From positions 13,820 through 77,819 of the forward strand of contig QHXN01000028.1 of the NCBI GenBank assembly GCA_003222975.1: a DNA stretch of 64,000 bases. Reading direction: 5' to 3'. The position numbers were made by a program, and so were the translations under genes. Source of the stretch: Acidobacteriota bacterium (GTDB lineage: Bacteria > Acidobacteriota > Blastocatellia > Pyrinomonadales > Pyrinomonadaceae). Below are positions 1-64,000 of this stretch, piece by piece (within the stretch, counting starts at the first letter, position 1; each line of letters starts with the position of its first letter). The notes under the pieces were generated by a model. That model did not search any database and was not told the DNA's origin. It saw only the letters and a list, made by a program, of their open reading frames with translations.

Positions 1-961
1 CGCCGAACGGGAACTTGTCGAGCAGCCCGCCATAGACGCCCGGAATCGAGACCGTCCCGCCCTTGCGGCAGCACAGTATCGCCTCGCGCAGCGCCGTCGA
101 GCGGTCGGTCGCCAAAAACATCAACGTCTTCACCTTGTCGTAGATCGCGCCGATTGAAGTGCCGTGCGCTTCGAGGCCGACGGCGTCAATGCAAGAGTCG
201 GGGCCGATGCCGCCGGTCAAGGCGGTGAGTTCGTCGTACACGTCCGCCTCTGTGTAGTTGATCGTGATCGCGCCGCTCTCCGCCGCCAGCCTCAGACGTT
301 CGGGGAAGCGGTCAATGGCGACGACGCGTTCCGCGCCTAAGAGGAAGGCGCTCTTGATGGCGAACAGGCCGACGGGGCCGCAGCCCCAGACGGCGACCGT
401 ATCGCCCGGCTGTATCTGGCAGTTCTCGGCGGCCATGTAGCCGGTCGGGAAGATGTCCGAGAGGAAGAGAACCTTCTCGTCATCGAGTCCGTCGGGAATC
501 TTCACCGGGCCAACGTCGGCGAAGGGCACGCGCGCGTACTCGGCCTGCCCGCCCGCGTAGCCGCCCATCATGTGCGAGTAGCCGAACAGTCCCGCGCCCG
601 AAAAGCCGTAGAGCTTCTCCTGCATCCAGGCGTTCGGGTTCGAGTTGTCGCACGCCGAGAACAGACCTCGCCGGCAGAAGAAGCATTCGCCGCACGCAAT
701 CGGGAAGGGCACGACCACGCGGTCGCCGACCTTCAGGTTCGTCACCGACGCGCCCGTCTCGACCACCTCGCCCATGAACTCGTGGCCGAGGATGTCGCCC
801 TTCTGCATCGTCGGGATGAAGCCGTCGTAGAGGTGCAGGTCTGAGCCGCAGATGGCGGTGCGCGTGATACGCACGACGGCGTCGCGCGGGTTGAGAATCT
901 TCGGGTCGGGCACGTCTTCCACGCGCACGTCCGTCTTGCCGTACCAGCAGAGTGCTTTCAT
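1..961 (-). CDS. Zn-dependent alcohol/formaldehyde dehydrogenase family protein (MDR superfamily), 3' end outside window
   Basis: Absent from the ORF track because the frame is open to the window edge. My reverse translation from ATG at 961 gives [47 protein letters not shown]...[10 protein letters not shown]...CGECFFC, which are typical zinc-ADH motifs. A purine-rich AAGGGGGAG lies just upstream. Confidence 0.8.
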
Positions 962-977
962 ACTCCCCCTTATTTTT

Positions 978-1086
978 AGGAGGCAGGAGGCAGGAGCAGG
1001 AAGCAGGCAGAACCAATATCAAACTGGAATCTCAAATTCTGAATAGAGCTGCCCCGACTGCCTCCTGCCCCCTGCCTCCCGCTCCT
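978..1086. repeat. heptamer-periodic hairpin element (unit AGGAGGC/AGGCAGG), imperfect
   Basis: Left arm aggaggcaggaggcaggagcaggaagcaggcag (978-1010) is roughly complementary to ctgcctcctgccccctgcctcccgctcct (1058-1086). It fills the gap between the SRPBCC stop (1091) and the ADH start (961). Confidence 0.65.
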
Positions 1087-1090
1087 GATT

Positions 1091-1924
1091 CTATCTTCCC
1101 GCCGACGCGCTGCGCCCCGAAGTCTGTTCTTTGGTCGCGACGCTGCGCCCCGAAGTCTGTCCCTCGGTCGTGGCGACCTCGCCGGTCTCCATGAGTTGCT
1201 TGAACCGGCCCAGGTCTTCGACGATCTGCTGTTCCGGGCTTTCGCCGAAGAGGCGCGCGACCAGAGCGCCGAGCTTGCCGCCCGGCGGGTCGTACTTGAG
1301 GACGACGCGCACGAACGTGCCGCGCCCGCCCGCGGCCTGCTCGAAGTGAACGGAGCCGGCGCTATCAACGTCTGCGCCTTCGAGCGTGCGCCAGGCGATC
1401 ATCTCGCCTTCCTTCTCGTTGTAGATTTCCGCGTCCCACTCGACGCTTCGCCCCGCCGGGGCCTTCGCGACCCAGTGCGAGCGGCCCTCGCCCGTCACGC
1501 GCACGGACTCCAGGTGATTCATGAACCGCGGCAGGTTCTCGAAGTTGCGCCAGAAGCGGTACAGCTCTCCGGGCGGGCGGTTGATGGTCACGCTCTTCTC
1601 GACCTTGATGCCTCGGCCCGCGGGCACGCTCACGTTCTCGCTGTTGCGCAGGCCGCCGCCCTCGGCGCTGCTGTAGCCCATCGCGTCGTAGAGGTTACAG
1701 TGGCCCGTCGCGCCCCTCTGCACGAGCGCCGCGCCCACGAGCGCCAGCGCGATGCCGCCCAGACTCCCGCGCGTCAGCCCGTAGAGCGCCAGCGCGCCGC
1801 CGCCGATGGCCGACGCCCAACGCTCCGCCTGCCCGACGTTGACCGTCGCGCCCATGCGCGTGCCCTCGCCCGTCTCTTCCGTCGCTTGCCCGACGTTCGT
1901 CAATGCTTCTTCATTCGCTGCCAT
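1091..1924 (-). CDS. SRPBCC (cyclase/dehydrase-like) protein with N-terminal membrane segment
   Basis: ORF-track frame 1091..2020. I prefer ATG at 1924 (MAANEEAL...), which is preceded by GGAGGAG. The Gly/Ala-rich TM stretch GGGALALYGLTRGSLGGIALALVGAAL is followed by ELYRFWRNFENLPRFMNHLESV...WDAEIY, typical of the SRPBCC fold. The C-terminus carries a duplicated QTSGRS motif from an approximately 23-25-nt direct repeat (1103-1127 and 1138-1160). Confidence 0.7.
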   Translation of the reverse strand: MAANEEALTNVGQATEETGEGTRMGATVNVGQAERWASAIGGGALALYGLTRGSLGGIALALVGAALVQRGATGHCNLYDAMGYSSAEGGGLRNSENVSVPAGRGIKVEKSVTINRPPGELYRFWRNFENLPRFMNHLESVRVTGEGRSHWVAKAPAGRSVEWDAEIYNEKEGEMIAWRTLEGADVDSAGSVHFEQAAGGRGTFVRVVLKYDPPGGKLGALVARLFGESPEQQIVEDLGRFKQLMETGEVATTEGQTSGRSVATKEQTSGRSASAGR

Positions 1925-2110
1925 CCCAGTCTTCTCCTCCCGCGAAACGTTTTTAGGACACCACGGCCACGGGACAGACTCCGGCCTGTCCGAAAACTGC
2001 TCGTCGCCAGCCGTGTTCACTGACAGGCAGACAAGCCTCGTGCCGTGTCACACAATGGCCGGGTTGTTTGCTTTGAGTTATTGAGTGAGAGAGTTTTTTA
2101 AGGAGTGAAA

Positions 2111-2138
2111 GAGAAAATCGGGGCGATAGGATTTGAAG
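2111..2138. repeat. degenerate direct copy of the tRNA-Pro 3' end plus flank (att-like)
   Basis: gagaaaatcggggcgataggatttgaag (2111-2138) matches gagaaagtcggggcggagggatttgaac (2523-2550) at 23 of 28 positions. The two copies bracket the HNH ORF. Confidence 0.7.
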
Positions 2139-2144
2139 CGCGAT

Positions 2145-2513
2145 TCAATGATACTTTTCATAATGCTCGATTTGGTGACAGTTCGAGCAAAGAACGACGC
2201 ATCTCTGAATTTCTCTTTTCATCGTGTCTATGGAAAAGCCGCTGCGAATCATGTCCGCCACGTTGAAATCTTTCTTCCCGCGTTCGTGGTGGTGGAACTC
2301 TAACGCGCGATAGTCAGTAAATCTGCAACGTTCACAGGCGAGGCTCTTCTTGTAATCGGCAAGCCAGGAGCGAAGTCTGCTTCTCCTCAGATTAGTTATC
2401 GCCCGCTTGCACTTCTGACACTTCCGCCTGCGGTAGATTTTACCGCCAACTATGTTGCAGACCTCGAAGGCTTCGTCAGGTTGTTCTACTTGGCATGACT
2501 TGCAGGTCTTCAC
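2145..2513 (-). CDS. HNH endonuclease-like small protein
   Basis: The track ORF 2145..2615 runs through the tRNA, so I start at GTG 2513 (VKTCKSCQ...). It has Cys pairs (CKSC, CQKC, CERC, CSNCH) and an HHH...N...CSNCHQIEH arrangement typical of HNH/zinc-finger nucleases. The segment is visibly AT-richer than its surroundings. Confidence 0.6.
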   Translation of the reverse strand: MKTCKSCQVEQPDEAFEVCNIVGGKIYRRRKCQKCKRAITNLRRSRLRSWLADYKKSLACERCRFTDYRALEFHHHERGKKDFNVADMIRSGFSIDTMKREIQRCVVLCSNCHQIEHYEKYH

Positions 2514-2529
2514 TTGAGAAGTGAGAAAG

Positions 2530-2603
2530 TCGGGGCGGAGGGATTTGAACCCCCGGCCTTCTGGTCCCGAACCAGACGCGCTACCAGGCTGCGCTACGCC
2601 CCG
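2530..2603 (-). tRNA. tRNA-Pro (anticodon CGG)
   Basis: The reverse strand reads CGGGGCGTAGCGCAGCCTGGTAGCGCGTCTGGTTCGGGACCAGAAGGCCGGGGGTTCAAATCCCTCCGCCCCGA. It has a 7-bp acceptor stem, D arm GCGC/GCGC, anticodon stem TCTGG/CCAGA with loop TTCGGGA, and T loop TTCAAAT. CCA is not encoded. Confidence 0.93.
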
Positions 2604-2626
2604 ACAAGGAAACAAATTGTGGAAGC

Positions 2627-2655
2627 ATTCTAAGTGGCGCAGGCACGCATGTCAA
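2627..2655 (-). promoter_or_regulatory. sigma-70-type promoter for tRNA-Pro
   Basis: On the reverse strand, TTGACA (2655-2650) is followed by a 17-nt spacer and TAGAAT (2632-2627). The -10 box ends 23 nt upstream of the tRNA 5' end. Confidence 0.6.
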
Positions 2656-2694
2656 ACACGCCGGTCGTTTTGCGTGCCGACGGCGCGGCTCGCT

Positions 2695-3330
2695 TCAGCT
2701 TTCTTGCGGGCGCGAGTGCTTCATGTGACGCCAGACCCACCATGCGGCGGCGAGGATGAAGGCGATGCCGATGAGGAAGTCGAAGCGGTGGAACCATGTC
2801 TTCAGCGAGTCGTTCTTGTCCCACTGCTCGCCGAGAATCTGTCCGACGTAGGCGAGGCCCAGACACCACGGCAGAGAGCCGAGGAAGGTATAGAGGGTGA
2901 AGCGCGACAGGTTCATGCGCGCCACGCCCGCGGGGAAGGCGATGAAGGTGCGCACGACGGGCAGCAGTCGGCTGGCGAAGACGATGATCTCACCGTAGCG
3001 CGCGAACCAGCGGTCTGCCAGATCGAGGTCGCCGCGCGAGATGAGGACGAAGCGCCCGTACCTTTCTATGAAACGCCGCCCGCCGTATTTGCCCGCCCAG
3101 TAGGCGACGAGCGACCCGACGACGCAGCCCGCGGCCCCGGCCACGGCCACGGCCCAGAGGTTGAACCGCCCCGTGTGCACGAGGTAGCCCGAAAACGGCA
3201 TGATGACCTCCGACGGAAGGGGTATGCATGCCGACTCGATAGCCATCAAAAGCACGACGCCCGCGTAGCCGAGCGTCGAGATCGTCGCCACGATGAAGGC
3301 GGAAAGGATTTCGATTATTCTCGCGACCAA
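2695..3330 (-). CDS. DedA family membrane protein
   Basis: YAGVVLLMAIESACIPLPSEVIMPFSGYL...YGGRRFIERYGRFVLISRGDLDLADRWFARYGEIIVFASRLLPVVRTFIAFPAGVARM is a classic DedA/SNARE-associated pattern. I chose TTG at 3330 because GGAG lies 8 nt upstream. The track start at 3477 would read through the hairpin and the pcm 3' end. Confidence 0.8.
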   Translation of the reverse strand: MVARIIEILSAFIVATISTLGYAGVVLLMAIESACIPLPSEVIMPFSGYLVHTGRFNLWAVAVAGAAGCVVGSLVAYWAGKYGGRRFIERYGRFVLISRGDLDLADRWFARYGEIIVFASRLLPVVRTFIAFPAGVARMNLSRFTLYTFLGSLPWCLGLAYVGQILGEQWDKNDSLKTWFHRFDFLIGIAFILAAAWWVWRHMKHSRPQES

Positions 3331-3347
3331 GTAAGCACTCCGTTTTA

Positions 3348-3423
3348 AGTTACAAGTCACAAGTTCAAGGTTCAAAGTTAATTCGGTCTTCAACTTTGAA
3401 CCTTGAACTTGTGACTTGTAACT
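3348..3423. repeat. heptamer-periodic hairpin element (AGTTACA/AGTCACA/AGTTCAA/GGTTCAA)
   Basis: A perfect 32-bp stem pairs 3348-3379 with 3392-3423 around a 12-nt loop. The pcm stop codon (3422-3424) overlaps the foot. Confidence 0.95.
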
Positions 3424-4108
3424 ATTCGTTATTCCAGCCGTAGCGACCGATGAGCGGGACGAAGGCGCACGGGCCATGCTCCTCGTGCTGGTAGCCCTCC
3501 TCTGTGCGGAGGACGCGGACGAGGCGCTGCGACTCGCGCGAAGCGCCGACGGGGATGACGAGGCGGCCCCCGACCTTCAGTTGCGCGAGCAGTGGTTCGG
3601 GCACTTCAGGCCCGCCGGCGGCGACGAGGACACAGTCGTAGGGTGCGTGCGCAGCCCAGCCGAGCGTGCCGTCGAAGCACTTGACCGTGGCGTTGTAGAT
3701 GCCTAAGCCGCGTATGCGCGACTGCGCCTCGCGCGCCAACTCCGGGATGCGCTCGATTGCATAGACCTGGCCGGCGACGCGCGCGAGCACGGCGGTCTGG
3801 TAGCCGGAGCCTGCGCCGATTTCGAGCACGCGGCTCGTCTTGTCTGCTTCGAGCAGCTCGGTCATGCGCGCGACGATGTAGGGCTGCGAGATGGTCTGGT
3901 TGGCGTTGATCGGGAGTGCGTGGTCGCCGTAGGCGCGGCCCTGCAAGGCTTCGGGGACGAAGAGGTGGCGCGGCACTTCCGTCAACGCTTCGAGCACGCG
4001 CGGGTCGCGAATCTCGTAGTGGTCGCGCAGGCGCTCGACCATGCGCCTACGCGGGATGCGAAAACCTGTTGACTGTGCTGCCGACCAGTTTGAAGGCAAG
4101 GAACTCAA
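3422..4108 (-). CDS. pcm: protein-L-isoaspartate O-methyltransferase
   Basis: ISQPYIVARMTELL...VLEIGAGSGYQTAVLA...VLVAAGGPEVPEPLLAQLKVGGRLVIPVG, in the conserved surE-pcm gene order. The start is either TTG 4108 (AGGAAG SD) or ATG 4042. Confidence 0.9.
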   Translation of the reverse strand: MSSLPSNWSAAQSTGFRIPRRRMVERLRDHYEIRDPRVLEALTEVPRHLFVPEALQGRAYGDHALPINANQTISQPYIVARMTELLEADKTSRVLEIGAGSGYQTAVLARVAGQVYAIERIPELAREAQSRIRGLGIYNATVKCFDGTLGWAAHAPYDCVLVAAGGPEVPEPLLAQLKVGGRLVIPVGASRESQRLVRVLRTEEGYQHEEHGPCAFVPLIGRYGWNNE

Positions 4109-4139
4109 AGGCTCTCTTCCTAAGTTCGCGGCGTTTGGC

Positions 4140-4934
4140 TCAACCGAGACCGGCGGGCTGATCCTGCGCGCGGCTCTCGACCTCTTCGGCGAGCAGGTAA
4201 TTCCAGCCGGCGACGGCGTCGAAGGCGTTGTGGTTCGTCATGTCGCTTCGCAAGGGCGTGACGGAGATGCAGCCCGCCTCGACCGCCGAGTAGTCCGTCC
4301 CGTCTTCGTGCTCGGAGTTGAAATACTCCTCGCCGATCCAGTAGTAAGCCTTGCCGCGCGGGTCTATGTGCTCGGTGATGATGGGCCGGGCCTTCTTGAT
4401 GCCCTGCCGCGTGACGCGCACGCCGCGGACTTCGCCCGGCGGGACGTTGACGTTCAGGAGCGTCCCTTCGGGCAGTCCCTCGGAGAGAACCTTGCGCGCG
4501 GCGACGACGGCGAAGCGCGCCGCCTCCGTGAAGTCGAAGTGCTCGCGCGCGACGAGGCTGAAGGCGAGGCCGGGCACGCCGAGGATGGTGGCTTCGAGCG
4601 CGCCCGCGACCGTGCCCGAATAGGTCGCGTCGTCGCCGAGGTTGCCGCCGTGGTTGATGCCGGAGCAGCAGATGTCGGGCATCTCGTCTGGGCCGAGAAT
4701 CTGGTTCAAGGCGAGCGTGACGCAGTCGGTCGGCGTGCCGTCAACAGTCCAGTGGCGCTCGTCAATCTGGCGGATGCGCAAAGGTCTTGAGAGCGTTAAG
4801 GAGTGCGAAGCGCCGCTCATCTCGGCGGCGGGCGCGACGACGTAAACGTCGCCCACCTCGCGCAGAGCCTCCTCCAGCTTCGTGAGGCCGTCGGAATGTA
4901 TGCCGTCGTCGTTTGTCAGAAGAATCCGAACCAT
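4140..4934 (-). CDS. surE: 5'/3'-nucleotidase SurE
   Basis: MVRILLTNDDGIHSDGL...SGINHGGNLGDDATYSGTVAGALEA are hallmark SurE motifs. Confidence 0.92.
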   Translation of the reverse strand: MVRILLTNDDGIHSDGLTKLEEALREVGDVYVVAPAAEMSGASHSLTLSRPLRIRQIDERHWTVDGTPTDCVTLALNQILGPDEMPDICCSGINHGGNLGDDATYSGTVAGALEATILGVPGLAFSLVAREHFDFTEAARFAVVAARKVLSEGLPEGTLLNVNVPPGEVRGVRVTRQGIKKARPIITEHIDPRGKAYYWIGEEYFNSEHEDGTDYSAVEAGCISVTPLRSDMTNHNAFDAVAGWNYLLAEEVESRAQDQPAGLG

Positions 4935-5019
4935 AAAATTAAGCCGGACTCCATTACACCTTAACGCCCGGAATTATTCAAGCGAGTTTTGAAACGTGTG
5001 CGCCGCCTGCGTGCCGCGC

Positions 5020-5244
5020 TCAATCAAACTTCTCGTTGAGCCAGCCCGCGAACGTCGTCCAGTCAACCCGGCGGAAGCCGCGCTTGCCACTCGCTTTCCT
5101 CCAGCCGAACGAGCCGTGACCGATCTCTATCTCGCCCAGTTTCTCGCCCTCCGCGAAGACCTCAAGCTCGATTCCGCTCCCCGCCTTCGAGAGTTCGAGC
5201 ACCTTCACGTTCACCTTGACCTCGTGCTTCTTGTCAGTGGGCAT
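5020..5244 (-). CDS. hypothetical small protein (74 aa)
   Basis: The composition looks coding and is not a GC-shadow type (MPTDKKHEVKVNVKVLELSK...). AAAGGAGA SD lies 5 nt upstream of ATG 5244. I recognise no family. Confidence 0.5.
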   Translation of the reverse strand: MPTDKKHEVKVNVKVLELSKAGSGIELEVFAEGEKLGEIEIGHGSFGWRKASGKRGFRRVDWTTFAGWLNEKFD

Positions 5245-5291
5245 GCTTGTCTCCTTTCTATCGGTCTAATCTTAATCAAACGGAGGCGGAT

Positions 5292-5328
5292 GACAAAAGC
5301 CCCGCGGACTTTTCGCGCCCGCGAGGCT
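5292..5328 (-). terminator. rho-independent terminator after the radical-SAM gene
   Basis: The reverse strand reads AGCCTCGCGGGC-gcgaaaa-GTCCGCGGGGCT followed by TTTTGTC. The stem is 12 bp including two G-U pairs. Confidence 0.65.
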
Positions 5329-5355
5329 TTCATTGTTTCGAGTGTCCGGCGGAGC

Positions 5356-7398
<2,043 letters not shown>

Positions 7399-7783
7399 CT
7401 TTATTCCCTTCTAAAATTTTTCGGGTCGCTTGTGCAAACGCTTGAGCCGGCTCTTGACGGTGGGGCCGCCGCCGGGTTGACTAACTGAAGCGCGCCGGAT
7501 ACAAAATTTCCACTACAGCCCGCCGCGTCCGTTTCCTTCCCTTGAGTTATTGCTCCGGCCAGAAAAAGGCCAGCCGCTTTCGGAGTGCAATGACCGTGCC
7601 ACCTTCGACGAAAAGCCCGAAGTCGAAAAATAACTGGACTTGTTCGAGATTGAGGACTCCAGGGATCGTGCACAACAACCTTGCTGTCCGGGTCATCCGA
7701 ACCTCGGAGGCTTGATTCTAGCAGAGGCGTGACCATATGACACGTCAACCTCCTACTAATCATCCCAGGCCGGAACTCTTGAC

Positions 7784-8590
7784 TCACAGGGCCGCGAAAT
7801 CCTTGGGAATTTGCCCGTTTGCCTCGACGATTCGCATGACCTCGTCGAACAGAATGCCGTTTGTAGCGACGGCATTTCCCGAATGAATCGAACGACGCCC
7901 GTGCCAGTCCGTGAACGTGCCGCCGGCCTCTTCAACGACTGGCAGAAGCGCCGCGCAGTCCCAAACGTTCATCGCCGGGTCGAGCATCACGTCGGCCCGC
8001 CCCGTCGCGACGAGGACGTAGCCGTAGCAGTCGCCCCAGGTTCGGCGCATCGCGGCCCTGCGTTGCAACTCGTCCGCCGCCGGGCCGAAGCCGTGGCGCT
8101 CGCACGTCCCGAAGTCTGTGGAGAGAAGCAGCGCGTCTTCGAGCGCGGCGGTCTGGGAGACGCGCGTGCGCTCGCCGTTCCAGAAGCAGCCCGCGCCCTT
8201 CGCCGCATAGACTATCTCGCCGAGCGCCGGGATGTTGATGACGCCGACCGAAGGCTCGCCATCTATTTCGACGCCGAGGAGGACGCCGTAGAAGGGGACG
8301 CCGTGGACGAAGGAGTACGTGCCGTCAATCGGGTCAATGATCCAGCGCCTGCCCGAAGAGCCTACGCTTTCGCCGCCCTCTTCGCCGATGATCGCGTCGT
8401 CGGGAAATTTCTCAATTATTCGGCGGCGCAAAAATTCTTCCGCCTCAACGTCGGCCTGCGTGACGAAATTGTCCTTGCCCTTCAGGCGCGTCTCGAACTC
8501 CTTGCGGAAGTAGCGAAGCGTTATCTCGCCCGCCTCGCGCGCGAGCCGGACGCCGAAGTCGAGAAGGTCTTGCAGCTCGCCGTTGCTCAT
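7784..8590 (-). CDS. hisN: inositol-monophosphatase-family protein, probable histidinol-phosphatase HisN
   Basis: IMPase motifs [14 protein letters not shown] and WDCAA. It is the last gene of the his operon and has a 4-nt overlap with hisIE. The HisN role is inferred from context. Confidence 0.65.
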
Positions 8591-9261
8591 TCTTTTCCCT
8601 TCCCTCTGCGGCGGCGCGCAAGCTCACCGCCCAAGGCTTCGAGGGTCAGGCCGCGCTCGACCATCAGCACGAGCAGATGATAGATGAGGTCAGCCGTCTC
8701 GTAGGTCAAAGCCTTAGGGTCGCCGTCCTTCGCCGCGATGATCGTCTCAGCCGACTCCTCGCCGACCTTCTTCAGAATCTTGTTCAGCCCCTTCTCGAAA
8801 AGATACGTGGTGTAAGAGCCTTCCGGCATCTCGCGCCGCCGCCCCGCGATGACACCATAAAGCTTTTCGAGCACAGTGCCGATGTCTTCTTCTTCCGCGC
8901 TCGCGCCCACCGATTTTTGCGCGCCTGCCGTTTGAAGACCTTCAACTTCCTGGTGGAAGCAGGAGACCGCGCCCGTGTGGCAGGCGGGGCCGCGCGGCTC
9001 GACGAGCACGACCAGCGCGTCCGAGTCGCAGTCGAGGCGCACGTCAACGACTCGTTGCGTGTGGCCGGAGGTCGCGCCCTTGTGCCAGAGTTCGGAGCGC
9101 GAGCGCGACCAGAACCACGTCTCGCCCTCCGAGAGCGTGCGGCGCAAGCTCTCCTCGCTCATGTAGGCGAGCGTCAAGACCTCGCGCGTGCGCGCGTCCT
9201 GCACGACCGCGGGTACTAGCCCGCGCTCGTCGAAGCGAACGTCCTCCGCCTTCAAACTCAT
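8587..9261 (-). CDS. hisI: bifunctional phosphoribosyl-AMP cyclohydrolase / phosphoribosyl-ATP pyrophosphatase
   Basis: HisI part: [26 protein letters not shown]...[17 protein letters not shown]...DCDSDALV...CHTG. HisE part: [21 protein letters not shown]...[10 protein letters not shown]. Confidence 0.9.
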
Positions 9262-10025
9262 CGCACCAAGACTCCTCGTTCGCGCAAATACTTTTTCACC
9301 TCGCCGACGGTGAACTCTCCGAAGTGGAAGAGCGACGCCGCCAGCACCGCACTCGCGCCGCCCGCCGTCAGTGCCTCGTAGAAATGTTCGAGCCTGCCCG
9401 CGCCGCCGGACGCGATGACTGGAATACGCACGGCGTCAGCTACCGCGCGCGTCAGCTCGATGTCGTAGCCGTCGCGCGTGCCGTCGCAGTCCATGCTCGT
9501 CAGCAGAATCTCGCCCGCGCCCAACTCCTCGGCTCGCGCCGCCCACTCGACGGCGTCACGCCCGACGGTGCGGCGACCGCCGTGCGTGAAGACCTCCCAG
9601 CCCGCCGACGCGTCGCGCGCGACACGCCGCCGCGCATCAATCGCCACGACCATGCACTGGCTGCCGAACACGCTCGCGCCCTCCGTTATCAACTCCGGGC
9701 GCTCGACCGCCGCGGTGTTGAGAGAAACTTTGTCCGCGCCCCCGCGCAGGACGGCGCGCACGTCCTCAATCGAGTTCAGCCCGCCGCCCACGGTGAACGG
9801 GATGAAGACCTCGTCGGCCACGCGGCGCACGAGTTCGGCGACGATGGCGCGCTTGTCTGCCGACGCGGTGATGTCTAGAAACGTCAGCTCGTCCGCGCCT
9901 TCGCGGTCGTAGCGCTTCCCCTGCTCGACGGGGTCGCCCGCGTCCACGAGCGAGATGAAGCGTATGCCCTTCACGACGCGACCGTTGTTGACATCGAGAC
10001 ACGGGATGATGCGCTTCGCGAGCAT
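9258..10025 (-). CDS. hisF: imidazole glycerol phosphate synthase cyclase subunit HisF
   Basis: [20 protein letters not shown]...[11 protein letters not shown]...PFTVGGGL...[12 protein letters not shown] use ATG 10025. The track N-terminal extension to 10265 is Arg-rich junk overlapping hisH. Confidence 0.92.
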
Positions 10026-10033
10026 TCGACGCC

Positions 10034-10639
10034 TCAGCCTTCCGCGAAATTTTTTAGCAGCCGGAGGCCCGCCGCCTGACTCTTCTCCGGGTGGAACTGA
10101 ACGCCGCAGACCCGCCCGCGCGCGACGACCGAGAAGTATCTCAGGCCGTACTCGGTCTCGCCGATCACCACGTCCTCGTCCGACGCATCGCAGAAGTAAG
10201 AGTGGACGAAGTAGAAAAAAGACTGGCTCTCGATGCCTTCCGCGAGCGCGTGTTCTTTGCGCCACCCGACCTGATTCCAGCCGACCTGCGGCACGCGCAG
10301 ACTCGCGGGGAAGCGTCGCACGCGACCGCGCAGGAAACCGAGGCCGGCGGTGACGCCGAACTCCTCCGACTCCTCAAAGAGCATCTGCATGCCGACGCAG
10401 ACGCCGAGCAGCGGTGTGCCTTCCTCGACGCGCTCGCGCACGAGGCGGTCGAAGCCGCGCTCCGCCAAAGCCTCCATGCACGCGCGGAACGCGCCGACGC
10501 CCGGCAGCACGAGTTTCGACGCCCCGCGCAGCACGCCCTCGTCAGCGCTGACGACCGCCTTGCAGCCCGCCGCGTGGAAAGCCTTCTCGACCGAGCGAAG
10601 GTTCCCCACGCCGTAATCTATGATCGCCACGCGAGCCAA
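10034..10639 (-). CDS. hisH: imidazole glycerol phosphate synthase glutaminase subunit HisH
   Basis: [17 protein letters not shown]...LVLPGVGAF...[10 protein letters not shown]...HSY are class-I amidotransferase (HisH) motifs. Confidence 0.92.
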
Positions 10640-10741
10640 GTCTCTTGCAACACCTCTCGATTTCTCACAGCCACACCCCCGCGCCCATTTCTGACAGCGT
10701 CTCTCTCAAGCTCGTTCGAGACAGCACCCTTCTCATGCTCC

Positions 10742-11350
10742 TTACAGCACGCCCTTCGTGCTCGGCACGCCCTCGACACGCGGGTCGCGCTCGACCGCAC
10801 GACGGAGCGCGCGCGCCGTCGCCTTGAACGTGCCTTCGAGGATGTGGTGCGTGTTGCGCCCGCGCAGGCAGTCTATGTGAAGGTTGCAGCGCGCGGCCTC
10901 GGCGAGCGAGCGCCAGAAGTGCTCGGCCAGCTCGACCGAGAAGTTGCCGATCACCTGCCGCCGCGTCCCGACCTCATAGACGAGGTAGAAGCGGCCCGAC
11001 AAGTCCACGACCGCGCGGCACAGGGCCTCGTCCATCGGCACGGTCGCCTCGCCGTAGCGCGCGATTCCGCTTTTGTCGCCGAGCGCCTGCGCGATGGCCT
11101 GTCCGAGCGTGATGGCGATGTCCTCGACCGAGTGGTGGTCGTCTATGTGCAGGTCGCCGCGGCACTCGACTTCGAGGTCGAACAGGCCGTGGCGCGCGAA
11201 CAGCTCCAGCATGTGATCGAGGAACGCCACGCCCGTCGAGACCTTCGACGCGCCGACGCCGTCGAGCACAAGGCGGACGCGCACGTCCGTCTCCTTCGTC
11301 CTGCGCCGCACCTCGGCGGCTCGCGCCTGCGCCTGCACTTCATTACTCAT
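10742..11350 (-). CDS. hisB: imidazoleglycerol-phosphate dehydratase
   Basis: RRTKETDVRVRLVLDG...TGVAFLDHMLELFARHG...GDLHIDDHHSVEDIAI...RGRNTHHILEGTFKA. Confidence 0.93.
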   Translation of the reverse strand: MSNEVQAQARAAEVRRRTKETDVRVRLVLDGVGASKVSTGVAFLDHMLELFARHGLFDLEVECRGDLHIDDHHSVEDIAITLGQAIAQALGDKSGIARYGEATVPMDEALCRAVVDLSGRFYLVYEVGTRRQVIGNFSVELAEHFWRSLAEAARCNLHIDCLRGRNTHHILEGTFKATARALRRAVERDPRVEGVPSTKGVL

Positions 11351-11358
11351 AGTTAAAT

Positions 11359-11429
11359 GATGAGTGATGAATGCGGAATGATGAATGATAAGAAGCGTGC
11401 TGCTTTTAATTCATCATTCTGCATTCATC
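11359..11429. repeat. heptamer-periodic hairpin element (ATGATGA/ATGCGGA family)
   Basis: gatgaatgcggaatgatgaat (11366-11386) pairs with attcatcattctgcattcatc (11409-11429) with one mismatch. The hisC stop codon and its last codons (..MNAE*) lie inside the right arm. Confidence 0.8.
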
Positions 11430-12511
11430 GTTTCCTTTCCCTCCTCCGAGAAAATATCTCCTAACGCCGCCAGTAGCTTGTCGTTCTCCGCGGGCGTGCC
11501 GACGCTCAGGCGGAAGTAGTCTTTGAGCATCGGGTAGCCGCTCACGTCGCGGACGAGTATGTCGCGCGCGAGCAGTTCGCGGAAGACGCGCTTCGGCTCT
11601 ATCGCTGAACGCACGACCATGAAGTTCGCGTGCGAGCGCACGGGCGCGAGGCCCGGTACGCGGCGCAAGTTTTCGTAAAGCCGCTCGCGCTCTTGCAGGA
11701 TGCGCCGCACGGTCGGCTTCAGTTCCGACTCGTACAACTCGACGGCGACCTCGGCGGCGGTCTGCGAGAAGGCGTTGAGGTTGTACGGCAGCACGGCCTT
11801 GCCGACTTCGCGCGCGAGTTCCGGCGCGGCCAGCAGGTAGCCGACGCGTAGGGCTGCCAGCCCCATCGCCTTCGAGAAGGTGCGGAAGACGGCGAGGTTC
11901 GAGTGGGCGTAGAGCAGCGGCGCGACCGTCTGGCCGGAGAACTCGAAGTAGGCTTCGTCTATGACGACGATGCCGCGAGTCGCCGCGAGCAGCGATTCGA
12001 GTTCGTCGTGTTCGACGCGGCAGCCCGTGGGGTTGTTCGGAGAACAAAGTATCGTCACGTCCGGCTCTTCGCGCTCTATCGCCTCGCGCAGCGCCCCAAC
12101 GTCGAACTTCAACTCTCCGTCGAGCGGCACGCTCAAGACCTCGCCGCCTAAAACTGTCGCGACCTGTCTGTAGAGCGCGAACGTCGGCTCGCTGATGAGC
12201 ACGCGTCGCCCCTCGCCGACCGTGACCATCAGCGTCGCCTGTATCAACTCGTTCGAGCCGTTGCCCGCGACCACGCCGTCCGCGCGCCACCCCGCGAACG
12301 CCGCCAGCTTCTCGTGCAGGCTCGCGGGCACGAAGTCAGGGTAGCGCGACCACGCTCGCGATTGTATGCGTCGCAGCGTCTCGCGCTTGATCGTCTCCGG
12401 CGCGTCCCAGGGGTTCTCGTTCTGGTTGATCTTCACCGACGCGCGGTCGGGCGAGAGCGTATAAGCCTTCAGCTCGCGCACGCGCGGTTTGATTTTGTCC
12501 AGCGGATTCAT
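11414..12511 (-). CDS. hisC: histidinol-phosphate aminotransferase
   Basis: It shows a class-II aminotransferase pattern (NENPW...YPD...GNGSNELI...SPNNPTG...FRTFSKAMGLAALRVGY) and sits in his operon context. Confidence 0.9.
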   Translation of the reverse strand: MNPLDKIKPRVRELKAYTLSPDRASVKINQNENPWDAPETIKRETLRRIQSRAWSRYPDFVPASLHEKLAAFAGWRADGVVAGNGSNELIQATLMVTVGEGRRVLISEPTFALYRQVATVLGGEVLSVPLDGELKFDVGALREAIEREEPDVTILCSPNNPTGCRVEHDELESLLAATRGIVVIDEAYFEFSGQTVAPLLYAHSNLAVFRTFSKAMGLAALRVGYLLAAPELAREVGKAVLPYNLNAFSQTAAEVAVELYESELKPTVRRILQERERLYENLRRVPGLAPVRSHANFMVVRSAIEPKRVFRELLARDILVRDVSGYPMLKDYFRLSVGTPAENDKLLAALGDIFSEEGKETMNAE

Positions 12512-12512
12512 A

Positions 12513-12580
12513 AGTTCAAAGCTGAAAGTTCAAAGTTGCAAGGCTCAGAGCTTTGAACCTTCAACTTTAAACTTTGAACT
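12513..12580. repeat. heptamer-periodic hairpin element (AGTTCAA family), imperfect
   Basis: agttcaaagctgaaagttcaaagttgcaaggctc pairs with gagctttgaaccttcaactttaaactttgaact. The hisD stop (12579-12581) sits at one foot and the hisC ATG (12511) is 1 nt from the other. Confidence 0.7.
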
Positions 12581-13868
12581 ACTCTGTAAGTCGAATCATA
12601 GCCGACCGCGCGTGCGCGTCTAAGCCTTCGGACTCGGCGAGCGCGGCGATCATGCACGCCGTCTCGTTAAGCTCCTCGCGCGTGTAGCGGATGACGCTCG
12701 TGCGTCGGAGGAAATTGTGGACTCCGAGGGCGGAGGAGAAGCGCGCCGCGCCGCCCGTGGGCAGCACGTGGTTCGGCCCGGCGAAGTAGTCGCCGACCGC
12801 CTCCGGCGTGTGCGCGCCGAAGAAGATCGCGCCCGCGTGACGGACTCGCGCCGCCGCGCCCTCTTCATCGCGCATGTTGATTTCGAGGTGTTCGGGCGCG
12901 AGTTCGTTGACGAGTTCGCAAGCCTCTTCGAGCGAGCCGACGACGAAGACCGCGCCGAAGTCCGCGAGCGAGCACTCGATGATTTTCCGACGGGGGAGGG
13001 TCTCGGCCTGTCGCGCGACTTCGGCGGCGACGCGCCCGGCAAGCTCCGAGTCCGTCGTGACTAAAACGGCGGAGGCGTCCTCGCCGTGTTCGGCCTGCGC
13101 GAGCAGGTCTGCGGCGACGAAGTCTGCGCGCGCCGTCTCGTCCGCGAGCACAACGACCTCGCTCGGCCCGGCGATGGAATCAATCCCGACCGCCCCGAAG
13201 ACGAGCTTCTTCGCGGCGGCCACGTACTTGTTGCCCGGCCCCGTGATGACATCAACGCGCGGAATCGTCTCGGTGCCGTAGGCGAGCGCGGCGACCGCCT
13301 GCGCGCCGCCGACCTGATAAATCTCCGCGACGCCGAGTTCGACGAGCGCGGCGGCGACCGCCGGAGTTTGCGAGAGCGTGCGCGGCGGCGTGACGACGGC
13401 GATGCGTTTGACGCCGGCGACCTGCGCGGGCACGACGTTCATCACGACCGACGAAGGGTAGCTCGCCGTCCCTCCCGGCACGTATAGTCCCGCTGCGTCC
13501 ACCGGCGAGACGCGCTGACCTAAACGCACGCCGCGTCCCGTCTCCATCTCCCAAGATTCGGCGCGCTCGCGCTCGTGGAAGGCCCGGACGTTGCGTATGC
13601 TCGCGCGCAAAGCTCCGAGCACGCGACTGTCAACGCGCGCCGCCGACTCGCGCAGCGCCGACTCTTCGACGCGCAGCTCGCACGCGCGCAGGCGCACGCC
13701 GTCGAAGCGCGCCGTGTAGTCGAGCAGCGCCGCGTCTCCGCGCCGCCTCACCTCCTCGATTATCTCCGCGGCTGCGCTCAACAGTCCGGCGTCCGCCGCG
13801 ATGCGACGCTCTTTAATGCGCGCGAGCTTCGCCTGTCGCGCCCGCCCGTCACTGATAACTTCGATCAA
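12579..13868 (-). CDS. hisD: histidinol dehydrogenase
   Basis: LYVPGGTASYPSSVVMN...GPGNKYVAAAKK...IDSIAGPSEV...QAEHGEDA...APEHLE...GDYFAGPNHVLPT. Confidence 0.93.
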   Translation of the reverse strand: MIEVISDGRARQAKLARIKERRIAADAGLLSAAAEIIEEVRRRGDAALLDYTARFDGVRLRACELRVEESALRESAARVDSRVLGALRASIRNVRAFHERERAESWEMETGRGVRLGQRVSPVDAAGLYVPGGTASYPSSVVMNVVPAQVAGVKRIAVVTPPRTLSQTPAVAAALVELGVAEIYQVGGAQAVAALAYGTETIPRVDVITGPGNKYVAAAKKLVFGAVGIDSIAGPSEVVVLADETARADFVAADLLAQAEHGEDASAVLVTTDSELAGRVAAEVARQAETLPRRKIIECSLADFGAVFVVGSLEEACELVNELAPEHLEINMRDEEGAAARVRHAGAIFFGAHTPEAVGDYFAGPNHVLPTGGAARFSSALGVHNFLRRTSVIRYTREELNETACMIAALAESEGLDAHARSAMIRLTE

Positions 13869-14503
13869 GCGCCCTTCCCTCTCTCTTCGACCGCGCGTCC
13901 GAGCGCCCTGATGATTTCGCCGACAGCCGCGGCTTTCAACTGGTAGCTCGCCCGGTTGACGACGAAGCGGGCAGTTGACTCCGTGATCGTCTCGACGACG
14001 ACGAGGCCGTTCTCGGCGAGCGTGCGTCCCGTCTCGACGAGGTCAACAATGCAGTCGGCCAGTCCCGTGACGGGCGCGAGTTCGACCGAGCCGGAAAGCT
14101 CGATGATCTCGACCGGCACGCCGCGCGAGCCGAAGTGCCGGGCGGCGATGCGCGGGTACTTGGTCGCGACGTGGAGCACGCCCGCTCGCCCGATTCCCGC
14201 GTCCTCGCGCGCCGCGACGGCGATGCGGCAGTAAGCGATCTTCAGGTCGAGCGGCTGCAAAACGTCGGCCCCCGATTCGAGCAGAACGTCGCGACCGACG
14301 ACGCCGCAGTCGGCGATGCCGTGCTCGACATAGACCGGCACGTCCGCCGGCTTGACGAAGACGAAGCGGCAGCGCCCGCCCTCGTCCTCGACGGCGAGCC
14401 GCCGCGACGCCAGCGCCTCCCGGCTCGCGCGCACGCCGGCGCGCGCCAGCAGTTCGAGCGCGTCCTGCTGCAACCTCCCTTTGGCGATGGCAATCGTCAA
14501 CAT
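13865..14503 (-). CDS. hisG: ATP phosphoribosyltransferase, short form
   Basis: MLTIAIAKGRLQQDALELL...VFVKPADVPVYVEHGIADCGVVGRDVL...DLVETGRTLAENGL. I use ATG 14503, because the track extension translates the hairpin. It has a 4-nt overlap with hisD. Confidence 0.9.
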   Translation of the reverse strand: MLTIAIAKGRLQQDALELLARAGVRASREALASRRLAVEDEGGRCRFVFVKPADVPVYVEHGIADCGVVGRDVLLESGADVLQPLDLKIAYCRIAVAAREDAGIGRAGVLHVATKYPRIAARHFGSRGVPVEIIELSGSVELAPVTGLADCIVDLVETGRTLAENGLVVVETITESTARFVVNRASYQLKAAAVGEIIRALGRAVEERGKGA

Positions 14504-14505
14504 CT

Positions 14506-14603
14506 GAATTTTTGATTTTAGATTTTTGATTTTAGATTGTCTGCCGACGATGAGAGACGCGCTGTCTTTCAATCGCAAATCAAAAATCTAAAATCAAAAA
14601 TTC
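14506..14603. repeat. heptamer-periodic hairpin element (TTTTTGA/TTTTAGA)
   Basis: gaatttttgattttagatttttgattt (from 14506) pairs with aaatcaaaaatctaaaatcaaaaattc (to 14603), about 27 bp, with a loop of about 40 nt. It lies between the hisZ stop and the hisG ATG, and the ATG is 2 nt from the foot. Confidence 0.9.
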
Positions 14604-14622
14604 TGCGCCTCGCGGTTCTGTC

Positions 14623-15735
14623 TCAATCCTCTAATTCCAACTTGATCCTCTCGCCGCGCGCGCGCCTCAGCTTCGCCTCTCGCAAAAGTTCGCCCGTGCC
14701 CGCGGCCTTGACGAGCGAGGTGATGTCGGCCTTGCCGTTCTTCAGCTCGAAGTCGCCGCGCGAGATGACCTCGGTGATGGCGTCGAGGTCGAGCACGAAG
14801 CCCGTGGCCGGCTCGCGCCGCCCGAAGTTGGCCGTCAGCTCGTCGTAGCGCCCGCCGCTCCCGACGCGCGCGCCCGCGCCCTCGGCGTAAATCTTGAAGA
14901 CCAGGCCGGTGTAGTAATCCAGCCCCGACACGTCGCCCAGGTCAATCTCGAAATTGTCCGCGAGTCCCAGCGCCTCGATGATGCTCCAGGTCTTTTCGAG
15001 CGCTTCGAGCGCGGCACTCGCGCGCAGACCCGTCGCGACGCCGCGCGCCTCCTCCAGAACTCCGCGCTTGCCCGACAGGCGCGTCAGGCGCGCGGCCAGC
15101 GGCGGTACGTCAGCGCCGCCTGACGAGTGCTCGGCCAGGAGGCTTTCGAGTTCGGCGGCGGCGCGCGAGTCAACGAGGCGGCGCATCCGCTCGCGCCCTG
15201 CCTCGTCCAGCTTTAGCTGTTCGGCCACGCCGTTGAAGACGCCGACGTGGTTGAGCGTGACGCAGTAGCGAAGTTCGAGGCGCGCGAGCACCTCGGCGGC
15301 GATGGCGAGCACTTCGAGGTCTGCCCCGGCGCTCCCCGTTCCGATCAGTTCGCAGCCGAGCTGCCGCCCCTGCCGCCTCCACTCGACGTGCGACCGAGGC
15401 CGCTGGCGGAAGACCGACGCGGCGTAGCAGAAGCGCAAGGGGCGCTCTTCGGATGCGAACAGAGTCGCGGCGGCGCGCGCCACCGAGGAGGTCACGTCGG
15501 GCCGCAGCGCGAGCAGACGCCCGTCCGTGTCCGTGAAGCGGAAGCCGCGGCTCGCCTCCTCGCGCCCCATGCCACGCTCGAACAGGACGTAGTAGTCCAC
15601 GGAGGGCGTCGCGATCTCCTCGTAGCCCCAGCCGTCGAAGACACTCATCACCGCGTCCTCGACCGCGCGCCGCAGACGCGCCTCACGCCCGAAGTAGTAG
15701 CGCATCCCGCCGGGAATTTTTGAAAGCGGCTCCAT
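14623..15735 (-). CDS. hisZ: ATP phosphoribosyltransferase regulatory subunit (HisRS paralog)
   Basis: Class-II aaRS-like protein: GMRYYFGREARL...GYEEIATPSVDYYVLF...FRFTDTDGRLLALRPDVTSSVAR...RFCYAASVFR...GGRYDEL. It sits directly upstream of a short-form hisG. Confidence 0.88.
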   Translation of the reverse strand: MEPLSKIPGGMRYYFGREARLRRAVEDAVMSVFDGWGYEEIATPSVDYYVLFERGMGREEASRGFRFTDTDGRLLALRPDVTSSVARAAATLFASEERPLRFCYAASVFRQRPRSHVEWRRQGRQLGCELIGTGSAGADLEVLAIAAEVLARLELRYCVTLNHVGVFNGVAEQLKLDEAGRERMRRLVDSRAAAELESLLAEHSSGGADVPPLAARLTRLSGKRGVLEEARGVATGLRASAALEALEKTWSIIEALGLADNFEIDLGDVSGLDYYTGLVFKIYAEGAGARVGSGGRYDELTANFGRREPATGFVLDLDAITEVISRGDFELKNGKADITSLVKAAGTGELLREAKLRRARGERIKLELED

Positions 15736-15737
15736 AA

Positions 15738-15823
15738 GGGAATGATGAATGATGAATGCGGAATGATGAATTAAGAGAAGCCGGCGGCTTTCAATTCTTC
15801 ATTCTTCATTCCGCATTCATCAC
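15738..15823. repeat. heptamer-periodic hairpin element (ATGATGA/ATGCGGA family)
   Basis: gggaatgatgaatgatgaatgcggaatgatgaatt pairs with aattcttcattcttcattccgcattcatcac. It sits between the his attenuator terminator and the hisZ ATG, and its foot is 2 nt from the ATG. Confidence 0.8.
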
Positions 15824-15826
15824 TAA

Positions 15827-15866
15827 ATGCAAAACGCTGCCGGGCGAGTCGCGTCGCTGGCAGCGT
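15827..15866 (-). terminator. his-leader attenuator terminator
   Basis: The reverse strand reads ACGCTGCC-agcgacgcgactcgccc-GGCAGCGT followed by TTTTGCATTT. The 5' half (GCTGCC) can alternatively pair with GGCAGC inside the leader ORF. Confidence 0.7.
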
Positions 15867-15908
15867 GTGTGTCGGTGAAAGCTTTCGTGCGCTCGTCGCT
15901 TCGGCGCG

Positions 15909-15995
15909 TCAGGAGTCACACCACACGCGGCTGCCCGCATGGCGATGGTGGTTGCCATGATGATGCAGCGTCCGTATGTGGATGCGTTGTGCCAT
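15909..15995 (-). CDS. histidine-rich leader peptide (28 aa) of the his operon
   Basis: My translation is MAQRIHIRTLHHHGNHHRHAGSRVWCDS*, with 7 His in 28 residues including HHH and HH runs. AGGAAG lies 10 nt upstream of the ATG. The ORF is too short for the ORF track. Confidence 0.7.
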   Translation of the reverse strand: MAQRIHIRTLHHHGNHHRHAGSRVWCDS

Positions 15996-16032
15996 TCTCC
16001 GAAACTTCCTAAGGGCTTCTCAGGCCGCGTCC

Positions 16033-16062
16033 GTTATAACCGACCGCTTTGAAGTCTGTCAA
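16033..16062 (-). promoter_or_regulatory. candidate sigma-70 promoter of the his leader/operon
   Basis: On the reverse strand, TTGACA (16062-16057) is followed by an 18-nt spacer and TATAAC (16038-16033). It lies about 40 nt upstream of the leader ATG. Confidence 0.4.
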
Positions 16063-16156
16063 ACTGTGCCTGAACAGAACCGCGAGCGGGTCAGCCTGCC
16101 GATGCGCGGCCTACGCTCTGAAATCACGCCCACTCGCCACCGCTCGCGGCTCTGAC

Positions 16157-17332
16157 TTAGTGGCGCGGAGCGTAGTAGCCGACGCGCGTGGTGACTTCGT
16201 AGTCGTGGCCGGGCACTTCGACGCGGACGCGTCGGAAGCGACCGTCGCGGGCGGGGTTGGTGGGCGTGTAGTAGAGCGCGTACTGGTGGCGCAGCTCGTC
16301 GGCGATCTCCGCGTAAACGCGGTCGAGCGCGTCGAAGCTCTGCGGCTTGTAGAGCCGCCCGCCCGTGGCGCGCGTCAGTTCCGCGAGGTTACGCTCGCTC
16401 GCGTCGAGCACGCGCAAAGATTCGCGCAGGTCGCCGATGCGGAGCTGGTTGAAGCGCACCGTCGAGTCCGACCCGGCGAGCATGCTGTCCAGCTCGGCCT
16501 GCTTGCGCGTGCGCTCGATCTCCGTGTTCGCGATGACATAGACGGCGACCTGCGATTCGAGCAGGGCGCGCATGGCCGCGTCGGCGGTGGCCGAGCCGCG
16601 GTTGCTGTCAATGCCGTCGCTCAGGACGACGAGGGCGCGGCGGCGCTCGTCGCGTTGGAACTGCTCGCGCGCCGAGAGCAGGAGCGCGTCGTTGAAGCGC
16701 GTGAAGACGCCGGTCGAAAGACGCGCGAGCGCGCGGTGCAGTTGCAGACGGCTCTTCGTCCAGTCGAGCAGAAGCTCCACGCGGTCGTCGAACTTGATGA
16801 GGCAGAAGCGGTCGTCCGGCGAGAGCCGCCCGGCGAACTGCTCGGCGGCGCGTCGGAAGTCCTCGAAACTGTCGGCCACAGACGAAGAGGCGTCAACGAG
16901 CAGCGCGGCGTCCACGGGCACTTGGCGGAGCGAGAGATCGCTCAGGGGTTGCTCGCGCCCGTCCTCGAAGACCCGGAAGTCTTTGCGCGCGAGGTCGGCG
17001 ACGAGCTGCCCCGACGAGTCGCGCACGGTCGCGGGCACGAGAACCTCGGAGGCGTTGATCGTAACGACCTCGTCGTCGCCGACCGCCTCCGCGCCCTGTT
17101 TACTCTTCTGGCCGGACTGCGACTGCACGCTGCCCGTGCCGTCCTCGCGCGAGGCTTTGCGCGGGCGCGTGTGATCCTGCGTGAAGGACGCGGGCGCGAC
17201 CGCGAGGAGCGCGAGCAGGCAAACGAAGAGGAGTAGGGACGCGCGCGCGCGCCGCGCCGCCGTGAAACTTACGCGCGCCGCCGAAGTGACACTTGCAGAA
17301 GTTTTCTTTCTCCACGCGACCGACGCACGCAT
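16157..17332 (-). CDS. VWA-domain secreted protein (VWFA-related Acidobacterial domain type)
   Basis: It has a signal/TM segment LLLFVCLLALLAVAP. This is followed by ...VLVPATVRDSSGQLVADLARKDFRVFEDGREQPL...AALLVDASSSV...LSDGIDS..., a MIDAS-like DxSxS. The layout matches the TIGR03436-type family as I remember it. Confidence 0.75.
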   Translation of the reverse strand: MRASVAWRKKTSASVTSAARVSFTAARRARASLLLFVCLLALLAVAPASFTQDHTRPRKASREDGTGSVQSQSGQKSKQGAEAVGDDEVVTINASEVLVPATVRDSSGQLVADLARKDFRVFEDGREQPLSDLSLRQVPVDAALLVDASSSVADSFEDFRRAAEQFAGRLSPDDRFCLIKFDDRVELLLDWTKSRLQLHRALARLSTGVFTRFNDALLLSAREQFQRDERRRALVVLSDGIDSNRGSATADAAMRALLESQVAVYVIANTEIERTRKQAELDSMLAGSDSTVRFNQLRIGDLRESLRVLDASERNLAELTRATGGRLYKPQSFDALDRVYAEIADELRHQYALYYTPTNPARDGRFRRVRVEVPGHDYEVTTRVGYYAPRH

Positions 17333-17351
17333 CGTTTCACCTCAACGAAGA

Positions 17352-17505
17352 TTCATTCATTCTTGTGTGTGAGGCGGCGGGAGGTTAACCACAGAGACAC
17401 AGGGGACTCAGAGGAAGCACAGAGGATTGGATTTCTCTGTGCCGTCTCTGTGTTCTCTGTGTCTCTGTGGTTAGCTTCAACGTCCGCCACGCCCAAGAAT
17501 GAATA
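17352..17505. repeat. nested heptamer-rich hairpin element (CACAGAG family) with outer ATTCATTC stem
   Basis: The inner arms are ttaaccacagagacacagg... (17385-17425) and ...ctgtgtctctgtggttag (17435-17474). The outer arms are attcattcattcttg...ggcggcgg and ccgccac...caagaatgaat. Together they fill nearly the whole intergenic gap. Confidence 0.75.
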
Positions 17506-17527
17506 GACCACGTCACCTCGACCGACT

Positions 17528-18298
17528 TCACTTCTCAGGGCGTGCGCCCTGGCCGCCGTCTTCGCCCATCGCCGCGCGCATCGCCGCGATGACCGGCTCG
17601 CTCACGCGGCGCTTGCGAAGCTCCGAGAGTTTCGCGGGCGAGAGGTCGAACTCGACCGGCGACTGCTCGATGCGGCGGATGATCGTTCCTTCGGAGAAGC
17701 CCGCCTCGACCAGCTCGACGACCGAGTCGTCCGTGAGCGTGGGCGTGCGTTCGAGCTTCGCCTGCGTGTCGCCGCCGCCCTCCGCGGGCGGGCGGATGAT
17801 GCGGACGGTGGCGCTGCCCGTGGTCTGCGTGTCGTTGTCCGCGCCGCCGCTTCCGCCGCGCGAGCGCACGCGCCCCTTCGAGCCGCCCGACGAGCCGAAG
17901 ATGTCTGTGCTGCCCGCGTCTGCGCCGGGGCTTTGCTCCTTCGCACCGCCGCGACTCTGCCCCGTCGCGCCCACGTCGCCGAGCGGCATGTCGTCGCCCC
18001 AGTCGTCGTTTGCCAGATCGTCCGCGCCGCCGCGCCCGATCATCGCCAGGATGACTTTCTCGCCCACGCCGCTCTTCTTCAACTCGATCAGGCGCTCCGG
18101 GGCGAGGTCGAAGTTCGCGGGCCGCGCGCGGATGATCGCGATGACCGCCTTCTCGCTGAAGCCCGCGCGCACCAACTTCACGACCGAGCCGTTCGTGAGC
18201 GGCGCTTCCGCGCCCCGCGGCGGCCCTTGCGCGAGCGCCCGCGCGGAAAAGGCGACGACCGCCGCCACGACTGCGAACTTAACCAAACCGTATTTCAT
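17528..18298 (-). CDS. secreted protein with two copies of an approximately 55-aa helical repeat
   Basis: I use ATG 18298 (MKYGLVKFAVVAAVVAFSARALAQ signal peptide), which has a GAGGTG SD. Internal repeat 1 is LTNGSVVKLVRAGFSEKAVIAIIRARPANFDLAPERLIELKKSGVGEKVILAMI. Repeat 2 is LTDDSVVELVEAGFSEGTIIRRIEQSPVEFDLSPAKLSELRKRRVSEPVIAAM. I recognise no family. Confidence 0.65.
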   Translation of the reverse strand: MKYGLVKFAVVAAVVAFSARALAQGPPRGAEAPLTNGSVVKLVRAGFSEKAVIAIIRARPANFDLAPERLIELKKSGVGEKVILAMIGRGGADDLANDDWGDDMPLGDVGATGQSRGGAKEQSPGADAGSTDIFGSSGGSKGRVRSRGGSGGADNDTQTTGSATVRIIRPPAEGGGDTQAKLERTPTLTDDSVVELVEAGFSEGTIIRRIEQSPVEFDLSPAKLSELRKRRVSEPVIAAMRAAMGEDGGQGARPEK

Positions 18299-18350
18299 CT
18301 CCACGCACCTCAACCCGTAAACAAGCGCGAATGAGCCGGACATTCCAGAA

Positions 18351-18435
18351 GAAGTGATGAATGCGGAATGATGAATGATGAATTTAAAGCAGGCTGTCTT
18401 TCATTCATCATTCATCATTCCGCATTCATCACTTC
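18351..18435. repeat. heptamer-periodic hairpin element (GTGATGA/ATGCGGA/ATGATGA)
   Basis: A perfect 33-bp stem pairs 18351-18383 with 18403-18435. It abuts the SLT gene stop codon (18436-18438). Confidence 0.95.
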
Positions 18436-19530
18436 TTACTTGACTTCCTCGTAGCGCGCGGTAATGCGGCGGACGTAGTTGCGCGTCTCGCGGAAGGGGG
18501 GCACGCGGTAGCCGTAGCGCGTGACGTTGCCCTCGCCCGCGTTGTAGCCCGCGAGCACGAGGTCAACGCGGTTGTCGAAGCGCGCCAGAAGCTCTTTGAG
18601 GTAGTGCGTCCCGGCGTTGACGTTCTGCGCGGGGTCGTGCGGGTTGCGCACGCCGAAGCGCGCAGACGTGCCCGGCATCAACTGCATCAGGCCGCGCGCG
18701 CCCGATGGGCTGACCGCGCGCGAGTTGAAGTGCGACTCCTGCTCCATGACGCAGAAGACGAGGTAAGGGTCAACGCCGTAGCGCGAGCCGTTCTGCTTGA
18801 TGAGCGAGTCGAGGCGGGCGCTCCCCGTCGTCCAGCGCCACTCGCGCCGACGCCCCTTGCCGCCCGCGGCGTCGGCCACTTCCGTATTCGAGAGCTGCAC
18901 GCGCTCGACGTGGTCAACGCGCGCGCGCTCGACGAAGGTCGAGATGTTGTCGCGCCTGTACCAGACCCCTTCCGCCTTCTCGTCCGCCTCGTCCACCTCC
19001 ATCTTCGCCCCGCCGACGAGGTAAATCCACACCTCCTGCTCGCCCTCTCCTGGCTCCTTCGTGCCGCCGCCACCCGTTTTCAAGACCGCGGCGGCGCTCG
19101 CATTCTTCGCATTCGTGTCGTGCGTAGGCTTCGCCTTCTCGTCCGTAGGCTTCGACGCGCGCCCCGCGCCCGCCGCCTTCACGACCTCTTTCACGCGCGA
19201 GCGCTCGACCAGATAGGTTACGCCGCCGCGCCTGTACCAGACGCCCTGCGCGTCTTCCCAAGCCTCGTCAACCTCCATCGTCGTCCCGTCCGTCAGGCGC
19301 AACTGATCTGCGCGCGCGCCCGTCGGAAACGAGAGGAGGACGATGACGAACAGCGCGGCCCCCTTTAAGAAATTGCGGATTGCGAATTGCGAATTGCGGA
19401 ACGGCGATGGCGGTGTAATACATAGGCCGGACGCCGGACGCGGACGAGAAGCGCACTGTCTTCCGATCCGCAATCCGCGATCCGCAATCCGCAATCGGAC
19501 TGTTTCAGAGTTGCAGCGGGTTCGCATCAA
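18436..19530 (-). CDS. lytic transglycosylase (SLT domain) with duplicated N-terminal domain; start codon uncertain
   Basis: The C-terminal SLT motifs are VMEQESHFNSRAVSPSGARGLMQLMPGT...AGYNAGEGNV. There are two N-terminal repeats (..MEVDEAWEDAQGVWYRR.. and ..MEVDEADEKAEGVWYRR..). The signal-like AALFVIVLLSFPTGARA has no in-frame ATG/GTG/TTG after the hairpin, so the only ORF start (19530) reads through the hairpin element. Confidence 0.7.
   Translation of the reverse strand: MMRTRCNSETVRLRIADRGLRIGRQCASRPRPASGLCITPPSPFRNSQFAIRNFLKGAALFVIVLLSFPTGARADQLRLTDGTTMEVDEAWEDAQGVWYRRGGVTYLVERSRVKEVVKAAGAGRASKPTDEKAKPTHDTNAKNASAAAVLKTGGGGTKEPGEGEQEVWIYLVGGAKMEVDEADEKAEGVWYRRDNISTFVERARVDHVERVQLSNTEVADAAGGKGRRREWRWTTGSARLDSLIKQNGSRYGVDPYLVFCVMEQESHFNSRAVSPSGARGLMQLMPGTSARFGVRNPHDPAQNVNAGTHYLKELLARFDNRVDLVLAGYNAGEGNVTRYGYRVPPFRETRNYVRRITARYEEVK
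19372..19495. repeat. heptamer-periodic hairpin element (ATTGCGG/ATTGCGA)
   Basis: attgcggattgcgaattgcgaattgcgga (19372-19400) pairs with tccgatccgcaatccgcgatccgcaatccgcaat (19462-19495). The loop is about 60 nt. Confidence 0.8.
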
Positions 19531-20875
19531 CCAACTCCCCAGTGTTCCTCGTCAACTCTCCCGTCGTTTTCCTGCCCGGCTCCTGCGTCGAGAAGCCGTG
19601 AGAGGTTCCGAAGTAGTTGCGCCACGCAGCGTCAATCAGGCGCGTGGTGACTTCGGGCGGGCGTCCCTCGAAGAGGCAAACGTCGGTCACGCGGTCGAGC
19701 AGGTCGCGCGGCTCGCAGGACTTCATCTGCCTCTGTTCGAGCATGTAGTTGTTGAGCAGGTGGTCGAGGCACGACTGCTCGACCTTCAGCCCGCGCGTGT
19801 AGGCGGCGCGCTTGAAAATCTCGACGTAGGCCGCCGGTGTCGGCGACTCGACGCGCGCGCGGTAGCCCATGCGCCGCAGGAACGCCTCGTCCACAAGGTC
19901 TTTCTCGTCGAGGTTGGTCGAGAAGACGACCAACTGCTCGAAGGGCACTTCGATCTTCTTGCCGGTGTGGAGCGTCAGGTAGTCAACGCGCTTCTCCAAG
20001 GGGACGATCCAGCGGTTCAGGAGGTCGGTCGGCTCGACCCTCTGCCGCCCGAAGTCGTCCACGACGAGCGTGCCGCCGTTCGACTTCAACTGAAACGGCG
20101 CTTCGTAAAAGCGCGCGGCCTCGCTCCACTGAAGGTCTGCGTCGTCTAAGGTCAACTCGCCGCCGACGATGACCAACGGGCGCTCGACGAGAACCCAGCG
20201 GCGGTCGTAGTCGGTCGGCGTCTCTGCTTCGGGGGCGGGGCGGTGGTTGTGCGAGTCGAAGACGCGGATGATCTGTCCGTCAATCTCGATGGCGAAGGGA
20301 ATCCAGATGTGGCCGGGCAGCCCCGCGTTGATGCGCTCGGCGACCGCCGTCTTGCCCGTGCCCGGAGGCCCCGTGATGAAGAGCGAGCGGCGCGAGTTGA
20401 TGACGCAGCCCAGGGTTTGCAGCAGCGACTCCGGCAGGACGAGGTCGCGGAAGGCTGCGCGCACCGTCTCAATCGAGGCGGCGCGCGCCGGGACGGCTTG
20501 CAGACGCATCATGTGCGCGTAGTCGCGCAGAGAGACGGGCGCGGGGCCGACGTAGCCGCACAGCTCGCGCACGCGCGCGACGCGCTCCCAGCCGCGCTCC
20601 AACATCGCGTAGCGCGTCGCGCCGACGGCGATCTGCCCGCGCACCTCGACCATCTTCTCGCGCGTCAGGTGCACGAGCATCTCCTCGACGAGCGAGCGCG
20701 GCAGGCGCAGTTCCTCGGAGATGGACTGCGTCGTCGGCTCCGGCATCTGCGCGACGTGCTTCAAAGCGAGGTCGCACAAAAAGCTCGCCGCCACGTCCGC
20801 CTCGCACAACTCCTCCAGCGACGGCGGCCCCATCGTCTCGATCTCGACGCGCGTCAGAATCCCTGTGTGAGTCAT
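19505..20875 (-). CDS. AAA+ ATPase with N-terminal winged-helix-like domain
   Basis: Walker A is SLFITGPPGTGKTAVAERI, Walker B is LVVDDFGRQ and sensor-1 is VVFSTNL, followed by AFLRRMGYRARV. The N-terminal SISEELRLPRSLVEEMLVHLTREKMVEVRG looks like a wHTH. I use ATG 20875 (GGAG SD), because the track start 20938 lies in the hairpin. Confidence 0.75.
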   Translation of the reverse strand: MTHTGILTRVEIETMGPPSLEELCEADVAASFLCDLALKHVAQMPEPTTQSISEELRLPRSLVEEMLVHLTREKMVEVRGQIAVGATRYAMLERGWERVARVRELCGYVGPAPVSLRDYAHMMRLQAVPARAASIETVRAAFRDLVLPESLLQTLGCVINSRRSLFITGPPGTGKTAVAERINAGLPGHIWIPFAIEIDGQIIRVFDSHNHRPAPEAETPTDYDRRWVLVERPLVIVGGELTLDDADLQWSEAARFYEAPFQLKSNGGTLVVDDFGRQRVEPTDLLNRWIVPLEKRVDYLTLHTGKKIEVPFEQLVVFSTNLDEKDLVDEAFLRRMGYRARVESPTPAAYVEIFKRAAYTRGLKVEQSCLDHLLNNYMLEQRQMKSCEPRDLLDRVTDVCLFEGRPPEVTTRLIDAAWRNYFGTSHGFSTQEPGRKTTGELTRNTGELVDANPLQL

Positions 20876-20894
20876 CTCTAACTCCGTTCGGAAG

Positions 20895-20977
20895 AAGTGT
20901 GTAGTGACGGGTGCGGGATGACGAACGTGCTGTGACAAGCGGTTTTATTCATTCGTCACCCCGCACCCATCACACTT
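20895..20977. repeat. heptamer-periodic hairpin element (GTGTGTA/GTGACGG/GTGCGGG), imperfect
   Basis: aagtgtgtagtgacgggtgcgggatgacgaa pairs with ttcgtcaccccgcacccatcacactt. The right foot overlaps the TPR gene stop (20976-20978). Confidence 0.65.
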
Positions 20978-21962
20978 ATTGCCCGCCGGACGCGGCGAGC
21001 GCGGGCTGCCTGGCGTCCGCGTCCCGGAGCGCCTGCCGCGCGTCGTCAGCCTTCGCCTTGTCGCCGGTGCGCTCGTAGAGTTCGGCGAGCTGCCGGAGGA
21101 CGTTCGCGGAAGCCGGTTGCAGGCGGCGCGCGGCTTCGAGGTGTTCGACGGCCTTGTCGTCGCGGCCCACGCGTATCAGGAGCGCGGCCACGTTCGAGTG
21201 GCCCGTGAACTCGCCGCCCGCGCGCGCGAAGCTGCGGTAGGCGTCGTCGTACTTGCCGAGTCGCGCCTCGGCGAGCGCGAGGTTGTTGAGGACGCGCGCG
21301 TCGGCGGGGGCGAGCCGGGCCGCGCGCTTCAGCTTGTCCACCGCCGCGCGGTAGTTGCCGTTGAGGTAGAGCGAGTAGCCGAGGTTGTTCAGGGCCTCAG
21401 GGTCGCGCCCGTTCACGTCCACCGCACGCGCGTAAGACTCCTTCGCGCGGTCGTGCAGGCCCTTCTGGTCGTAGGCCACGGCGAGCAGGCTGTGGGCCTG
21501 ACTCAGTCGCGGGTCGAGCGAGGCGGCGCGCGAAAGCTCCGCAATCGCCTCGTTCAGACGCCCCTCTTCGAGCAGCGCGCGACCGCGCGCGAGACACCCT
21601 TGCGCGCTTTGATCTTCGTCGCCCGCGGCCTGTTTGCGCGCCGTCGTGTTGTCCTCGACGCGGACGACCGCGACGCTCTCGAAGCGCGAGGCGTCCTTCT
21701 CGCTCATGCGCGCGAGCTTGGAGTCGCCCTTGCCGAAGAGGTGTTCGACGGCCTTGAAGGGGGCTTTGAAGATACGGAAGAACCCCCCGCCCTTCTTCTT
21801 CGGCGCGCTTGCGTCCTGCGCGCCGGCCTCCGCGCCCGAAGCGGCGACGACGTTCGTGTCCGTGTCGCCGTCGCGCCCGTCCCCTTCGGCGCTCCAAAGG
21901 GCGGCGGCGCTGACGGCGAGGACGAGGGCGGCGAGAAGCGTGACGACTCTGCGCGTGAACAT
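20976..21962 (-). CDS. TPR-repeat protein (TadD-like position in the Tad locus)
   Basis: It has a signal peptide MFTRRVVTLLAALVLAVSAAA and several TPR units (ALLEEGRLNEAIAELSRAASLDPRLSQAHSLLAVAY..., NNLGYSLYLNGNYRAAVDKLKRAARLAP...). It is adjacent to tadC. Confidence 0.75.
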   Translation of the reverse strand: MFTRRVVTLLAALVLAVSAAALWSAEGDGRDGDTDTNVVAASGAEAGAQDASAPKKKGGGFFRIFKAPFKAVEHLFGKGDSKLARMSEKDASRFESVAVVRVEDNTTARKQAAGDEDQSAQGCLARGRALLEEGRLNEAIAELSRAASLDPRLSQAHSLLAVAYDQKGLHDRAKESYARAVDVNGRDPEALNNLGYSLYLNGNYRAAVDKLKRAARLAPADARVLNNLALAEARLGKYDDAYRSFARAGGEFTGHSNVAALLIRVGRDDKAVEHLEAARRLQPASANVLRQLAELYERTGDKAKADDARQALRDADARQPALAASGGQ

Positions 21963-21976
21963 GGGTTAACGTCTCC

Positions 21977-22912
21977 TTACATCTGTGCGAACGTGTCCAT
22001 AAGGTTGATGAACGCGGGGCCGAGGAGGACGATGAAGAGCACCGGGAAGAGGAAGCAGGCGAGCGGGAAGAGGAGCTTGACAGCAGCCTTCTGCGCGGCC
22101 TGCTCGGCGCGCTGCCGCCGCTTCGTGCGAAGACTGTCGGCATAGACGCGCACGGCGCGCGCAATCGAAGTGCCGAAGCGGTCGGCCTGGATGAGCATCC
22201 CGCAGAGGCTTCGGAGGTCTTCGACGCCCGTGCGCTCCGCGAGGTTTCTGAGAGCCTCGGCGCGGTCGCGCCCGACGCGAATCTCCATGTTCGTCATCGT
22301 CAGCTCTTCGCAGATGTCCGGGTGCACCTCCTTCAACTCCTCGCCGACGCGGATGAGCGCGGCGTTCAGGCCCAGCCCCGCCTCGATGGAGACGACCAGG
22401 AGGTCGAGCGCGTCGGCCAGGCCCCACTGAAGGCGCTGCTGTCGGCTTCGGATCATCCGCCTCAGCGTGTAGCGCGGGAGCGCGAAGCCGGCGACGAAGG
22501 CCGCGAGAATCCAGAGGGCCGCGCTCCCCAGAGGCCGGCCCATGACGGCGCAGACGAGCGCAACGACCGCCGGGAAGAAGGCGAGCGAGAGCAGTTGCAG
22601 CGCGCGATAGACGACCGCCGCATTCGGCGAACGGTAGCCCGCGTGCATCAGAAGCTTCTGTAACTTCTTGGCCTCCGCAGCCGACGGCGGCGCGAGGCGG
22701 CTCAAGGGCGTCGCGACCCTTTCGGCCAACGCCGCGACCGAAGACTCCTCGATGAGCGCGGAGGGCGCGGACGCGACCGCGCCGCCGCTCCCGTCGCCCA
22801 TGCGCTTCAGCCGCTCGGTCGCTGCCGACGGCGGGCGGAACATCAGCCAGTAGGCGGCCAGCGCGCCCAGCATGATGCAGACGAAGGTGGAGATGGTGAT
22901 GAAGAAAATCAT
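21977..22912 (-). CDS. tadC: Tad pilus inner-membrane platform protein TadC (T2SS-F family)
   Basis: [29 protein letters not shown]...[65 protein letters not shown] is the typical GspF-like TadB/C pattern. Confidence 0.88.
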   Translation of the reverse strand: [311 protein letters not shown]

Positions 22913-22915
22913 AAT

Positions 22916-23023
22916 CGTGAACCGTGAACCGTAAACCGTGACAAATTGAAAACCCGCTGCCCGTCAACCGTGAACTATAAAGTTGCTCCCATCTGGTCAC
23001 GGTTCACGGTTCACGGTTTACGG
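22916..23023. repeat. heptamer-periodic hairpin element (CGTGAAC/CGTAAAC)
   Basis: cgtgaaccgtgaaccgtaaaccgtgac (22916-22942) pairs with gtcacggttcacggttcacggtttacgg (22996-23023). It lies between the tadB stop (23027) and the tadC ATG (22912). Confidence 0.85.
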
Positions 23024-23026
23024 CCT

Positions 23027-23989
23027 TCAAATCTTTATCCTCAGAATCTTCCGAATGACGAGCATGCCCGTGATCTGGAGGGCGACGGCGACGGCCAGCA
23101 GGCGGTGGCCGCGCGGGTCGCTCCAAAGCACGCTCATGTATTCGGGGTTCATGACGGTCACGGCCAGCGCGATGAAAACGGGGAGGCCGCAGAGAATCCA
23201 CGCGGACATGCGCGAGGAGGTCGTCAAAGTCTTCAGGTCTTCGAGGATGCGGAAGCGCTCGCGGATCGTTTGGGCGACCTTCTCCAAAATTTCGGCGAGG
23301 TTGCCCCCCGTCTCGCGCTGGATAAGTATGGCCGTGACGCACAGACGCAGGTCGAGGAGCGGGACGCGCTCCGACAAATTCTCCAGCGCGAGCTTCAGGG
23401 AGAGGCCGAGGTTCTGCTCCTCGTAGGTCTTACGGAACTCGGTCGCGATAGGCTCCGGCATCTCCGTGGAGACCATGTGGAGCGACTCGGCGAAGGCGTG
23501 TCCGGCCTGGAGGGCGCGGCTCATCAGGTCGAGCGCGTCGGGCAAAAGCGCCAGGAACTCGCGCAGGCGCTGGTGCCGCTTCCAGAAGACGTGCACGAAC
23601 GGGATCGCCGCCGCCGAGAGTCCCGCCAGTAGCGCGAACACCCAGTTCGGCGTGAGCATCCAGACGGCGAGCGCGCCGAGTATGCCGGCCATCGCCGAGA
23701 ACATCAGCAGGCGCGTGACCGTGAGGTTCAGGTCGGCCTGGTCAATGACGCGCCGAAGCCTCGTGGCGAACTGCAACTCCAACAGCGCGCGGTTGAGGAG
23801 CGGTATCTCGCTCATCAACTCCTCGCGCGCGAGCCGCACCTCCGAGTCCTCGCTGTGGGCCGAGTGGAGCAGCGCCTCGGCGAGACGTTGCTGCAAGCGC
23901 ACGCGCCGCTTCTCCGACCCGTGCGTCGCCAGAAGGTACGCGCTGAGCACGAGGACGAGGCAGAAGATGAAGACGAAGAATGGAATCAT
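23027..23989 (-). CDS. tadB: Tad pilus inner-membrane platform protein TadB (T2SS-F family)
   Basis: LPDALDLMSRALQAGHAFAESLHMVSTEMPEPIATEF...ALENLSERVPLLDLRLCVTAILIQRETGGNLAEILEKVAQTIRERF. Confidence 0.88.
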   Translation of the reverse strand: MIPFFVFIFCLVLVLSAYLLATHGSEKRRVRLQQRLAEALLHSAHSEDSEVRLAREELMSEIPLLNRALLELQFATRLRRVIDQADLNLTVTRLLMFSAMAGILGALAVWMLTPNWVFALLAGLSAAAIPFVHVFWKRHQRLREFLALLPDALDLMSRALQAGHAFAESLHMVSTEMPEPIATEFRKTYEEQNLGLSLKLALENLSERVPLLDLRLCVTAILIQRETGGNLAEILEKVAQTIRERFRILEDLKTLTTSSRMSAWILCGLPVFIALAVTVMNPEYMSVLWSDPRGHRLLAVAVALQITGMLVIRKILRIKI

Positions 23990-23997
23990 GGCTTTAA

Positions 23998-24128
23998 TCA
24001 GTAGTCAGTAGTCAGTAGTCAGTAGTCAGTAGTCAGTAGATTTTGTCTCTCAAGTCTGTCGAGTCTGGGTAGCCTGCGCGTGGTAGAAGGCAGGGAGCTT
24101 TTCTACTGGCTACTGGCTACTGACTACT
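23998..24128. repeat. heptamer-periodic hairpin element, (TCAGTAG)x6 arm
   Basis: Six perfect tandem TCAGTAG units (23998-24039) face tctactggctactggctactgactact (24102-24128). The cpaF stop codon (24124-24126) lies inside the right arm. Confidence 0.85.
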
Positions 24129-25479
24129 CAAAAAAGACTCGCGGCAGTTGCATGCCGTACTGCTTGAGCCGCTCGGCGAAGCGCGGGCGCACGCCCGTGG
24201 CCTTGAACTGGCCGACGACCTTGCCCTCCTTGTCAACGCCGCGGCGCTCGAAGAGGAATATCTCCTGCATCGTGATCACGTCGCCCTCCATGCCCGTGAT
24301 CTCGGAGATGGAAGTGACGCGGCGCGTGCCGTCGGAGAGGCGCGCGACCTGTATGACGAGGTCAATGGCCGAGGCGATCTGCGAGCGCATGGCCTTCTCG
24401 GAGAGGCGCATGCCGGTCATCTGGATCATCGTCTCGACGCGGGCGAGGGCGTCGCGCGGCGTGTTGGCGTGAATCGTCGTCAAAGAGCCGTCGTGGCCCG
24501 TGTTCATAGCCTGGAGCATGTCTATGGCCTCGCCGCCTCTGACCTCGCCGATGACGATGCGGTCGGGCCGCATGCGCAGGGCGTTGCGCACGAGGTCGCG
24601 CTGCGTGATCTCGCCTTTGCCCTCGATGTTGGGGGGCCGCGTCTCAAGGCGGACGACGTGCGGCTGCTGCAACTGCAACTCCGCCGAGTCTTCAATCGTC
24701 ACGATGCGCTGGTCTTCGGGGATGTAGGCCGAAAGCGCGTTCAAGAGCGTCGTCTTGCCCGCGCCCGTGCCGCCGGAGATGAGGACGTTCAGGCGCGCGT
24801 GGACGCACATGCGGAACATCTCGGCGATGTCGCGCGTGAGCGCGCCCTTCTCGATGAGCATGTCAATGCGGAGCGGGTCGGCGGCGAAGCGCCGGATGGA
24901 CATCACTGGGCCGTCTAAAGCGAGCGGCGGGATGATGGCGTTGACGCGCGAGCCGTCCTTGAGGCGCGCGTCAACCATCGGCGAGGACTCGTCAATGCGC
25001 CGGCCAACGCTTGAGACGATGCGCTCGATGACTCTCATCAGGTGCTCGTTGTCCTTGAAGGTTACGTCGGAGCGTTCGAGCCTGCCGGCGCGCTCGACGT
25101 AGATTTGGGAGGGCGAGTTGATGAGGATGTCGCAGACCGTGGGGTCGGCCAGGAGCGGCTCAAGGGGGCCAAGGCCGAACAGCTCGTGGCGCACCTCTTC
25201 TACCAGTCGCTCGCGCTCGATTGTCGAGAGCGGCGTGCTCTCGACGTGCAGCAAATCTTCGGCGAGGCGCGCGACCTCCGAATGGAGTTGTTCGGGGTCG
25301 AGCTGGCCGAGCTTCTTCAAGTCCATCCGGTTGATGATGGCGCGGTGCAGGCGCGACTTCATCTCCTGGAAGACCTGCTGGCGGTTGACGCCCGGCTCCT
25401 CGGCAGCGCCGCCGCCACGCGCGGACGGCGCGCCGCCCGGCGGCATCGTCTCTTTGATTAGTCGTTCGCGGAGTGACAT
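24124..25479 (-). CDS. cpaF: Tad pilus secretion ATPase CpaF/TadA
   Basis: Walker A is [16 protein letters not shown], with Asp box [12 protein letters not shown], Walker [16 protein letters not shown] and His box [15 protein letters not shown]. This is the VirB11/CpaF family. Confidence 0.93.
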
Positions 25480-25495
25480 GGCTTTCTGGAAGTTT

Positions 25496-25568
25496 AGAGT
25501 TCAGTTCAGAGTTCAAGCTTTAGCTTGTTTCGTTCAGAACGCACGCTGAAGCGTGAACTCTGAACCCT
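25496..25568. repeat. heptamer-rich hairpin element (AGAGTTC/GTTCAGA), imperfect
   Basis: gttcagagttcaagc (25504-25518) pairs with gcgtgaactctgaac (25551-25565). Flanking GTTCAG repeats are present. It lies between the cpaE stop and the cpaF ATG. Confidence 0.55.
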
Positions 25569-25578
25569 CGGAATTCCT

Positions 25579-26859
25579 TTAACCGACCGGCGACGGCTGA
25601 CCGCCGACGGCTTTCTTGTCGAGCAGCGCGCGTGCCGATTTCGTCTGCTCCTGCACTTTGGCCTGGCGTCGGAATAGTCCGGCGAGGAGTCCGCGCCGCT
25701 CGCCGTCGGCTTCGGGCGACGGCGCGGGGGCGTTGGCGTGAGCGCCGCCGCCTAGCCCCGCGGCGATCTGTCGAATCTCGCCGGCGATGCGCGAAGAGGG
25801 GTCTGACTCGACGAGCGGCTGGCCGAGGTTGATCGAGTTGACGACGGCGCGGTAGTCGCTCGTGATGAATCCCATCACGCGCTCGCCGAGGTAGCGCTCG
25901 ACCTGACGCAAGTCGAGATCAATCTGCTTCGACCAGCGGTTGACGACGATGCGCACCTTGTGGCGCGGGTAGCCGAGGCGGTCGAAGATGGCGAGCGTGC
26001 GCTGCGCGCTGCGGATGGCGGGGATGTCGAGCGTCAAGACCATCAGGATTTCGTCCACCTGGTCGAGCGCGGCCAGCGTGATCGAGTCGAAGGTATGCTG
26101 CGGGTCTATGACGACGTAGTCGTAGCGCTCGCGCAGGATTTGGATGACCGAGAAGACATGCTCGGCCTCGATGTCGTCTGCCGCGTCGGCCTCGCGCGGC
26201 GCGGCGAGCAGAGAGAGGTTCGCCGAGTGCGGCGCGAGGTAGCTCTTGAGCATCGCGTCGTCGGCCTGCTCGCGGTTCTCGACGAGGTCGGCGATTGTGT
26301 ACTTCGGCTCGACGCCGAGGAAGAGGGTTAGATCGCCCGCCTGCAAGTTCAGGTCAACGAGCACGGTCGGCGCGCTCAGAGAGGCGGCGAGGTTCGTGGC
26401 GATGAAGGAGGTGCCGCAGCCGCCCTTGCTCGAAAAGACGGCGACGGCGCGGCCCCGCTTCTTCTTGGCTACGGGCTGCACGTGGCAGAACTCGGCGGTG
26501 CGCGCCAGCACCGTCTCGAACTCCGCGGGCGCGACGGGCAGGTGCAGGAAGTCGCGCGCGCCCGCGCGCAGCGAGCGCAGGATGAGGTCAGGCGAGGCGT
26601 CGCGCGAGGCGCAGACGACTGCGGTCGTCGGGCTGACCGAGGCCACGCGCTCGACGAACTTCAAAGCCTGCTCCGGCTCCGCGCCGAGCGCGACAATGGC
26701 CGCGTTGGGCCGGAGCCGCTCGACTTCCGGGAGCATCTGCTCCGTGTCGTCGCCGGCGGCCAGGAGGTGCGTGTGGTCGCGCGCGGCGAGCGCGGCGCGC
26801 AACTCGCGCAGCGAGTCGAGGCCGCTGCTCAGAATGACGAAGGTGAGTTGTTGGCTCAT
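25579..26859 (-). CDS. cpaE: Tad pilus assembly ATPase-like protein CpaE/TadZ (receiver-like N-domain + ParA/MinD domain)
   Basis: It has a deviant Walker A, VAVFSSKGGCGTSFIATNLA, a ParA/MinD fold and an N-terminal pseudo-receiver. It sits next to cpaF. Confidence 0.85.
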   Translation of the reverse strand: MSQQLTFVILSSGLDSLRELRAALAARDHTHLLAAGDDTEQMLPEVERLRPNAAIVALGAEPEQALKFVERVASVSPTTAVVCASRDASPDLILRSLRAGARDFLHLPVAPAEFETVLARTAEFCHVQPVAKKKRGRAVAVFSSKGGCGTSFIATNLAASLSAPTVLVDLNLQAGDLTLFLGVEPKYTIADLVENREQADDAMLKSYLAPHSANLSLLAAPREADAADDIEAEHVFSVIQILRERYDYVVIDPQHTFDSITLAALDQVDEILMVLTLDIPAIRSAQRTLAIFDRLGYPRHKVRIVVNRWSKQIDLDLRQVERYLGERVMGFITSDYRAVVNSINLGQPLVESDPSSRIAGEIRQIAAGLGGGAHANAPAPSPEADGERRGLLAGLFRRQAKVQEQTKSARALLDKKAVGGQPSPVG

Positions 26860-26917
26860 CGCTGATCCTTCGAGGCCGAAAAGTTTCCCGACCGAAACGA
26901 ACGTGTTCTCCGGCGTG

Positions 26918-27397
26918 CTAGATGTTCGGCGGCACGTAGCCGGCGTTCTCCCCCGTCAAGGTCGTCTGGTAGGAGGGCATCCCCAGAGTCGTGCCGAACA
27001 GCGCGACGGCGAAGCTGAAGTTGTAGTTGACGACGCTGACCGTCACGCGACCGGCGTTGACGCCGAAGCCCGAATAGCTGACCTGCACGTTGCTCGTCGT
27101 CAACCCCTTGACGACGGGCTGCGCGCCCGCGGGCGGGTTCGGCGTGCCGTAAACGACCACGTTCTTCGTGCGGTCAACGGAGGTCGAGGAGTTGGGGCAC
27201 GTGGCGTCCGCCGGGTCGCACTGGTTGATGGCGTAGCGCGCGCCGCGGCGCACGGCGTCGGTCAGGGCGTTGTGCGTCCAGAGCAGAACGCCGAACTGTA
27301 GGACGCCGAAGGTCACGGTCATGAATATCGCCGAGCCGACGGCGAACTCCACCAGCGCCGCCCCGCGTTCGCCCTTCCTGTCTCGTTTCGCAGACAC
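26918..27397 (-). CDS. TadE-like pseudopilin
   Basis: ERGAALVEFAVGSAIFMTVTFGVLQFG is the TadE N-terminal motif. The start is GTG, preceded by GGGAG-type SDs. Confidence 0.8.
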   Translation of the reverse strand: MSAKRDRKGERGAALVEFAVGSAIFMTVTFGVLQFGVLLWTHNALTDAVRRGARYAINQCDPADATCPNSSTSVDRTKNVVVYGTPNPPAGAQPVVKGLTTSNVQVSYSGFGVNAGRVTVSVVNYNFSFAVALFGTTLGMPSYQTTLTGENAGYVPPNI

Positions 27398-27427
27398 CCT
27401 TCGTCTCCCTTCGCTCCCTTGGAGAAC

Positions 27428-27913
27428 CTAGTTGTAAACGTACTTCATGGTCACGCTCGGGCTGACGTTGATCTTCAAAGAGATGGCCGAGATGCCGGTC
27501 AGCTTGCCGAGGTCGAAGATCGGCTGGTACTGGTAGTTCACGATCTTGGCCGTGACCACCTGCGTGCCCGCGTTCGTCGTCTGTTGGAGATCAACGTTGG
27601 CGCAGCCGAGTCCCTGCAAGATCGGCGTCCCCGCGCAGGCCGCCGACTGGTCTCCGAAGACGGCGAGGCTCTGCGCCTGCGCCACATCGGTCGAGTCGAA
27701 CGGGCGCGTGATGGCGTAGCGCGCCGAGGCGCGCGCAGCCTTCGCCAGCGTCGCGTAGGTGTAGTAGAAGCGACCGAACTCGGCCACCGACGCGAAGAGA
27801 AGAATCATCACGGGGAGCACCAGCGACAGCTCGACGAGCTGCGTGCCGCACTCGTCCGCGAGGCCGCGGCGGGCGATCTTGCATAACGCTTTCGCGAGTC
27901 GCTTCGTCATCAC
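27428..27913 (-). CDS. TadE/TadF-like pseudopilin
   Basis: ECGTQLVELSLVLPVMILLFASVAEFGRFYY is the TadE-type N-terminus. The start is GTG 27913 or ATG 27910. Confidence 0.8.
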   Translation of the reverse strand: MMTKRLAKALCKIARRGLADECGTQLVELSLVLPVMILLFASVAEFGRFYYTYATLAKAARASARYAITRPFDSTDVAQAQSLAVFGDQSAACAGTPILQGLGCANVDLQQTTNAGTQVVTAKIVNYQYQPIFDLGKLTGISAISLKINVSPSVTMKYVYN

Positions 27914-27921
27914 GTTTGACC

Positions 27922-29091
27922 TCAGCGGTAAAGGACTGGCACGGACAACTCCGTCATGCCGGGGCCGCCGTTCGGGTCGTAGCCGCCCGCGCCGAGAACG
28001 GTGCGCAGGCCGATGTACTCGACCTGTATGTCGCCGCCGTTGCCGCCGCCGATCCTGCTGTTGAGGAAGAACGCGCCGATGCGGAATATCTGCACCGTGT
28101 CGCGCCCGTTGTCGAACTCGCTCTGCTTGATGATCGGGATGAGCACGACGCGGCGGCCCCAGACGGGCGTCCCCGTGTTCGGCGACTGGAAGTTGCTCCC
28201 GGTCTGCTGTCCCGGCTGCTGGCTGTCGAGATATTGCTGGTAGGTGATGCCCTCTTTGACGTTCATGTCCGGCGGGTAGAGCGCCGAGTCGAGGCCGCCC
28301 GTGTAGTCGCCGAAGCGCGTGTTGATGCCCTGGCGGACTGCGCCCGACGAGACGCCCGGCTTCGTCTGCACCACGTCGCCGACGCCCACGTCGGCATGCA
28401 CGCCGTTGGCGAGGCCCGTGCGGTCGTCGTTCGCGCCGGGGGCGTCAATGGCGAGTATCTGGTAGTTGCCGGGGCTGACCGCCGTGCCGGGCGCGCGGCG
28501 GATGGTGTACATGTTGCCGGGCAGGATGTCCTGGCCGTCGTTGCTCGTGATGACCGTGACCGGCAGGATGTGCTCGAAGTAGTTCGGCGCGACCGACATC
28601 CCCGCGACCGCGTCGGCCCCGATGTCGTGCGAGCCGCCGATGACAACGGAGGCGAAGAAGACGTGGAGCGTCTTCGGCGGGACTGTCACCTTCACGAAGC
28701 GGACGCGCGTGGCGACGGCCTTCGCGCTCGTCTCGCTCATGTCCAGCCCCGCGTCGAAGTCCGAGAGGTTGACGGCGAAGCGCACATCCGTGCGCGTGAT
28801 GGTCGCCTGCTTGTGGTTGAACTCGTAGTTGTTGAACGAGCTGACGGCGATGTCGGTCGCCTTCGTGATGCCGCCGTCGTCGGAGTTGAGCGAGGCGGCG
28901 GCGCTGATGGCGGCGGCGTCCGCCGCGTTCTGCAATTCGTTCTTCACGAGGTAGAAGTGGCCGATGTCCACGCACAGCCCCGTGGCGAGGAGGAAGGCGA
29001 GCATGCCGAGCGTGCTGACTGCGAGAACCGAGCCGCGCTCGCCGCGCCCGCGGCGTGGGATGCAAACAGATTCTTCTGCGCCCTGCTTCAT
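27922..29091 (-). CDS. TadG-like pilus assembly protein
   Basis: I use ATG 29091 (GAGGAGGG SD). ERGSVLAVSTLGMLAFLLATGLCVDIGHFYLVKNELQNAADAAA is the Tad_N/TadG-type N-terminus. The track extension to 29415 is Arg-rich junk overlapping cpaC. Confidence 0.75.
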   Translation of the reverse strand: MKQGAEESVCIPRRGRGERGSVLAVSTLGMLAFLLATGLCVDIGHFYLVKNELQNAADAAAISAAASLNSDDGGITKATDIAVSSFNNYEFNHKQATITRTDVRFAVNLSDFDAGLDMSETSAKAVATRVRFVKVTVPPKTLHVFFASVVIGGSHDIGADAVAGMSVAPNYFEHILPVTVITSNDGQDILPGNMYTIRRAPGTAVSPGNYQILAIDAPGANDDRTGLANGVHADVGVGDVVQTKPGVSSGAVRQGINTRFGDYTGGLDSALYPPDMNVKEGITYQQYLDSQQPGQQTGSNFQSPNTGTPVWGRRVVLIPIIKQSEFDNGRDTVQIFRIGAFFLNSRIGGGNGGDIQVEYIGLRTVLGAGGYDPNGGPGMTELSVPVLYR

Positions 29092-29146
29092 CGCTCTTCC
29101 CTCCTCTCGAAAATGAACCGCCCTTGTGCGCCGTGGCGGCGCGGCC

Positions 29147-30850
29147 TCACGGCTGCGGCTTGATGCTCGCCTGCTGCGCCGCCGCGCTGGTCGTCGCCTG
29201 CGCCGCGGCCTTCGCGTCCGCAGGCTTGCTCGCGCTCGCCGAGGCGCTGGCCGCGCTGGCGGAAGAAGCGCCTGTCGGGGCCGCCTGCTTCGCGGGCAGC
29301 GGCGGCGCAGCCGCGTCGTCGGGCGCGACCACGGGGCCCGCTGCGCTCGCCGCGCCGCCGACGCCCGCGCCGCTCGTCGTGCTGCTCGTCGCCGTGCCGC
29401 CCGACGTGGCGGCACCGGACTTGGTGCCGTCCGTCGTGCCGCTCGTCGCGCCGCTCGACTTGTCGCCGCCGGTGGAGAAGCCGCTCGGCCCCTTGATGCC
29501 CTCGCCCTTCGGCTCGACGCCGAGCGGCGACGAGCCCTTGAGGCCGTCCATGCCGCGCATGGCGGGCAGGTCGTCGCGGTTGACGGGTTTGACGAGCTGC
29601 GCCGTGATGATGAACATCAGCTCGGTCTCCTGCTTCTGGAACGTCTTCGACTTGAAGAGGTTGCCGATGATGGGCACGTCGCTGATGAAGGGAACTCTGG
29701 AGAGCGACTTCGTCTCGCTGTTGTCCAGGAGGCCCGCGAGCGCGAACGATTGTCCGTCTCTCAGCTCGACGCCGGTCTTGGCGCGGCGGGTCTTCAAGGC
29801 GGGGATGAGGAAGCCGTCGAACTTGACGCCGTTGGCGAAGTCAATCGTGGAGACTTCCGGTTCGAGTTCGAGGCGGATGTGATCTTCGTCAACGATGGTC
29901 GGCTTGAAGTTGAGGCGGACGCCGTACTCCTTGAAGACGATGCTGACGGCGTTGCCGCCCGTCCCGCTCTGTACGACGGGCACGGGGTACTCGCCGCCCG
30001 CGAGGAAGCTGGCCTGCTGGCCGTCCATCGCGATCAGGTTCGGCTCGGCCAGCTCGCGAATCGCGCCCTGCGTCTGCAAGGCGCGCAGGAAGTTGAAGGT
30101 GTTGCCGCCCATCACGAAGAGATTGAGCGCGCTGCCCGCGACTGTGCCGGCGATGTTGCCGGCGGTGACGCTGTCAACAGAGTACGGGCCGCCGCCGCTG
30201 CCGACGAAGCCGCCGACGCCCGGCCTTGACTCGTAGGCGTAAGACGCGCCGAGGTCGCGCAGGCGGCTGCGGCTCACCTCGGCGACGCGAACCTGAAGCT
30301 GCACCTGCGCCGTGTCGCGCACGGGCGACTGGAGCATGTTGACGGTCTTGAAGCCCGCGGCCTGCACGACCTGATCCACCTGCTCGCCAGTCTTCGCGGT
30401 GCTGACGCTGCCTGAGATGACGACCGAGCCGTTGGCCTGGCTCAGGCGGATGTCGTCTTTCGGAAAGAGCGCGCGAATCTGCGCGTCAATGAGCGAGAGG
30501 TTGGTGCGGACGAACACGTCGAAGACGAGGAAGCGGCTGCCCTTCTGCTCCCAGGCGATGAAGTTGACCTGCCCGAACGCCTTGCCGTTGACGAGCACCT
30601 GGTCGGGCGCGACGAGTACGGCCTCGGCGATTTCCGGGTTCGAGACCGAGAAGCGACCGATGGGCTTGTCGAAGTTGATGACGCGCGACTGGCCGACTAA
30701 GACATTGATCGGCGTCGCCTCCTGCGCGCTCGAAGAGAAGCTTGACTGCACCGACGGCGACTGCCCGAACACACTCGACGAGGCGGCGGCGAGCAAGAGG
30801 GCGGCGCAGACGAGCGCGACGCGGCTGGTGATTCTGGCACGGTTCAGCAT
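29147..30850 (-). CDS. cpaC: Tad pilus secretin CpaC/RcpA
   Basis: It has a BON/secretin N-domain region and the secretin core ...NLIAMDGQQASFLAGGEYPVPV...GVRLNFKPTIVDEDHIRLELEPEVS...ALKTRRAKTGVELRDGQSFALAGLL...VPFISDVPIIGNLFKS. A long Ala/Ser/Thr/Gly-rich C-terminal tail follows. Confidence 0.9.
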   Translation of the reverse strand: MLNRARITSRVALVCAALLLAAASSSVFGQSPSVQSSFSSSAQEATPINVLVGQSRVINFDKPIGRFSVSNPEIAEAVLVAPDQVLVNGKAFGQVNFIAWEQKGSRFLVFDVFVRTNLSLIDAQIRALFPKDDIRLSQANGSVVISGSVSTAKTGEQVDQVVQAAGFKTVNMLQSPVRDTAQVQLQVRVAEVSRSRLRDLGASYAYESRPGVGGFVGSGGGPYSVDSVTAGNIAGTVAGSALNLFVMGGNTFNFLRALQTQGAIRELAEPNLIAMDGQQASFLAGGEYPVPVVQSGTGGNAVSIVFKEYGVRLNFKPTIVDEDHIRLELEPEVSTIDFANGVKFDGFLIPALKTRRAKTGVELRDGQSFALAGLLDNSETKSLSRVPFISDVPIIGNLFKSKTFQKQETELMFIITAQLVKPVNRDDLPAMRGMDGLKGSSPLGVEPKGEGIKGPSGFSTGGDKSSGATSGTTDGTKSGAATSGGTATSSTTSGAGVGGAASAAGPVVAPDDAAAPPLPAKQAAPTGASSASAASASASASKPADAKAAAQATTSAAAQQASIKPQP

Positions 30851-30870
30851 GGTGTTTCGACTCCTCTGTA

Positions 30871-30993
30871 TTAGCCGTTAGCTGTTAGCTGTTGGCTGTT
30901 AGCTTTTTTTAGTCCGTCAGCCAGCCGCTTTGCCTTCAACACTCAACCTTTGTGAGCGGGAAAGCTAACGGCTAATCGCTATCGGCTAATCGC
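30871..30993. repeat. heptamer-periodic hairpin element (TTAGCCG/TTAGCTG)
   Basis: ttagccgttagctgttagctgttggctgttagc (30871-30903) pairs with gctaacggctaatcgctatcggctaatcgc (30964-30993). The loop is about 60 nt. It abuts the cpaB stop (30995). Confidence 0.7.
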
Positions 30994-30994
30994 T

Positions 30995-31924
30995 TCAGGG
31001 AAAATCTACGTTGCGTTTTTTCGCGCCCTCGAACATCTCGACGGTCGCGCGCGGCGTGGGCGCGGGCTTCGGCTGCTCGGCCTTCGGCGCGTCCTGCGTC
31101 ACCGACGAGCGGTGCTCGAAGACCGGGCGCGGGGCCGCGGGAACGGGCTTCTGCTTCGGCTGCTCGCTCTTCAGAGAGCCGGGGTCGGGCTGCGGCGCGG
31201 CGTGCTCGCCGCCGAGTAGCGTCCGCTTGTCAACGCCCTGTGTCTGCTCGTCGTCTTGGTCAATCGAGTTGCGCATGACGAGCTGGAGCTTGCCCTCGGT
31301 CGAGGCGAGCGCGAGCTTCTCGGCCTCCTCCGGCGTCACTTGAAGCGTGACGGCCTTGACCTGCTGCGCGTCGCGGTCGCCGTTCTTCGGCTGGTCAATG
31401 TTCTGCCCCGACGCGAGCACCTTGATGTTCTGCAACACGATCTTCGAGATCGGCCCCGTGCCGCCCGTCGTGTTGTCGGTCGGCTGGATGACGACGACCA
31501 CGTCAACGAGCGAGCCGGGGCGCGCGAACCCCGCGACGCCGACCACGTCGTCCACCTTCACGGTCATGGCGCGGTAGCCTTCGGGGATGACCGCCGAGAG
31601 TCCGGCGGCAGAGCCTTCGGGCGCGAGCTTGAAGTCCGTGACCGGCTCGCGCGCGGCGACGTTGACGGTGACGACGCGACCGACGAGTTTGTCCGCCGAC
31701 TCGAACGCGCCGTCGGGCGTGGCGTCGCCCGGAACCTGCACGGTCGTCAACTGCTCGGTGACGAGCTTCGTGCCGAGGGGGATGTCAACCTTAGCGACCA
31801 CGACCTTCCGCATGTCCCTGGTCAACGCCTGGGCGTTCGAGAGGTAGCGGCTAACGGCGACCGCGGCCACCAGCCCGAAGGCCGCGGCCCCGAAGAGCAC
31901 GAAGAGAATGCGTTTGTTGCGCAT
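30995..31924 (-). CDS. cpaB: Flp pilus assembly protein CpaB/RcpC
   Basis: It has an N-terminal TM segment followed by SAF-type VVVAKVDIPLGTKLVTEQLTTVQVP and ...VVVIQPT...ISKIVLQNIKVLASGQ. A Pro/Gln-rich C-tail follows. Confidence 0.85.
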   Translation of the reverse strand: MRNKRILFVLFGAAAFGLVAAVAVSRYLSNAQALTRDMRKVVVAKVDIPLGTKLVTEQLTTVQVPGDATPDGAFESADKLVGRVVTVNVAAREPVTDFKLAPEGSAAGLSAVIPEGYRAMTVKVDDVVGVAGFARPGSLVDVVVVIQPTDNTTGGTGPISKIVLQNIKVLASGQNIDQPKNGDRDAQQVKAVTLQVTPEEAEKLALASTEGKLQLVMRNSIDQDDEQTQGVDKRTLLGGEHAAPQPDPGSLKSEQPKQKPVPAAPRPVFEHRSSVTQDAPKAEQPKPAPTPRATVEMFEGAKKRNVDFP

Positions 31925-31977
31925 GGCGTTTGTTCTCCAAGTCGGGGCCGACGCTTGGCGCGCGCCCCTGCAAGCCG

Positions 31978-32505
31978 CTACGGGCGGAAAATGAGAAGCG
32001 AGATCAGGCTGCCGAAGGTGATCGCCACGCCGTAGGGGATCGTCTTGCGACGGTCGGCGGGGACGGTCAGGCGCGGCATCTTCCAGCCGGGCAAAAGGCC
32101 CACGATCAGCATCAGCGTGTTGTGCAGCGTCGAGCGAACCGCGCCCGCCCGGAGCATCGTCACGAAGCCGAGCGCGCCGCCCGTCAGCACGACGACGAAG
32201 AACGTCGGCACGACGAGCGGAGCGCCCAACACCGAGCCGATGGCCGCGAACAGCTTCACGTCGCCCGCGCCCATCGCGCCGAAGACGTGGAGGATGAACA
32301 TCAGCGCGAAGGCCAGCGCGCAGCCGCCGAGGCTCTCGAGCGCCCCGCCCGCGCCCCCGGCGAGCGCGTTCACCGCAAGCCCCGTCAGGAACGTCGCCAG
32401 CACGAACGGGTTCGGGATGCGGCGGTAGCGCACGTCGTAGTAAGTGATGACGAGCGCCAGCGGCACGAGGAAGGCGGCGGCGATGATTGCGGGGTAGCCT
32501 GTCAT
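31978..32505 (-). CDS. cpaA: prepilin peptidase CpaA/TadV (A24 family)
   Basis: It is a polytopic protein with the two catalytic-Asp contexts YYDVRYRRIPN and GAMGAGDVKLFAAIG. Confidence 0.88.
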   Translation of the reverse strand: MTGYPAIIAAAFLVPLALVITYYDVRYRRIPNPFVLATFLTGLAVNALAGGAGGALESLGGCALAFALMFILHVFGAMGAGDVKLFAAIGSVLGAPLVVPTFFVVVLTGGALGFVTMLRAGAVRSTLHNTLMLIVGLLPGWKMPRLTVPADRRKTIPYGVAITFGSLISLLIFRP

Positions 32506-32508
32506 TGT

Positions 32509-32664
32509 CTACTTGATGTTGCCGGCAAGATTGTTGATGACCCCTCGGACGTTAGTGCCGAGGGTCGTGAAGGCCGCGAGCACTGCGAGCGAGATGAGCG
32601 CCGCCGCAATCGCGTACTCGGAAAGCTCAAGGCCGCTGTCGTCGCGAATAAAATTCTTGAACAT
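32509..32664 (-). CDS. flp: Flp family type IVb pilin (51 aa), copy 3
   Basis: The ORF is below the track cutoff. My translation is MFKNFIRDDSGLELSEYAIAAALISLAVLAAFTTLGTNVRGVINNLAGNIK*. It has the Flp motif G/LELSEY and GAGGAG/AGAGGAA SDs. Confidence 0.85.
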   Translation of the reverse strand: MFKNFIRDDSGLELSEYAIAAALISLAVLAAFTTLGTNVRGVINNLAGNIK

Positions 32665-32680
32665 TTCCTCTGCTCCTCAT

Positions 32681-32728
32681 GCGAAAACGGGGGCGCGACC
32701 GTTTGGCTGCACGGCGGGTGCGCCCCGC
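32681..32728 (-). terminator. GC-rich hairpin plus T-tract between flp copy 2 and copy 3
   Basis: The reverse strand has GGGGCGC...GCGCCCC followed by CGTTTTCGC. Confidence 0.45.
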
Positions 32729-32748
32729 GCTGTGGCGGCGGCGCTCGC

Positions 32749-32904
32749 TCACTTGATGAAACTCGCGAGGTTGTTGATGACCCCCGAAATGTTTGTGCCC
32801 AGGGTTGTGAAGACGCCGACGACCGCGAGGGCTATGAGCGCCGCGGCCACCGCGTATTCCGAAAGCTCAAGCCCGCTGTCGTCGCGGAGAAAGCTCTTAA
32901 TCAT
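32749..32904 (-). CDS. flp: Flp family type IVb pilin (51 aa), copy 2
   Basis: My translation is MIKSFLRDDSGLELSEYAVAAALIALAVVGVFTTLGTNISGVINNLASFIK*. It has an AAGGAG SD. Confidence 0.85.
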   Translation of the reverse strand: MIKSFLRDDSGLELSEYAVAAALIALAVVGVFTTLGTNISGVINNLASFIK

Positions 32905-32948
32905 TTCCGTTCCCTTCTGCTCCTTACTCGTGTGTTCGTGTTAGCGGA

Positions 32949-32988
32949 GGCGCGCCCGATCACCTGTGCGGGGGAAGTCGGGCGCGCC
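32949..32988 (-). other. perfect 11-bp GC hairpin between flp copy 1 and copy 2
   Basis: ggcgcgcccga (32949-32959) pairs with tcgggcgcgcc (32978-32988). There is no T-tract. Confidence 0.5.
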
Positions 32989-33013
32989 CCGCGTCTGTCG
33001 CGACAGCGCTCGC

Positions 33014-33169
33014 TTACTTGATGTTGCCGGCGAGGTTGTTGATGACGCCCTTGATGTTGCCGCCCAGCGTCGTGAAGACGCCGACGACCGCGAGGGCGAT
33101 GAGAGCCGCGGCCACCGCGTACTCGGAAAGCTCAAGGCCGGTTTCGTCGCGAAGAAAGCTCTTAATCAT
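33014..33169 (-). CDS. flp: Flp family type IVb pilin (51 aa), copy 1
   Basis: I use ATG 33169 within track ORF 33014..33262. The translation is MIKSFLRDETGLELSEYAVAAALIALAVVGVFTTLGGNIKGVINNLAGNIK*. It has an AAAGGAG SD. Confidence 0.88.
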   Translation of the reverse strand: MIKSFLRDETGLELSEYAVAAALIALAVVGVFTTLGGNIKGVINNLAGNIK

Positions 33170-33271
33170 GGTTCGTTTGCTCCTTTTTCCGAAGTTGGTT
33201 TGAAGGTTGTGTGCCAAGCCCTCTCCCCCGGACTTCTCACCCAGAGCGCGGCGGGAGGACAACTGAGAACT

Positions 33272-33547
33272 TTAAAGACCGAGGTGCAGCGCCGAAGTCT
33301 CACGCGTACCCGCGCGCCTCGCGGCGACCGACGACTCGCGCGCTTTCACACGCGCGCCCGCGCCGCGTGCGTTCAGCATCTGGAACGACGCGCCCACGGC
33401 TGCGAGCGCCAGCAGCAGAAGGTTCTGCCGTGCGTCCGACGCCATCTCGACGGCGCGCAGGCCGACGAAGACGGCGAAGGCGAAGAACGGGGCGGCCAGC
33501 GCGACAGCGGCGAGCGCGAAGAACATTCTGGCGGTGACTTTTTTCAT
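33272..33547 (-). CDS. small hydrophobic protein (91 aa), first ORF of the Flp/Tad transcription unit
   Basis: I use ATG 33547 (MKKVTARMFFALAAVALAAPFFAFAVFVGL...). It has two predicted TM stretches. I recognise no family. Confidence 0.45.
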   Translation of the reverse strand: MKKVTARMFFALAAVALAAPFFAFAVFVGLRAVEMASDARQNLLLLALAAVGASFQMLNARGAGARVKARESSVAARRAGTRETSALHLGL

Positions 33548-33616
33548 CCTTGTCTTCTGCTCCTTCCGCTCAAACTTACTGCCGACGATCTGCGTCGCGT
33601 GGACGACTCTGTCTTT

Positions 33617-33632
33617 TACAAAGGCCGTGCCA
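33617..33632 (-). promoter_or_regulatory. candidate sigma-54 (-24/-12) promoter
   Basis: The reverse strand reads TGGCACGGCCTTTGTA, against consensus TGGCACG-N4-TTGCW. Only the C of the -12 GC is replaced by T. It lies about 70 nt upstream of the 33547 ATG. Confidence 0.4.
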
Positions 33633-33883
33633 CTGCCGTGCAAACGCTTTCGGGCCGTATTTACTATGTTTTCGTGAAGGACGAAGGAAGGCTTTGTCGC
33701 CGCAGGTTGACAGCCGCCGGGCGCGTGCGCGTGCGCGACTCGTTCGTCGCCCCCGTCAAGTAAGCAGGTGAGAACGACTTAGATTCTTGTCGCCGCGGGT
33801 TGTCAGGCGCACGTGCACGCGTTCACCGCAACGGTGACAACGGCCTCGTTCAAAGTGATCAACCAGCCAATGAAGCCACGAAC

Positions 33884-33960
33884 GTTTAGAGGCTTGCTCA
33901 AGCCAGCCGTCTCAAATCCCTCGGAGCTTGAGACGGCTGGCTTTGTGCAAGCCTCTAAAC
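33884..33960. repeat. long non-heptameric inverted repeat (approximately 32-bp arms)
   Basis: gtttagaggcttgctcaagccagccgtctcaa (33884-33915) pairs with ttgagacggctggctttgtgcaagcctctaaac (33928-33960) around a small internal loop. Confidence 0.85.
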
Positions 33961-34043
33961 GGAAACTTCAGTTATCTGAAGCGTGCGCGTAATTCAGCCG
34001 TGTAGCGGCGACTTATGCACGCCTTATCTAAAATTACAACTAC

Positions 34044-35732
34044 TCATTCCCTCACGAAGATCACCGCTTGGCCGTCCTCGAACACCTTACGCCAGCCGGC
34101 GTCCTGCCGCAGCAGGCTGGCGAGCGGCGCGTCCGGGTTGACGAAGACTGTTCGAACGGCCTCGCGTTCGAGCGGCGCGCGCCAGTTCGCGACGCCGTCG
34201 TGCGTGTGCAGGAACTCTTCCAGATAGTCGTCGCCGTAAACGTCGGCGCGCCCGTCAATGTAAACGCGGTAGTCGGGGTATAGATTCCAGATCATGTAGC
34301 CGCCCCAGCCGTACTCGTTGAAGACCGGCTGCGGCAAACGGTTCGCGCGCATGAACTCGACGGCGGCCACGGGAAAGTTCCGCGCCTCGTCCGACGCCTG
34401 CCGCGCGGCGACCTGCCCGACACGCAAGAACGCGAGCGCCAGCGGCGCGGCGACGAATAGCGCGATATTCAGCACGACCTTCACGCCCGCGCCCGCCTCT
34501 CGCTTCTCCGGCCTCGCGAGCCACGCGCCCCACGTCTGCCGCGTGAGCCACCGCCAGGAGTGCTCGGCCAGCAGAGGCATCGCCGCGAGCGCGAAGAAGG
34601 GCACGTTGCGGCCTGAGCGCAGCGCCGCGTAGCCCGTCGCCGCGAGCAGCAGAAGGCTCGAAGGCCGCACGCGCCCGCGCGACAGAATCATCGCCGCGAA
34701 GGTCGCGAAGAGGAGGAGCGCGAGCGGCTGGAACATCAGCTCGTGGAAGTCCGGCGAGAGCCACTCGTTGATGTACTTCATCATCGCGCGCGAGGTCAGC
34801 GTCTCGAACGGGTAGAGATACAAACGCACGCCGTTCGGGTTGAGCGCGACGGCCATCAGGCACGCCGCGAAGACGAGGGCGAGCGGGCCGACGCGTCGCC
34901 ACAACGGCGACCCGTCGCTTACATTACTTAGGCTCTTCCCGTCGCTTCCGTCACCACAGCTCTGATTGTTCCCGTCGCTCTCGTCACTGCTGTTGTCCCT
35001 GCCCTCGTCACCGCCGCTCTGATTTCTTCGCGTTCTCCCGCCATCGCTCAACCATGAGTCGAGGACGAGGCCCGCGACCGTCAGCGCGATGAGGGCCAGC
35101 CCGAGCGCGAAGCCCGCGTGCATGTTCACCCACAGAGCCGTGAGCGGAACCAGCCAACAGACTGCGCGACGGCTTCCCCAGCGCACGTAGCCGTCGAGCA
35201 CGGCGAGGAAGACGCTTGCGAAGAGGAACGAGAACATCTGCGGGCGCACGCTCCACGTCGGCGACGCGGCGAGCGCGCCCAGCAGCACTGCGAAGCCCGC
35301 GACGTAAGGGTGCCCCGCGACGGCGGCGCAGCGCCTGTACGCGACCCACATGGCCGCCGAGATGACGAGCGCGAAGCAGACCACCAGCCCCGCGTAGCCG
35401 AGCGCCTGATGAATCGAGTACATCAGAACCTCGGACAGCCACTCGTGCGCAACCCACTCGCGCCCGTAGAAGGTCGAGGAGAAGATGTCGGCGCGCGGGA
35501 TGGCGCGCGTCTCGAAGATGAGCTTGCCCGCGCGCAGGTGCCACCAGAAGTCAGGGTCGCTGATGGGCCGCGCCGCCAGCACGAAGACGAGCGACATGAG
35601 GACGAAGACGAGGAGGCGGCGCACGGACAGGTGCAACTCACCCAGCCGCTCCGCGCCGCGCCCGAACGTCTCGGCGACTGGTTGCAGAGGCTCATTGACT
35701 GACGGCGCGACGCCGTTTGAATACTCTTTCAC
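34044..35732 (-). CDS. polytopic membrane protein, GT-C-fold glycosyltransferase-like
   Basis: It has about 12 or more hydrophobic segments. The N-terminal motif is PISDPDFWWHLRAGKLIFETRAIPRADIFSSTFYGREWVAHEWLSEV. I start at GTG 35732, which overlaps the upstream stop as GTGA. Confidence 0.6.
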   Translation of the reverse strand: MKEYSNGVAPSVNEPLQPVAETFGRGAERLGELHLSVRRLLVFVLMSLVFVLAARPISDPDFWWHLRAGKLIFETRAIPRADIFSSTFYGREWVAHEWLSEVLMYSIHQALGYAGLVVCFALVISAAMWVAYRRCAAVAGHPYVAGFAVLLGALAASPTWSVRPQMFSFLFASVFLAVLDGYVRWGSRRAVCWLVPLTALWVNMHAGFALGLALIALTVAGLVLDSWLSDGGRTRRNQSGGDEGRDNSSDESDGNNQSCGDGSDGKSLSNVSDGSPLWRRVGPLALVFAACLMAVALNPNGVRLYLYPFETLTSRAMMKYINEWLSPDFHELMFQPLALLLFATFAAMILSRGRVRPSSLLLLAATGYAALRSGRNVPFFALAAMPLLAEHSWRWLTRQTWGAWLARPEKREAGAGVKVVLNIALFVAAPLALAFLRVGQVAARQASDEARNFPVAAVEFMRANRLPQPVFNEYGWGGYMIWNLYPDYRVYIDGRADVYGDDYLEEFLHTHDGVANWRAPLEREAVRTVFVNPDAPLASLLRQDAGWRKVFEDGQAVIFVRE

Positions 35733-38187
35733 GATGCAGTCCTTTCGTCTGCGGGTTCGCCCGCGAGCCGCGCCGGGGCTGAAGGGCACGTCTTGCCTTC
35801 TCCTGAGTTGGGGCCTGATGCGCGCCGCCGCGGGAAGAAGACGAAACAGCACAGAGAGAGTAGCGTCAGCCCGGAAGCCCAGAGCATGGCGCGGTCGAGC
35901 GTGCTGCGCGCGTAGTCGAGGTGCACTGGCCCGCGCGCGAAGGTGAGCATAAAGAACGGGGTCGCGGCGTAGATTCGATTGCCCTCGCGCGCGCGCCAGT
36001 CGGGCGAATAGGTCGTGGCGACGAGCACGGGCAGGTCTCCCGCGCCGTGCGGCGCGTCGGGCGTCAGGCTCATCTCGTTTCGACTGAGCTGCGTTTTGAC
36101 TGAAGCCCTCTCGCCGACCGAAGGACTTTCGCCGACGGCGATCTTCTCGCTCTCGAGCGCCGCGCGCACGTCACGCCACACCCGGCGGATGGAACTCCCG
36201 TCGTAATGAAATGACGGCTGAAAACTCTCGACGCGCTCGCCCGGCGGCTCCGCGAGCGGGCGCTCGACGACGTGTACATGCGGGAACTCGGAGAGCGAAG
36301 AGCGTATGCGCCGGAAAAGTGGCGCGTCGCTCGCTCGGCCAGACGCACGAAGTCCAGTTCGCCGCGCCGCCGCCCCTTGACGGAGAAGTTCGAGACGACG
36401 AGCGCCGGCCTGTAGTCGAGTACGCGCGCGCGCGGCGCTTCCCCGTCGCCGATCTCGAAGACGCTCCAATGGTCAAAGTCGTGCCGCGCCCCCACGGTCG
36501 GCTCGCGCGCGAGTTTTTCTTTCAACTCGTCTGATTCGGCAACGATGTAGCGGACGCCGAGCCAGCGCGCGCGTTCGAGCTGGCGCGCGAGCGGCTGCGC
36601 GGCGAAGTCCTGGTCGTCGGCCAGCACCGAGCTGATGCCGAAGCTGTCTTTGCCCGTCGAGACGGCGTTCGCGAGCGCGTTGAAGAAGATCGAGTTCGGC
36701 GACGCCTCTCGATAGACGACGCCCAACGCCTCGTTGCCCTGCGCGCCGAGGTACGCGTTGAGCGCGGGGCTGTCGGCGTGCAAGGGGTTGTCAATCAGGT
36801 TGAGCACCTCGACCAGGTAGCGCCCGTCCCTGTGTTCGCGCGCGAAGCGCAGCACCGCTTCGAGCCTCCGGTTCTCCTCCGGCGTGTAAAAGGTGAGGCC
36901 GCCGGTCGGTCGCGTCGCCTGGAAGATGCCGAAGGCGACGACCGCGAGTGTGACGACCGAAGCGTGACGCGCGAACGTCCACGCGCCGCGCGGCATGCGC
37001 ACCTCGACCTTGAAGAAGTCGAGCGCGGCGGCGAGCGCCACGCCGACCGGCACGGCCAGCATGAAGTTCAGCGTCGAGAGGAAGCGGAAGGCTTGCAGGG
37101 GGAACCATGGCGGCGCGACCGTGGAGGCGAAGACCACGCCCGCCGCGAGCGCGCCCGCAGTTAAAATGTACGCGCGCGCGAACTCGTTCGACCGTCTCCA
37201 CCACAGCACGACGCCGACGAAGGCGACCGCGTACCAGCCCCACAGCCAAGGCGTGACGAGACCGTCCAGGGGAATGACGAGCGGGCGCGTGACGAAATAC
37301 TCGTAGGTCGTAAACACGGGCGCGAGCCAGAAGAGGCACAGCGCCAGCGCGACGAGCGGCGTCGCGAGGTGCGTGACGAGTCGTCGCCTCGCCTCGGCGC
37401 GCGCGTCCGCGCCCGTCGCCGCGCGCAGGCTCAGCGCGTCGAACGCGAGCGTCGCGGCGACGAGCAGCACGCCCGTGAAGGCGTTGAAGAAGTTGGCGAG
37501 GACGGTCAGAGCCAGCAGGGCGCAGCTCGCCGCCGCGCGCAGCCGACTTCTTTGAGCGCGGGCATAAACGGCGTACCACGCGAGGAGGAGGACGAAGCCG
37601 AGCGGCTGCGTGTAGAAGCCCGCGACGAACGTGCTCGCGTAGTCGAGTCCGCACGTCGAGGTCTGGAAGCGCATGTTGACCAACAGCAGCACACACGCGC
37701 AGGCCGACGCAAGGGCGACCCGCGCGCTCTTGCCCGAAAGCCTCCACGCCAGGAAGCCCACGGTGGCGGGCATCAACAGCGTCGGCACGAAGAGGACGAG
37801 CTTGAACGCCGACTCGAACGAGAGCAGACCTGTCGCCGAGAGCAGGCCGACGAGCCAGTGGAAGAGCGGCGGGTAGAAATTCGGGAAAGGCATCCCCGCG
37901 AAGTACGCGTCAGTCCAGCCGAAGGTGTCGGGGAAGATTCGAGCGTTGTAGATTTGCGCGACGCCCCAGTGGCCCGACCCGTCCGTCGCGTGCGACCTCA
38001 CGCCGCGCCAGACCTCCAGCCAGAAGTTGCTCACCAGCGCGACGGGAAAAACAGTGACGAGCACAACGGGGTACAGACGCCAAACGAAGTCGAGCCACGG
38101 CGCTAACGGCTCACGCGTCCCGCGCGCGTCCGCGGCGACGACGTTCTCCCGCCGCCTTAAAGCCGCGACTTCCTGACTTGATTCCAT
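35729..38187 (-). pseudogene. large polytopic membrane protein (GT-C-like, COG5617-like N-terminus) with apparent -1 frameshift near 36325-36340
   Basis: Frame A (38187 down to about 36335) reads as good membrane protein up to ...GELDFVRLAE and then turns Arg/Ser-rich. Frame B from about 36330 reads ...APLFRRIRSSLSEFPHVHVVERPLAEPPGERVESF...LTLLSLCCFVFF as far as the stop at 35729. Confidence 0.55.
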
Positions 38188-38206
38188 CAACGATTGCCCC
38201 TCCGCC

Positions 38207-38701
38207 TCAGAGGTGTCTGAGCGCCTGCGCCGCGAAGAGCGCGAGGCTCGCGCCGCCGCCCGCGACCGTGAAGCTCCACTCGACGAGCGCGCTCCTGCGC
38301 CGCAACGCCGCGCGAATGATGACCATCCCGCACTTCCAGCCGTCCTGCTGGTAGAGCGGCAGAAGGTTCGTCGCGGCCAGTAAAAAATTCATCGCCCCGA
38401 ACCACGTGCCGCGCGCCAGCTCAGCCGCCGCGAGGTTGACGAGTACGCCCGCCAGCAGCACGAAGACCTGCCGCGACAGGCGACGCCTCTGCAACTCTTC
38501 AACGTCGAGCCGGACGTATGCCCCGACCGGCAGCGCGCGCAGGCAGAACTCGACCCCGCCATACTTGAAGCCGCCGAGGGGCGGCCCCCAGCCGATGCCG
38601 AGTTCCGTGGCTCGGACGCCGCACGCGCGCGCAGCGGCCAGATGCCCCAGTTCGTGGATGAGCATCGCGAGGACGAACCAGAAGACGTAAACGAGGATCA
38701 T
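38207..38701 (-). CDS. M50-like (site-2 protease family) membrane metallopeptidase
   Basis: I use ATG 38701: MILVYVFWFVLAMLIHELGHLAAARACG, which carries HExxH in a TM helix. A downstream ...NLLPLYQQDGW resembles the NxxPxxxLDG motif. Confidence 0.65.
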   Translation of the reverse strand: MILVYVFWFVLAMLIHELGHLAAARACGVRATELGIGWGPPLGGFKYGGVEFCLRALPVGAYVRLDVEELQRRRLSRQVFVLLAGVLVNLAAAELARGTWFGAMNFLLAATNLLPLYQQDGWKCGMVIIRAALRRRSALVEWSFTVAGGGASLALFAAQALRHL

Positions 38702-38741
38702 TTGCAGGCCCGTTCTATCCAGTTTATGAAGACCCGTCAGA

Positions 38742-38787
38742 CTGTCGAAGTCGGACTGTTGAAGCTGTCGAAATCGGATTGTTGAAT
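38742..38787. repeat. tandem 23-bp direct repeat upstream of the M50-like gene
   Basis: ctgtcgaagtcggactgttgaag (38742-38764) is followed immediately by ctgtcgaaatcggattgttgaat (38765-38787). Confidence 0.85.
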
Positions 38788-38886
38788 AAGACGTGAGGAT
38801 GGTCGGGGAGTCTTCAAAAGGGGCGCGGGGCGCGGCGTCCGGGAGCAGTCGCGACACTCTACAGCCGGGCCGCGCCTCTCTTCACT

Positions 38887-40452
38887 TCACTTCGACAACT
38901 GCGGGTCGGCGCGCAGTTGGAGGCCGGGCTGCTGTTCGTCCTGTAGAAAATCACCGACGTTGATCGCGAGCCGCTTCAGCTTCTTGTAGAGCGTCTGCCG
39001 AGAGCCGAGTCCGAGCGCGACGGCGGCGCGCGCCACGTTGTAGTCGTTGCGCCGCAGCGTCTCCGTGATGACGCGGCGCTCATAGTCTTCGAGCATGTTT
39101 TCGAGATGCGCCGAAGTGTTCTTCGCGTCGGCGGGGCGGTCTTGCGCGGACGCGGGCCGGACGCGCGGGCTGATGTCTTCGGGGCGGATGTAAGCGCCCT
39201 CGTCGGTGTAGAGCACGAGCCGCTCGATCTCGGCGGCCAGCTCGCGCACGTTGCCCGGCCAAGAGTAACTCTGGAGCACGCCGATGGCCTCGACGGTGAT
39301 CCCGGCGACGGGATGACTATTGCGCCGCGCGTAGTGTGAGAGGAAGTGTGAGATGAGCGCGGTGATGTCTTCCGGCCTTTCGCGCAGCGGCGCGACGTGA
39401 ACCGTGAGCGCGGCGACGCGGTAGTAGAGGTCTTCGCGGAACAGGCCCTCGCGCACCATCCTGAACAAATCCTTGTGCGTCGCCGCGAGCACGCGCACGT
39501 TCACCTTGCGCGGCGCACGCTCGCCGAGCGTGTGGACTTCGCCCTCCTGTAGAAAGCGCAGGAGCTTCGGCTGAAGCGACAAAGGGAGGTCGCCCACCTC
39601 GTCGAGGAAGAGCGTGCCGCCCTCCGCCGCGCGCACGAGGCCCTCGTGGTCTGTGTGCGCGCCCGTGAACGCGCCCTTGCGGTGGCCGAACAGGAGACTC
39701 TCGATGAGGTCGGCGGGCGCGGCTGTGCAGTTGAAGGGAATGAAGGGCGCTTGCGCGCGCCGGCTCAGACGGTGAACCGCGCGCGCCACAAGCTCCTTGC
39801 CCGTACCCGACTCGCCCGTGATCAGAACCGTCGAGTCGGAGTCTTTAACGCGCTCGACCGAGCGCGCAAGCTCCGTCATGGAGCGGCTCACGAAGACCAT
39901 GCCCGGCAAAGAGGCGGCTGACACTTCGGCGTGCCTGTGCGCCTTCGCGGGCCTGTGCAACTCCTCGCGCAATTGCGCGTGCGCGTGCGCGAGCCTGGCA
40001 ACGTCCGACAGCATCCCCAGCCCCGAAGCCTGCCTTGCGGTCAGCGGGCGCGCGAAGCGTCCGTAGATCGCCGCCCCTTCGCGTTGCGCGTTCGCGGCGC
40101 AGAGGACGAGGCAAATGTCGCGGTCGCCCTCATTCACTTCCGGCCCGCCTTCGGCCCCGCCCAGCACCGACTCGACTCTCGCCTCCGCCTCGGCTATCTC
40201 GTCCGGGTCAAGCCCCTCGACCCACTTCAGGTGTGAACGCTCGCCCGGCTTCTGCGCGAAGGTCGCCATGCCGTAGGTGTGTGCCGCGGCGTCAACCATC
40301 AGGGCCGCCTTGAGCATGACATCGTAGAGAATGTCCGTGTCCGTGTTGGCTGCCCTGCACAAGGCGCGCACCATTGACGCCAGCGGCAGGTTGAGCGCGC
40401 TCGACGTGTCGTTCACAGCCGTCCCGGAGTGCGACGGAGGCATGCCAGGCAT
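38887..40452 (-). CDS. sigma-54-dependent transcriptional activator (GAF-like N-domain, AAA+ core, Fis-type HTH)
   Basis: [66 protein letters not shown] and the C-terminal [24 protein letters not shown]. Confidence 0.9.
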
Positions 40453-40932
40453 AGAACCCCTTGCTGTTTATGAAAGACTGAAAGCTGCCGGAGTGAGTCT
40501 CTTTTTCACTCGGCGTGCGAGAGGGATTAACAAGGGCAAGAGGTCGTGACCGGGAAGAGTCTCGTCGAAGCGACCGGTTTGTCAGCCCCTGGAACCGACG
40601 AAGGTCTTTAGCAGTCTAGGGAATTGCCCCGACGGGTGTCAACCAATTTCATTTTCTAATGTTTTTTCAAGAAAAACCTCCTTAACTTAACTCTTACATC
40701 ACTATTCACCTGTCCGCGTCGCCTCCGTATCGCTAACTCTCGACCCGAATCATTACTCAATCGTGTTTAGCCAGCGGCCATTCTTTTCCACATCTGTGAC
40801 CATCAATTCTCCCCTCTATCCCGCTGGCAAAAAAGACTATCTCCGAGCGATGCCCTCCCTGGTCGCTTCAACAGAGAGCGATAAGTCAACAGCCGTAAGC
40901 CTGACCTAGACAAATCGGAGGTGCCCTACAGA

Positions 40933-41343
40933 ATGGCCGCGAACCCTATTTGGAATGACGCCCGACTTGCCGCACAGCGACCCGCCGCTCGCGTCCTGAC
41001 TCTTCCCTCGCCCGTACTGGAGGCGGGCGTTGAAACGTTGGGCACCCGCACAAAGATTCGGCGACGTGATCTCTCGATTCCCTCCTGGGTCGTTTTTTGC
41101 ATGATCATGCTCGCGACCTTCGCCGTCTGCGTGACCGTCACGATGCGCACCTACGCCGAGAGGGGCAGCGCCGAACGGAAGTTCGACGAGATGAACACCG
41201 ACGTGCAAAAGATTCACCAGGCCAACCTGTCTCTGCGACGGGACATCGAGCGCCTGCACAAAGACCCGTGGGCCATCGAGGCCGCGGCGCGCACGCGCCT
41301 GAACATGGTTCGCTCGAACGAGGTCGTCGTCCCGCTGGAATAG
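40933..41343 (+). CDS. ftsB: septum formation initiator family protein (FtsB/DivIC-like)
   Basis: It has a single TM segment (WVVFCMIMLATFAVCVTV), a coiled coil (KFDEMNTDVQKIHQANLSLRRDIERL) and DPWAIEAAARTRLNMVRSNEVVV. I use ATG 40933, with GGAGG 12 nt upstream. Confidence 0.75.
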   Translation: MAANPIWNDARLAAQRPAARVLTLPSPVLEAGVETLGTRTKIRRRDLSIPSWVVFCMIMLATFAVCVTVTMRTYAERGSAERKFDEMNTDVQKIHQANLSLRRDIERLHKDPWAIEAAARTRLNMVRSNEVVVPLE

Positions 41344-41447
41344 CTCCCCGCTCCCGTTCGCCGCGGCGGGTTTATCGCAATCATTTTTGCCTGACGCCCG
41401 CCGACGCCGACCCGCTCGTTTACCGCCGTTGGTTCTCCTTCCTCTAC

Positions 41448-41491
41448 GGCGCGGCTGTTCGCATTGACAAACAGCCGCGCCCCCTTTTTTT
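41448..41491 (+). terminator. rho-independent terminator after ftsB-like gene
   Basis: ggcgcggctgt (41448-41458) pairs with acagccgcgcc (41471-41481), followed by ccctttttttc. Confidence 0.75.
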
Positions 41492-41516
41492 CGGTTCGCG
41501 CGTTCGATTCAACTGG

Positions 41517-41546
41517 TTGACACCCTTCGCGGGCGTCAACTAATAT
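41517..41546 (+). promoter_or_regulatory. candidate sigma-70 promoter overlapped by a 10-bp-arm palindrome
   Basis: TTGACA (41517-41522) is followed by an 18-nt spacer and TAATAT (41541-41546). GTTGACACCC-ttcgc-GGGCGTCAAC spans the -35 box and spacer. Confidence 0.45.
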
Positions 41547-41632
41547 CGTTTTCTCGTTAATTTCTGAGACATTTCGACCACTTTGCCCCGCGCTTTGCCG
41601 GGGTGACCGGACACTGAAGCGACAGCAGATTT

Positions 41633-43315
<1,683 letters not shown>

Positions 43316-43319
43316 AAGA

Positions 43320-43440
43320 GCGTTCAGCGCTCAACCGTCAGCTCTCAGTTTTTGTCCGTTCCGCTGATGGCCCTATCCGCCGAAGCTTTCATCTTCCGAG
43401 AGAGGTCTAAGCTGAAAGCTGATTACTAACCGCTGACAGC
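43320..43440. repeat. weak heptamer-rich inverted repeat (GTTCAGC/CGTCAGC)
   Basis: gcgttcagcgctcaaccgtcagctctcag only partly pairs with ctaagctgaaagctgattactaaccgctgacagc. It fills the gap between the two mutase subunit genes. Confidence 0.4.
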
Positions 43441-43442
43441 TT

Positions 43443-43847
43443 ATGAGTGAACGAAAGATTCGCGTCCTCGTCGCCAAGCCCGGCCTCGACGGACACGACC
43501 GCGGCGCGAAGGTGATCGCGCGGGCGCTGCGCGACGCGGGGATGGAAGTCATCTACACGGGCTTGAGGCAGACGCCGGAGATGATCGCGGCGGCGGCCTT
43601 GCAGGAGGACGTGGACGCCGTGGGCGTCTCGATCTTGAGCGGCGCGCACAACACTCTCTGCCCGCGCATCGTCGAGCTTCTGCGCGAGCGCGGGATGGAC
43701 GATTGCCTCGTCATCGTCGGCGGCATCATCCCGCAGGAGGACATCCGACGACTCAAGGAACAGGGCGTCTCCGAAGTTTTTCTCCCCGGCACGTCCACCG
43801 AGAACATAGTCAAGTTCCTGCGCGAGAACGTCGGCCAGCGGACATGA
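43443..43847 (+). CDS. acyl-CoA mutase small subunit (cobalamin-binding domain)
   Basis: [35 protein letters not shown]...[13 protein letters not shown] carries the DxHxxG B12-binding signature. Confidence 0.9.
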
Positions 43848-44461
43848 AGACGGGCGCGCGCGACGACAGTCAACCCCCTCCCGTCATTGTTGAAGAGCGC
43901 GACGCGCTCGCCGTCATACGCATCAACCGACCCGCACAGCGCAACTCACTCTCCGTCGCAACTCTCGACGAACTTGAGCACGCCTTCGCCCGCCTGACAC
44001 AGGACGAACGAATCCGAGCAATCATCTTCACCGGCACGGGCGACGTTTTTGCCTCCGGCGCGGACATACGCGAACTGCGCGCCCTCACGCCCGACGCGGC
44101 GCGCGAGTTCGCCGCGCGCGGCCAGAGACTTTTCAACCTCATCGCGGACGCGCGGCCTCTGACCGTCGCCGCAGTCAACGGCTACTGCATGGGCGGCGGC
44201 CTCGACCTCGCGCTCGCCTGCCGCGTCCGCGTCGCCTCGCCGCGCGCGGTCTTCGCGCACCCCGGCGCGCGCCTCGGCATCATCACCGGCTGGGGCGGCA
44301 CTCAAAGACTCCCTCAACTCGTCGGCACGGCGCGCGCCATTGAGTTGTTCACCACCGCGCGCCGCGTCAACGCCGACGAGGCGCTTGAGATCGGCCTCGC
44401 CAGCCGCGTGCACGCCGACGCGCTCGCCTGCGCGCTCGAACTCGCCTCCCGCCGCAGTTGA
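43844..44461 (+). CDS. enoyl-CoA hydratase/isomerase (crotonase) family protein, short
   Basis: I use ATG 43844, which overlaps the upstream TGA as [15 protein letters not shown]...[17 protein letters not shown]...[18 protein letters not shown]. Confidence 0.8.
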
Positions 44462-44568
44462 TCCGGCGGCATTCATAACGAAATTTTTGACCGTAATGAC
44501 TTGCGCCGACGCCCGACTTCAGGTGTGGGCGACCGGACTCTGGTTCTGGCCGGAATAATGCTGAGGAT

Positions 44569-45045
44569 TTATTCTGACTTTCGTTCGACGTAGATCGGCT
44601 CGAACGTGCGCGTGGTGTGCTCGGTGACGCTCGGCACGGGTTCGGGAAGCGCGCCCGCCCGCGCCGCGTCAAGCTCATTCGTCGTCGTCTGCTTCTTCGG
44701 AAGGCCGGCGTCGCCGGCTTTTTTAGCGGCGCCCGTGCGGCGTAGCAGCATCCAGACGAAGACGCCCTCGGTCGCGGTCAGCAACATGAAGCTCAGCAGC
44801 GTGAAGGCGATGATCAGCCCCGGGTTGAAGTCGAAGACGCTTCTCATCACCGCCAGCAGGCCGATGATGGCCCCGAGGCCGAAGACGAAGCAGCACAAAA
44901 TCGCGTTCACGAGCATTTCGGGCCGCACCTCCGACGACCTGGTGCGGGCGTCGGCCTTCGTCCCGACCAACCTTGCCCCGCAGCGATTGCAATAGTCCAG
45001 GCCCGTTGCCGCGGCAGAGCCGCACGATGAGCAGTACATCTTCAT
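44569..45045 (-). CDS. zinc-ribbon membrane protein
   Basis: MKMYCSSCGS...YCNRCGARL forms a zinc ribbon and is followed by two TM helices. I recognise no family. Confidence 0.6.
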   Translation of the reverse strand: MKMYCSSCGSAAATGLDYCNRCGARLVGTKADARTRSSEVRPEMLVNAILCCFVFGLGAIIGLLAVMRSVFDFNPGLIIAFTLLSFMLLTATEGVFVWMLLRRTGAAKKAGDAGLPKKQTTTNELDAARAGALPEPVPSVTEHTTRTFEPIYVERKSE

Positions 45046-45211
45046 TTCGCCTCCTCAACGGCGATTACGACGCGGCACGACGACAAGTTCGACGGAGATG
45101 TTCCGCCGAGAGGCGAATGCCTAACTGTGAATCATCGGAACTGAGTAAGGTCGTTGTACTTTGAGGGGCACACTCGTTGAAAGTTTCGTGCGCGGGCCGG
45201 CAGGTCGGGTT

Positions 45212-45982
45212 CTACTTTGTCTTAGTCAGGAAGCGGGCAATGCCGGCCCGGCAGTCTTCGGTCGTGCGGGCGATGGTGTTTACGTCCGCGCCCGCCTGGA
45301 GTGCGGCGTCGAAGTTCAGGCCGTCCATCTGATAGAGCAGGCGCTTGGTGAGGACGACCGCGGAGCGGCTGACCTGCTCGAACCCGGCGACGTACCTTTC
45401 AACTTTCGCCTCGAAGGCGTCGTCATCGAAGACGTGGTTGACCAGGCCGGCGCGCTCGGCCTCGGCGGCGGAAATCTCGGCCCCGCGCGTGACGAGTTCG
45501 AAGGCGCGCTTCTCCGAGACGTTGCGGCGAAGTATTGCCATGACCATCGCGGGCACGAAGCCGATCTTGACTTCGGGGTAGCCGAAGCGCGCCGAGGCGG
45601 AGGCCAGCACAATGTCGCAGGCTGTCGCCAGCCCGCAGCCGCCCGCGAGCGCGCGGCCACGAACGGCGGCGACGACGGGCACGCGCACTCTCCGTATCAG
45701 CGCGAAGAGTTCCATCAACGACTGCGCGTCTTCCAGGTTCTCGACGACCGAAGCTTCAGAAATTTTCCTGAGCGCCGAGAGGTCTGCGCCGGAGCAGAAG
45801 TCCGCGCCCGCGCCCGTGATGAGTACGGCGCGCACGTCCTCGCGCGCGTCCGCGTCGCCGAGCGACTGCTTGAGGCTGGCGACGAGCGCGTCGTTCAGCG
45901 CGTTCCGTTTCTCAGGACGGTTGAGCGTGATGAGCGCCACCGCGCCTTCGACCGCGTAGATTAAGGGACTGTTTTCTTCCAT
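45212..45982 (-). CDS. enoyl-CoA hydratase (crotonase family)
   Basis: ITLNRPEKRNALN...ITGAGADFCSGADL...AAVRGRALAGGCGLATACD. Confidence 0.88.
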   Translation of the reverse strand: MEENSPLIYAVEGAVALITLNRPEKRNALNDALVASLKQSLGDADAREDVRAVLITGAGADFCSGADLSALRKISEASVVENLEDAQSLMELFALIRRVRVPVVAAVRGRALAGGCGLATACDIVLASASARFGYPEVKIGFVPAMVMAILRRNVSEKRAFELVTRGAEISAAEAERAGLVNHVFDDDAFEAKVERYVAGFEQVSRSAVVLTKRLLYQMDGLNFDAALQAGADVNTIARTTEDCRAGIARFLTKTK

Positions 45983-45985
45983 GAT

Positions 45986-46090
45986 TCAGAGGCTAGAGGT
46001 TAGAGGTCGGAGGTCAGAGGTCAGTAAAAGCGTTGCCCTGTTTGACCGCTCGCCGCCGCGAACGCGTAACTACTGATCTCTGACCTCTGC
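45986..46090. repeat. heptamer-periodic hairpin element (CAGAGGC/TAGAGGT/CGGAGGT/CAGAGGT)
   Basis: The left arm holds five tandem heptamers (45986-46026). The distal part pairs with tactgatctctgacctctgc (46071-46090). It lies between the hydrolase stop (46095) and the crotonase ATG (45982). Confidence 0.7.
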
Positions 46091-46094
46091 TTTT

Positions 46095-46991
46095 TCATTC
46101 TTCCAGAAAACTCAACAGCGCCGCGTTGACTTCCGCCGGGAATTCCTGCTGCACCCAGTGATTGCTTTTTGCGAGGCGCACTTCGGTGTACGGCGCGTTC
46201 ACATACGCTGCGACGCCCTCGACCGTTTCGGGGACGATGGCGAAGTCGCGCTCGCCGTAGATGAAGAGGGTTGGGACGCGGACGCGCTCCTGCTTCGTGT
46301 ACCCGCCGGCCCGGAGGCGGCGACCGAGGAACGAGCCGAAATTGGCGCGGTAGTAGTTGACGGCGGCGGTCAGCGCGCCCGGCTCGCGCATGGCGGACTT
46401 GAGGACTCGGATGTCCTCGGCGTCGAACGTGCCGGGCCGCGCGGTCTTTCGGAACATCTTTTCGAGTCCGGCGAAGTCTTCGCGACTGATCCACCATTCG
46501 GGGATCGCGGGCAGTTGGAAGAAGAACATGTACCAGCTACGCAGGAGCTGACGCAAGCTGAGGTTCTTCCGCCAAACGGCGGCGGGCGGCACTTGCAGCG
46601 CGGCGAGCTTCGAGACGTAGTCCGGGTAGTGCTGCGCCACGGCCCACGCTACGACAGCGCCCCAGTCGTGCCCGACGACAGCCGCCTCGCGCGCGCCGAG
46701 GTGGCGTATCAGGCCGGTCACGTCGTCAACCAGCCTGCCGACGCGGTAGTCTTCCACGCGCGGCGGCTTGTCGCTCAGATTGTAGCCGCGCATGTCCGGT
46801 GCGACCACGCGGAAGCGCTCGCCGAGCGCCGCGAGTTGATGCCGCCAGGAGTACCAGCATTCGGGGAAGCCGTGCAGGAGGATGACGAGGCGTTGGCCTT
46901 CGCCCGCCTCCGCGTAGTGCAGCCGCACGTCGCCGACCTGCGCGTAGCCGTGGCGGACGGAGGATTCGAGATTTGTAAGAGCGTCGGTCAT
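46095..46991 (-). CDS. alpha/beta hydrolase (epoxide-hydrolase-like)
   Basis: LLHGFPECWYSWRHQ...VVGHDWGAVVA... is the HGFP plus nucleophile-elbow pattern. I use ATG 46991, whereas the track uses TTG 46997. Confidence 0.85.
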   Translation of the reverse strand: MTDALTNLESSVRHGYAQVGDVRLHYAEAGEGQRLVILLHGFPECWYSWRHQLAALGERFRVVAPDMRGYNLSDKPPRVEDYRVGRLVDDVTGLIRHLGAREAAVVGHDWGAVVAWAVAQHYPDYVSKLAALQVPPAAVWRKNLSLRQLLRSWYMFFFQLPAIPEWWISREDFAGLEKMFRKTARPGTFDAEDIRVLKSAMREPGALTAAVNYYRANFGSFLGRRLRAGGYTKQERVRVPTLFIYGERDFAIVPETVEGVAAYVNAPYTEVRLAKSNHWVQQEFPAEVNAALLSFLEE

Positions 46992-47000
46992 AAGCAATCC

Positions 47001-47061
47001 GTGATGAGTGATGAGTGATAAGACAGAGCAGCCGGGTGTTCTTTATCGCTTATCGCTCAAC
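47001..47061. repeat. heptamer-periodic inverted repeat (GTGATGA), weak pairing
   Basis: gtgatgagtgatgagtgataag pairs weakly with ctttatcgcttatcgctcaac. The stop of the 117-aa gene (47050-47052) lies in the right arm. Confidence 0.5.
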
Positions 47062-47403
47062 ACCTAAATTCAGTTCGCGTGCCTCCTCATCGGGCACGTC
47101 AATCTCCATTCTCAACAGGGCCGTCGAGAAGGTCTTGCCCTGCGCGTCGGTCATCAGCGAGAGCGTGCCGCCGCCGCCCAGAGATTCGTGCAGGAGGAAG
47201 TTGAGCGCGCCGAGGTTCGGCAGCTCGAAGCGCTCGACCTCGCCTTTGCAGATGCCGCGGAAGTGCGTTTTGACCCGCTCCGCCGTCACTTCGCGCACGA
47301 GCACGGGGTAGAACTCTTCGCGCAGCGCGATGAGGCCGACGTTGGCCGTGTCGCCTTTGTCGCCGGAGCGCGCGTGCGCGAGTTTGAGAAGTTTAATTCT
47401 CAT
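47050..47403 (-). CDS. AtuA C-terminal-domain-like small protein
   Basis: MRIKLLKLAHARSGDKGDTANVGLIA... matches, from memory, the C-terminal approximately 110 aa of full-length (about 590 aa) AtuA proteins. Its ATG overlaps the NUDIX TGA as ATGA. Confidence 0.6.
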   Translation of the reverse strand: MRIKLLKLAHARSGDKGDTANVGLIALREEFYPVLVREVTAERVKTHFRGICKGEVERFELPNLGALNFLLHESLGGGGTLSLMTDAQGKTFSTALLRMEIDVPDEEARELNLGVER

Positions 47404-48029
47404 GCTGACTGCTTCTCGTAAAGTCCGAGCCAGTGGAATCCTACCACGACGAGCGAGTGCGTGATCTTCCCTTCGGCGATGAGCGTGGGGATTTGTTCGA
47501 CGGGGACGAGGCGGACGACCGTCTGCTCCGTCCCGTCGAACTCCGGCTCGTGCCTGAACTCCACGCCGCGCGCCAGGTACGTGTGAATCCAGTTGTTCTG
47601 AATCGCCGGGTTGGGGCGCGTCTTGCCGAGGAAGACCAACTCCGCAGCCGCGTAGCCCGTCTCCTCCAGAAGCTCGCGCGCCGCGGCCTCGCGCGCCGTC
47701 TCGCCGGGGTCAACCATCCCGCCGGGGATTTCGAGCGAGACTTCCCCTGTGCCGTGCCGGTACTGCTCAATGAGCACGACCTCGCCGCGCGAGGTGACGG
47801 GGACGACGTTGATCCAGTCCGGCGCTTCGATGACGTAGAAGTCGTGCGCGCGCCCGTCGCGCGGGTCTGCGCTCACGTCACGTCTCACTTTGAAAACCCG
47901 ACAGTCAGCCACTTGCTCGGAGCTTTTACGTTCCCACGCGAGAGGCGAGGCCGCGCCGCCGCCGGCTTTCTCAGCTTCGATGCCCGTGGCCTGCGCTGAT
48001 TCGCTTGTGTTCCCTCGCCCGCCGCTCAA
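47400..48029 (-). CDS. NUDIX hydrolase (ADP-ribose pyrophosphatase-like)
   Basis: The Nudix box is GGMVDPGETAREAAARELLEETG. The start is TTG, with a strong GAGGAGG SD 11 nt upstream. Confidence 0.85.
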   Translation of the reverse strand: MSGGRGNTSESAQATGIEAEKAGGGAASPLAWERKSSEQVADCRVFKVRRDVSADPRDGRAHDFYVIEAPDWINVVPVTSRGEVVLIEQYRHGTGEVSLEIPGGMVDPGETAREAAARELLEETGYAAAELVFLGKTRPNPAIQNNWIHTYLARGVEFRHEPEFDGTEQTVVRLVPVEQIPTLIAEGKITHSLVVVGFHWLGLYEKQSA

Positions 48030-48047
48030 GCTTTCGGCGACCTCCTC

Positions 48048-49424
48048 TTAAACTTCGGTGACTTCCACGCGCGGCTCGATCTCCATCTTCGGGATGAGCG
48101 CGGGCCAGTAGGCGACGACCTCTTCAACTTTGGGTCGGCCCCCCGCGAAGCCCGTCACGGCGGGCGGCCCTGTGAGGATGAGCGGCGCAATCTCTTTGGT
48201 GAAGCGTTCGACCGCCGCGCGGTCGGGGCCGCGCACGCCGACGCGCAGTTGCACTTCGGGAGCGTCCGTTGAAGGCTCGCCCGCGAGCGGGCCGTGCGTG
48301 GCGTTCGCGCCGACGAACTCGGCGAGTATCTGCTCGAACTTGAGGCCGAGACGTTCGAGGCGCGCGCGCAGTATTTGATCGGCGGCGCGGGCCTTCGCGT
48401 AGGCGTCGGGCCACGCATAGACGAGCGTGCCGACGGCCTTGAATCCCGCGGAGTAGCTGATCGAGACTTTCAAAAATTCCGTCGCGGGTCGGCCACGCAC
48501 GCCGCGGACGCGCACGCGGTCGCGACCGGCGTTTTCGAGGCGGATGGTCGTGAAGTCCGCGACGCAGTCGGGTGTGATATAGCCGGCGGGATCGCCCATC
48601 TCATAGACGAGTTGTTCTTTGACCGAAGGCACGTTGACGCGACCGCCCGTGCCCTCGTGCTTCGTGACGACGAACGTGCCGTCCGCGCTCGCCTCGACGA
48701 TGGGGAAGCCGACGTTTGCCAGGTCTGGAATCGCCTGCCACTCATACTGGCAGTTGCCGCCCGACACTTGCGCGCCGCACTCGATGATGTGCCCGGCGAC
48801 AGTCCCTGCGGCGAGCCTGTTCCAGTCGTTCTCGCCCCAGCCGAACTCGTAGATCAAGGGCGCGAGCGTCAGCCCCGTGTCGGTGGCGCGGCCCGTGACG
48901 ACTACGCGTGCGCCGCGCCGCAAGGCTTCGACAATCGGCCACGCGCCGAGGTACGCGTTCGCGCTCTGCACGCGCTCTCGAACGTGCGCGAGCGGCTCGC
49001 CCGTGTCCATGTTGCGAAGCTCTATCCCGCGCGCGAGCAGCTCGTCGAGGCGGCCCATGATGTCGTCGCCCGTGACCGTGCCGATCTTCAAACGGCCCGC
49101 GAGTCCCAGTTCGCGCGCAACGTCGCGCACGGCCTCGGCGCAGCCCGTGGGGTTGACGCCGCCCGCGTTGGCGGTCACGCGTATGTCTCGTTCGACGCAA
49201 AGGGGAAGAATCTCTCGCATGAGTGGTATGAAGTCGCGCGCGTAGCCGGCGCGGGGGTCGCGCGCGCGCTGCTTCTGCATGATTGACATCGTGACCTCGG
49301 CGAGGTAGTCGAGCATCAGGTAGTCAATCGGCCCTTCGCTGACCTGGCGCACGGGCGCGTCGAGCAGGTCGCCCCAGAAGCCCTGGCCGCAGGCGACGCG
49401 AATCGTCTCTCGTTTCGTGCTCAT
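48048..49424 (-). CDS. acyclic terpene utilization AtuA family protein (DUF1446), N-terminal part
   Basis: [21 protein letters not shown]...[16 protein letters not shown]...GGVNP...YLGAWPI...TGRATDTGL are typical of the AtuA/DUF1446 family. Confidence 0.8.
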
Positions 49425-49523
49425 AGGAGTCCGGCTGAATGAGTCGTCGGCAGTTTAGCGAATAGACGTGGGCAAGACAAAGCTTCAGCCGGGAGCAGCC
49501 GGGGCGCGGCGAGAAATGAGGAC

Positions 49524-49559
49524 GGGCGGCGCGAAGCCCTTTGAAGATTCGCGCCGCCC
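49524..49559 (-). terminator. perfect 12-bp GC hairpin after the low-complexity protein gene
   Basis: gggcggcgcgaa (49524-49535) pairs with ttcgcgccgccc (49548-59). The T-tract on the minus strand is weak (GTCCTCATTTCTC). Confidence 0.5.
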
Positions 49560-49642
49560 GCTCAGTACAGCACGACTCTCGCGCGGCGCGTTGGCCGCAC
49601 GCGAGTCGCGCAAAGCTTCTCAAACGCCCACGCCGGCTGAGA

Positions 49643-50593
49643 CTAACGCTGCGGGGGCGTGGAGTTCGCGTTGCTGTTCATGTTGGCGTTCGTGTTGGCG
49701 TTCGTGTTGGTCGCACCGCCGCGGCGACCGCGCCTCCTGCCGCGAGAGCGCGGCGACGGAGTGGCGGGCGTCGCAGGCGTAGCGGTCTCTTCGCCCGGTG
49801 TGGCCGACGTAGCTGGCGTCGCGGGAGTCGCCGAGTTGGCTCTGCCGCGCCTGCGCCCACGTCGCCCCCTCATGCTACCGCCAGCACCGGCGGGCGCGAA
49901 CGAGCACTTGTTCGTCTCGCCGGGCACGGGCGAGAGCGTCAGGCGGTCGCCCACCTTGCGCGCGCGCACCGAGACGGTCTGCGGCGTGCCGCCGCCAGCC
50001 GCGTCGAACCGAAGGGTCGCGCCCGTGTAGCCGCGCGTCGTGACGGCGGTGATCCGGCCCGACTTGCTCGACGCGCCGCTCAGCGTGAACTGGTTGCCGG
50101 TGACGGTCAGTGTGGCGTCGCCGGTCGCGTCGAGGCAGTTGATCGTGCCGGTGTAGGTGCCAGACAGGTCGGTCTGCTCGCCGCCGCTGACGTTGGCGTT
50201 CGCGCCCATCCCGGCGCTCGCTGCCGCGGCTGCTCCAGCCGCGCGGCGGCGACCGCGGCGACGACCGCGACGACCGCGCGTGCCAGTGCCGGTCGCCATG
50301 CCGCCCATGTTCGAGTTTCCGGCCATGTTGGTGTTCTGGCCGGTGGTATCGCCGGTGTTGGCGTTCGCGTCGCCGGACGCGTTCGTGTTGGCGGCGGCGG
50401 CGCGGCGGCGACCGCGCGCGCGACGCCCCGTGTTGGTGTTCGTGGCGTTGGCGTTCTGCATGCTGTCGTTCTGCGTCGTGCTGCTGTTGGTGTTCTGCGC
50501 CAGCACAGCGAGGTCTGCGACGACGAGGACGGCGGTCGTGAAGGTGACAAAGAGAAAGACGACAAGGAATCTAACGCTGCTCTTCTTGCTCAC
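49643..50593 (-). CDS. secreted/anchored low-complexity protein with Asn-Thr repeats and four poly-Arg clusters
   Basis: I use GTG 50593, with AGGAGGAG SD 9 nt upstream. An N-terminal hydrophobic anchor FLVVFLFVTFTTAVLVVADLAVLA is followed by NTNxNTN tracts, RGRRGRRRGRRR-type clusters and a two-Cys core of about 95 aa. Confidence 0.6.
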   Translation of the reverse strand: MSKKSSVRFLVVFLFVTFTTAVLVVADLAVLAQNTNSSTTQNDSMQNANATNTNTGRRARGRRRAAAANTNASGDANANTGDTTGQNTNMAGNSNMGGMATGTGTRGRRGRRRGRRRAAGAAAAASAGMGANANVSGGEQTDLSGTYTGTINCLDATGDATLTVTGNQFTLSGASSKSGRITAVTTRGYTGATLRFDAAGGGTPQTVSVRARKVGDRLTLSPVPGETNKCSFAPAGAGGSMRGRRGRRRGRANSATPATPATSATPGEETATPATPATPSPRSRGRRRGRRGGATNTNANTNANMNSNANSTPPQR

Positions 50594-50831
50594 GGATGAT
50601 TCTCCTCCTGTTAACATCTGCGCGTGCCGGGCGGATAACCGACGGGCGCGAGCGATCATTCTGACGACCTCCCTGGGACTCCGCCGCGCGGGGTCGAACG
50701 CCCCTCAGTCGGCGGAAGGGGAACATCTCGAAAAGCTTGCTGGGTTGGCGCATAGTGTCGCACAACGGGCCGCCAGTTGCACGTAATTTTTTACAGCGGC
50801 CAAGCGACTTTCGCGCCGGGGGTGATTCGGC

Positions 50832-52472
50832 TCAGGCGAGCACCGCGGGTAGTACGAACTGGCCCAGGTGCGGCCCGGCGTAGTTCAGGCTGACGCTCAG
50901 GGCGAGTTCGAGCGCATCGCGCGTCTCCTCCGGCGTGACACAAGCGTCCACATAGCCGCGCGCGGCGGCGTACCTCGCGTCGAGTTGTTGCTCGTAGTCT
51001 TCGCGGACGCGTCCCATCTCCGCCTTAAGCCGTTCGTCCGGCTCGCGTCCTTCGCGCTTCAGCTTCTCCAACTGCGTCCCGTAGATGGCCTGCACCGCCG
51101 AGTCGCCCTCCATCACGCCCATGCGCCCCGTGGGCCAACTGAAGATGAAGTCGGGGTCGAAGCCCTGGCCGGCCATCGCGTAGTAGCCCGCGCCCGAAGC
51201 GTGGTTGATCGTCAGGACGATCTTCGGAACGGTGGCCGTCGCCATCGCCTCGACGAAGCGCGCGCCCGCGCGGATGATGCCGCTATGCTCCGCCTCCGCG
51301 CCGACCATGAAGCCGGACACGTCCTGTATGAAGAGGAGCGGCGTGCGCTGGCGATTGCAGGTCTCTATGAAGTAGGCGACCTTCTCGGCGGACTCGGTGT
51401 AGATGATGCCGCCGAACTTCGGGGGCTTTCCCTTCTCGCGCACCAGCCCGCGGCTGTTGGCGATGACGCCGACCTGAATTCCGCGCACGCGCGCGTGGCC
51501 CGTCAGTATCTCGCGCGCGTAGTCGGCCTGGAACTCGTCAAGATGTCCTTCGTCGAGGACACAGGCGAGGACTTCGCGCGCGTCGTAAGGGTGTCGGTGG
51601 TCTTCGGGGATGAGCTCGTACAAATCTTCGAGAGGCCGCGACGCCTCTCTGCTCCCCGTGTTTGACGCGCGCGCTTTCTCCGCGGGCGGAAGCTCGGAGA
51701 CCATCTCCCTGATCTTCTCGACGCACGCCTCGTCCGACTCCACGCGGTAGTGGGCCACGCCGGAAACTTCGGTGTGCGTGCGCGCGCCGCCCAAGCTCTC
51801 ATTGTCAATCGTCTGCCCCGTCGCGCCTCGGACCAGGTTCGCGCCGCCCAAGCCCATGAACGAAGTCTTCTCGACCATGATGATGATGTCCGAGAGCGCG
51901 GGCAGGTACGCGCCGCCCGCCACGCACGGCCCCATCACCGCCGCGACCTGCGGCACGCGCAGATACCTTCGCATAATCGAGTTGTAATAGAAGATGCGCG
52001 CCGCGCCGTACTGACCGGGAAAGACCCCGCCCTGGTACGGCAGGTTCACGCCCGCCGAGTCCACGAGATAGATGATCGGCACGCGCGAGCGCATCGCGAT
52101 CTCCTGCGCGCGCAGAATCTTCTTGATCGTCTCCGGCCACCACGAGCCGGCCTTAACGGTCGCGTCGTTCGCGACGACTACACACTCGCGCCCGCCGACC
52201 CGGCCCACCGTCGTCACGACGCCCGCCGCCGGCGCAGCGCCCTCGTACTGGTCGTATGCGACGAGCAAACCTATCTCCTGCGCATAAGCGCCGCGGTCGA
52301 GCAACAACCCGACGCGCTCGCGCGCCGTCAGCTTCCCCTGCTCGTGCTGTTTCTTGATTTTAGCGGGGCCGCCGCCCGCGCGCAGCTTCGTCTCCAGCTC
52401 ACGCAGCTCCGCCGCGAGCGCGCGCAGGCGCGACGCCTTCTCGACGGGAGCCGGAGGTGCTTCAGGACTCAT
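50832..52472 (-). CDS. acyl-CoA carboxylase carboxyltransferase (beta) subunit
   Basis: GKLTARERVGLLLD...VVANDATVKAGSWWPETIKKILRAQEIA...LVDSAGVNLP...CVAGGAYLPALSD and a C-terminal half with GGIIYTESAEKVAYFIETC...PLLFIQDVSGFMVG. This is the MccB/PccB/AtuC-type family. Confidence 0.88.
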   Translation of the reverse strand: MSPEAPPAPVEKASRLRALAAELRELETKLRAGGGPAKIKKQHEQGKLTARERVGLLLDRGAYAQEIGLLVAYDQYEGAAPAAGVVTTVGRVGGRECVVVANDATVKAGSWWPETIKKILRAQEIAMRSRVPIIYLVDSAGVNLPYQGGVFPGQYGAARIFYYNSIMRRYLRVPQVAAVMGPCVAGGAYLPALSDIIIMVEKTSFMGLGGANLVRGATGQTIDNESLGGARTHTEVSGVAHYRVESDEACVEKIREMVSELPPAEKARASNTGSREASRPLEDLYELIPEDHRHPYDAREVLACVLDEGHLDEFQADYAREILTGHARVRGIQVGVIANSRGLVREKGKPPKFGGIIYTESAEKVAYFIETCNRQRTPLLFIQDVSGFMVGAEAEHSGIIRAGARFVEAMATATVPKIVLTINHASGAGYYAMAGQGFDPDFIFSWPTGRMGVMEGDSAVQAIYGTQLEKLKREGREPDERLKAEMGRVREDYEQQLDARYAAARGYVDACVTPEETRDALELALSVSLNYAGPHLGQFVLPAVLA

Positions 52473-52742
52473 CTCAATTTTCGCACCGGTCTTCCCATCT
52501 CTTTAAGAAAGAGATGCGAGGCCGGTCGCTCTTAAAATTCTCGGAACGCCAGAGTTGGCTGGAAAATAACACAGCGGGCGGCGCGAAAACAATTAACACG
52601 CGCCCCGGCTAAATGCTTGAGAACGCACGGCGGGTTACAAAAACCTTCCGAAATACGGTAAACTCTTCGTCCTGCATTCAAGAAGTCCGCAGCACTTGAG
52701 CCGTAACAGAGTTTCTCGACCGACCGAGTTGGAGGACTGTAT

Positions 52743-53405
52743 TTGGCGGCAGCCGCATTCTACGATCTCGAAGGGACGCTGGTGAGCACGAACCTCGTGC
52801 ACACGCTCGGCTTCTACGCGCGCAACCAGCAGGGCTTGATGCGCTCCCTGCGCAAGAGCGCCGCCACCCTCGTCAGCATCCCGCTCTTCGCCGCCGCCGA
52901 CTCCTACAGCCGGATGGTCTTCAACGACATCTTCTTCCGCCGCTACAAGGGTGAGCCGGAAGACCGCCTGCGCTTCTTCGCCGGGGAACTGTTCGAGAAC
53001 GTCCTCCGGCCCGGCGTCTTCCCCGGCGCGATTGAGCTGATTCAGAAGTCGCGCAGCCTCGGCCTGCGCCAAGTCGTCGTCACCGGCGCACTCGATTTTT
53101 CGGTCGAGCCGCTGATGCGCTACCTCGGCGTTGACGACTTCGTCGCCAACCGCCTTGAGTTCGTCAACGGCGTCGCCACCGGAAGACTGCTGCCGCCCGT
53201 GCTCGCGTCGGCCACGAAGGCATCGTGGATTCGCACCTACGCCGAGCGCGAGGGGCTAAACCTGAACGAGTCCTACGCCTACAGCGACAGCATGAGCGAC
53301 CTGCCCATGCTCTCCATCGTCGGCCACCCCGCGGCGGTCAACCCGGACATGCGGCTCCGCCAGACGGCGCTGCACCACGACTGGCCGATACTTAATCTGA
53401 AATGA
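52743..53405 (+). CDS. HAD-IB family hydrolase
   Basis: AAFYDLEGTLVSTN is HAD motif I with Glu at the second acidic position. It is followed by ...VVVTGALDFSVEPL... and YSDSMSDLPML. The start is TTG, with GGAGG 7 nt upstream. Confidence 0.75.
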   Translation: MAAAAFYDLEGTLVSTNLVHTLGFYARNQQGLMRSLRKSAATLVSIPLFAAADSYSRMVFNDIFFRRYKGEPEDRLRFFAGELFENVLRPGVFPGAIELIQKSRSLGLRQVVVTGALDFSVEPLMRYLGVDDFVANRLEFVNGVATGRLLPPVLASATKASWIRTYAEREGLNLNESYAYSDSMSDLPMLSIVGHPAAVNPDMRLRQTALHHDWPILNLK

Positions 53406-53483
53406 GTTCCAAGTTCCAAGTTCAAGGTTCAAAGTTAAATGCTTTGGCCTCGGACTTTGAACTTTGAACTTTGAACTTTGAAC
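53406..53483. repeat. heptamer-periodic hairpin element (GTTCCAA/GTTCAAG/GTTCAAA)
   Basis: gttccaagttccaagttcaaggttcaaagtt (53406-53436) pairs with actttgaactttgaactttgaactttgaac (53454-53483). It starts 1 nt after the HAD stop and ends 2 nt before the next ATG. Confidence 0.85.
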
Positions 53484-53485
53484 TG

Positions 53486-55084
53486 ATGGCTTTACAACTA
53501 AGACGCAAAGTTCACGAGTCGGTCGTCTTTATTGACCGCGACAGCGCGCCGCGCATCATCTCTTCGGGGATGGATTTCCAACTCGAAGACCTGCCCGTCG
53601 GCACGCGCGTCATCTACCCGAACGCGCCCATCAAGGGGTTGCCGAACCGCGAGGCCGCGATCCGCTACGCGCTGAACCACCCGCACGACTGCGACCCGCT
53701 CTACGCGCAGTTGGAGCCGGGCATGAAGGTGACGGTCGCGATAGACGACATCTCGATGCCCCTGCCGCCGATGCGGACGCCCGACATACGGCAGACGGCG
53801 CTCGAAATCCTGCTCGACCTTTTGCACGCCAACGGCGTTGACGACGTGCACCTCATCATCGCCATCTCGCTCCACCGCCGCATGACCGAGTCGGAGATCA
53901 AGCGCATGGTCGGCCCGCGCGTCTTCAAAGAGTTCTGGCCCGAACGCCTCTACAACCACGACGCCGAAGACCCCGACCGGATGGTCACCATCGGCGAGAC
54001 GCGCCACAAGGAGGTGCTGCGCCTCAACCGGCGCGCCGCCGAGAGCGATCTCCTCATCTACCTCAACTACAACTTCGTCCCGATGAACGGCGGCCACAAG
54101 TCGGTCGCCGTCGGCCTGTGCGACTACGAGTCCCTGCGCCCGCACCACGAGCCGCAGACCATACTCGACTCGGACAGCTACATGGACCCCGCGAACTCGG
54201 AGCTGACGCGCAAGATCAACCGCATGGGAGAGCTTGTGGACGAGCACCTCAACGTCTTCCACATCGAGACGACTGTCAACAACCAGATGTTCAAGGGCGA
54301 GCTTTCCTTCCTCACCAAAAACGAGGACGAGTTCTCGGCCTACGACCGCATGAAGTACGAGGCCATGCGCTTCACGATGTCGAAGATGCCGCGCGCCGCG
54401 CAGCGCAAGATGTACAACGCGCTCACCTCCGACTACGAGATGATCGCCGTCGAGGCCGGAAGGACAGACCCCGTCCACGAACGCATCATCGAAAAATCAA
54501 TGCAGCAGTACGTCGTCCCCATCGAAGGCCAGTGCGATATACTCATCTGCCCCATCCCCGAAATCTCGCCCTACAACGTCTATTCGACCCTGAACCCGCT
54601 GCTCGTGCAGGTGATGGCCTTGGGCTACCACTTCAACATGTACCGCGGCAAGCCCCTGCTGAAGAAAGGCGGCGTGCTCATACTTCACCACCCATGCTAC
54701 GACGAGTTCGACCACGTGCAGCATCCGAGCTACATCGAGTTCTTCAACCGGCTGCTTCCCGAAACGCGCGACTCCCACACCCTGCGCGAGAAGTACGAGC
54801 GCGAGTTCGCGACGAATCCGAGTTACATAGAGATGTACCGCCGCGGCCACGCCTACCACGGCGCGCACCCTTTTTATATGTGGTACTGGGGCGAGAACGG
54901 GCGCGCGCACGTGGGCCGCGTCATCGCCGCGGGCGCGGAGAACGCGCACGTCCCCGCCGCGCTTGGGTGGGAGCGCGCCGACAACCTGACCGAGGCCATC
55001 GCCATGGCCCGCAGCTACGTGGGCCGCTCCGCGCAGATCACGATGCTCCACCAGCCCGTGATCGCCATCTGCGATATGAGTTAA
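53486..55084 (+). CDS. LarA-N-terminal-domain (DUF2088)-like protein
   Basis: I use ATG 53486, because the track TTG 53471 lies in the hairpin. ...[20 protein letters not shown]...[21 protein letters not shown]... resembles the lactate-racemase N-domain family. This is weak, memory-based recognition. Confidence 0.5.
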
Positions 55085-55127
55085 CGTGCGACGCGGAAGC
55101 AGGTATCATGTTGTCAGTTTTGAAAGT

Positions 55128-58100
55128 ATGAAGCTATCGCCCACAGAGATTTATAACGGCAGGAACGTCTTCATCATCGGCGCGACCGGGTTCGTCGGCA
55201 AGGTCGCGCTCTCGATGCTGCTCGACCGCTTCCCCGGCGTCGGGCGCGTCTATGTCACCGTGCGCGCGCGCTCGAAGGAGGAATCGGAAACAAGATTCTG
55301 GAACAACGTCATCACCGCGCCGCCCTTCGACCCCGTGCGCGAGCGCTACGGCGCGGCCTTCGAGGAATTCATCCGCGACAAGGTTCGCGTCGTCAACGGC
55401 GACATCAGCGAGGAGCGTTTAGGGTTCACGGAGGAAGAAGCGCAAACGGTCGCCTCGGACATTGACGTGCTCATCAACAGCGCGGGCAACGTCACCTTCA
55501 ACCCGACCTTAGAGAGCGCGCTTCGCACGAACGTCGTCGGCACGCAGAACGTCATCGCCTTCGCCAGAAGGATGCGCCGGCCCGCGCTCGTCCACATCTC
55601 GACCTGCTTCGTCGCGGGCAACCGCACCGGCCCCGTCTGGGAGAGCGACCCCGTGCTCGGCTACTTCCCGCGCCGTGAAGAGCTGCGCGGCGTCGAGTTC
55701 AACGTCGAGCACGAGATACGCGACTGCGCCCGCCTCGCCGAGCGCGTGCGCGAGGAGGCGCGCGACGCCTTGCAGGTCGCCCGCTTCCGCGAGAACGCGC
55801 GCAAGCGCCTCGTCGAAGAAGGGCGCGACCCCGACGACCTCGACGCGATGGGACTCGCCGTCGCGCGTGAGCGAAAACTTTGGACGCGCGAGCGCCTGAC
55901 GGAACTCGGCATCGAGCGCGCGACCTTCTGGGGCTGGCCCAACATCTACACCTACACGAAGAGCCTCGGCGAACAACTTGTCGCCGCCGAGAAAGAGATC
56001 GTGCGCGCCATCATCCGCCCTTCAATCGTCGAGTCGGCGCTTAGCTATCCCTTCCCCGGCTGGAACGAGGGCTTCACGACGACCGCGCCGCTCATCTTCA
56101 TCGCGCTCAAGGGTCAGCAGCAGATTCCCGTCAACGACAAGCTCATCCTCGACATCACGCCCGTGGATCAGGTCGCCGCCGTGATGCTCGCCGTCGCCGC
56201 CGAGACCATTGAGCGCGAGCCGCGACTCGTCTATCAGGCCGCCACCGGCGACAGCAACCCGAACACGATGGAGCGCATCGTCGGCCTGCTCGGCCTCCAC
56301 AAACGGAAACACTTTCAGGAGAAGGAGACCGGCTTCCGCATAGTCAACGAGTTCGCCGCGCGCATGGAGACGAAGCCGGTCACGCCCTCGCGCTTCGACG
56401 CGATGTCCACGCCGATGGTCAACGCGGCGGCTCGACGGGCTTCGTCGCTCCTCGAACGCGTGCGCCCGCGCTGGGGCGGGGGCCGCCTCACAGACATCGT
56501 TGACCGCGCGAAGGCCACCGTCGGGCGCGTCGAGGAGTTCACGCGCGAGACTGAGGAAGCGTTCGAGATGTTCCGGCCCTTCATGGTCGAGAACGCATAC
56601 ATCTTCCGCTCCGACAACGTCCGCTCGCTCTTCTCGCAGGTGCGCGAGGACGAGCGGCAACTTCTCAAGTGGAACCCGGAGCAGTTCGACTGGTACGACT
56701 ACTGGATGAACGTCCACTTCCCCGGCTTGAAGAAGTGGGTCTTCCCCAAGCTCGAAGAGGACATGCGCGCGCAGCCGAAGCGCGTTTATACCTACCGCGA
56801 CCTGCTCGAACTCTTCGAGACCTCGGCCAAGCGCTTCTCCACGCGCGTCGCCATGCGCGTCGAGCGCGACGGCGAGCAGGAGCGTTACACCTACGCCGAC
56901 ATTCAGGAGCTTGCGACGCGCGCCGCCGCCTTCTTCGCCTCGCAGGGCGTCAAGCCCGCCGACCGCGTCCTGCTCGCCAGCCACAACGCGCCGGAGTGGG
57001 GCATCAGCTACTTCGGCGTGCTGAAGGCGGGCGCGACTTGCGTGCCCGTTGACCCTGAAAGCTCGACCGAAGAACTCGTCAACTTCGCGCGCGCGAGCGG
57101 CGCGACCGGCGTCATCCTCGGCGAGAAGGCCGACGCCGAACACCCAGACCTTCAGGAGAAATTGATTGAAGCCGGACTTGAGGCGCGTCTGTGGCGCTAC
57201 GCGGAAATCTTCGAGCTGACGGACGAGGCGACGGAAGACCGGCGCATCGCGCTTCTGCCCGCGCGCGTCTCGCCGAACACGGTCGCCTCGCTCATCTTCA
57301 CTTCCGGCACGACGGGCCAGCCCAAAGGCGTCATGCTCTCGCACAAGAACCTGACGAACATGGTCTCGATGCTCGCCTCCGTCTTCGAGATGGACACGGG
57401 CGACGGCGTGCTCTCGGTTCTCCCGCTCTACCACACCTTCGAGTTCTCCACGGGCTTCCTCACGCCCCTCAGCCGCGGCACGCAGATCACTTACCTCTCA
57501 GAGCTGAACGGCGAGGAGTTGGCGCGCGCCATCAAGCACAACCACGTCACGGGCATGGTCGGCGTGCCCGCCCTGTGGGAGCTTCTGCACCGGCGCATCA
57601 TGTCGCGCCTGCGCGAGCGTGGCGAGTGGGTCGGCAGCGCCGCCGAGGCCATGATGCGCTTCAACAGTTGGCTGCGCGACAAGACGCCGCTCAACCTCGG
57701 TCAGGTCATCTTCCTCCCGATCCACCGCGGCCTGGGCGGGAACATTCGCTACCTCATCAGCGGCGGCTCGGCCTTAAACGAAAAGGTCAAGCGCGACATG
57801 CACGGCCTCGGCTTCACCATACTCGAAGGCTACGGCCTCACGGAAGCTTCGCCCGTGCTCACGGTGACGCGCCCGCAGAACTCTCTGAACGCGGCGAGCG
57901 TCGGGAAGGCTTTGCCCGGCGTCGAAATCCGCATCGCCGATGCCGGACGAGTCGGCGTCGGCGATGCGGACTCGTCCGGCATCGGCGAGGTCATCGCGCG
58001 CGGGCCGAACGTCATGCTCGGCTACTACCGCAACGAGCAGGCGACGCAATCGGCGCTCACGGGCCGCTGGCTCAGCACGGGCGATTTGGGCCGCCTCGAC

Positions 58101-59582
58101 GACGAAGGCAACCTCTACCTCGTCGGTCGCTCGAAAGAGATCATCGTTGACACGAACGGCAAGAACGTCTATCCGGACGAGATCGAGGAGCTTTACAAGG
58201 ACTCGCCGCTCGTCAAAGAACTCGGAGTCGTCGGCATCGCCGAGGGGCTGGGCGAGAAGGTCGCGTGCCTCGTCGTCCCCGACTACGACTCCGACATCAG
58301 CCTTCAGCGTGAAGAGGTGCACCGCCGAATCGAAAACCACTTCCGCGAAATCTCCTCGGCGCTCCCCTTCTACAAGCGCGTCAAGGCGCTCTACTTCACC
58401 GACACGGAACTCCCGCGCACGGCGACGCGCAAGGTCAAGCGCCGCGAGGTCATCCGCATCATCCAGTCGCTCGAAGCCTCAAAGCGCGCAGGGATAACGG
58501 AAAAAACAGCGCCGCGCGAGACGCACCACGACGCCGACTGGCTGCTCGGACTCGTCGCTTCCGTTTCGGGGCGACCGCGCGCGCAGGTCTCGCTCGACTC
58601 GCGCCTGTCCGAACTCGGCTTCGACAGCCTGATGTTCGTCGAGCTGGCAACGTCAATCGAGCAGGCGGGCGGCACAATCGTCTCGCCCGACACCTTGAAC
58701 GAGGTGACGGACGTGCGCGAGCTGTACTCGGTCGTCCGCCGGCGCGAGACCGCGGCGGCCCGGCGTGCGGCGGAGGCGCGCGCCGAGGAAGACCGCCGCG
58801 TCGAGGAGCGAGAGATTTACGTCCCCACGCTCGTCCGCACGGTCGGCAACCGCGCCGTTGATATAACGCAGCGGCTCCTCTACGAGCGCGTGCTCGAAAC
58901 TCACGTGGAGGGGCGCTCGAACATCCCCACCCACACCAACTTCATCGCGGCGACCAACCACACCTCGCACCTCGACACGGGACTCATCAAGTACGCGCTC
59001 GGCGAGTACGGGCGCGACATGGTCGCGCTCGCCGCCGCCGACTACTTCTTCGACAATCGTTACAAGCGCGCCTACATGAACAACTTCACGAACATCGTCC
59101 CCATCGAGCGTTCGGGAAGTCTGCGCCAGTCGCTCCGCCACGCGCGCTCGTTCCTCGAACGGGGCTACACGGCTCTCATCTTCCCCGAAGGCACGCGCTC
59201 GATGACGGGCGAGATGGCCGAGTTCAAGTCGGGCTTCGCCTACCTCGCCCTGAACACGCGCACCGGCATCCTGCCCGCATACCTCTGGGGCACCTACGAA
59301 GCTTTCCCGAAAGGCTCGACCGTACTCAAAGGGCGCGAGGTCGGCGCGCGCATCGGTCGCTTCCTCGCCATCGAGGAACTCGAAGAGCTGACCCGTGGGA
59401 TGCCGCGCGCCGAAGCCTACCGCCTCGTCGCCGCGCTCGTCCGCCACGAGATCGAGAACCTGCGCGACGGCACGCGCCACGCCTTCGACGCCACCACGCT
59501 CCGCCGCCGCTGGAAGGCCGAGCGCCATCACAGCCACGAAGACGCGCACGACGAGGGCGAGCTTGCGACGACGGGAGACTGA
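55128..59582 (+). CDS. elbD: multidomain ether-lipid biosynthesis enzyme, ElbD-like (fatty acyl reductase + AMP-ligase + carrier protein + PlsC acyltransferase)
   Basis: The reductase Rossmann IIGATGFVGKV is at about 55180. The adenylation core LIFTSGTTGQPKGVMLSHKN is at about 57290, with GYGLTE and GDLG. The Ppant site LGFDSLMFVEL is at about 58615. The acyltransferase motifs are NHTSHLD at about 58965 and FPEGTRS at about 59185. The start could alternatively be GTG 55086. Confidence 0.8.
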   Translation: MKLSPTEIYNGRNVFIIGATGFVGKVALSMLLDRFPGVGRVYVTVRARSKEESETRFWNNVITAPPFDPVRERYGAAFEEFIRDKVRVVNGDISEERLGFTEEEAQTVASDIDVLINSAGNVTFNPTLESALRTNVVGTQNVIAFARRMRRPALVHISTCFVAGNRTGPVWESDPVLGYFPRREELRGVEFNVEHEIRDCARLAERVREEARDALQVARFRENARKRLVEEGRDPDDLDAMGLAVARERKLWTRERLTELGIERATFWGWPNIYTYTKSLGEQLVAAEKEIVRAIIRPSIVESALSYPFPGWNEGFTTTAPLIFIALKGQQQIPVNDKLILDITPVDQVAAVMLAVAAETIEREPRLVYQAATGDSNPNTMERIVGLLGLHKRKHFQEKETGFRIVNEFAARMETKPVTPSRFDAMSTPMVNAAARRASSLLERVRPRWGGGRLTDIVDRAKATVGRVEEFTRETEEAFEMFRPFMVENAYIFRSDNVRSLFSQVREDERQLLKWNPEQFDWYDYWMNVHFPGLKKWVFPKLEEDMRAQPKRVYTYRDLLELFETSAKRFSTRVAMRVERDGEQERYTYADIQELATRAAAFFASQGVKPADRVLLASHNAPEWGISYFGVLKAGATCVPVDPESSTEELVNFARASGATGVILGEKADAEHPDLQEKLIEAGLEARLWRYAEIFELTDEATEDRRIALLPARVSPNTVASLIFTSGTTGQPKGVMLSHKNLTNMVSMLASVFEMDTGDGVLSVLPLYHTFEFSTGFLTPLSRGTQITYLSELNGEELARAIKHNHVTGMVGVPALWELLHRRIMSRLRERGEWVGSAAEAMMRFNSWLRDKTPLNLGQVIFLPIHRGLGGNIRYLISGGSALNEKVKRDMHGLGFTILEGYGLTEASPVLTVTRPQNSLNAASVGKALPGVEIRIADAGRVGVGDADSSGIGEVIARGPNVMLGYYRNEQATQSALTGRWLSTGDLGRLDDEGNLYLVGRSKEIIVDTNGKNVYPDEIEELYKDSPLVKELGVVGIAEGLGEKVACLVVPDYDSDISLQREEVHRRIENHFREISSALPFYKRVKALYFTDTELPRTATRKVKRREVIRIIQSLEASKRAGITEKTAPRETHHDADWLLGLVASVSGRPRAQVSLDSRLSELGFDSLMFVELATSIEQAGGTIVSPDTLNEVTDVRELYSVVRRRETAAARRAAEARAEEDRRVEEREIYVPTLVRTVGNRAVDITQRLLYERVLETHVEGRSNIPTHTNFIAATNHTSHLDTGLIKYALGEYGRDMVALAAADYFFDNRYKRAYMNNFTNIVPIERSGSLRQSLRHARSFLERGYTALIFPEGTRSMTGEMAEFKSGFAYLALNTRTGILPAYLWGTYEAFPKGSTVLKGREVGARIGRFLAIEELEELTRGMPRAEAYRLVAALVRHEIENLRDGTRHAFDATTLRRRWKAERHHSHEDAHDEGELATTGD

Positions 59583-59587
59583 GCGAT

Positions 59588-59656
59588 AGTTCCAAGTTCA
59601 AGGTTCAAAGTCGGCGGCCTTGAACTTTGAACCTTGAACTTGGAACTTTGAACTTT
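59588..59656. repeat. heptamer-periodic hairpin element (AGTTCCA/AGTTCAA/GGTTCAA)
   Basis: A perfect 23-bp stem pairs 59588-59610 with 59625-59647, followed by extra TTGAACT units up to 59656. It lies between the ElbD-like stop (59580-82) and the SDR ATG (59658). Confidence 0.95.
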
Positions 59657-59657
59657 C

Positions 59658-60779
59658 ATGGCCGCGACAAAGAAAAGCACCGCGAAGAAGGGGGCGACGA
59701 AAGCCGCGGCTAAGGCTAAGAAGGCTGAGGGCGCGTCGAAGACGGGCGCGCTCGCCAGAAGGCGGCGGCCCTTGACGCTCGTCACGGGCGGGACGGGATT
59801 CCTCGGCTCGCACCTCGTCAGACTGCTCGTCGCGGAGGGCGTGAAGCCTCTGCGCGTGCTCTCGACTTCCGCGCCCGCGTGGCTCGAAGAACTAGGCGTC
59901 GAGACCGTCAAAGGCTCGGTCACTTCGCCGGAGGACGCCCGGCGTGCGGTCGAGGGCGTCGCGGAGGTCTATCATCTGGCGGGGCGTGTCTCGCGCGATA
60001 AGGAAGACGCGCACAAGATGTACAGCCTGCACGTCGAGGGCACGCGCGTCTTGTGCGAGGCGGCGCGTGGGGCGGGCGTCCGCTCGATGGTCTTGGCCTC
60101 GACGAGCGGCACAATCGCCGTGACGGACACGGGCGACGTTGTGCCGGACGAGGACTGGCCCGTCCCGCTCGAAATCATCTCGCGCTGGCCTTACTACGCG
60201 AGCAAGCTCTACCAGGAGCGCGTCGCCCTCGAACACTTTTCGGGCAAGAACCGTCGGCTCGTCATCATGAATCCGAGCCTGCTGCTCGGCCCCGGCGACG
60301 AGCGTTTGAGTTCGACTAAGGTCGTGCTCGACTTCCTCGCGCGCAAAATCCCGACCGTGCCCAAAGGCGGCCTGAGCTTCGTGGACGCGCGCGACGCGGC
60401 GCATGCCTTCTACGCCGCGATGCAGCAGGGCGCGCACGGCGAGCGCTACCTGCTCGGCTCGGCGAACTGGACTTTCGAGAAGTTCTTCGGGCGTCTGGAG
60501 CGCATCACGAAAGTCTCCGCTCCGTTCGTCTCGCTTCCCTCGAAGCTCGCTGTTGCGGGGGCGCGTGGGCTTAGCTCAATCTTCCGCCAGTGGAAACTCG
60601 CCCCGCCCGTCGAGCCAGCCGAGATCGAGATGGCCGAATACTTCTGGTACCTCGACTCGTCGAAGGCGCGGACGGAACTCGGCTTCACGCCGCGCGACAC
60701 GTCGGAGACTTTGCTCGACACGGTCAACTACGTGCGCGAGAACTTCCTCGGCGGCGAGGCTTTCCGCAACGCGGGTTGA
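59658..60779 (+). CDS. NAD-dependent epimerase/dehydratase family (extended SDR) protein
   Basis: VTGGTGFLGSHLVRLL, YYASK. There is a 38-aa Lys/Ala-rich N-terminal extension if ATG 59658 is used. The alternative TTG 59772 gives MTLVTGGTG. Confidence 0.8.
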   Translation: MAATKKSTAKKGATKAAAKAKKAEGASKTGALARRRRPLTLVTGGTGFLGSHLVRLLVAEGVKPLRVLSTSAPAWLEELGVETVKGSVTSPEDARRAVEGVAEVYHLAGRVSRDKEDAHKMYSLHVEGTRVLCEAARGAGVRSMVLASTSGTIAVTDTGDVVPDEDWPVPLEIISRWPYYASKLYQERVALEHFSGKNRRLVIMNPSLLLGPGDERLSSTKVVLDFLARKIPTVPKGGLSFVDARDAAHAFYAAMQQGAHGERYLLGSANWTFEKFFGRLERITKVSAPFVSLPSKLAVAGARGLSSIFRQWKLAPPVEPAEIEMAEYFWYLDSSKARTELGFTPRDTSETLLDTVNYVRENFLGGEAFRNAG

Positions 60780-60785
60780 ATGGTT

Positions 60786-61727
60786 TCAGGGACACCGAAC
60801 GCGCAGCGCCCCCGGCACAATCTCAAATGTCGCGGGCAAGCGCCCGGCAAGCTCGCCGTCAATCTCCAGCTTCACTTCTTCGCCGGCAACGGGCTGCGCG
60901 GCCACGCGGCGCGCGTGCGCGTGGCGAACATCCTGCATGCCGAGGTGCGTGCCGAGATAGACGCGGTAAGATTTAGTGAGTATCGCGAGCGCGCTCATGT
61001 CGCCAACGGCGACCACGTCGAACAGGCCGTCGTCCAGCACAGCCCCCGGCGCGATCTTCATGCCGCCGCCGAAGAAACGCGCGTTCGCCACGCAGAAGTT
61101 CGTGACGACCAGACGCGACTCGCGCCCGTCGTCGAGCGAGACGCGCACGGCGGGCTTCTCGAAAGTGAGCGTTGACTGAAGGGCCGCGAGCGCGAACGTG
61201 AGCCTGCCTCCGACGAGGCGCGACGCGCCCGCCGAGAGTCCGGCGCGCTCCTTCACGCGGCGGATCACGTCGCCGCCCATGCCGAACGAGGCCACGTTCA
61301 AAAAAAATCTCGTCTCCTCTTCCCCGCCCTCGCTCGTGAAGTGGACGCGGCCCGCGTCCAACACTCGCGTCTCGCCGTCGCGCAAGTGCCGCGCGGCGTC
61401 GGCGGCGCGCGTCGGGATTTTTAATGTGCGCCGGAAGTCGCCGCCCGTGCCGCTCGGCAGCACGCCGAGTTCTGCCCGCGCGCCAGCGCGCAGGATGCCG
61501 TTCACTACCTCATTGATCGTGCCGTCGCCCCCGCAGGCGACGACGAGCGCGCGGCCCGCGCGCGCCTCGCGCTCGGCTATCTCTTCGGCCTCGCCGCCAC
61601 GCCGCGTGAACGCCACCTCGAACGGGCCGAAGTGTCGGCGCACCTCGCTCGCCAAGCCCGGCCAGGCCGCGCCGGTCGCGCCGCCCGCCGACGCGGGGTT
61701 GACGATGATGAGAGGCAGCAGAGACAT
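60786..61727 (-). CDS. diacylglycerol/lipid kinase family protein (YegS/DagK type)
   Basis: IIVNPASAGG...VVACGGDGTINEVVNG...LGVLPSGTGGDF... Confidence 0.85.
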   Translation of the reverse strand: MSLLPLIIVNPASAGGATGAAWPGLASEVRRHFGPFEVAFTRRGGEAEEIAEREARAGRALVVACGGDGTINEVVNGILRAGARAELGVLPSGTGGDFRRTLKIPTRAADAARHLRDGETRVLDAGRVHFTSEGGEEETRFFLNVASFGMGGDVIRRVKERAGLSAGASRLVGGRLTFALAALQSTLTFEKPAVRVSLDDGRESRLVVTNFCVANARFFGGGMKIAPGAVLDDGLFDVVAVGDMSALAILTKSYRVYLGTHLGMQDVRHAHARRVAAQPVAGEEVKLEIDGELAGRLPATFEIVPGALRVRCP

Positions 61728-62675
61728 TTATGATTTGCGATTGTAGATTTGAGATTTCATCCGGGCCGATGGCGCGGAGTCGAGCGCGTCGTACTTCGCT
61801 TCGAGTGCGCGCTCGGCGCGATCCTGCTCGCCGAGTTCGGCGATCTTCGACATACAGAAGTCGGCGATCTCCTTGTAGGTGCGAACCGAGTCGCGCCGTT
61901 CGTAGAACTCGGAGAAGTCGAGCGCGGGGCCGAAGCGCACGCGCACCGGCTCGCCGCCGCGCCAGTTGCCCGTGACTTGATGCGCGAGGTCGTTGCCTAA
62001 ACCCGCGATGAAGACGGGCACGACCTGCGGGCGGGCGTCCTTTATCAGTTTGCCGATGCCGGGCTGCGGGCGCAGGTACGTGTAAGGGTCTGCCGACTTG
62101 TTGCGCGTGCCTTCGGGATGGAAGCCTATGACGTTGCCCGCGCCCTCGCGGCAAAGCCCTGTGAGCAGGCGCATCGAGAGCTTGTCGAACTCACGCTTCT
62201 CGACCAGAGGGTTCTCGCCGCCCGCGAAGAAGGGCGGGAACATTGACCACCAGCCCATGACGAAGTTGACGACGAGGCCGCCCGCCGAGTCGTAGAAGAA
62301 GCGACCGCGCACGGGGAAGAACAGTTGTTTGCGCCAGCGCGTCCGGCGGAAGAGCACGGTCGAGACGACGTACATGTCGAAGAACGAGCGGTGGTTGGCG
62401 ACCAGCAGCAGCGGGCGTCCGTGCGAGACCGCCTCGACGTATTCGAGGCCGTGGACGCGCATCAGGTTGTAAGTCGAAAGATGAATCCAGCCCGCGCCGA
62501 CGACGCGCTGGCAGAAAGTCCAGAAGCGCTTCCAAGCCCCCCGGTTCATCCGCCAGGCGAGGCGGAACGCGAAGCGCTCGAACGGCGAGAGCACGGCCAA
62601 CTCCTCAGCCGTCGCCTCGACCGCGCCCGCCCCGTCCTGTTTCACCTCGACTCCCATCTCGACCGGATTGTTCAT
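61728..62675 (-). CDS. PlsC-family acyltransferase (lysophospholipid acyltransferase-like)
   Basis: The HX4D motif is VANHRSFFD and the second motif is FHPEGTRN. The stop TAA abuts the lipid-kinase ATG. I prefer ATG 62675, whereas the track start is TTG 62762. Confidence 0.75.
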   Translation of the reverse strand: MNNPVEMGVEVKQDGAGAVEATAEELAVLSPFERFAFRLAWRMNRGAWKRFWTFCQRVVGAGWIHLSTYNLMRVHGLEYVEAVSHGRPLLLVANHRSFFDMYVVSTVLFRRTRWRKQLFFPVRGRFFYDSAGGLVVNFVMGWWSMFPPFFAGGENPLVEKREFDKLSMRLLTGLCREGAGNVIGFHPEGTRNKSADPYTYLRPQPGIGKLIKDARPQVVPVFIAGLGNDLAHQVTGNWRGGEPVRVRFGPALDFSEFYERRDSVRTYKEIADFCMSKIAELGEQDRAERALEAKYDALDSAPSARMKSQIYNRKS

Positions 62676-62765
62676 GTGCCACCGGCTCAAAATTAATGGA
62701 CTGAAGCGGAGTCGCGCAAGCGGCGAGTCTATGACGATTTTCAGTTGAGCGTATGGCAACAACCG

Positions 62766-62859
62766 TTAACCACCGCAGGCACAGAGGGCACGGAGACGGC
62801 ACAGAAGTCCTGTTTTCTCTGCGAAACCTCCGTGCCCTCTGTGCCTGCGGTGGTTTAAT
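62766..62859. repeat. hairpin element of the CACAGAG family
   Basis: The 27-bp perfect stem accaccgcaggcacagagggcacggag (in 62766-62795) pairs with ctccgtgccctctgtgcctgcggtggt (in 62829-62859). It shares the TTAACCAC...GTGGTTA ends with the 17385 element. Confidence 0.9.
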
Positions 62860-62891
62860 CCCGACGCGCCTTACGCACAACCGAAGAGGCT

Positions 62892-64000
62892 TCAGTCAAT
62901 CGAAAAATACTTGGCCTCCTCGTGGTGGACGATGATGGCGGAGGTGGATTGTTCGGGCACGAGCTGGAACTCCTCGCTCAACTCCACGTCAATGCGCGAA
63001 GGGTCGAGCAGCTCGAAGAGCTTGGTCTGGTCTTCGAGGTTCGGGCAGGCCGGGTAGCCGAAGCTGAAGCGCGAGCCTTGATAGCCCTGGTGGAAGAGTT
63101 TCGCAAGCTCCTTCGCGTCCTTGCCCGCGATGCCGAGTTCTTCACGGATACGCTTGTGCCAGAGTTCGGCCATCGCCTCGGCGGACTCGACCGAGAGGCC
63201 GTGGAAGTAGAGGTAGTCCGCGTAATTGTCCGCGCGGAAAAGTTCCTGCGCGTACTCGCTCGCGCGCCGACCGACGGTGACGAGGTGGAAGGCGACCACG
63301 TCCACGCGCCCCGACTCCCGCGACGCGAAGAAGTCCGCGAGGCAGAGGCGTCGGCCAGCGGGCTGTCGCGGGAAGGTGAAGCGCACGCGCTCCGTCCGCT
63401 CGTCGTCCTGATAGACAACGAGGTCGTTGCCCTCGGACTGGCAGGGGAAGTAGCCGTAAGTTACGCGCGGCGCGAGGAGTCCTTCGCGCTTCGAGCGCTC
63501 CTTCAACTCGTCATAGACGGGCCGGACTTTTTCGGCGACGAGGGCGCGGTACTCTTCCGCGGAGCGCCGCCCCTGCTTGAACTGCCACTGACCTTTGAAG
63601 AGCGCCGTCTCGTTGACGAAGGCGAACACGTCGGCGAGCGGAACGTCGGCGACGCGCGAGCCGTAGAAGGGCGCGCGGGGGATGGGAGCATTCGGGTTCA
63701 CGTCCGAGCGCGTCGTGTCCGAAGTGTCGCCCGCTGGCGGGCGCGCGGCGCGCTGTCGCGCGTGACGGCGCACGCCGAGCTTGGCGTCTTCGCCCACGAG
63801 TTCTTCCGCCTCATCATTTGCGCCGTCGGCCTGAGCGTCGCCGCCTGCGCCGGCTTTCGCGGCTGCCGCCCTCTCTTTCTGCGCCTCCACGCCCGCGCCC
63901 GCGCCGCCCTTCAGGGCGTCCATGATGTGCAGGCCGTCGAAGGCGTCCTTGGCGTAGAAGAGCGTCCCCTTGTAGAGCGACTTCAAGTCTTCGTCAACGT
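62892..64000 (-). CDS. metH: methionine synthase MetH, C-terminal part (end of B12 domain plus AdoMet activation domain); 5' part outside window
   Basis: ...FKGQWQFKQGR...YGYFPCQSEGNDLVVY...RLCLADFF...DVVAFHLVTVG...YLYFHGLSVESAEAMAE..HKRIR.ELG...QGYQGSRFSFGYPACPNLEDQ... The frame stays open to position 64000. Confidence 0.88.
   Translation of the reverse strand, partial: VDEDLKSLYKGTLFYAKDAFDGLHIMDALKGGAGAGVEAQKERAAAAKAGAGGDAQADGANDEAEELVGEDAKLGVRRHARQRAARPPAGDTSDTTRSDVNPNAPIPRAPFYGSRVADVPLADVFAFVNETALFKGQWQFKQGRRSAEEYRALVAEKVRPVYDELKERSKREGLLAPRVTYGYFPCQSEGNDLVVYQDDERTERVRFTFPRQPAGRRLCLADFFASRESGRVDVVAFHLVTVGRRASEYAQELFRADNYADYLYFHGLSVESAEAMAELWHKRIREELGIAGKDAKELAKLFHQGYQGSRFSFGYPACPNLEDQTKLFELLDPSRIDVELSEEFQLVPEQSTSAIIVHHEEAKYFSID

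Follow-up and report, generated by a model that had tools for sequence, protein, structure and literature searches.

Intergenic heptamer hairpins of Pyrinomonadaceae match the unexplained STRR-type repeats of cyanobacteria and turn over rapidly

The window, a 64,000-nucleotide stretch from a Pyrinomonadaceae soil acidobacterium, carries his and tad operons whose stop-to-start gaps are occupied by hairpins with arms of tandem 7-nt units. In the his genes, read on the minus strand, an ATGATGA/ATGCGGA hairpin (15738 to 15822) lies in the 5' leader, between an attenuator terminator (15831 to 15865) and the hisZ ATG 2 nt past the 3' arm. The hisZ/hisG gap holds a TTTTTGA/TTTTAGA hairpin (14506 to 14603; arms 14506 to 14539 and 14570 to 14603, loop of 30 nt), with the ATG also 2 nt beyond the 3' arm. 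A GTTCAAR hairpin (12512 to 12580) makes up the whole hisD/hisC gap; its first unit overlaps the TAG stop, and the ATG directly adjoins its 3' arm (0 nt). In the hisC/hisB gap, a second ATGATGA/ATGCGGA hairpin (11359 to 11429; arms 11366 to 11396 and 11399 to 11429) is followed after 8 nt by the hisB ATG, without a Shine-Dalgarno motif. The third copy of this family is a perfect 35-bp palindrome (18349 to 18437, no strand assigned; stem 18349 to 18383/18403 to 18437; folding z = −13.3) in the convergent gap between the gene at 17499 to 18320 (plus) and an SLT gene (18436 to 19368, minus). The three copies lie within 7 kb and share a similar apical AAGC..GCTT.

The tad genes, also on the minus strand, carry a TTAGCYG hairpin between cpaB and cpaC (30870 to 30994; arms 30873 to 30906 and 30961 to 30994, loop of 54 to 65 nt), with the Shine-Dalgarno motif GAGGAG retained 19 nt downstream, and a GTTCAGA variant between cpaE and cpaF (25491 to 25565; arms 25504 to 25527 and 25542 to 25565). 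The TCAGTAG hairpin of the cpaF/tadB gap (23992 to 24139) contains the cpaF TAG stop in its first unit, and its arms are unequal, with 6.0 perfect (100%) TCAGTAG units (23998 to 24039) versus 3.7 CTACTGG units (24103 to 24128). Between tadB and tadC, a CGTGAAC hairpin (22916 to 23022; arms 22916 to 22942 and 22996 to 23022) encloses a 53-nt loop with decayed units, and the ATG lies 3 nt beyond its 3' arm.

Further minus-strand elements include a GGAGGCA-unit hairpin (978 to 1079; arms 979 to 996 and 1062 to 1079, loop of 65 nt) between an ADH-like gene (2 to 961) and a cyclase-like gene (1091 to 2020), where the Shine-Dalgarno motif GGGGGAG is retained 17 nt past the 3' arm. A GTTCAAR hairpin (3348 to 3423) between a PCMT gene (3422 to 4108) and a VTT-domain gene (2695 to 3345) is a perfect 32-bp palindrome (3348 to 3379/3392 to 3423, loop of 12 nt, folding z = −15.4) with the units AGTTACA, AGTCACA, AGTTCAA, and GGTTCAA. 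The ATTGCGG/ATTGCGA hairpin (19372 to 19495; arms 19372 to 19404 and 19463 to 19495, loop of 58 nt) separates the gene at 19505 to 20938 from the SLT gene, and the GTGACGG/GTGCGGG hairpin (20904 to 20973; arms 20904 to 20925 and 20952 to 20973) separates a TPR gene from the gene at 19505 to 20938, with the Shine-Dalgarno motif CGGAG retained 28 nt downstream. An NAGAGGT array (45986 to 46087) pairs 5.6 units (45986 to 46024) with about 2.5 (46071 to 46087) between genes for an alpha/beta hydrolase (46095 to 46997) and an enoyl-CoA hydratase (45212 to 45982). Two GTTCAAR hairpins are on the plus strand. The stem base of one (53402 to 53487; arms 53402 to 53435 and 53454 to 53487) overlaps the stop and start codons alike. 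The other (59588 to 59656), between an ElbD-like multidomain gene (55086 to 59582) and an epimerase/SDR gene (59658 to 60779), has a perfect 24-bp stem (59588 to 59611/59624 to 59647) plus two additional 3' units, and the ATG follows 1 nt past its 3' arm.

A single heptamer layout, proposed for all sites by the sequence-only reading, applies to most of them; the exceptions are the CACAGAG family and two minor sites. CACAGAG-type elements are palindromes with an irregular 8- to 9-nt period and no heptamer array. One (17381 to 17478, no strand assigned; ends TTAACCAC...GTGGTTA) occupies the divergent gap between a VWA gene (16157 to 17332, minus) and the gene at 17499 to 18320 (plus). The other (62768 to 62855, minus; ends AACCACC...GGTGGTT) is a perfect 28-bp palindrome (62768 to 62795/62828 to 62855) with a period of about 9 and a ΔG of −71.9 kcal/mol, and the family also includes the hisD/hisC element of the related locus L004. 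A weak minus-strand pair (46997 to 47057) of 2.7 GTGATGA units (47001 to 47019) and 2.1 TTATCGC units (47043 to 47057), with a ΔG of −7.9 kcal/mol, is a marginal member. A GATTTGA-type array of 3.7 units (61732 to 61757, minus) has a single arm and no inverted partner; it forms the last codons of an acyltransferase gene (61728 to 62762) and abuts the start of a DAGK-like gene (61727).

An inverted-repeat finder returned 22 strong close inverted repeats in the window, compared to a mean of 0.5 and a maximum of 3 in 20 shuffles, and the arms of 15 of these 22 showed their best autocorrelation at lag 7, versus 0 in shuffles; under relaxed criteria, about 20 hairpins in the window are 7-nt periodic. 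In a tandem-period scan of the window, 23 period-7 tracts were found, versus 0.8 in dinucleotide shuffles, while periods of 8, 10, and 13 gave none and periods of 6, 9, 12, and 15 gave the usual coding signal. The long intergenic inverted repeats of the first reading are real, in large excess over chance. No heptamer hairpin lies inside the window's coding regions. The arrays that it had cited at 23998, 22916, 14506, 19372, 30871, and 45986 were all present, four being called as ATTTTAG/ATTTTTG at 14508, AATTGCG at 19371, TTAGCTG at 30871, and TCAGAGG (5.6 units) at 45986, and its perfect stems were recovered as 32/32 (3348), 35/35 (18349), 24/24 (59588), and 28/28 (62768). Computed RNA folding of the elements gave −29 to −72 kcal/mol, with z = −5 to −15.

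Heptamer hairpins were found in 19 Pyrinomonadaceae/Blastocatellia metagenome-assembled genome (MAG) loci, whereas a set of about 40 control loci belonging to other phyla yielded none, save two marginal 14-nt matches. The genomes that carry them span 45 to 68% GC, and in relatives they are located in spc/alpha ribosomal-protein operons and in structural modules of phages. The hairpins are real and abundant across Pyrinomonadaceae. Within single genomes, ATTTGCG units fill three consecutive gaps in L179, and in L201 several ribosomal-protein gaps in a row hold TGGAAT-type units. The same unit families recur over genomes of 36 to 69% GC and in a second phylum, with a GTTCAAR hairpin in the Bacteroidota contig L159; local slippage would not be expected to give this recurrence by itself, which hints at horizontal mobility or at a factor that may read the sequence.

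The elements show no context preference: gaps between codirectional, convergent, and divergent genes all carry them, and they are also seen downstream of an attenuator in a 5' leader and within the tail and head modules of phages. The assignments to hisZ/hisG, hisD/hisC, hisC/hisB, cpaB/cpaC, cpaE/cpaF, cpaF/tadB, tadB/tadC, and ElbD-like/epimerase gaps held, and that to a mutase subunit pair did not; no hairpin-flanking gene pair had a Pfam match to a mutase family, and the pair at 53402 encodes an HAD hydrolase and a LarA-like protein. The median distance from stop codon to 5' arm was 4 nt (58 codirectional GTTCAAR elements), and the next start codon lies 0 to 11 nt past the 3' arm in about 10 window cases. 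A Shine-Dalgarno motif preceded 0/13 genes with a hairpin ≤12 nt upstream versus 20/39 others, and was retained in every case with a 17- to 28-nt spacer. On the sense strand, ATG was absent from the 3'-arm consensus units (0/58 versus 6.4 expected).

The sequence-only reading had predicted that unit sequences turn over while the architecture is kept, and in orthologous gaps, unit sequences have indeed been gained, lost, and replaced. The hisD/hisC gap contains GTTCAAA units in the window and L005, a CACAGAG-type element in L004, and GTCAGTC units in L037; in L001, L002, L003, and L008, it is 18 to 27 nt long without a hairpin, with a Shine-Dalgarno-like motif in the latter three. The tadB/tadC gap showed six unit types over seven genomes, and at the gap of the ATTGCGG hairpin, just 12 nt (CGCAATCCGCAA) are left in L001. 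Strains L201 and L202 differ by one 7-nt unit indel in the S13/S11 arm. In the PCMT/VTT-domain gap, AGTTACA/TGTAACT in the window corresponds to AGTTCCG/CGGAACT in L001, with both arms altered. Arm complementarity was 0.90 in register versus 0.81 when shifted by 7 nt (permutation control, 0.887 versus 0.812), and units within one arm were 0.81 identical. Units were heterogeneous in 24/26 perfect palindromes, and variant units were mirrored across both arms in mirrored order. Sense-strand stem mismatches comprised 29 G·U and 34 A·C, with no preference for G·U, in a test whose power is limited by its 63 transition mismatches. These data point to a process at the DNA level rather than to selection acting on the sense-strand RNA.

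Heptamer hairpins have published precedent. STRR-type repeats had been taken to be tandem arrays only; in fact, STRRs, usually of 7 bp, form hairpins between hupS and hupL of several filamentous cyanobacteria, where a contribution to transcript stability or to translational coupling has been suggested (PMC2670836). In Xanthomonas, arrays of the heptamer GGGAATC make up 70 to 75 inverted pairs, convergent in orientation, that could fold into stem-loops (PMC4692102). Our elements match this long-known, still unexplained kind of repeat. An Rfam search of the elements matched no family, and the view that the heptamer hairpins are not CRISPR was borne out. Nor are they classic REPs or one-sequence REP/BIME elements: when the GTTCAAR family was set aside, the remaining 108 hairpins had 78 distinct consensus units.

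Could the elements be selected cis-acting RNA devices? As intercistronic "punctuation" stems, they would shield the upstream cistron against 3' exonucleases and/or serve as a substrate for a double-strand RNase, and by keeping the stop codon close to the start codon they would let ribosomes re-initiate without a Shine-Dalgarno motif. The repeats might be read by a protein that covers about 7 nt, for instance one with a cold-shock domain. The filled stop-to-start gaps, the Shine-Dalgarno counts, the ATG-free 3' arms, a G-richer 5' arm in 47/59 hairpins, and the location in highly expressed ribosomal-protein and phage structural operons are consistent with this, as are the roles proposed for STRRs and the binding of about one heptamer by each cold-shock protein (PMC4679880). 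However, orthologous gaps freely lack the element, being plain, short, and mostly provided with a Shine-Dalgarno-like motif; hisZ lacks that motif in hairpin-less relatives too, so the hairpin is not required for Shine-Dalgarno-less initiation. The G bias is reversed in the L201 TGGAAT family, G·U is not favoured over A·C, and divergent and convergent gaps also carry elements. We regard selected RNA devices as a less likely alternative to our main reading. Termination or attenuation without U-tracts, for which the very stable computed stems and the convergent position of 12/94 evaluable GTTCAAR elements and one window element (18349) might speak, is highly improbable: hairpins stand between nearly every gene of the his, tad, and spc/alpha operons, often 0 to 11 nt before a start. 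A terminator scan called none of them, in agreement with the earlier view that they are not simple terminators, and the lineage has canonical terminators with a GC stem and T-tract, such as that at 15831 to 15865, which is unlike the hairpins and is conserved in relatives.

Non-autonomous REP/REPIN- or MITE-like mobility, in which a transposase encoded elsewhere (RAYT/IS200-like HUH or another enzyme) would read the folded palindrome and the heptamers would be secondary, fits the recurrence of families at non-orthologous sites within and across genomes, a nested element in L005, the occurrence in phage contigs and a second phylum, the TAG/GTAG-like beginnings of some elements, and the full-length similarity of ATGATGA/ATGCGGA and CACAGAG copies, which extends to the ends (TTAACCAC...GTGGTTAA) and to an apical mini-stem. 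We nonetheless consider it unlikely. Neither a conserved target sequence nor its duplication was seen when filled and empty sites were compared, loops are unrelated among GTTCAAR and ATTTGCG copies, the 78 consensus units form a continuum instead of a few discrete families, and no transposase-family Pfam match was obtained among 40 window proteins (about two thirds of called genes). Moreover, the S11/S4 arms flank a conserved ancestral core, a layout that simple whole-palindrome insertion cannot yield and that fold-back may explain. Assembly or chimera artefacts at low-complexity repeats come to mind because the sequences examined are mostly metagenome assembled, but their probability is negligible. 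An independent JGI metagenome contig (L144) is 99.4% identical to window positions 56492 to 64000, with the three elements of this part unchanged, including that at 59588; MAGs from many laboratories contain elements; the elements occupy orthologous positions, where they vary in a way that makes biological sense; and two closed circular long-read contigs (4.27 and 4.05 Mb; 141× and 14× coverage) have similar hairpins between most ribosomal-protein genes.

Our main reading, to which we assign a probability of about one half, is that these are STRR-like, birth-and-death palindromic simple-sequence repeats arising from slippage and arm-to-arm copying, a lineage-wide, fast-turnover intergenic DNA of Pyrinomonadaceae and their phages rather than individually conserved regulatory RNAs; they are tolerated and may be of slight benefit as RNA stems between cistrons. 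Arms would lengthen or shorten in 7-nt steps via replication slippage, a step demonstrated by the one-unit indel between strains and the unequal arms at 23992 and 45986. Each arm would be preserved, or produced, as a complete mirror copy of the other; the many perfect palindromes with mirrored variant units attest to such copies, which may come from fold-back/template-switch copying or from the transfer of entire palindromes from one gap to another close by. If arrays arise first, unpaired arrays are the expected intermediates, and their rarity (one in the window, at 61732 to 61757) counts against this reading, as do the S11/S4 layout and the recurrence of unit families across genomes and in a second phylum. 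Decay after birth would ignore RNA wobble rules, and over the evolutionary distance between species of the family, elements disappear or give way to others. Persistence would be confined to where an element is harmless, from the stop codon to the next Shine-Dalgarno motif or start codon; the lack of ATG in the arm beside the start codon reveals a sense-strand filter. If transcribed in operon mRNAs, stems of −30 to −70 kcal/mol (computed) would join stop and start codons, and would probably block 3' exonucleases and supply a double-strand RNase substrate, a proposed side effect, similar to that of REPs, on coupling and on the stability of mRNA segments, without transcription termination. The persistence of hairpins in ribosomal-protein operons and the 13 Shine-Dalgarno-less genes would fit a selected role in expression just as well.

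The sequence-only reading had described about 20 intergenic hairpins, and each of the hairpins and arrays that it quoted as examples was recovered in place by an inverted-repeat scan and Tandem Repeats Finder. When a tract was defined by 12 of 14 comparisons matching at a given lag, the window, which has a G+C content of 65%, contained 23 period-7 tracts, compared to 0.8 after dinucleotide shuffling; zero tracts were seen for periods 8, 10, and 13, and periods 6, 9, 12, and 15 showed the ordinary coding signal. An inverted-repeat finder (score of at least 14, loop of at most 130 nt) returned 22 inverted repeats in the window, compared to 0.5 in 20 shuffles. The lag of the best arm autocorrelation was then determined, and lag 7 ranked top in 15 of the 22 but in 0 of the shuffled repeats. 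This inverted-repeats-first detector superseded a stricter one, which applied a periodicity threshold to both arms and yielded 11 elements; with relaxed thresholds and inspection, about 20 elements were counted, as claimed. Thus, within the 64-kb window, the predicted excess over the shuffled control is present for both inverted repeats and tracts. One element (46997 to 47057) is marginal, and one array (61732 to 61757) stands alone without an inverted partner. The CACAGAG sites (17381 and 62768), taken earlier for a heptamer family, are palindromes with an irregular period of 8 to 9 nt. None of the elements lies inside a coding region, and RNA folding of ten of them gave −29 to −72 kcal/mol, with z scores of −5 to −15.

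Two further data sets speak against an assembly artifact. L144, an independent JGI metagenome contig, is 99.4% identical to positions 56492 to 64000; the differences are 23 SNPs and a single 24-nt indel in coding sequence. L144 has all three elements of the shared stretch, base-for-base identical. Heptamer hairpins were also found in two closed circular contigs (4.27 and 4.05 Mb, 46 to 47% G+C), in both of which they separate most genes of the spc/alpha ribosomal-protein operons. Altogether, the finding is real, and the elements are abundant and well above chance. The indel between the window and L144 is in frame, at 57945 to 57968 within the ElbD-like gene (55086 to 59582); as it falls inside a 24-nt coding tandem repeat (Tandem Repeats Finder row 57931 to 57988), it represents a copy-number polymorphism in a coding repeat.

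The best relatives of the window's HisD are Pyrinomonadaceae metagenome-assembled genomes (MAGs), with 88% identity, and among the top hisD loci, about 40 come from Pyrinomonadaceae or Blastocatellia MAGs. Most of the earlier gene labels were supported by Pfam: hisZ, hisG, hisD, hisC, and hisB on the minus strand; a tad/cpa pilus operon, also on the minus strand, with cpaB, secretin, cpaE-like, cpaF, tadB, tadC, and TPR genes; and an ElbD-like multidomain gene followed by an epimerase gene. The label "two mutase subunits" had no supporting Pfam hit. Upstream of hisZ, a leader ORF of 28 codons (15909 to 15995, minus strand), MAQRIHIRTLHHHGNHHRHAGSRVWCDS, contains 7 His codons, and a GC-rich stem with a T-tract (15831 to 15865, minus strand) lies downstream of this ORF and directly upstream of hisZ. 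Among relatives, a His-rich ORF is visible in L035, and the terminator stem with its T-tract is visible in about a dozen. Judged by its sequence, the 15831 to 15995 region looks like a classical his-operon leader-peptide attenuator, here in an acidobacterium; Rfam His_leader gave no match at the hisZ leader.

The elements hold a characteristic position between genes. In the mRNA sense, the 5′ arm begins a few bases from the upstream stop codon, frequently overlapping its TAG or TAA, and the median stop-to-arm distance was 4 nt in 58 codirectional GTTCAAR elements from metagenomes. The 3′ arm ends 0 to 11 nt before the next ATG in about 10 of 17 operonic elements, all without a Shine-Dalgarno motif, while the motif is kept where the spacer from arm to start is 17 to 28 nt. 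Counted by gene, the motif was present in 0 of 13 genes with a hairpin at most 12 nt upstream versus 20 of 39 other genes, an absence that is partly trivial since the ancestral gaps are just 10 to 30 nt. hisZ lacks the motif in hairpin-free relatives too, which also weakens the idea that the hairpin substitutes for a Shine-Dalgarno motif. By eye, some gaps have a split Shine-Dalgarno motif ahead of the 5′ arm, and many have none. ATG occurs 0 times in the arm next to the start, against 6.4 expected. Two proposed rules of unit composition were rejected: a stop triplet per unit, such that three units would close all frames, was about as frequent as in shuffled units (29 and 25 of 58 versus 31.8 and 22.5 expected), and a universally G-rich 5′ arm proved to be a bias only (47 versus 11), reversed in some families of low-GC genomes.

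Using the detector applied to the window, we found heptamer hairpins in 19 his loci of Pyrinomonadaceae/Blastocatellia, whereas about 40 control loci (Bacillota, Actinomycetota, Pseudomonadota, and others) had none except two marginal 14-nt matches. A search of metagenomes for the GTTCAAR hairpin pattern returned at least 120 contigs, and those among the matches listed ranged from 36 to 69% G+C. The rpoA-operon contig L179 (45% G+C) carries five hairpins within 5.3 kb, and the RpoA of L179 shares 87 to 92% identity with the listed matches, whose named sources are Pyrinomonadaceae, Blastocatellia, or Acidobacteriota MAGs, and the RpoA proteins of the two closed contigs (87 to 89% identity) are among its best matches. 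L159 (40% G+C) belongs to Bacteroidota by its DnaA, which is 97% identical to that of a Sphingobacteriaceae MAG, and has a GTTCAAR hairpin at 11860 to 11935. Thus, both the GTTCAAR unit and the architecture are present in a second phylum. Bona fide GTTCAAR hairpins were also seen in three other low-GC contigs, L128, L168, and L176. In IMG/VR, seven contigs had the GTTCAAR hairpin pattern. Three of these (L204, L205, and L209; 60 to 63% G+C) had their proteins scanned against PHROGs and proved to be structural modules of phages or prophages (tape measure, tail fiber, portal or terminase), each with 4 to 5 heptamer hairpins between genes, of families that include GTTCAAR and GTGAGCA.

Comparison of orthologous gaps across about 20 related genomes revealed element gain, loss, and replacement, the turnover that had been anticipated. 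At hisD|hisC, two genomes have GTTCAAA, a third has a CACAGAG-type element, and a fourth has GTCAGTC; the gap is short and hairpin free in four others, with a Shine-Dalgarno-like motif visible in three. Among seven genomes, the tadB|tadC gap has six unit types, some of them related (GTGAACC, GTGAATG, and GTGATAA), and one genome's gap is empty. Even in L001, the closest relative (protein identity of 96% for cpaF and 93% for tadB), the cpaF|tadB unit differs and the ATTGCGG element is reduced to 12 nt. In the g3422|g2695 gap, the window and L001 share a family, but their units differ, with the changes mirrored in both arms. In L201 and L202, a strain pair with identical RpoA, one arm is longer in one strain than in the other by precisely a single 7-nt unit, and their S8|L6 gap, within a more diverged tract, contains a wholly different element. 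Neighboring gaps tend to carry one family per genome. No strong consensus is common to all units, which show a weak Y-R-R tendency (3.3 versus 2.85 ± 0.12 bits). In the hisC|hisB gap of L005, elements are nested (about 12490 to 12670), with a CAGC-type heptamer hairpin in the loop of a GTGATGA-type hairpin. Between rpsK (S11) and rpsD (S4), a conserved core of about 60 nt, TTATCnAAAGGATGAAGGG...CCTGTAAACTTTTCCGTCAAA, is present in L179 (1907 to 2137), L201 (9120 to 9263), and the closed genome L203 (9043 to 9249), and it may be a ribosomal-protein leader or operator. Arms bracket this core in L179 and L203, and the L201 core is arm-less, indicating that arms can arise around a pre-existing spacer.

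Several known classes of palindrome or repeat were weighed against these data. An intrinsic terminator consists of a GC-rich stem and a trailing U-tract, placed where a transcription unit ends. As the sequence-only reading held, the elements are not simple terminators: a terminator scan of 10000 to 29999 called none of these hairpins, and a start codon follows within 0 to 11 nt. The canonical terminator at 15831 to 15865, with its His-rich leader and just upstream of the hisZ hairpin, indicates that the real terminators of this lineage look different. CRISPR arrays, in which a constant direct repeat alternates with unique spacers of similar length, were rightly set aside as well, since the elements consist of 7-nt units without spacers, and each locus is an inverted pair separated from other loci by genes. 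At the gathering threshold, Rfam passed the tRNA-Pro alone in the window; at an E-value threshold, the 15738 element and the hisZ leader gave just subthreshold matches to generic long hairpins (miRNA precursors). Integron attC sites are imperfect palindromes with GTTRRRY/RYYYAAC cores, one behind each promoterless cassette, and the cassettes vary in content, but here the flanking genes form conserved syntenic operons in at least 40 genomes, and the core motifs are absent at element ends. [quoted passage not shown] This candidate was also rejected, because filled versus empty orthologous sites showed no target-site duplication, loops are unrelated between copies, and the S11|S4 arms bracket an ancestral spacer. 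Likewise, no target motif or target-site duplication was evident at the elements, and no transposase family was found among 40 window proteins scanned against Pfam, a scan that covered about two-thirds of the called genes.

REP/BIME and REPIN elements, which are associated with RAYT transposases (IS200/IS605-like Y1 enzymes), come closer. They too are abundant intergenic palindromes in operons, form stem-loops when transcribed, and are polymorphic for presence among strains, and the E. coli malE-malF REP is known to affect the stability of upstream mRNA. The elements here, in contrast, have arms of 20 to 45 nt composed of tandem heptamers of many sequences; neither a tag nor a target-site rule was seen, and the 40 proteins scanned yielded no RAYT. 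The earlier distinction from REP/BIME elements holds, as 108 hairpins outside the GTTCAAR family gave 78 distinct consensus units, a very diverse set that forms a continuum with no constant tag. The TAG found at the 5′ end of many elements is the upstream stop codon. Published REPs measure 20 to 40 nt and have a terminal GTAG or CGTC tag, and each family has a single conserved palindrome sequence (PMC3733652).

The heptamer repeats named STRR (short tandemly repeated repetitive sequences) date back to 1990 and, to our knowledge, still lack a mechanism or function; their named units are CCCCAGT (STRR1), TTGGTCA (STRR2), and CAACAGT (STRR3). No tandem dimers of these units, of GGGGATT, or of TTTTGAA were found in the 1.31 Mb of the window and related loci. 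The sequence-only reading was mistaken in seeing no hairpin precedent, which has been published for STRR (PMC2670836) and for Xanthomonas (PMC4692102). The cyanobacterial STRR between hupS and hupL forms a hairpin with proposed roles in transcript stability or translational coupling (PMC2670836). Like STRR, the elements here consist of tandem 7-nt units that vary by site and strain, lie between operon genes, and form hairpins of complementary arrays; the window contains such units in at least 3 copies in noncoding DNA, as well as complementary arrays foldable between genes of one operon, as at hupS-hupL. Unlike the filamentous heterocystous cyanobacteria, the host has Pyrinomonadaceae relatives and belongs to Acidobacteriota (45 to 68% GC); moreover, nearly all arrays are hairpin paired here, and a large share of operon gaps is filled.

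Xanthomonas genomes have intergenic tandem GGGAATC arrays that often form convergent inverted pairs (70 to 75 of them) with stem-loop or cruciform potential (Rehm et al. 2015, PMC4692102), and convergent inverted pairs of tandem heptamer arrays are likewise the form seen here. In both cases, closely related species differ in array length and sequence but keep the repeat type, single or inverted pair. Xanthomonas, however, uses one G-rich unit with G-quadruplex potential, whereas dozens of units, mostly without G-runs, occur here, in arrays tightly packed between stop and start codons; tandem GGGAATC dimers were absent from the same 1.31 Mb. Polymerase slippage is an idea cited for the heptamer excess (PMC4692102). 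In Beggiatoaceae, cyanobacteria, and Bacteroidetes, TAACTGA arrays stop 1 nt short of start codons (MacGregor 2015, PMC4679880). They share with the elements a location a few bases upstream of starts and a unit common to distant phyla, for which no vector is known, and they have been suggested to act in translation; however, they are direct repeats with one inverted case reported (PMC4679880), whereas arrays here nearly always come in pairs. The window lacks the TAACTGA unit, but in the S13|S11 hairpin of L203 (8566 to 8640), (TAACTGA)x4.7 forms the 3′ arm, ending 4 nt before the rpsK ATG. In Nostoc, TTTTGAA/TTCAAAA arrays occur near start codons (bioRxiv paper), and this unit is one base from GTTCAAR. 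Full-text literature searches found no description of comparable repeats in Acidobacteria. Thus, what is new is the phylum and the unusual density; the kind of repeat is already known and not categorically new.

The relationship between the arms bears on their origin. In 193 hairpins, in-register arm complementarity was 0.90, compared to 0.81 when the arms were shifted by 7 nt and to an identity of 0.81 between units within an arm. In 24 of 26 perfect palindromes the units are heterogeneous, which means that the variants follow one another in mirrored order in the two arms. An asymmetry of G·U wobbles, considered as proof of selection on the sense RNA, was rejected (29 G·U versus 34 A·C mismatches, sense strand), and RNA wobble pairs do not appear to have been spared. 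Taken together, the data are consistent with birth and death of elements at the DNA level. Arrays would lengthen and shorten by 7-nt slippage, and each whole arm would serve to copy or correct the other through fold-back or template switching; alternatively to arm correction, whole palindromes might be transferred over short distances. New elements would be perfect palindromes that decay and are then deleted or replaced. Purifying selection would set just where and in what form elements are tolerated, which would explain their location between the stop and the Shine-Dalgarno motif or start and the lack of ATG in the start-side arm. After transcription, the elements would have to fold into long stems, which, by analogy with REPs and the roles proposed for STRR hairpins, probably stabilize upstream segments and hold stop and start close together.

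What the birth-and-death model chiefly fails to explain is that identical units recur over a wide span of G+C, in two phyla, and in phages, and this leaves room for a sequence-reading factor or a mobile vector. One such reading is that dedicated machinery writes or maintains heptamer palindromes at gene boundaries, is shared among phyla, and uses the hairpins as punctuation; we consider this unlikely as a whole, at roughly one chance in eight. Were it true, a binding protein or copying enzyme, possibly phage borne, would work in a 7-nt register, and Acidobacteriota, Bacteroidota, Cyanobacteria, and Beggiatoaceae would have this machinery in common or exchange it. Its footprint would be the units identical across phyla (GTTCAAR and TAACTGA), and the hairpins would serve as intercistronic punctuation for Shine-Dalgarno-independent reinitiation and segmental mRNA stability.

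The hairpin form of heptamer repeats is documented here in an unrelated phylum from soil, where it is very dense, occupying his, tad, and ribosomal-protein operons as well as phage structural modules. The comparative record is rich (hundreds of MAGs, closed genomes, and strain pairs) and already reveals 7-nt slippage, mirrored arm copying, fast turnover, and no RNA-wobble signature. This provides a second independent system for asking why the period is 7, what keeps the arms complementary, and how ribosomes initiate directly next to a stem of about −40 kcal/mol without a Shine-Dalgarno motif. In practice, the elements will mislead start-codon calling, since several ORFs here, taken at their longest, extend into arms, and terminator prediction and probably short-read assembly in Acidobacteria will be misled as well.

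The window has other features of note. A tRNA-Pro (CGG) gene (2529 to 2603, minus strand) is its sole Rfam or ARAGORN match, and beside it lie 500 nt (2037 to 2536) at 48% G+C without a confident ORF. Five ORFs of 273 to 706 aa with high GC3 (34044 to 35852, 36070 to 38190, 19505 to 20938, 17499 to 18320, and 49643 to 50659) had zero Pfam matches at 1e-5, and a nonheptamer inverted repeat (35925 to 36000) separates the first two. Finally, two tandem 52-codon ORFs (32509 to 32664 and 32749 to 32904, minus strand) adjoin the prepilin peptidase gene upstream in the tad cluster and may be Flp-type pilin genes.

Follow-up and report, generated by a model that had tools for sequence, protein, structure and literature searches.

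Heptamer hairpins at gene junctions

The window analysed here is a 64,000-nt stretch of the Pyrinomonadaceae genome (Acidobacteriota) of a soil acidobacterium, in which long hairpins stand between genes with a stop codon at one foot and, at the other, a start codon lacking a Shine-Dalgarno (SD) sequence. It raises the question of whether such a hairpin hands ribosomes from one gene to the next, as a first-pass annotation had proposed: the folded stem would bring stop and start within a few nucleotides of each other and might so preserve reinitiation across the insert. About 20 hairpins of tandem heptamers, with arms of 17-44 nt, were found in the window (Table 1). Inverted repeats numbered 27 against 4.7 in local Markov shuffles, and those with heptamer periodicity 16 against 0.17; RNA fold z-scores of the hairpins ranged from -5.5 to -7.1, with 0 of 200 shuffles equally stable. 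The hairpins are far more numerous than chance would give and lie at gene junctions, and the codon-level precision ascribed to them is real. The hisD TAG does lie in a 5' foot with the hisC ATG just past the 3' foot (1-2 nt), and the hisC TGA and the cpaF TAG were both confirmed within an arm.

Table 1 Hairpins of the window and features of the his operon
Feature	Position	Strand	Details
Heptamer inverted repeat	979-1079		inverted-repeat call
Control-class hairpin, perfect 32-bp	3348..3423	-	stop TAG in 5' foot; dedA TTG 17 nt from 3' foot, SD (GGAG) just downstream of foot
hisB CDS	10742..11350	-	ATG start without SD
hisC-hisB hairpin, GATGAAT heptamers	11366..11429	-	z -6.74; hisC TGA (11414-16) within 5' arm; hisB ATG 15 nt past paired foot
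hisC CDS	11414..12511	-	ATG start without SD
hisD-hisC hairpin, AGTTCAA-type heptamers	12512..12580	-	dG -33.5 kcal/mol, z -5.45; hisD TAG (12579-81) in 5' foot; hisC ATG (12511) 1-2 nt beyond 3' arm
hisD CDS	12579..13868	-	TTG start overlapping hisG stop (TTGA); SD GAGG
hisG CDS	13865..14503	-	ATG start (MLTIAIAKGRL) without SD
hisZ-hisG hairpin, TTTTGAT/TTTTAGA heptamers	14506..14603	-	z -6.16; arm GC 18%; hisZ TGA 19 nt and GAGG 5 nt ahead of 5' foot; hisG ATG 2 nt past 3' foot
hisZ CDS	14623..15735	-	ATG start without SD, same in all relatives examined
hisZ 5' UTR hairpin	15743..15822	-	z -7.13; between attenuator terminator and SD-less hisZ ATG (15735)
Terminator-like stem GCTGCC...GGCAGC then TTTTGCATTT	15825..15864	-	read from sequence; likely the attenuator of the his leader
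His-rich leader peptide MAQRIHIRTLHHHGNHHRHAGSRVWCDS	15909..15995	-	conserved in 16/17 relatives
Heptamer inverted repeat	17381-17478		inverted-repeat call
Heptamer inverted repeat	18349-18437		inverted-repeat call
Heptamer inverted repeat	19372-19495		inverted-repeat call
Heptamer inverted repeat	20904-20973		inverted-repeat call
tadB-tadC hairpin, CGTGAAC heptamers	22916..23022	-	z -6.35; stop 4-5 nt before foot; tadC ATG (22912) 3 nt past foot
cpaF-tadB hairpin, AGTAGTC heptamers	24003..24139	-	cpaF TAG (24124-26) within arm; tadB ATG (23989) 8 nt past foot
Hairpin upstream of cpaF	25504..25565	-	ATG (25479) without SD, 24 nt from paired foot
Control-class hairpin before cpaC	30870..30994	-	3' foot abuts SD (GAGGAG); cpaC ATG 19 nt from 3' foot
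Hairpin before B12-binding mutase subunit, TCAGCGC/AGCTGAA heptamers	43324..43440	+	ATG (43443) 2 nt past hairpin, without SD
Hairpin and unpaired CCTCTGA array before crotonase	45986..46087	-	ATG (45982) 3 nt past array end, without SD
Hairpin before hydrolase	47001..47057	-	upstream TAA within 5' arm; ATG (46991) 9 nt past foot, without SD
Hairpin before LarA-like gene, AGTTCCA heptamers	53402..53487	+	upstream TGA in 5' foot; ATG (53486) 1 nt past 3' arm, without SD
Perfect 24-bp hairpin before epimerase/SDR	59588..59647	+	stop 5 nt before it; ATG (59658) 10 nt past it, without SD
Heptamer inverted repeat	62768-62855		inverted-repeat call

Some details of the first reading had to be revised. 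Distances of 1-16 nt between start and foot stood for hisG (2 nt), tadC (3 nt), the LarA-like gene (1 nt), tadB (8 nt) and the hydrolase (9 nt), but those for hisZ, hisB, cpaF, the crotonase and the SDR had been measured to the end of the heptamer array and not to the paired stem; their paired-foot distances are 14, 15, 24, 27 and 10 nt, respectively. No gene corresponding to an 'icmB-like' case was located, the gene at 53486 being LarA-like. The mutase subunit at 43443 adds one case to the list, or else is the gene meant by 'icmB-like'. The hisG/hisD overlap, listed as of the ATGA/GTGA type, is TTGA with a TTG start.

Start codons beside hairpins lack a Shine-Dalgarno sequence

As the first reading had it, none of the 12 hairpin-adjacent starts in the window carries an SD, compared to 27 of the 38 hairpin-free starts (p = 1.1e-5). 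All 12 are ATG, with duplex energies from +3.7 to -3.3 kcal/mol. An SD is thus the majority condition (71%) at hairpin-free genes, for which 'almost always' was an overstatement. The other 11, operon-first genes among them, have none, and SD-independent initiation therefore exists in this genome; six of these 11 have an overlap or a gap of 3 nt or less. Where the foot lies 17-21 nt upstream, the SD is present at all five starts, in line with the observation that genes about 17-20 nt from a foot keep theirs. The GC content of arms beside SD-less starts was 0.40 vs 0.54, a trend only (p = 0.10). Lack of an SD went with hairpin adjacency beyond the window as well: across 51 related his loci an SD was found at 3 of 22 adjacent junctions vs 193 of 316 for all other junctions (p = 1.7e-5; 163 of 231 at tight junctions), and in eight syntenic loci with external gene calls at 2 of 21 vs 90 of 136 (p = 8.6e-7).

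It might be objected that the true starts lie elsewhere and do have an SD, or that promoters within the hairpins give leaderless or short-leader transcripts. Gene 17528 does have a differing start (18298, with an SD, rather than 18343), and the hisG hairpin holds a promoter-like CAGACA-17 nt-TAAAAT whose second hexamer ends at 14515, 11 nt before the ATG. Such matches are, however, few, and within a GC-rich region AT-rich patches would be expected to hold some; moreover, none of the 12 genes has an alternative in-frame start with an SD. The start calls also agree with orthologue N-termini, Pfam domain positions and external gene calls, and TadC homologues of 305-318 aa are consistent with the tadC call. 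We regard an artefact of this kind as very unlikely.

Hairpins occupy former coupling sites in related genomes

Five junctions (hisD-hisC, hisC-hisB, hisZ-hisG, tadB-tadC and cpaF-tadB) were compared with those of hairpin-free relatives, where they span -8 to +24 nt and often bear an SD (GACGGAGGGAAGAGGGACTG-ATG for hisB; AGAGGA for tadC in locus L086). Termination-reinitiation works over this range of gaps (PMC10666635), and the hairpin insert thus occupies a former coupling site. At hisC-hisB, the ancestral hisB SD (GGAGGAGGG) has been left stranded on the upstream side of the stem. Across 20 related junctions the stop codon lies within the 5' arm in 13 and no more than 6 nt upstream of it in six, and the usual 3' spacer in relatives is 8-10 nt and A-rich (TTAAAGCC, ATAAAACA, TAAAAATC). 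Hairpins are kept at the same junctions over 72-92% TadC identity with a differing heptamer unit; that the place is constant while the unit varies could be due to a mutational hotspot instead of selection. Both the placement and the lack of an SD beside hairpins are real and recurrent in related genomes. In adjoining SD-less starts, the hairpins of the window are like the heptamer repeats of Beggiatoaceae, which end 1 nt before such starts (PMC4679880).

Proposed ribosome transfer across the closed stem

The proposed geometry is correct: the folded stem brings stop and start within a few nucleotides of each other, and the folded path between them is 0-21 nt at all SD-less junctions with an upstream gene. 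A terminated ribosome or its 30S subunit might then cross the stem while it stays closed and reach the AUG beside the 3' foot, a shunt-like passage over an insert of 60-150 nt. Since reinitiation along the linear mRNA is lost at gaps longer than about 20-38 nt (PMC10666635), coupling could persist only with some bridge. The junctions were ancestrally overlaps, every adjacent start is an ATG, and tadB, tadC and cpaF likely encode stoichiometric partners, all of which would suit such a transfer. It is nevertheless hard to reconcile with hisZ, which has the same architecture downstream of a His leader peptide with its terminator and no reading frame ending within 170 nt upstream, either in this genome or in at least four relatives. 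In addition, with a closed helix of 25-34 bp only 1-3 nt away, an AUG is unlikely to enter the P site unless the helix melts, the transfer has no known bacterial precedent, and de novo SD-independent initiation is already present (11 of 38 genes). Nor is there a structural bias to the sense strand: sense stems are not more stable than antisense stems and have 45 vs 57 G·U pairs (p = 0.62), which gives no hint that the mRNA fold is under selection. We consider strict transfer across the stem improbable, and hand-over by hairpin from gene to gene, judged from the sequences compared, cannot be the whole explanation.

The wider claim of coupling stands only in part, with the geometry, the gaps in relatives and the base of the hisD-hisC stem on its side, and hisZ, the 11 hairpin-free SD-less genes and the missing G·U bias against it. 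In the minimum-energy hisD-hisC fold the U and G of the hisC AUG are paired, and they share one stem base with the G of the hisD UAG, which is paired as well. This predicted pairing fits coupling by unfolding, and also a sequestered initiation region.

The stem might alternatively bring an SD at the end of the upstream gene to the AUG, with phage T4 genes 38 and 25 as the precedent for a split ribosome-binding site (PMC3014915). At hisG (GCGAGGCGCA, stem, AG-ATG) the virtual spacing would be 6 nt, virtual duplex energies are -9.3 kcal/mol for hisB in locus L051 and for the gene after hisH in L007, and an SD-like motif is kept in 14 of 20 5' flanks of related junctions. When the hairpin is virtually removed, however, an SD at usable spacing is gained in one of 10 window cases, and at about four of 20 related junctions if those whose 3' spacer itself carries an SD are not counted. 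L081 does not conserve the GAGG that precedes the hisG stem, and the T4 stems are short compared with the 60-150 nt spanned here. A split SD is thus not general (1/10), and as an explanation it is scarcely credible.

Palindrome placement and probable SD-independent initiation

A more serious alternative dispenses with coupling altogether: REP-like elements, selfish or serving mRNA stability, processing or cistron insulation, would stand before genes that initiate in the ordinary way without an SD, on a single-stranded leader rich in A, perhaps once an RNase III-type enzyme has cut the long perfect stems. It would account for the SD-less hisZ and for at least five more SD-less genes after long gaps or first in their operons (4042, 38701, 41633, 49424 and 52472). 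The A-rich 3' spacer of relatives would suffice for 30S binding beside a helix, perfect stems of 24-35 bp are plausible RNase III substrates, the sense/antisense symmetry of the folds points to an origin at the DNA level, and one hairpin lies within a reading frame and is hence translated through. Against this, five window starts lie 1-3 nt from the stem, the hisC AUG is itself paired, stem onset at the stop codon is strikingly regular, and hairpins are kept at junctions of likely stoichiometric partners. We hold the absence of any coupling to be rather unlikely.

The explanation we favour, and to which we give an even chance, is that lineage-specific heptamer palindromes fill the spacers between stop codons and the next signal, and that the SD-less genes initiate independently of an SD once the base of the stem opens. 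In Pyrinomonadaceae operons the palindromes are produced or maintained at the level of the DNA, each filling the whole spacer between a stop codon and the constrained signal that follows. The stem begins at or inside the stop and ends either at the 5' edge of an SD, leaving the foot 17-31 nt from the start and the SD retained, or at the start codon or a short A-rich leader, with the foot at 0-16 nt and the SD absent. Codon-level precision needs no function: it is to be expected of a palindrome that grows within a 0-24 nt gap and stops at the first constrained signal, and this span from stop codon to signal largely accounts for the precision seen. Codon-level placement and the missing SD, as the data show, come mainly from the position of the element and from what it overwrites or displaces.

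On this favoured explanation, initiation at the SD-less genes most likely takes place on the 3' arm or spacer, which is poor in G and rich in A/U, and the stem base would have to open beforehand. At hisD-hisC, hisC-hisB, cpaF-tadB, the LarA-like gene and the hydrolase, whose arm or foot contains the upstream stop, the likely opener is the terminating upstream ribosome. A terminating ribosome opens the RNA to only about 5 nt past the stop codon. With stop-to-stem distances of 19 nt for hisG, 4-5 nt for tadC and about 8 nt for the subunit at 43443, these stems are beyond the reach of the terminating ribosome while the starts are 2-3 nt off, so fraying, a helicase or another route would be needed. 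Coupling is not obligatory, since hisZ has the same architecture without an upstream ribosome. Where it occurs, it would be coupling by RNA unfolding, aided by a folded stem that keeps the stop near the start, and may be likened to that of phage f1 genes VII-IX, which provide the precedent (PMC12548453).

Heptamer hairpins occupy the gene junctions of the window

The window was scanned for ungapped inverted repeats whose arms were 17 nt or longer and 80% or more complementary, followed by a filter for 7-nt periodicity. This identified 27 inverted repeats, 16 of them with a period of 7, compared with 4.7 and 0.17, respectively, in local-composition shuffles. A minimum-energy fold scan of the whole window was too permissive at 65% GC and was replaced by this inverted-repeat finder. 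Repeat tools resolved each arm (17-44 nt) into a tandem array of 7-nt units. There are around 20 palindromic copies per 64 kb and every one lies at a gene junction, a class of sequence making up about 12% of the window, except one within a reading frame. Five representative hairpins had fold energies of -33 to -56 kcal/mol (z of -5.5 to -7.1), and none of 200 shuffles was as stable.

The units vary by locus (AGTTCAA, GATGAAT, TTTTGAT, AGTAGTC, ATTGCGG, CGTGAAC, TTAGCTG, GAGGTCA, GGAGGCA). At least 10 distinct units occur in the window with no consensus common to the copies, sequence being shared only within small sub-families such as GATGAATGCGGAATGATGAAT at three sites and AGTTCAA at four. 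Arms are AT-rich relative to the genome. At the gathering score no Rfam family matched at the hairpins, the sole match in the window being a tRNA (2530-2603). A scan of 11200-16200 for intrinsic terminator signals (a GC-rich stem and a T run) returned 5 matches against 4.8 expected; one was a small inner stem (15778-15790) and none was a whole heptamer hairpin, whose arms are 18-56% GC and are followed by an ATG rather than a T run. We also considered the hairpins as promoters; the few promoter-like matches lay in the AT-rich arms and were not convincing. Loops often open with GAAAGAC or AAGAC, but this is an inner mini-stem and not a shared oriented motif. Literature searches returned no description of heptamer or palindromic repeats in Acidobacteria, Blastocatellia or Chloracidobacterium and, with no Rfam family either, the heptamer palindromes appear to be previously undescribed.

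Several further features of the repeats were recorded. Most hairpins in the window and its relatives have, on both DNA strands, a G-bearing, C-poor 5' arm and a C-bearing, G-poor 3' arm; many units begin with AG, and in several arrays the stop triplet itself recurs every 7 nt (TAGtcagTAGccagTAG). A 27-nt near-perfect palindrome (57934-57988; 93% complementary, 1-nt loop, 74% GC) lies inside a 1498-residue reading frame and is without heptamer structure. On the minus strand, a direct heptamer array without an inverted partner (61732-61757; AAATCTC AAATCTA CAATCGC AAATCAT) forms the 3' end of gene 61728-62675 and abuts the TAA-ATG of the next gene, which lacks a Shine-Dalgarno (SD) motif; two 23-nt direct repeats, CTGTCGAAATCGGACTGTTGAAG, lie within the SD-less leader of the gene starting at 38701 (38742-38786, minus strand). 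In an Elusimicrobia locus (L067), hairpins with 7-nt arm repeats occur near his genes (1991-2070 and 10202-10288) and the hisD-hisC junction carries a hairpin of 8-nt units, GCACAAAG. The phenomenon, seen also in this distant phylum, may not be confined to Acidobacteriota.

Start codons next to hairpins lack a Shine-Dalgarno motif

The coordinates of the his operon and its leader are listed below. By its HisC relatives the window belongs to the Pyrinomonadaceae (Acidobacteriota, Blastocatellia). In the closest related locus HisC shares 90% amino-acid identity, and a protein with exactly the sequence of the window TadC is annotated in an Acidobacteria metagenome-assembled genome.

Features of the his operon and its leader region in the window
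Feature	Position	Strand	Description or basis
His-rich leader peptide	15909-15995	-	MAQRIHIRTLHHHGNHHRHAGSRVWCDS; 7 His in 28 residues
Terminator-like stem, hisZ leader	15825-15864	-	sequence
hisZ	14623-15735	-	coding sequence
hisG	13865-14503	-	coding sequence
hisD	12579-13868	-	coding sequence
hisC	11414-12511	-	coding sequence
hisB	10742-11350	-	coding sequence

SD motifs were called for 55 curated window starts from the duplex energy of the 20 upstream nucleotides with ACCUCCUUU (at most -5.5 kcal/mol), and every GGAG, GAGG or AGGA 3-13 nt upstream was also counted. None of the 12 starts abutting a hairpin or its heptamer array had an SD, compared with 27/38 starts without a hairpin (Fisher p = 1.1e-5), and duplex energies at these adjacent starts ranged from +3.7 to -3.3 kcal/mol. 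The first-pass annotation had noted this relationship by inspection, and it was repeated in relatives. Across 51 related his loci, an SD was found at 3/22 junctions with the foot within 16 nt versus 193/316 of all other junctions (Fisher p = 1.7e-5), the latter comprising tight junctions without a hairpin (163/231), longer gaps without a hairpin (23/58) and junctions with a more distant hairpin (7/27). With outside gene calls in eight syntenic loci the figures were 2/21 versus 90/136 (Fisher p = 8.6e-7). Hairpin adjacency is thus solidly associated with the absence of an SD. The association is partly geometric: an SD cannot fit when the foot is less than about 10 nt away, and the 3' arms contain almost no G. 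At all five window starts whose foot lies 17-21 nt upstream an SD is present, and the foot abuts it. Arm GC showed only a trend towards weaker stems at SD-less starts (p = 0.10).

Wrong start codons were considered as the cause and rejected on the basis of in-frame candidates, orthologues, Pfam domain starts and external gene calls. No in-frame alternative start with an SD was present among all the candidates listed for the hairpin-adjacent genes, the N-termini of orthologues agree with the start calls, and Pfam domains begin at residues 7-41. The 120 TadC homologues are 298-340 residues long, almost all 305-318, and nearly all align over the full 311-residue query. Sequence comparison therefore upholds the annotated starts of the 12 genes against the possibility, raised in the first pass, that the true starts lie elsewhere with normal SDs. 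Two starts outside the set it had listed were revised: that of the gene at 17528 to 18298, with an SD, and that of the gene at 18436 to 19527, upstream of its own hairpin.

Stop and start codons are placed at the edges of the stems

The codon-level precision described in the first pass holds for the hisD, hisC and cpaF stops, which lie in a foot or arm, and for the starts that lie close to a foot; the "foot" of that description was in some cases the end of the array and not that of the stem. The hisD TAG is in the 5' foot and the hisC ATG lies 1-2 nt past the 3' arm; the minimum-energy fold of this junction pairs the G of UAG and the UG of AUG within a single stem base. The stop codons of hisC (TGA) and cpaF (TAG) fall within 5' arms. 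The start is 1-3 nt from the paired foot for hisC, hisG, tadC, the LarA-like gene (start 53486) and the B12-binding mutase subunit (start 43443), and 8-15 nt for tadB, the hydrolase, the SDR gene, hisZ and hisB. For the crotonase and cpaF genes the paired foot is 24-27 nt away and unpaired heptamers continue towards the start, to within 3 nt in the case of the crotonase. Arrays come within 1-3 nt of the ATG for hisC, hisG, hisZ, tadC, the crotonase, the LarA-like gene and the subunit at 43443. At 20 related junctions the stop was inside the 5' arm in 13 and no more than 6 nt upstream of it in 6.

Hairpins occupy junctions that are tight in relatives and persist with changing units

In most relatives hisD and hisC overlap or are separated by 1-14 nt. 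The AGTTCAA hairpin with the same flanks (TAG on one side, AACTT-ATG on the other) is confined to the window and one related locus (L002); another (L083) carries an AGTTCAA-type hairpin and other relatives carry unrelated ones. At hisC-hisB, hairpin-free relatives have TGATG with a strong SD, GACGGAGGGAAGAGGGACTG; in hairpin-bearing genomes an SD of this type stays upstream of the 5' foot and is followed by a gap of 59-128 nt without an SD. A hairpin is found at tadB-tadC in 8/9 genomes, the remaining one having a 24-nt gap with AGAGGA, and at cpaF-tadB in 7/9, while in the two others the genes are 14 and 21 nt apart. The stem therefore takes up the whole stretch between the stop codon and the next constrained signal, and codon-level precision is what growth or insertion inside a gap of 0-24 nt would produce. 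There is good support for an evolutionary account in which the palindrome moves into tight junctions, where the SD is displaced or overwritten.

Among genomes sharing 72-92% TadC identity, hairpins are retained at the same junctions, the unit changing while the 3' boundary stays fixed; at tadB-tadC the units are CGTGAAC, CGTGAAT, TGGTAAA, AGTAGAC, CAGTTTT and GTGATGG. Such persistence with a changing unit points to maintenance or to a mutational process that keeps acting locally, the two arms changing in concert.

Observations at individual junctions were as follows. About 10 of 12 relatives (among them L001, L002, L004, L005, L007, L009, L020, L046 and L051) have a heptamer hairpin at the junction before the gene at 17528 (18349-18437 in the window), with units GATGAAT, GAGTGAT, GGCAGAA, GGCAGTA, AGTAGAC, AGTAGCC and AGCGGTA; the end of the hairpin is always at the same conserved 5' UTR (CTGGAAT...GAGGTG). 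Long hairpin loops in L004 (4371-4515), L009 (4372-4506) and L046 (4458-4598) contain a conserved core of about 80 nt, and the loops of L002 and L005 are similar. In L004 and L009 a small reading frame preceded by a GAGG (MNV...CWKFL.VAPV) can be made out by eye within the core; this frame crosses the 3' arm and stops just before the SD of the next gene. In L082, 20 identical nucleotides, ACTGACTACTGATTAAAGCC, occur before tadB (8861-8880) and before tadC (9981-10000), which suggests copying or gene conversion between neighbouring hairpins. The hairpin-free cpaF-tadB gap of L086 (8990-9016) reads TAG-CCAGTAAGTCAG-GTTAAAACG-ATG, that is, two heptamer-like units and an A-rich tail as in hairpin-bearing relatives, and is either the seed or the remnant of a hairpin.

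The one hairpin within a reading frame (19372-19495) lies in gene 18436-19527 (minus strand). In every orthologue of this SLT-domain gene the start is a conserved ATG (MRTRC.SE), which overlaps the upstream gene. There is no start codon after the hairpin, so in-frame reading takes in the 124-nt palindrome as an N-terminal extension ahead of the signal peptide. At the same spot L001 has two units only (CGCAATCCGCAAG).

How the SD-less genes may be translated

The first-pass annotation proposed that the folded stem brings the stop and the SD-less start together, coupling their translation, or that it sequesters the initiation region. In its strict form, a ribosome terminating at the 5' foot would be passed directly to the SD-less AUG at the 3' foot, the folded stem acting as a bridge and a bacterial counterpart of ribosome shunting, which would explain why palindromes of 60-150 nt are tolerated in Pyrinomonadaceae operons. 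Termination-reinitiation has the stop and start overlapping or within about 10-20 nt along the RNA (PMC10666635); the linear gaps in the window, at 63-134 nt, do not fit this, and the only short path is across the folded stem. Measured reinitiation fails beyond 20-38 nt along the RNA (PMC10666635), so that if coupling persists at these gaps the fold must be involved, and this is what gives the loci their interest. Direct handover through a closed stem lacks support, and we regard it as improbable.

The hisZ leader bears on the need for an upstream ribosome. Here the order is a His-rich leader peptide, a terminator-like stem, a heptamer hairpin and an SD-less ATG. The leader peptide is conserved in 16/17 related loci (consensus M..H..TAA.HHHGHH.HA..RVWGDS) and, judged by sequence, it looks together with the stem like a classic his attenuator; Rfam returned no match for it upstream of hisZ. 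From the leader stop to the hisZ ATG there are 173 nt in the window and 98-111 nt in hairpin-free relatives, and in at least four relatives a hairpin or array likewise lies 6-23 nt from the hisZ start. The hisZ stem is reached by no ribosome, and coupling therefore cannot be required for the SD-less, hairpin-adjacent architecture.

Eleven of the 38 hairpin-free genes in the window also lack an SD, six of them at overlaps or gaps of no more than 3 nt and most of the others being first genes; on this count, SD-independent initiation appears to be present in this genome. The most likely picture is one of SD-independent initiation, which would take place on the G-poor, A-rich arm or spacer; at junctions whose stop falls in the arm or foot, the downstream start would be aided by a terminating ribosome that opens the stem base (the unfolding model, PMC12548453).

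How far such opening would reach can be estimated for each junction. With the ribosomal helicase active about 11 nt from the P site, some 5 nt beyond the stop would be opened. A terminating ribosome would expose the start region at hisC, the LarA-like gene, hisB, tadB and the hydrolase, and would not at tadC (stop 4-5 nt from the foot), the subunit at 43443 or hisG (19 nt); hisZ lacks an upstream reading frame altogether.

Two other mechanisms were assessed. When the hairpin was virtually removed and the SD rescored, a split SD across the stem, counted when it fell 4-13 nt from the start, was found only at hisG (1/10 window cases) and at about 4/20 related junctions, beyond those with an SD of their own, so this is not general. 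Selection on the mRNA fold was sought by comparing strands; sense and antisense folds were equally stable, with 45 and 57 G·U pairs (p = 0.62). The lack of asymmetry gives no support for such selection and does not thereby disprove a role of the RNA.

Relation to known systems

The nearest known systems are the TAACTGA heptamer direct repeats and unfolding-type coupling, as in phage f1 genes VII-IX. None of the systems compared has inverted arrays of heptamers that vary in unit and recur at many operon junctions. RNA-unfolding coupling operates in phage f1 genes VII-IX, MS2 coat-lysis and rpmI-rplT (PMC12548453). As there, a long hairpin ends just before a weak or SD-less start and the upstream frame often ends in or at the hairpin, so that a terminating ribosome could expose the start. 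Those cases are single evolved structures, whereas here a fast-evolving heptamer palindrome is repeated at many junctions, and in several the stop is too far from the foot for the hairpin to be opened.

In Beggiatoaceae, Cyanobacteria and Bacteroidetes, TAACTGA direct repeats precede start codons (MacGregor 2015, PMC4679880); about 90% of the genes lack an SD and only 1 inverted set is found among 170 (PMC4679880). Shared with the present arrays are G-poor tandem 7-nt units ending within about 1 nt of an SD-less start and changes between strains in 7-nt steps, and the window units CTACTGA, CCTCTGA and AGCTGAA resemble TAACTGA. Unlike those direct repeats of one unit, the arrays here are inverted and paired into a stem of 17-44 bp, and their units differ among loci and genomes.

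REP/BIME extragenic palindromes are likewise abundant in operons and often start a few nucleotides from the upstream stop. As far as PMC12306157 and the work it cites describe them (Liang, Rudd and Deutscher 2015), E. coli REPs within 15 nt of a stop codon stall terminating ribosomes; on the same sources, REPs are 20-40 bp with a conserved consensus, do not abut downstream starts and are not tandem heptamers, whereas no shared consensus was seen here. In the split ribosome-binding sites of T4 genes 38 and 25 (PMC3014915) a fold similarly shortens the effective distance between two translation signals, but these are an SD and an AUG joined by a short stem, and a usable SD across the stem occurs here in only about 1/10.

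The arrangement of a reading frame that ends before a stable stem, with a start just after it, also resembles shunting on cauliflower mosaic virus 35S RNA. There, a short frame ends before a stable stem and initiation resumes just after it, in a process that depends on eukaryotic 40S scanning and reinitiation factors. We know of no bacterial counterpart.

Significance

In the usual view, translation of an internal gene in a bacterial operon depends on an SD or on a stop-start overlap. Neither is present here in genes for essential biosynthesis (hisG, hisC, hisB) and for pilus assembly (tadB, tadC, cpaF); a hairpin of 25-35 bp stands in place of the former SD or overlap, and related genomes retain this arrangement. 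Should coupling be preserved across the stem, this would be a new way of linking cistrons and a direct test of unfolding versus scanning models. If it is not, the junctions would provide a naturally occurring set of initiation sites that are strongly structured and lack an SD, in a phylum whose translation initiation is unstudied. Were the stem to bridge ribosomes, a self-expanding repeat could spread into coupled junctions and leave the stoichiometry of the encoded proteins intact. Either way, the heptamer palindromes are a fast-evolving class of repeats.

Follow-up and report, generated by a model that had tools for sequence, protein, structure and literature searches.

A candidate histidine leader-peptide attenuator upstream of hisZ-first his operons in Pyrinomonadaceae and related Acidobacteriota

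The enterobacterial hisL leader (Rfam RF00514, ahead of hisGDCBHAFI) carries a short ORF in which His codons cluster, seven in a row and in Escherichia coli mixing CAC with CAU, directly upstream of the his operon; its antiterminator and terminator are mutually exclusive structures with one strand in common, and ribosome position decides between them. The E. coli trpL leader follows a four-segment logic—1:2 as anti-antiterminator, 2:3 as antiterminator, and 3:4 as terminator—with its regulatory codons inside segment 1. In both classical attenuators (trp and his), the full leader thermodynamically favors the terminator, and the decision is kinetic. Among Firmicutes, predicted His leaders precede hisZ-first operons in the Bacillus cereus group, Peptostreptococcaceae including C. 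difficile, and Erysipelotrichales, and His leader peptides have also been reported in Actinobacteria (PMC2965389, PMC9413887, PMC4833913), so that the mechanism is not confined to Proteobacteria, where an earlier note on the DNA analyzed here had placed most descriptions of it. According to the authors of one of these studies, leaders of this kind arise repeatedly; as of 2010, almost no predicted attenuator with an assigned function was available for Acidobacteria (PMC2965389).

We compare these systems with the region upstream of an acidobacterial his operon, within a window of 64,000 nt (the whole stretch of DNA that was analyzed; contig QHXN01000028.1). The operon runs on the minus strand in the order hisZ-G-D-C-B-H-F-IE-N, from hisZ (14623–15735) down to position 7784. 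All nine genes are matched by NCBIfam equivalog models, and the window HisZ is PYS83850.1, from an Acidobacteria metagenome-assembled genome (MAG). The gene upstream of the leader encodes an acidobacterial VWA-domain protein. The leader ORF, taken from the ORF list and by reading the sequence, occupies 15995–15909 on the minus strand and comprises 28 codons plus TGA with an ATG start, encoding MAQRIHIRTLHHHGNHHRHAGSRVWCDS (ATG GCA CAA CGC ATC CAC ATA CGG ACG CTG CAT CAT CAT GGC AAC CAC CAT CGC CAT GCG GGC AGC CGC GTG TGG TGT GAC TCC TGA). Seven codons specify His, six of them within codons 11–19 (15939–15965, minus strand; CAT CAT CAT GGC AAC CAC CAT CGC CAT, or HHHGNHHRH). A Shine-Dalgarno-like AGGAAG (16010–16005, minus strand) lies 9 nt 5′ of the leader ATG, and 173 nt separate the stop codon from the hisZ ATG at 15735.

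Sequence reading places a putative leader promoter at 16033–16062 (minus strand), with a −35 element TTGACA (16062–16057), an 18-nt spacer, and a −10 element TATAAC (16038–16033). By regular expression and reading, TTGACA-17/18-TATAA[C/G/A] is matched in 29 of 33 loci, 8–39 nt (mostly 22–39) 5′ of the leader ATG. A rule-based promoter and terminator scan of the window detected neither this promoter nor the leader terminator, because its rules demand T at position 6 of the −10 element and a loop of 3–8 nt. Compact loci, in which hisZ starts 10–14 nt past the terminator, leave no room for a separate hisZ promoter. A small 5′-UTR hairpin (CCUGAG-loop-CUUAGG; 16008–16024, minus strand) overlaps AGGAAG with its 3′ arm and folds at −6.9 kcal/mol, no better than shuffles. 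A GC-rich hairpin of other sequence was seen by eye at the same place in other loci, which is weak evidence. The His-rich ORF with its AGGAAG, the promoter-like TTGACA-18-TATAAC, and the gene order all agree with the earlier note, which had put the ORF about 175 nt upstream of hisZ.

The histidine run stands out from the composition of the window. His makes up 2.3% of the six-frame translation, a frequency at which 64 kb should contain about 0.0015 windows of nine residues with six or more His, and the sole other window with at least five His in nine lies out of frame within a real membrane-protein gene; the run, rare by chance in this composition-corrected expectation, is therefore not a composition effect. 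It recurs in about 97 loci amid differing peptide contexts. Codon choice is also biased: His codons in 11 neighboring genes comprise 64 CAC and 4 CAT (4/68), whereas CAT accounts for 5/7 His codons of the window leader (Fisher p = 1.4e-4) and for 125/260 over 33 leaders (Fisher p = 7.7e-12). The window leader thus mixes CAC and CAU, as hisL does. This enrichment of a rare codon fits a translation-speed sensor, although part of the bias could instead stem from CAUGG/CCAUG apical pairing. An exact look-up of two leader peptides among ~15 billion sequences returned neither as a called protein, and the peptide is accordingly unannotated.

Folding and conservation identify an intrinsic terminator at 15825–15866 (minus strand), with a stem formed by ACGCUGCC (15866–15859) and GGCAGCGU (15841–15834), an inner GCGA/UCGC stem, and then UUUGCAUUU. 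The hairpin alone (15868–15831) folds at −19.7 kcal/mol (z = −3.8; 0/200 shuffles as stable), and its U-tract is interrupted in the window (UUUUGCAUUU). The terminator 5′ arm is the 3′ part (ACGCUGCC) of a shared strand, segment 3 (15855–15879, minus strand; UUCACCGACACACACGCUGCCAGCG), which can alternatively pair with segment 2 (15915–15939, minus strand; ORF nt 57–81, codons 19–27; UGCGGGCAGCCGCGUGUGGUGUGAC), the predicted antiterminator 5′ arm. The antiterminator duplex between ORF nt 57–81 and 15879–15855 reaches −27.7 kcal/mol, and folding of 15940–15859 reproduces this pairing around a GC hairpin for a total of −30.2 kcal/mol. That middle hairpin (GCGCC-loop-GGCGC; 15889–15907, minus strand) lies directly 3′ of the stop codon, is predicted to be enclosed by the antiterminator, and may serve as a pause or spacer element. 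The earlier note had proposed both the terminator and the pairing of the ORF 3′ part with the segment holding the terminator 5′ half, and the folding bears out each of them.

In minimum-free-energy (MFE) folds, segment 2 has a second partner, segment 1 (15962–15986, minus strand; ORF nt 10–34, codons 4–12), in a predicted anti-antiterminator. Folded by itself, the ORF pairs codons 4–12 with codons 20–27 at −30.1 kcal/mol, not better than shuffles, and the regulatory codons form the apical part of the resulting hairpin. Support for the segment 1:2 pairing is moderate. In the modeled folds, it would complete a four-segment layout with 1:2, 2:3, and 3:4 pairings, as in trpL; the pairing of codons 4–10 with the antiterminator 5′ arm had been missed in the earlier note. 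Whole-leader, ORF, and segment 2–3 folds showed no extra stability relative to dinucleotide shuffles (z = −0.4 to −0.9); as the leader is also 65% GC, single-sequence energies alone prove little.

The predicted architecture departs from its E. coli counterparts in several respects. Unlike the seven consecutive His codons of hisL, those of the window leader are interspersed (7 in 28 codons) and lie in an apical loop between segments 1 and 2, and an extra GC hairpin sits within the antiterminator loop. The first gene is hisZ rather than hisG, and the host is an acidobacterium. Relative to trpL, the regulatory codons fall outside segment 1, between it and segment 2, the amino acid is histidine, and the 1:2 pairing is less firmly established, being moderately supported. 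The leaders of hisZ-first operons in Firmicutes are alike in their predicted peptide with three to five or more His codons, in their terminator and antiterminator, in having hisZ first, and in being identified by comparative genomics only; they differ in phylum and are absent from Rfam, so that the likeness is drawn from published descriptions.

To model the effect of ribosome position, we masked an assumed footprint of −15 to +12 nt around the A-site codon before folding. For the full-length leader at equilibrium, the terminator was favored in nearly every ribosome state. Equilibrium folding is thus indifferent to ribosome position, and the switch would work only under kinetic control, as in trpL and hisL. 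We therefore cut transcripts just before the terminator 3′ arm, at the decision point, and scored the probability of pairing between segment 3 and the ORF 3′ end. With the assumed footprint, this probability in the window was 0.36 without a ribosome, 0.81–0.86 with a ribosome stalled at His codons 11–13, and 0.00 when it stood at the stop codon. Stalls at His codons 16, 17, and 19 mask part of segment 2 and gave 0.36, no gain over the ribosome-free state. Although segment 1:2 pairing is predicted, the antiterminator still reaches 0.36 in the ribosome-free window leader. Medians over 33 loci, with the same assumed footprint, were 0.35 without a ribosome, 0.71 at the best His codon, and 0.00 at the stop; six loci deviated (L009, L011, L018, L027, L030, and L032).

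Conservation was assessed across related genomes. The best 120 matches of a HisZ homolog search were all close relatives (at least 66% identity). A HisZ protein scan with one genome per species yielded 34 MAG loci from Pyrinomonadaceae/Acidobacteriota and one Vicinamibacteria locus; L034 (no upstream DNA) and L035 (39% identical) were left out of the related set, and 32 loci remained. An intact His-rich ORF of 23–31 codons lies 178–355 nt upstream of hisZ in 31/32 of these, with the consensus MTHxPHTAAHHHHGHHGHARGRVWGDS. The 32nd locus, L033, from a long-read assembly, contains the element with indels that break the ORF frame; assembly errors are the likely cause, given these indels and a fragmented HisZ match. 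All 32 related loci also share the promoter arrangement, the GCGCC...GGCGC hairpin after the stop, a segment UUUCACCAGCACACGCCGC, and a terminator of the form ...GACAC-loop-GUGUC...GCGGCGUUUU. In the Vicinamibacteria locus L035, hisZ and the preceding gene overlap, and there is no leader.

A metagenome scan with a HisZ alignment added 80 further loci whose HisZ proteins are 53–75% identical. The His-rich leader is present in 65/80. Most of the 15 loci lacking a scored leader have too little upstream DNA, two have a leader that scored below threshold or lay at the limit of the region searched, and at least three have a matching terminator with no ORF detected; L066 is the only metagenome locus clearly without the element. 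The leader peptides fall into at least four unrelated types (A to D), exemplified by MSF..THHHH..HHHANHHWHQGSALAVVIR, MFRTDHGHDAHWHHHHGGGLAIVFLR, and MKI...HHRHxxGSAPC. The His run, its place before hisZ, and the terminator are kept across types, whereas the N-terminal half and the peptide as a whole differ completely. A strong terminator, typically CCCGCUGCC-loop-GGCAGCGGG-U4-8, lies 25–76 nt (mostly 25–57) past the stop in 63/65 leader-bearing metagenome loci, with a median of −22 kcal/mol. The earlier note had made its reading depend, beforehand, on conservation of the peptide and stems upstream of orthologous his operons, and this is what we found in the 32 related loci and in 65/80 metagenome loci.

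The differing peptides retain a common relation between His run and terminator. Across 95 loci, the best ORF partner of the terminator 5′ arm begins a median of 3 nt past the last His codon, with the offset in the −12 to +11 nt bins for 77/95. Terminator-arm:ORF duplexes reach −17.8 kcal/mol vs. −13.0 kcal/mol with shuffled ORFs, and 56/95 loci reach the 5% level; explicit antiterminator duplexes, worked out for 11 representatives, lie between −20.7 and −31.4 kcal/mol. An arm-pairing test restricted to the last 36 nt of each ORF gave weak z-scores, because the pairing segment lies further upstream in long ORFs, and the whole ORF was used instead. In our judgment, the strongest argument for selection of the arrangement is that differing peptides each encode, immediately past the His run, a complement to the terminator arm of their own leader. 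Some leader types with long ORFs place the stop codon ~45 nt beyond segment 2, and stop-codon masking therefore cannot be the whole story there.

An alignment of 30 leaders, closely related sequences from which the structures themselves were derived, provides partial covariation. RNAalifold recovers the terminator, in which 94% of cells are paired and four pairs show compensatory changes. The antiterminator has 87.7% of cells paired and five pairs with double changes. The segment 1:2 helices are 78–91% paired with a few double changes; the 1:2 plus terminator structure has 87.8% of cells paired, vs. 25–58% with slid partners, and nine pairs with double changes. Column 169, in segment 3, covaries with column 75 in segment 2 (GC 17, AU 5, GU 3) and with column 197 in segment 4 (CG 19, UG 6, UA 4), so that a single shared column covaries with both partners in a three-way pattern. 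The GCGCC...GGCGC hairpin, present with a variable loop in nearly all type-A loci, has an almost invariant stem and hence no covariation. Covariation is modest owing to the close kinship of the sequences; it gives moderate support to the alternative pairings as predicted, rather than proof.

A heptamer hairpin between the attenuator and hisZ, which the earlier note had singled out as an oddity, is present at 15743–15822 (−40.1 kcal/mol by folding) and does not belong to the switch. Hairpins with tandem 7-mer arms occur in at least 15 intergenic places in the window, this one included, and other spacers of the his operon contain three more. Among the orthologous loci, roughly half have such a hairpin between terminator and hisZ, built on a heptamer that differs from locus to locus, and the others lack one; in L030, the closest relative (HisZ 92% identical), many positions of the orthologous hairpin are changed, and it still folds at −42.5 kcal/mol. 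As a member of a genome-wide intergenic repeat family that is absent from about half of the orthologous loci, it was rejected as an attenuator part.

Conservation, the three-way covariation, and the ribosome-masking simulation together lend model-based support to the hisL-type attenuation suggested in the earlier note, and we consider it highly probable that the element is a ribosome-mediated leader-peptide transcription attenuator matching his operon expression to charged tRNA-His. Transcription would start ~30 nt upstream of the 28-codon ORF, given an active promoter, and the RNA could adopt two mutually exclusive folds, with segment 3 (15879–15855) held either by segment 2 as antiterminator or by segment 4 as terminator followed by the U-tract. 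When His-tRNA is plentiful, the ribosome would reach the UGA and cover segment 2, leaving segment 3 free to form the terminator, and RNA polymerase would stop before hisZ in vivo. When His-tRNA is scarce, the ribosome would stall on the His codons, best at codons 11–13 (mostly rare CAU), and cover segment 1 (codons 4–10), otherwise the partner of segment 2. Free segment 2 could then capture segment 3 as it emerges, so that no terminator forms and transcription reads through into hisZGDCBHF-IE-N. Such a sequence of events would presuppose kinetic control and coupling of transcription to translation in this organism.

Other readings accept parts of this architecture. The leader could sense histidine while its output is Rho access, mRNA decay, or hisZ translation initiation, the terminator being minor. 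The interrupted U-tract in the window and an equilibrium fold that is the terminator in all ribosome states would both suit such an output, as would the absence of a recognizable Shine-Dalgarno sequence before hisZ, which in compact loci begins so close to the terminator stem (10–14 nt) that the hairpin could occlude the start region. The GC-rich hairpin followed by 4–8 U, however, bears the signature of an intrinsic terminator in 63/65 leader-bearing metagenome loci as well as in every type-A locus. Moreover, the terminator and the hisZ ATG are 80–200 nt apart in the window and in roughly half of the loci, with unrelated hairpin DNA in between, so that start-site occlusion by the terminator cannot be general; we regard a non-termination output as improbable. 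Occasion for a switch without a ribosome is given by the conserved middle hairpin (15889–15907), which has no assigned role, and by the T-boxes that commonly control his genes among Firmicutes and Actinobacteria (PMC9413887): uncharged tRNA-His acting in a T-box-like manner, a histidine riboswitch, or an RNA-binding protein might drive the element, the His codons being incidental. Yet the leader matches no T-box or other Rfam family even at E ≤ 10, the RNA between ORF and terminator is short (25–76 nt) and variable, and a 6-in-9 His run expected 0.0015 times by chance recurs in ~97 loci with different peptides. We give very little credence to a nonribosomal switch.

It is also conceivable that the ORF is a gene in its own right, for a small and functional His-rich peptide that might, for instance, bind metal, with the his operon transcribed separately and its adjacency incidental. 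The ORF has its own promoter and terminator, and its length and parts of its sequence (e.g., ...GRVWGDS) are conserved. That conserved C terminus, however, is the RNA segment that pairs with the terminator arm, and RNA constraints explain its conservation; the N-terminal half and the whole peptide differ completely across types A to D. A well-expressed protein would avoid the rare CAT codon that the leader uses, compact loci lack space for a hisZ promoter, and the peptide has never been called as a protein in public data. An independent peptide gene is thus most unlikely. Transcription attenuation by the translated leader remains our preferred reading.

The novelty of the element concerns its lineage. 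A cmscan of 15400–16400 against Rfam at E ≤ 10 returned neither His_leader (RF00514) nor T-box (RF00230), the sole matches being spurious miRNA and snoRNA hits on the heptamer hairpin, and a whole-window scan at the gathering threshold gave one match, a tRNA. Apart from the broad survey by Lopatovskaya et al. 2010 (Mol Biol 44:128), full-text literature searching turned up no account of leader-peptide attenuation for Acidobacteria. As far as that search reaches, the suggestion that such attenuation is new for an acidobacterial his operon stands for the lineage; the principle is known in other phyla, with His leaders in Actinobacteria and Firmicutes, and the understanding of the attenuation mechanism itself is unchanged.

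A more far-reaching proposal, which we rate as doubtful, is that the attenuator arose independently in Acidobacteriota and is found throughout a large lineage of uncultured soil bacteria (HisZ identity as low as 53%), with at least four unrelated peptides each having evolved an antiterminator arm directly after the His run and with the otherwise avoided CAU tuning sensitivity. An independent origin in Acidobacteria would fit the repeated origin of such leaders (PMC2965389). If true, it would be the first evidence of tight transcription–translation coupling and leader-peptide control in the phylum. Were the conserved post-stop GC hairpin to act as a pause signal, or the fast-evolving heptamer hairpin to modulate hisZ translation, such extra layers would set the element apart as a distinct variant and not a copy of hisL.

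Acidobacteriota are among the most abundant soil bacteria. The feature has been overlooked by annotation pipelines, as there is no Rfam model for it and the peptide has never been called; its ~97 natural variants, with several peptide types, offer material on the diversification of leader-peptide attenuators. For Pyrinomonadaceae and their relatives, the his attenuator would be the first concrete cis-regulatory RNA for amino acid biosynthesis, and it would imply that transcription and translation are coupled in these bacteria.

Intergenic hairpins built from tandem heptamers recur throughout the window and belong to a genome-wide family in which each arm consists of three to six tandem heptamers opposite an inverted copy. 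Within the window they lie at 3348-3423, 11356-11429, 12507-12580, 14506-14603, 15743-15822, 17381-17478, 18349-18437, 19372-19495, 22916-23022, 23992-24139, 25504-25565, 30873-30994, 53402-53487, 59588-59647, and 62768-62855, and four of them occupy spacers of the his operon. The heptamer varies from site to site, including AATGATG, TTCAAAG, ATTTTAG, TCAGTAG, AATTGCG, CGTGAAC, TTAGCTG, and AGTTCAA among others. The family may resemble the cyanobacterial STRR heptamer repeats.

One of these hairpins bears on gene annotation within the operon. In the 13865-14603 region, the ORF listed for hisG opens with a TTG codon at 14578, which falls within the heptamer hairpin spanning 14506-14603. The match to the HisG model starts only at residue 27 of this ORF, and the real start therefore probably lies downstream of the hairpin. 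Between 9258 and 10639, the longest ORF for hisF (335 aa) overlaps hisH and extends 80 codons ahead of its HisF domain; translation therefore probably begins near 10025 instead. In the same interval of the operon, hisA is absent between hisH and hisF.

Initiation signals and spacing were also read around the attenuator, the His-rich leader ORF and terminator upstream of hisZ. No recognizable Shine–Dalgarno sequence precedes hisZ in the window (15736-15750; ..AUUCCCUUAUG). At compact loci in related genomes (L015, L017, L020, and L028), only 10-14 nt separate the terminator stem from the hisZ ATG, which falls within the U-rich tail of the terminator. In two other relatives, L006 and L012, the −10 box ends just 8 nt before the leader ATG, and the leader-peptide mRNA would therefore be leaderless or nearly so. 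Farther upstream in the window, between the stop codon of a VWA-domain gene and the his promoter (16063-16156), by-eye reading places an inverted repeat (CCGCGAGCGG ... CCGCUCGCGG, then UUCUGUU), which may be the terminator of the VWA-domain gene. At L033 (2800-3000), a locus from a long-read MAG, the leader ORF carries indels and the HisZ match is broken up; faulty assembly seems a better account of this than loss of the attenuator element. The sole Rfam match in the window at the gathering threshold is a tRNA gene at 2530-2603.

Across related and metagenomic loci (L001-L032 and L041-L120), heptamer hairpins are concentrated in the spacer that separates the attenuator terminator from the hisZ ATG, a hot spot occupied by one in about half of the loci. 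Each hairpin-bearing locus has its own heptamer or 14-mer—such as AGCTAAC in L004, GATGAGT in L026, ACTGACG in L019, and CAACTGACCACGGA in L029—and in the metagenome locus L074 the hairpin takes up most of the displayed 330 nt upstream of hisZ. The window hairpin in this spacer (15738-15826) has an ortholog at 2915-3000 in L030, the nearest relative (HisZ 92% identical). Many arm positions differ between the two, and both fold near-perfectly (−40.1 kcal/mol in the window, −42.5 kcal/mol in L030). The two arms seem to change together between these genomes, through either compensatory evolution or some form of templated renewal.
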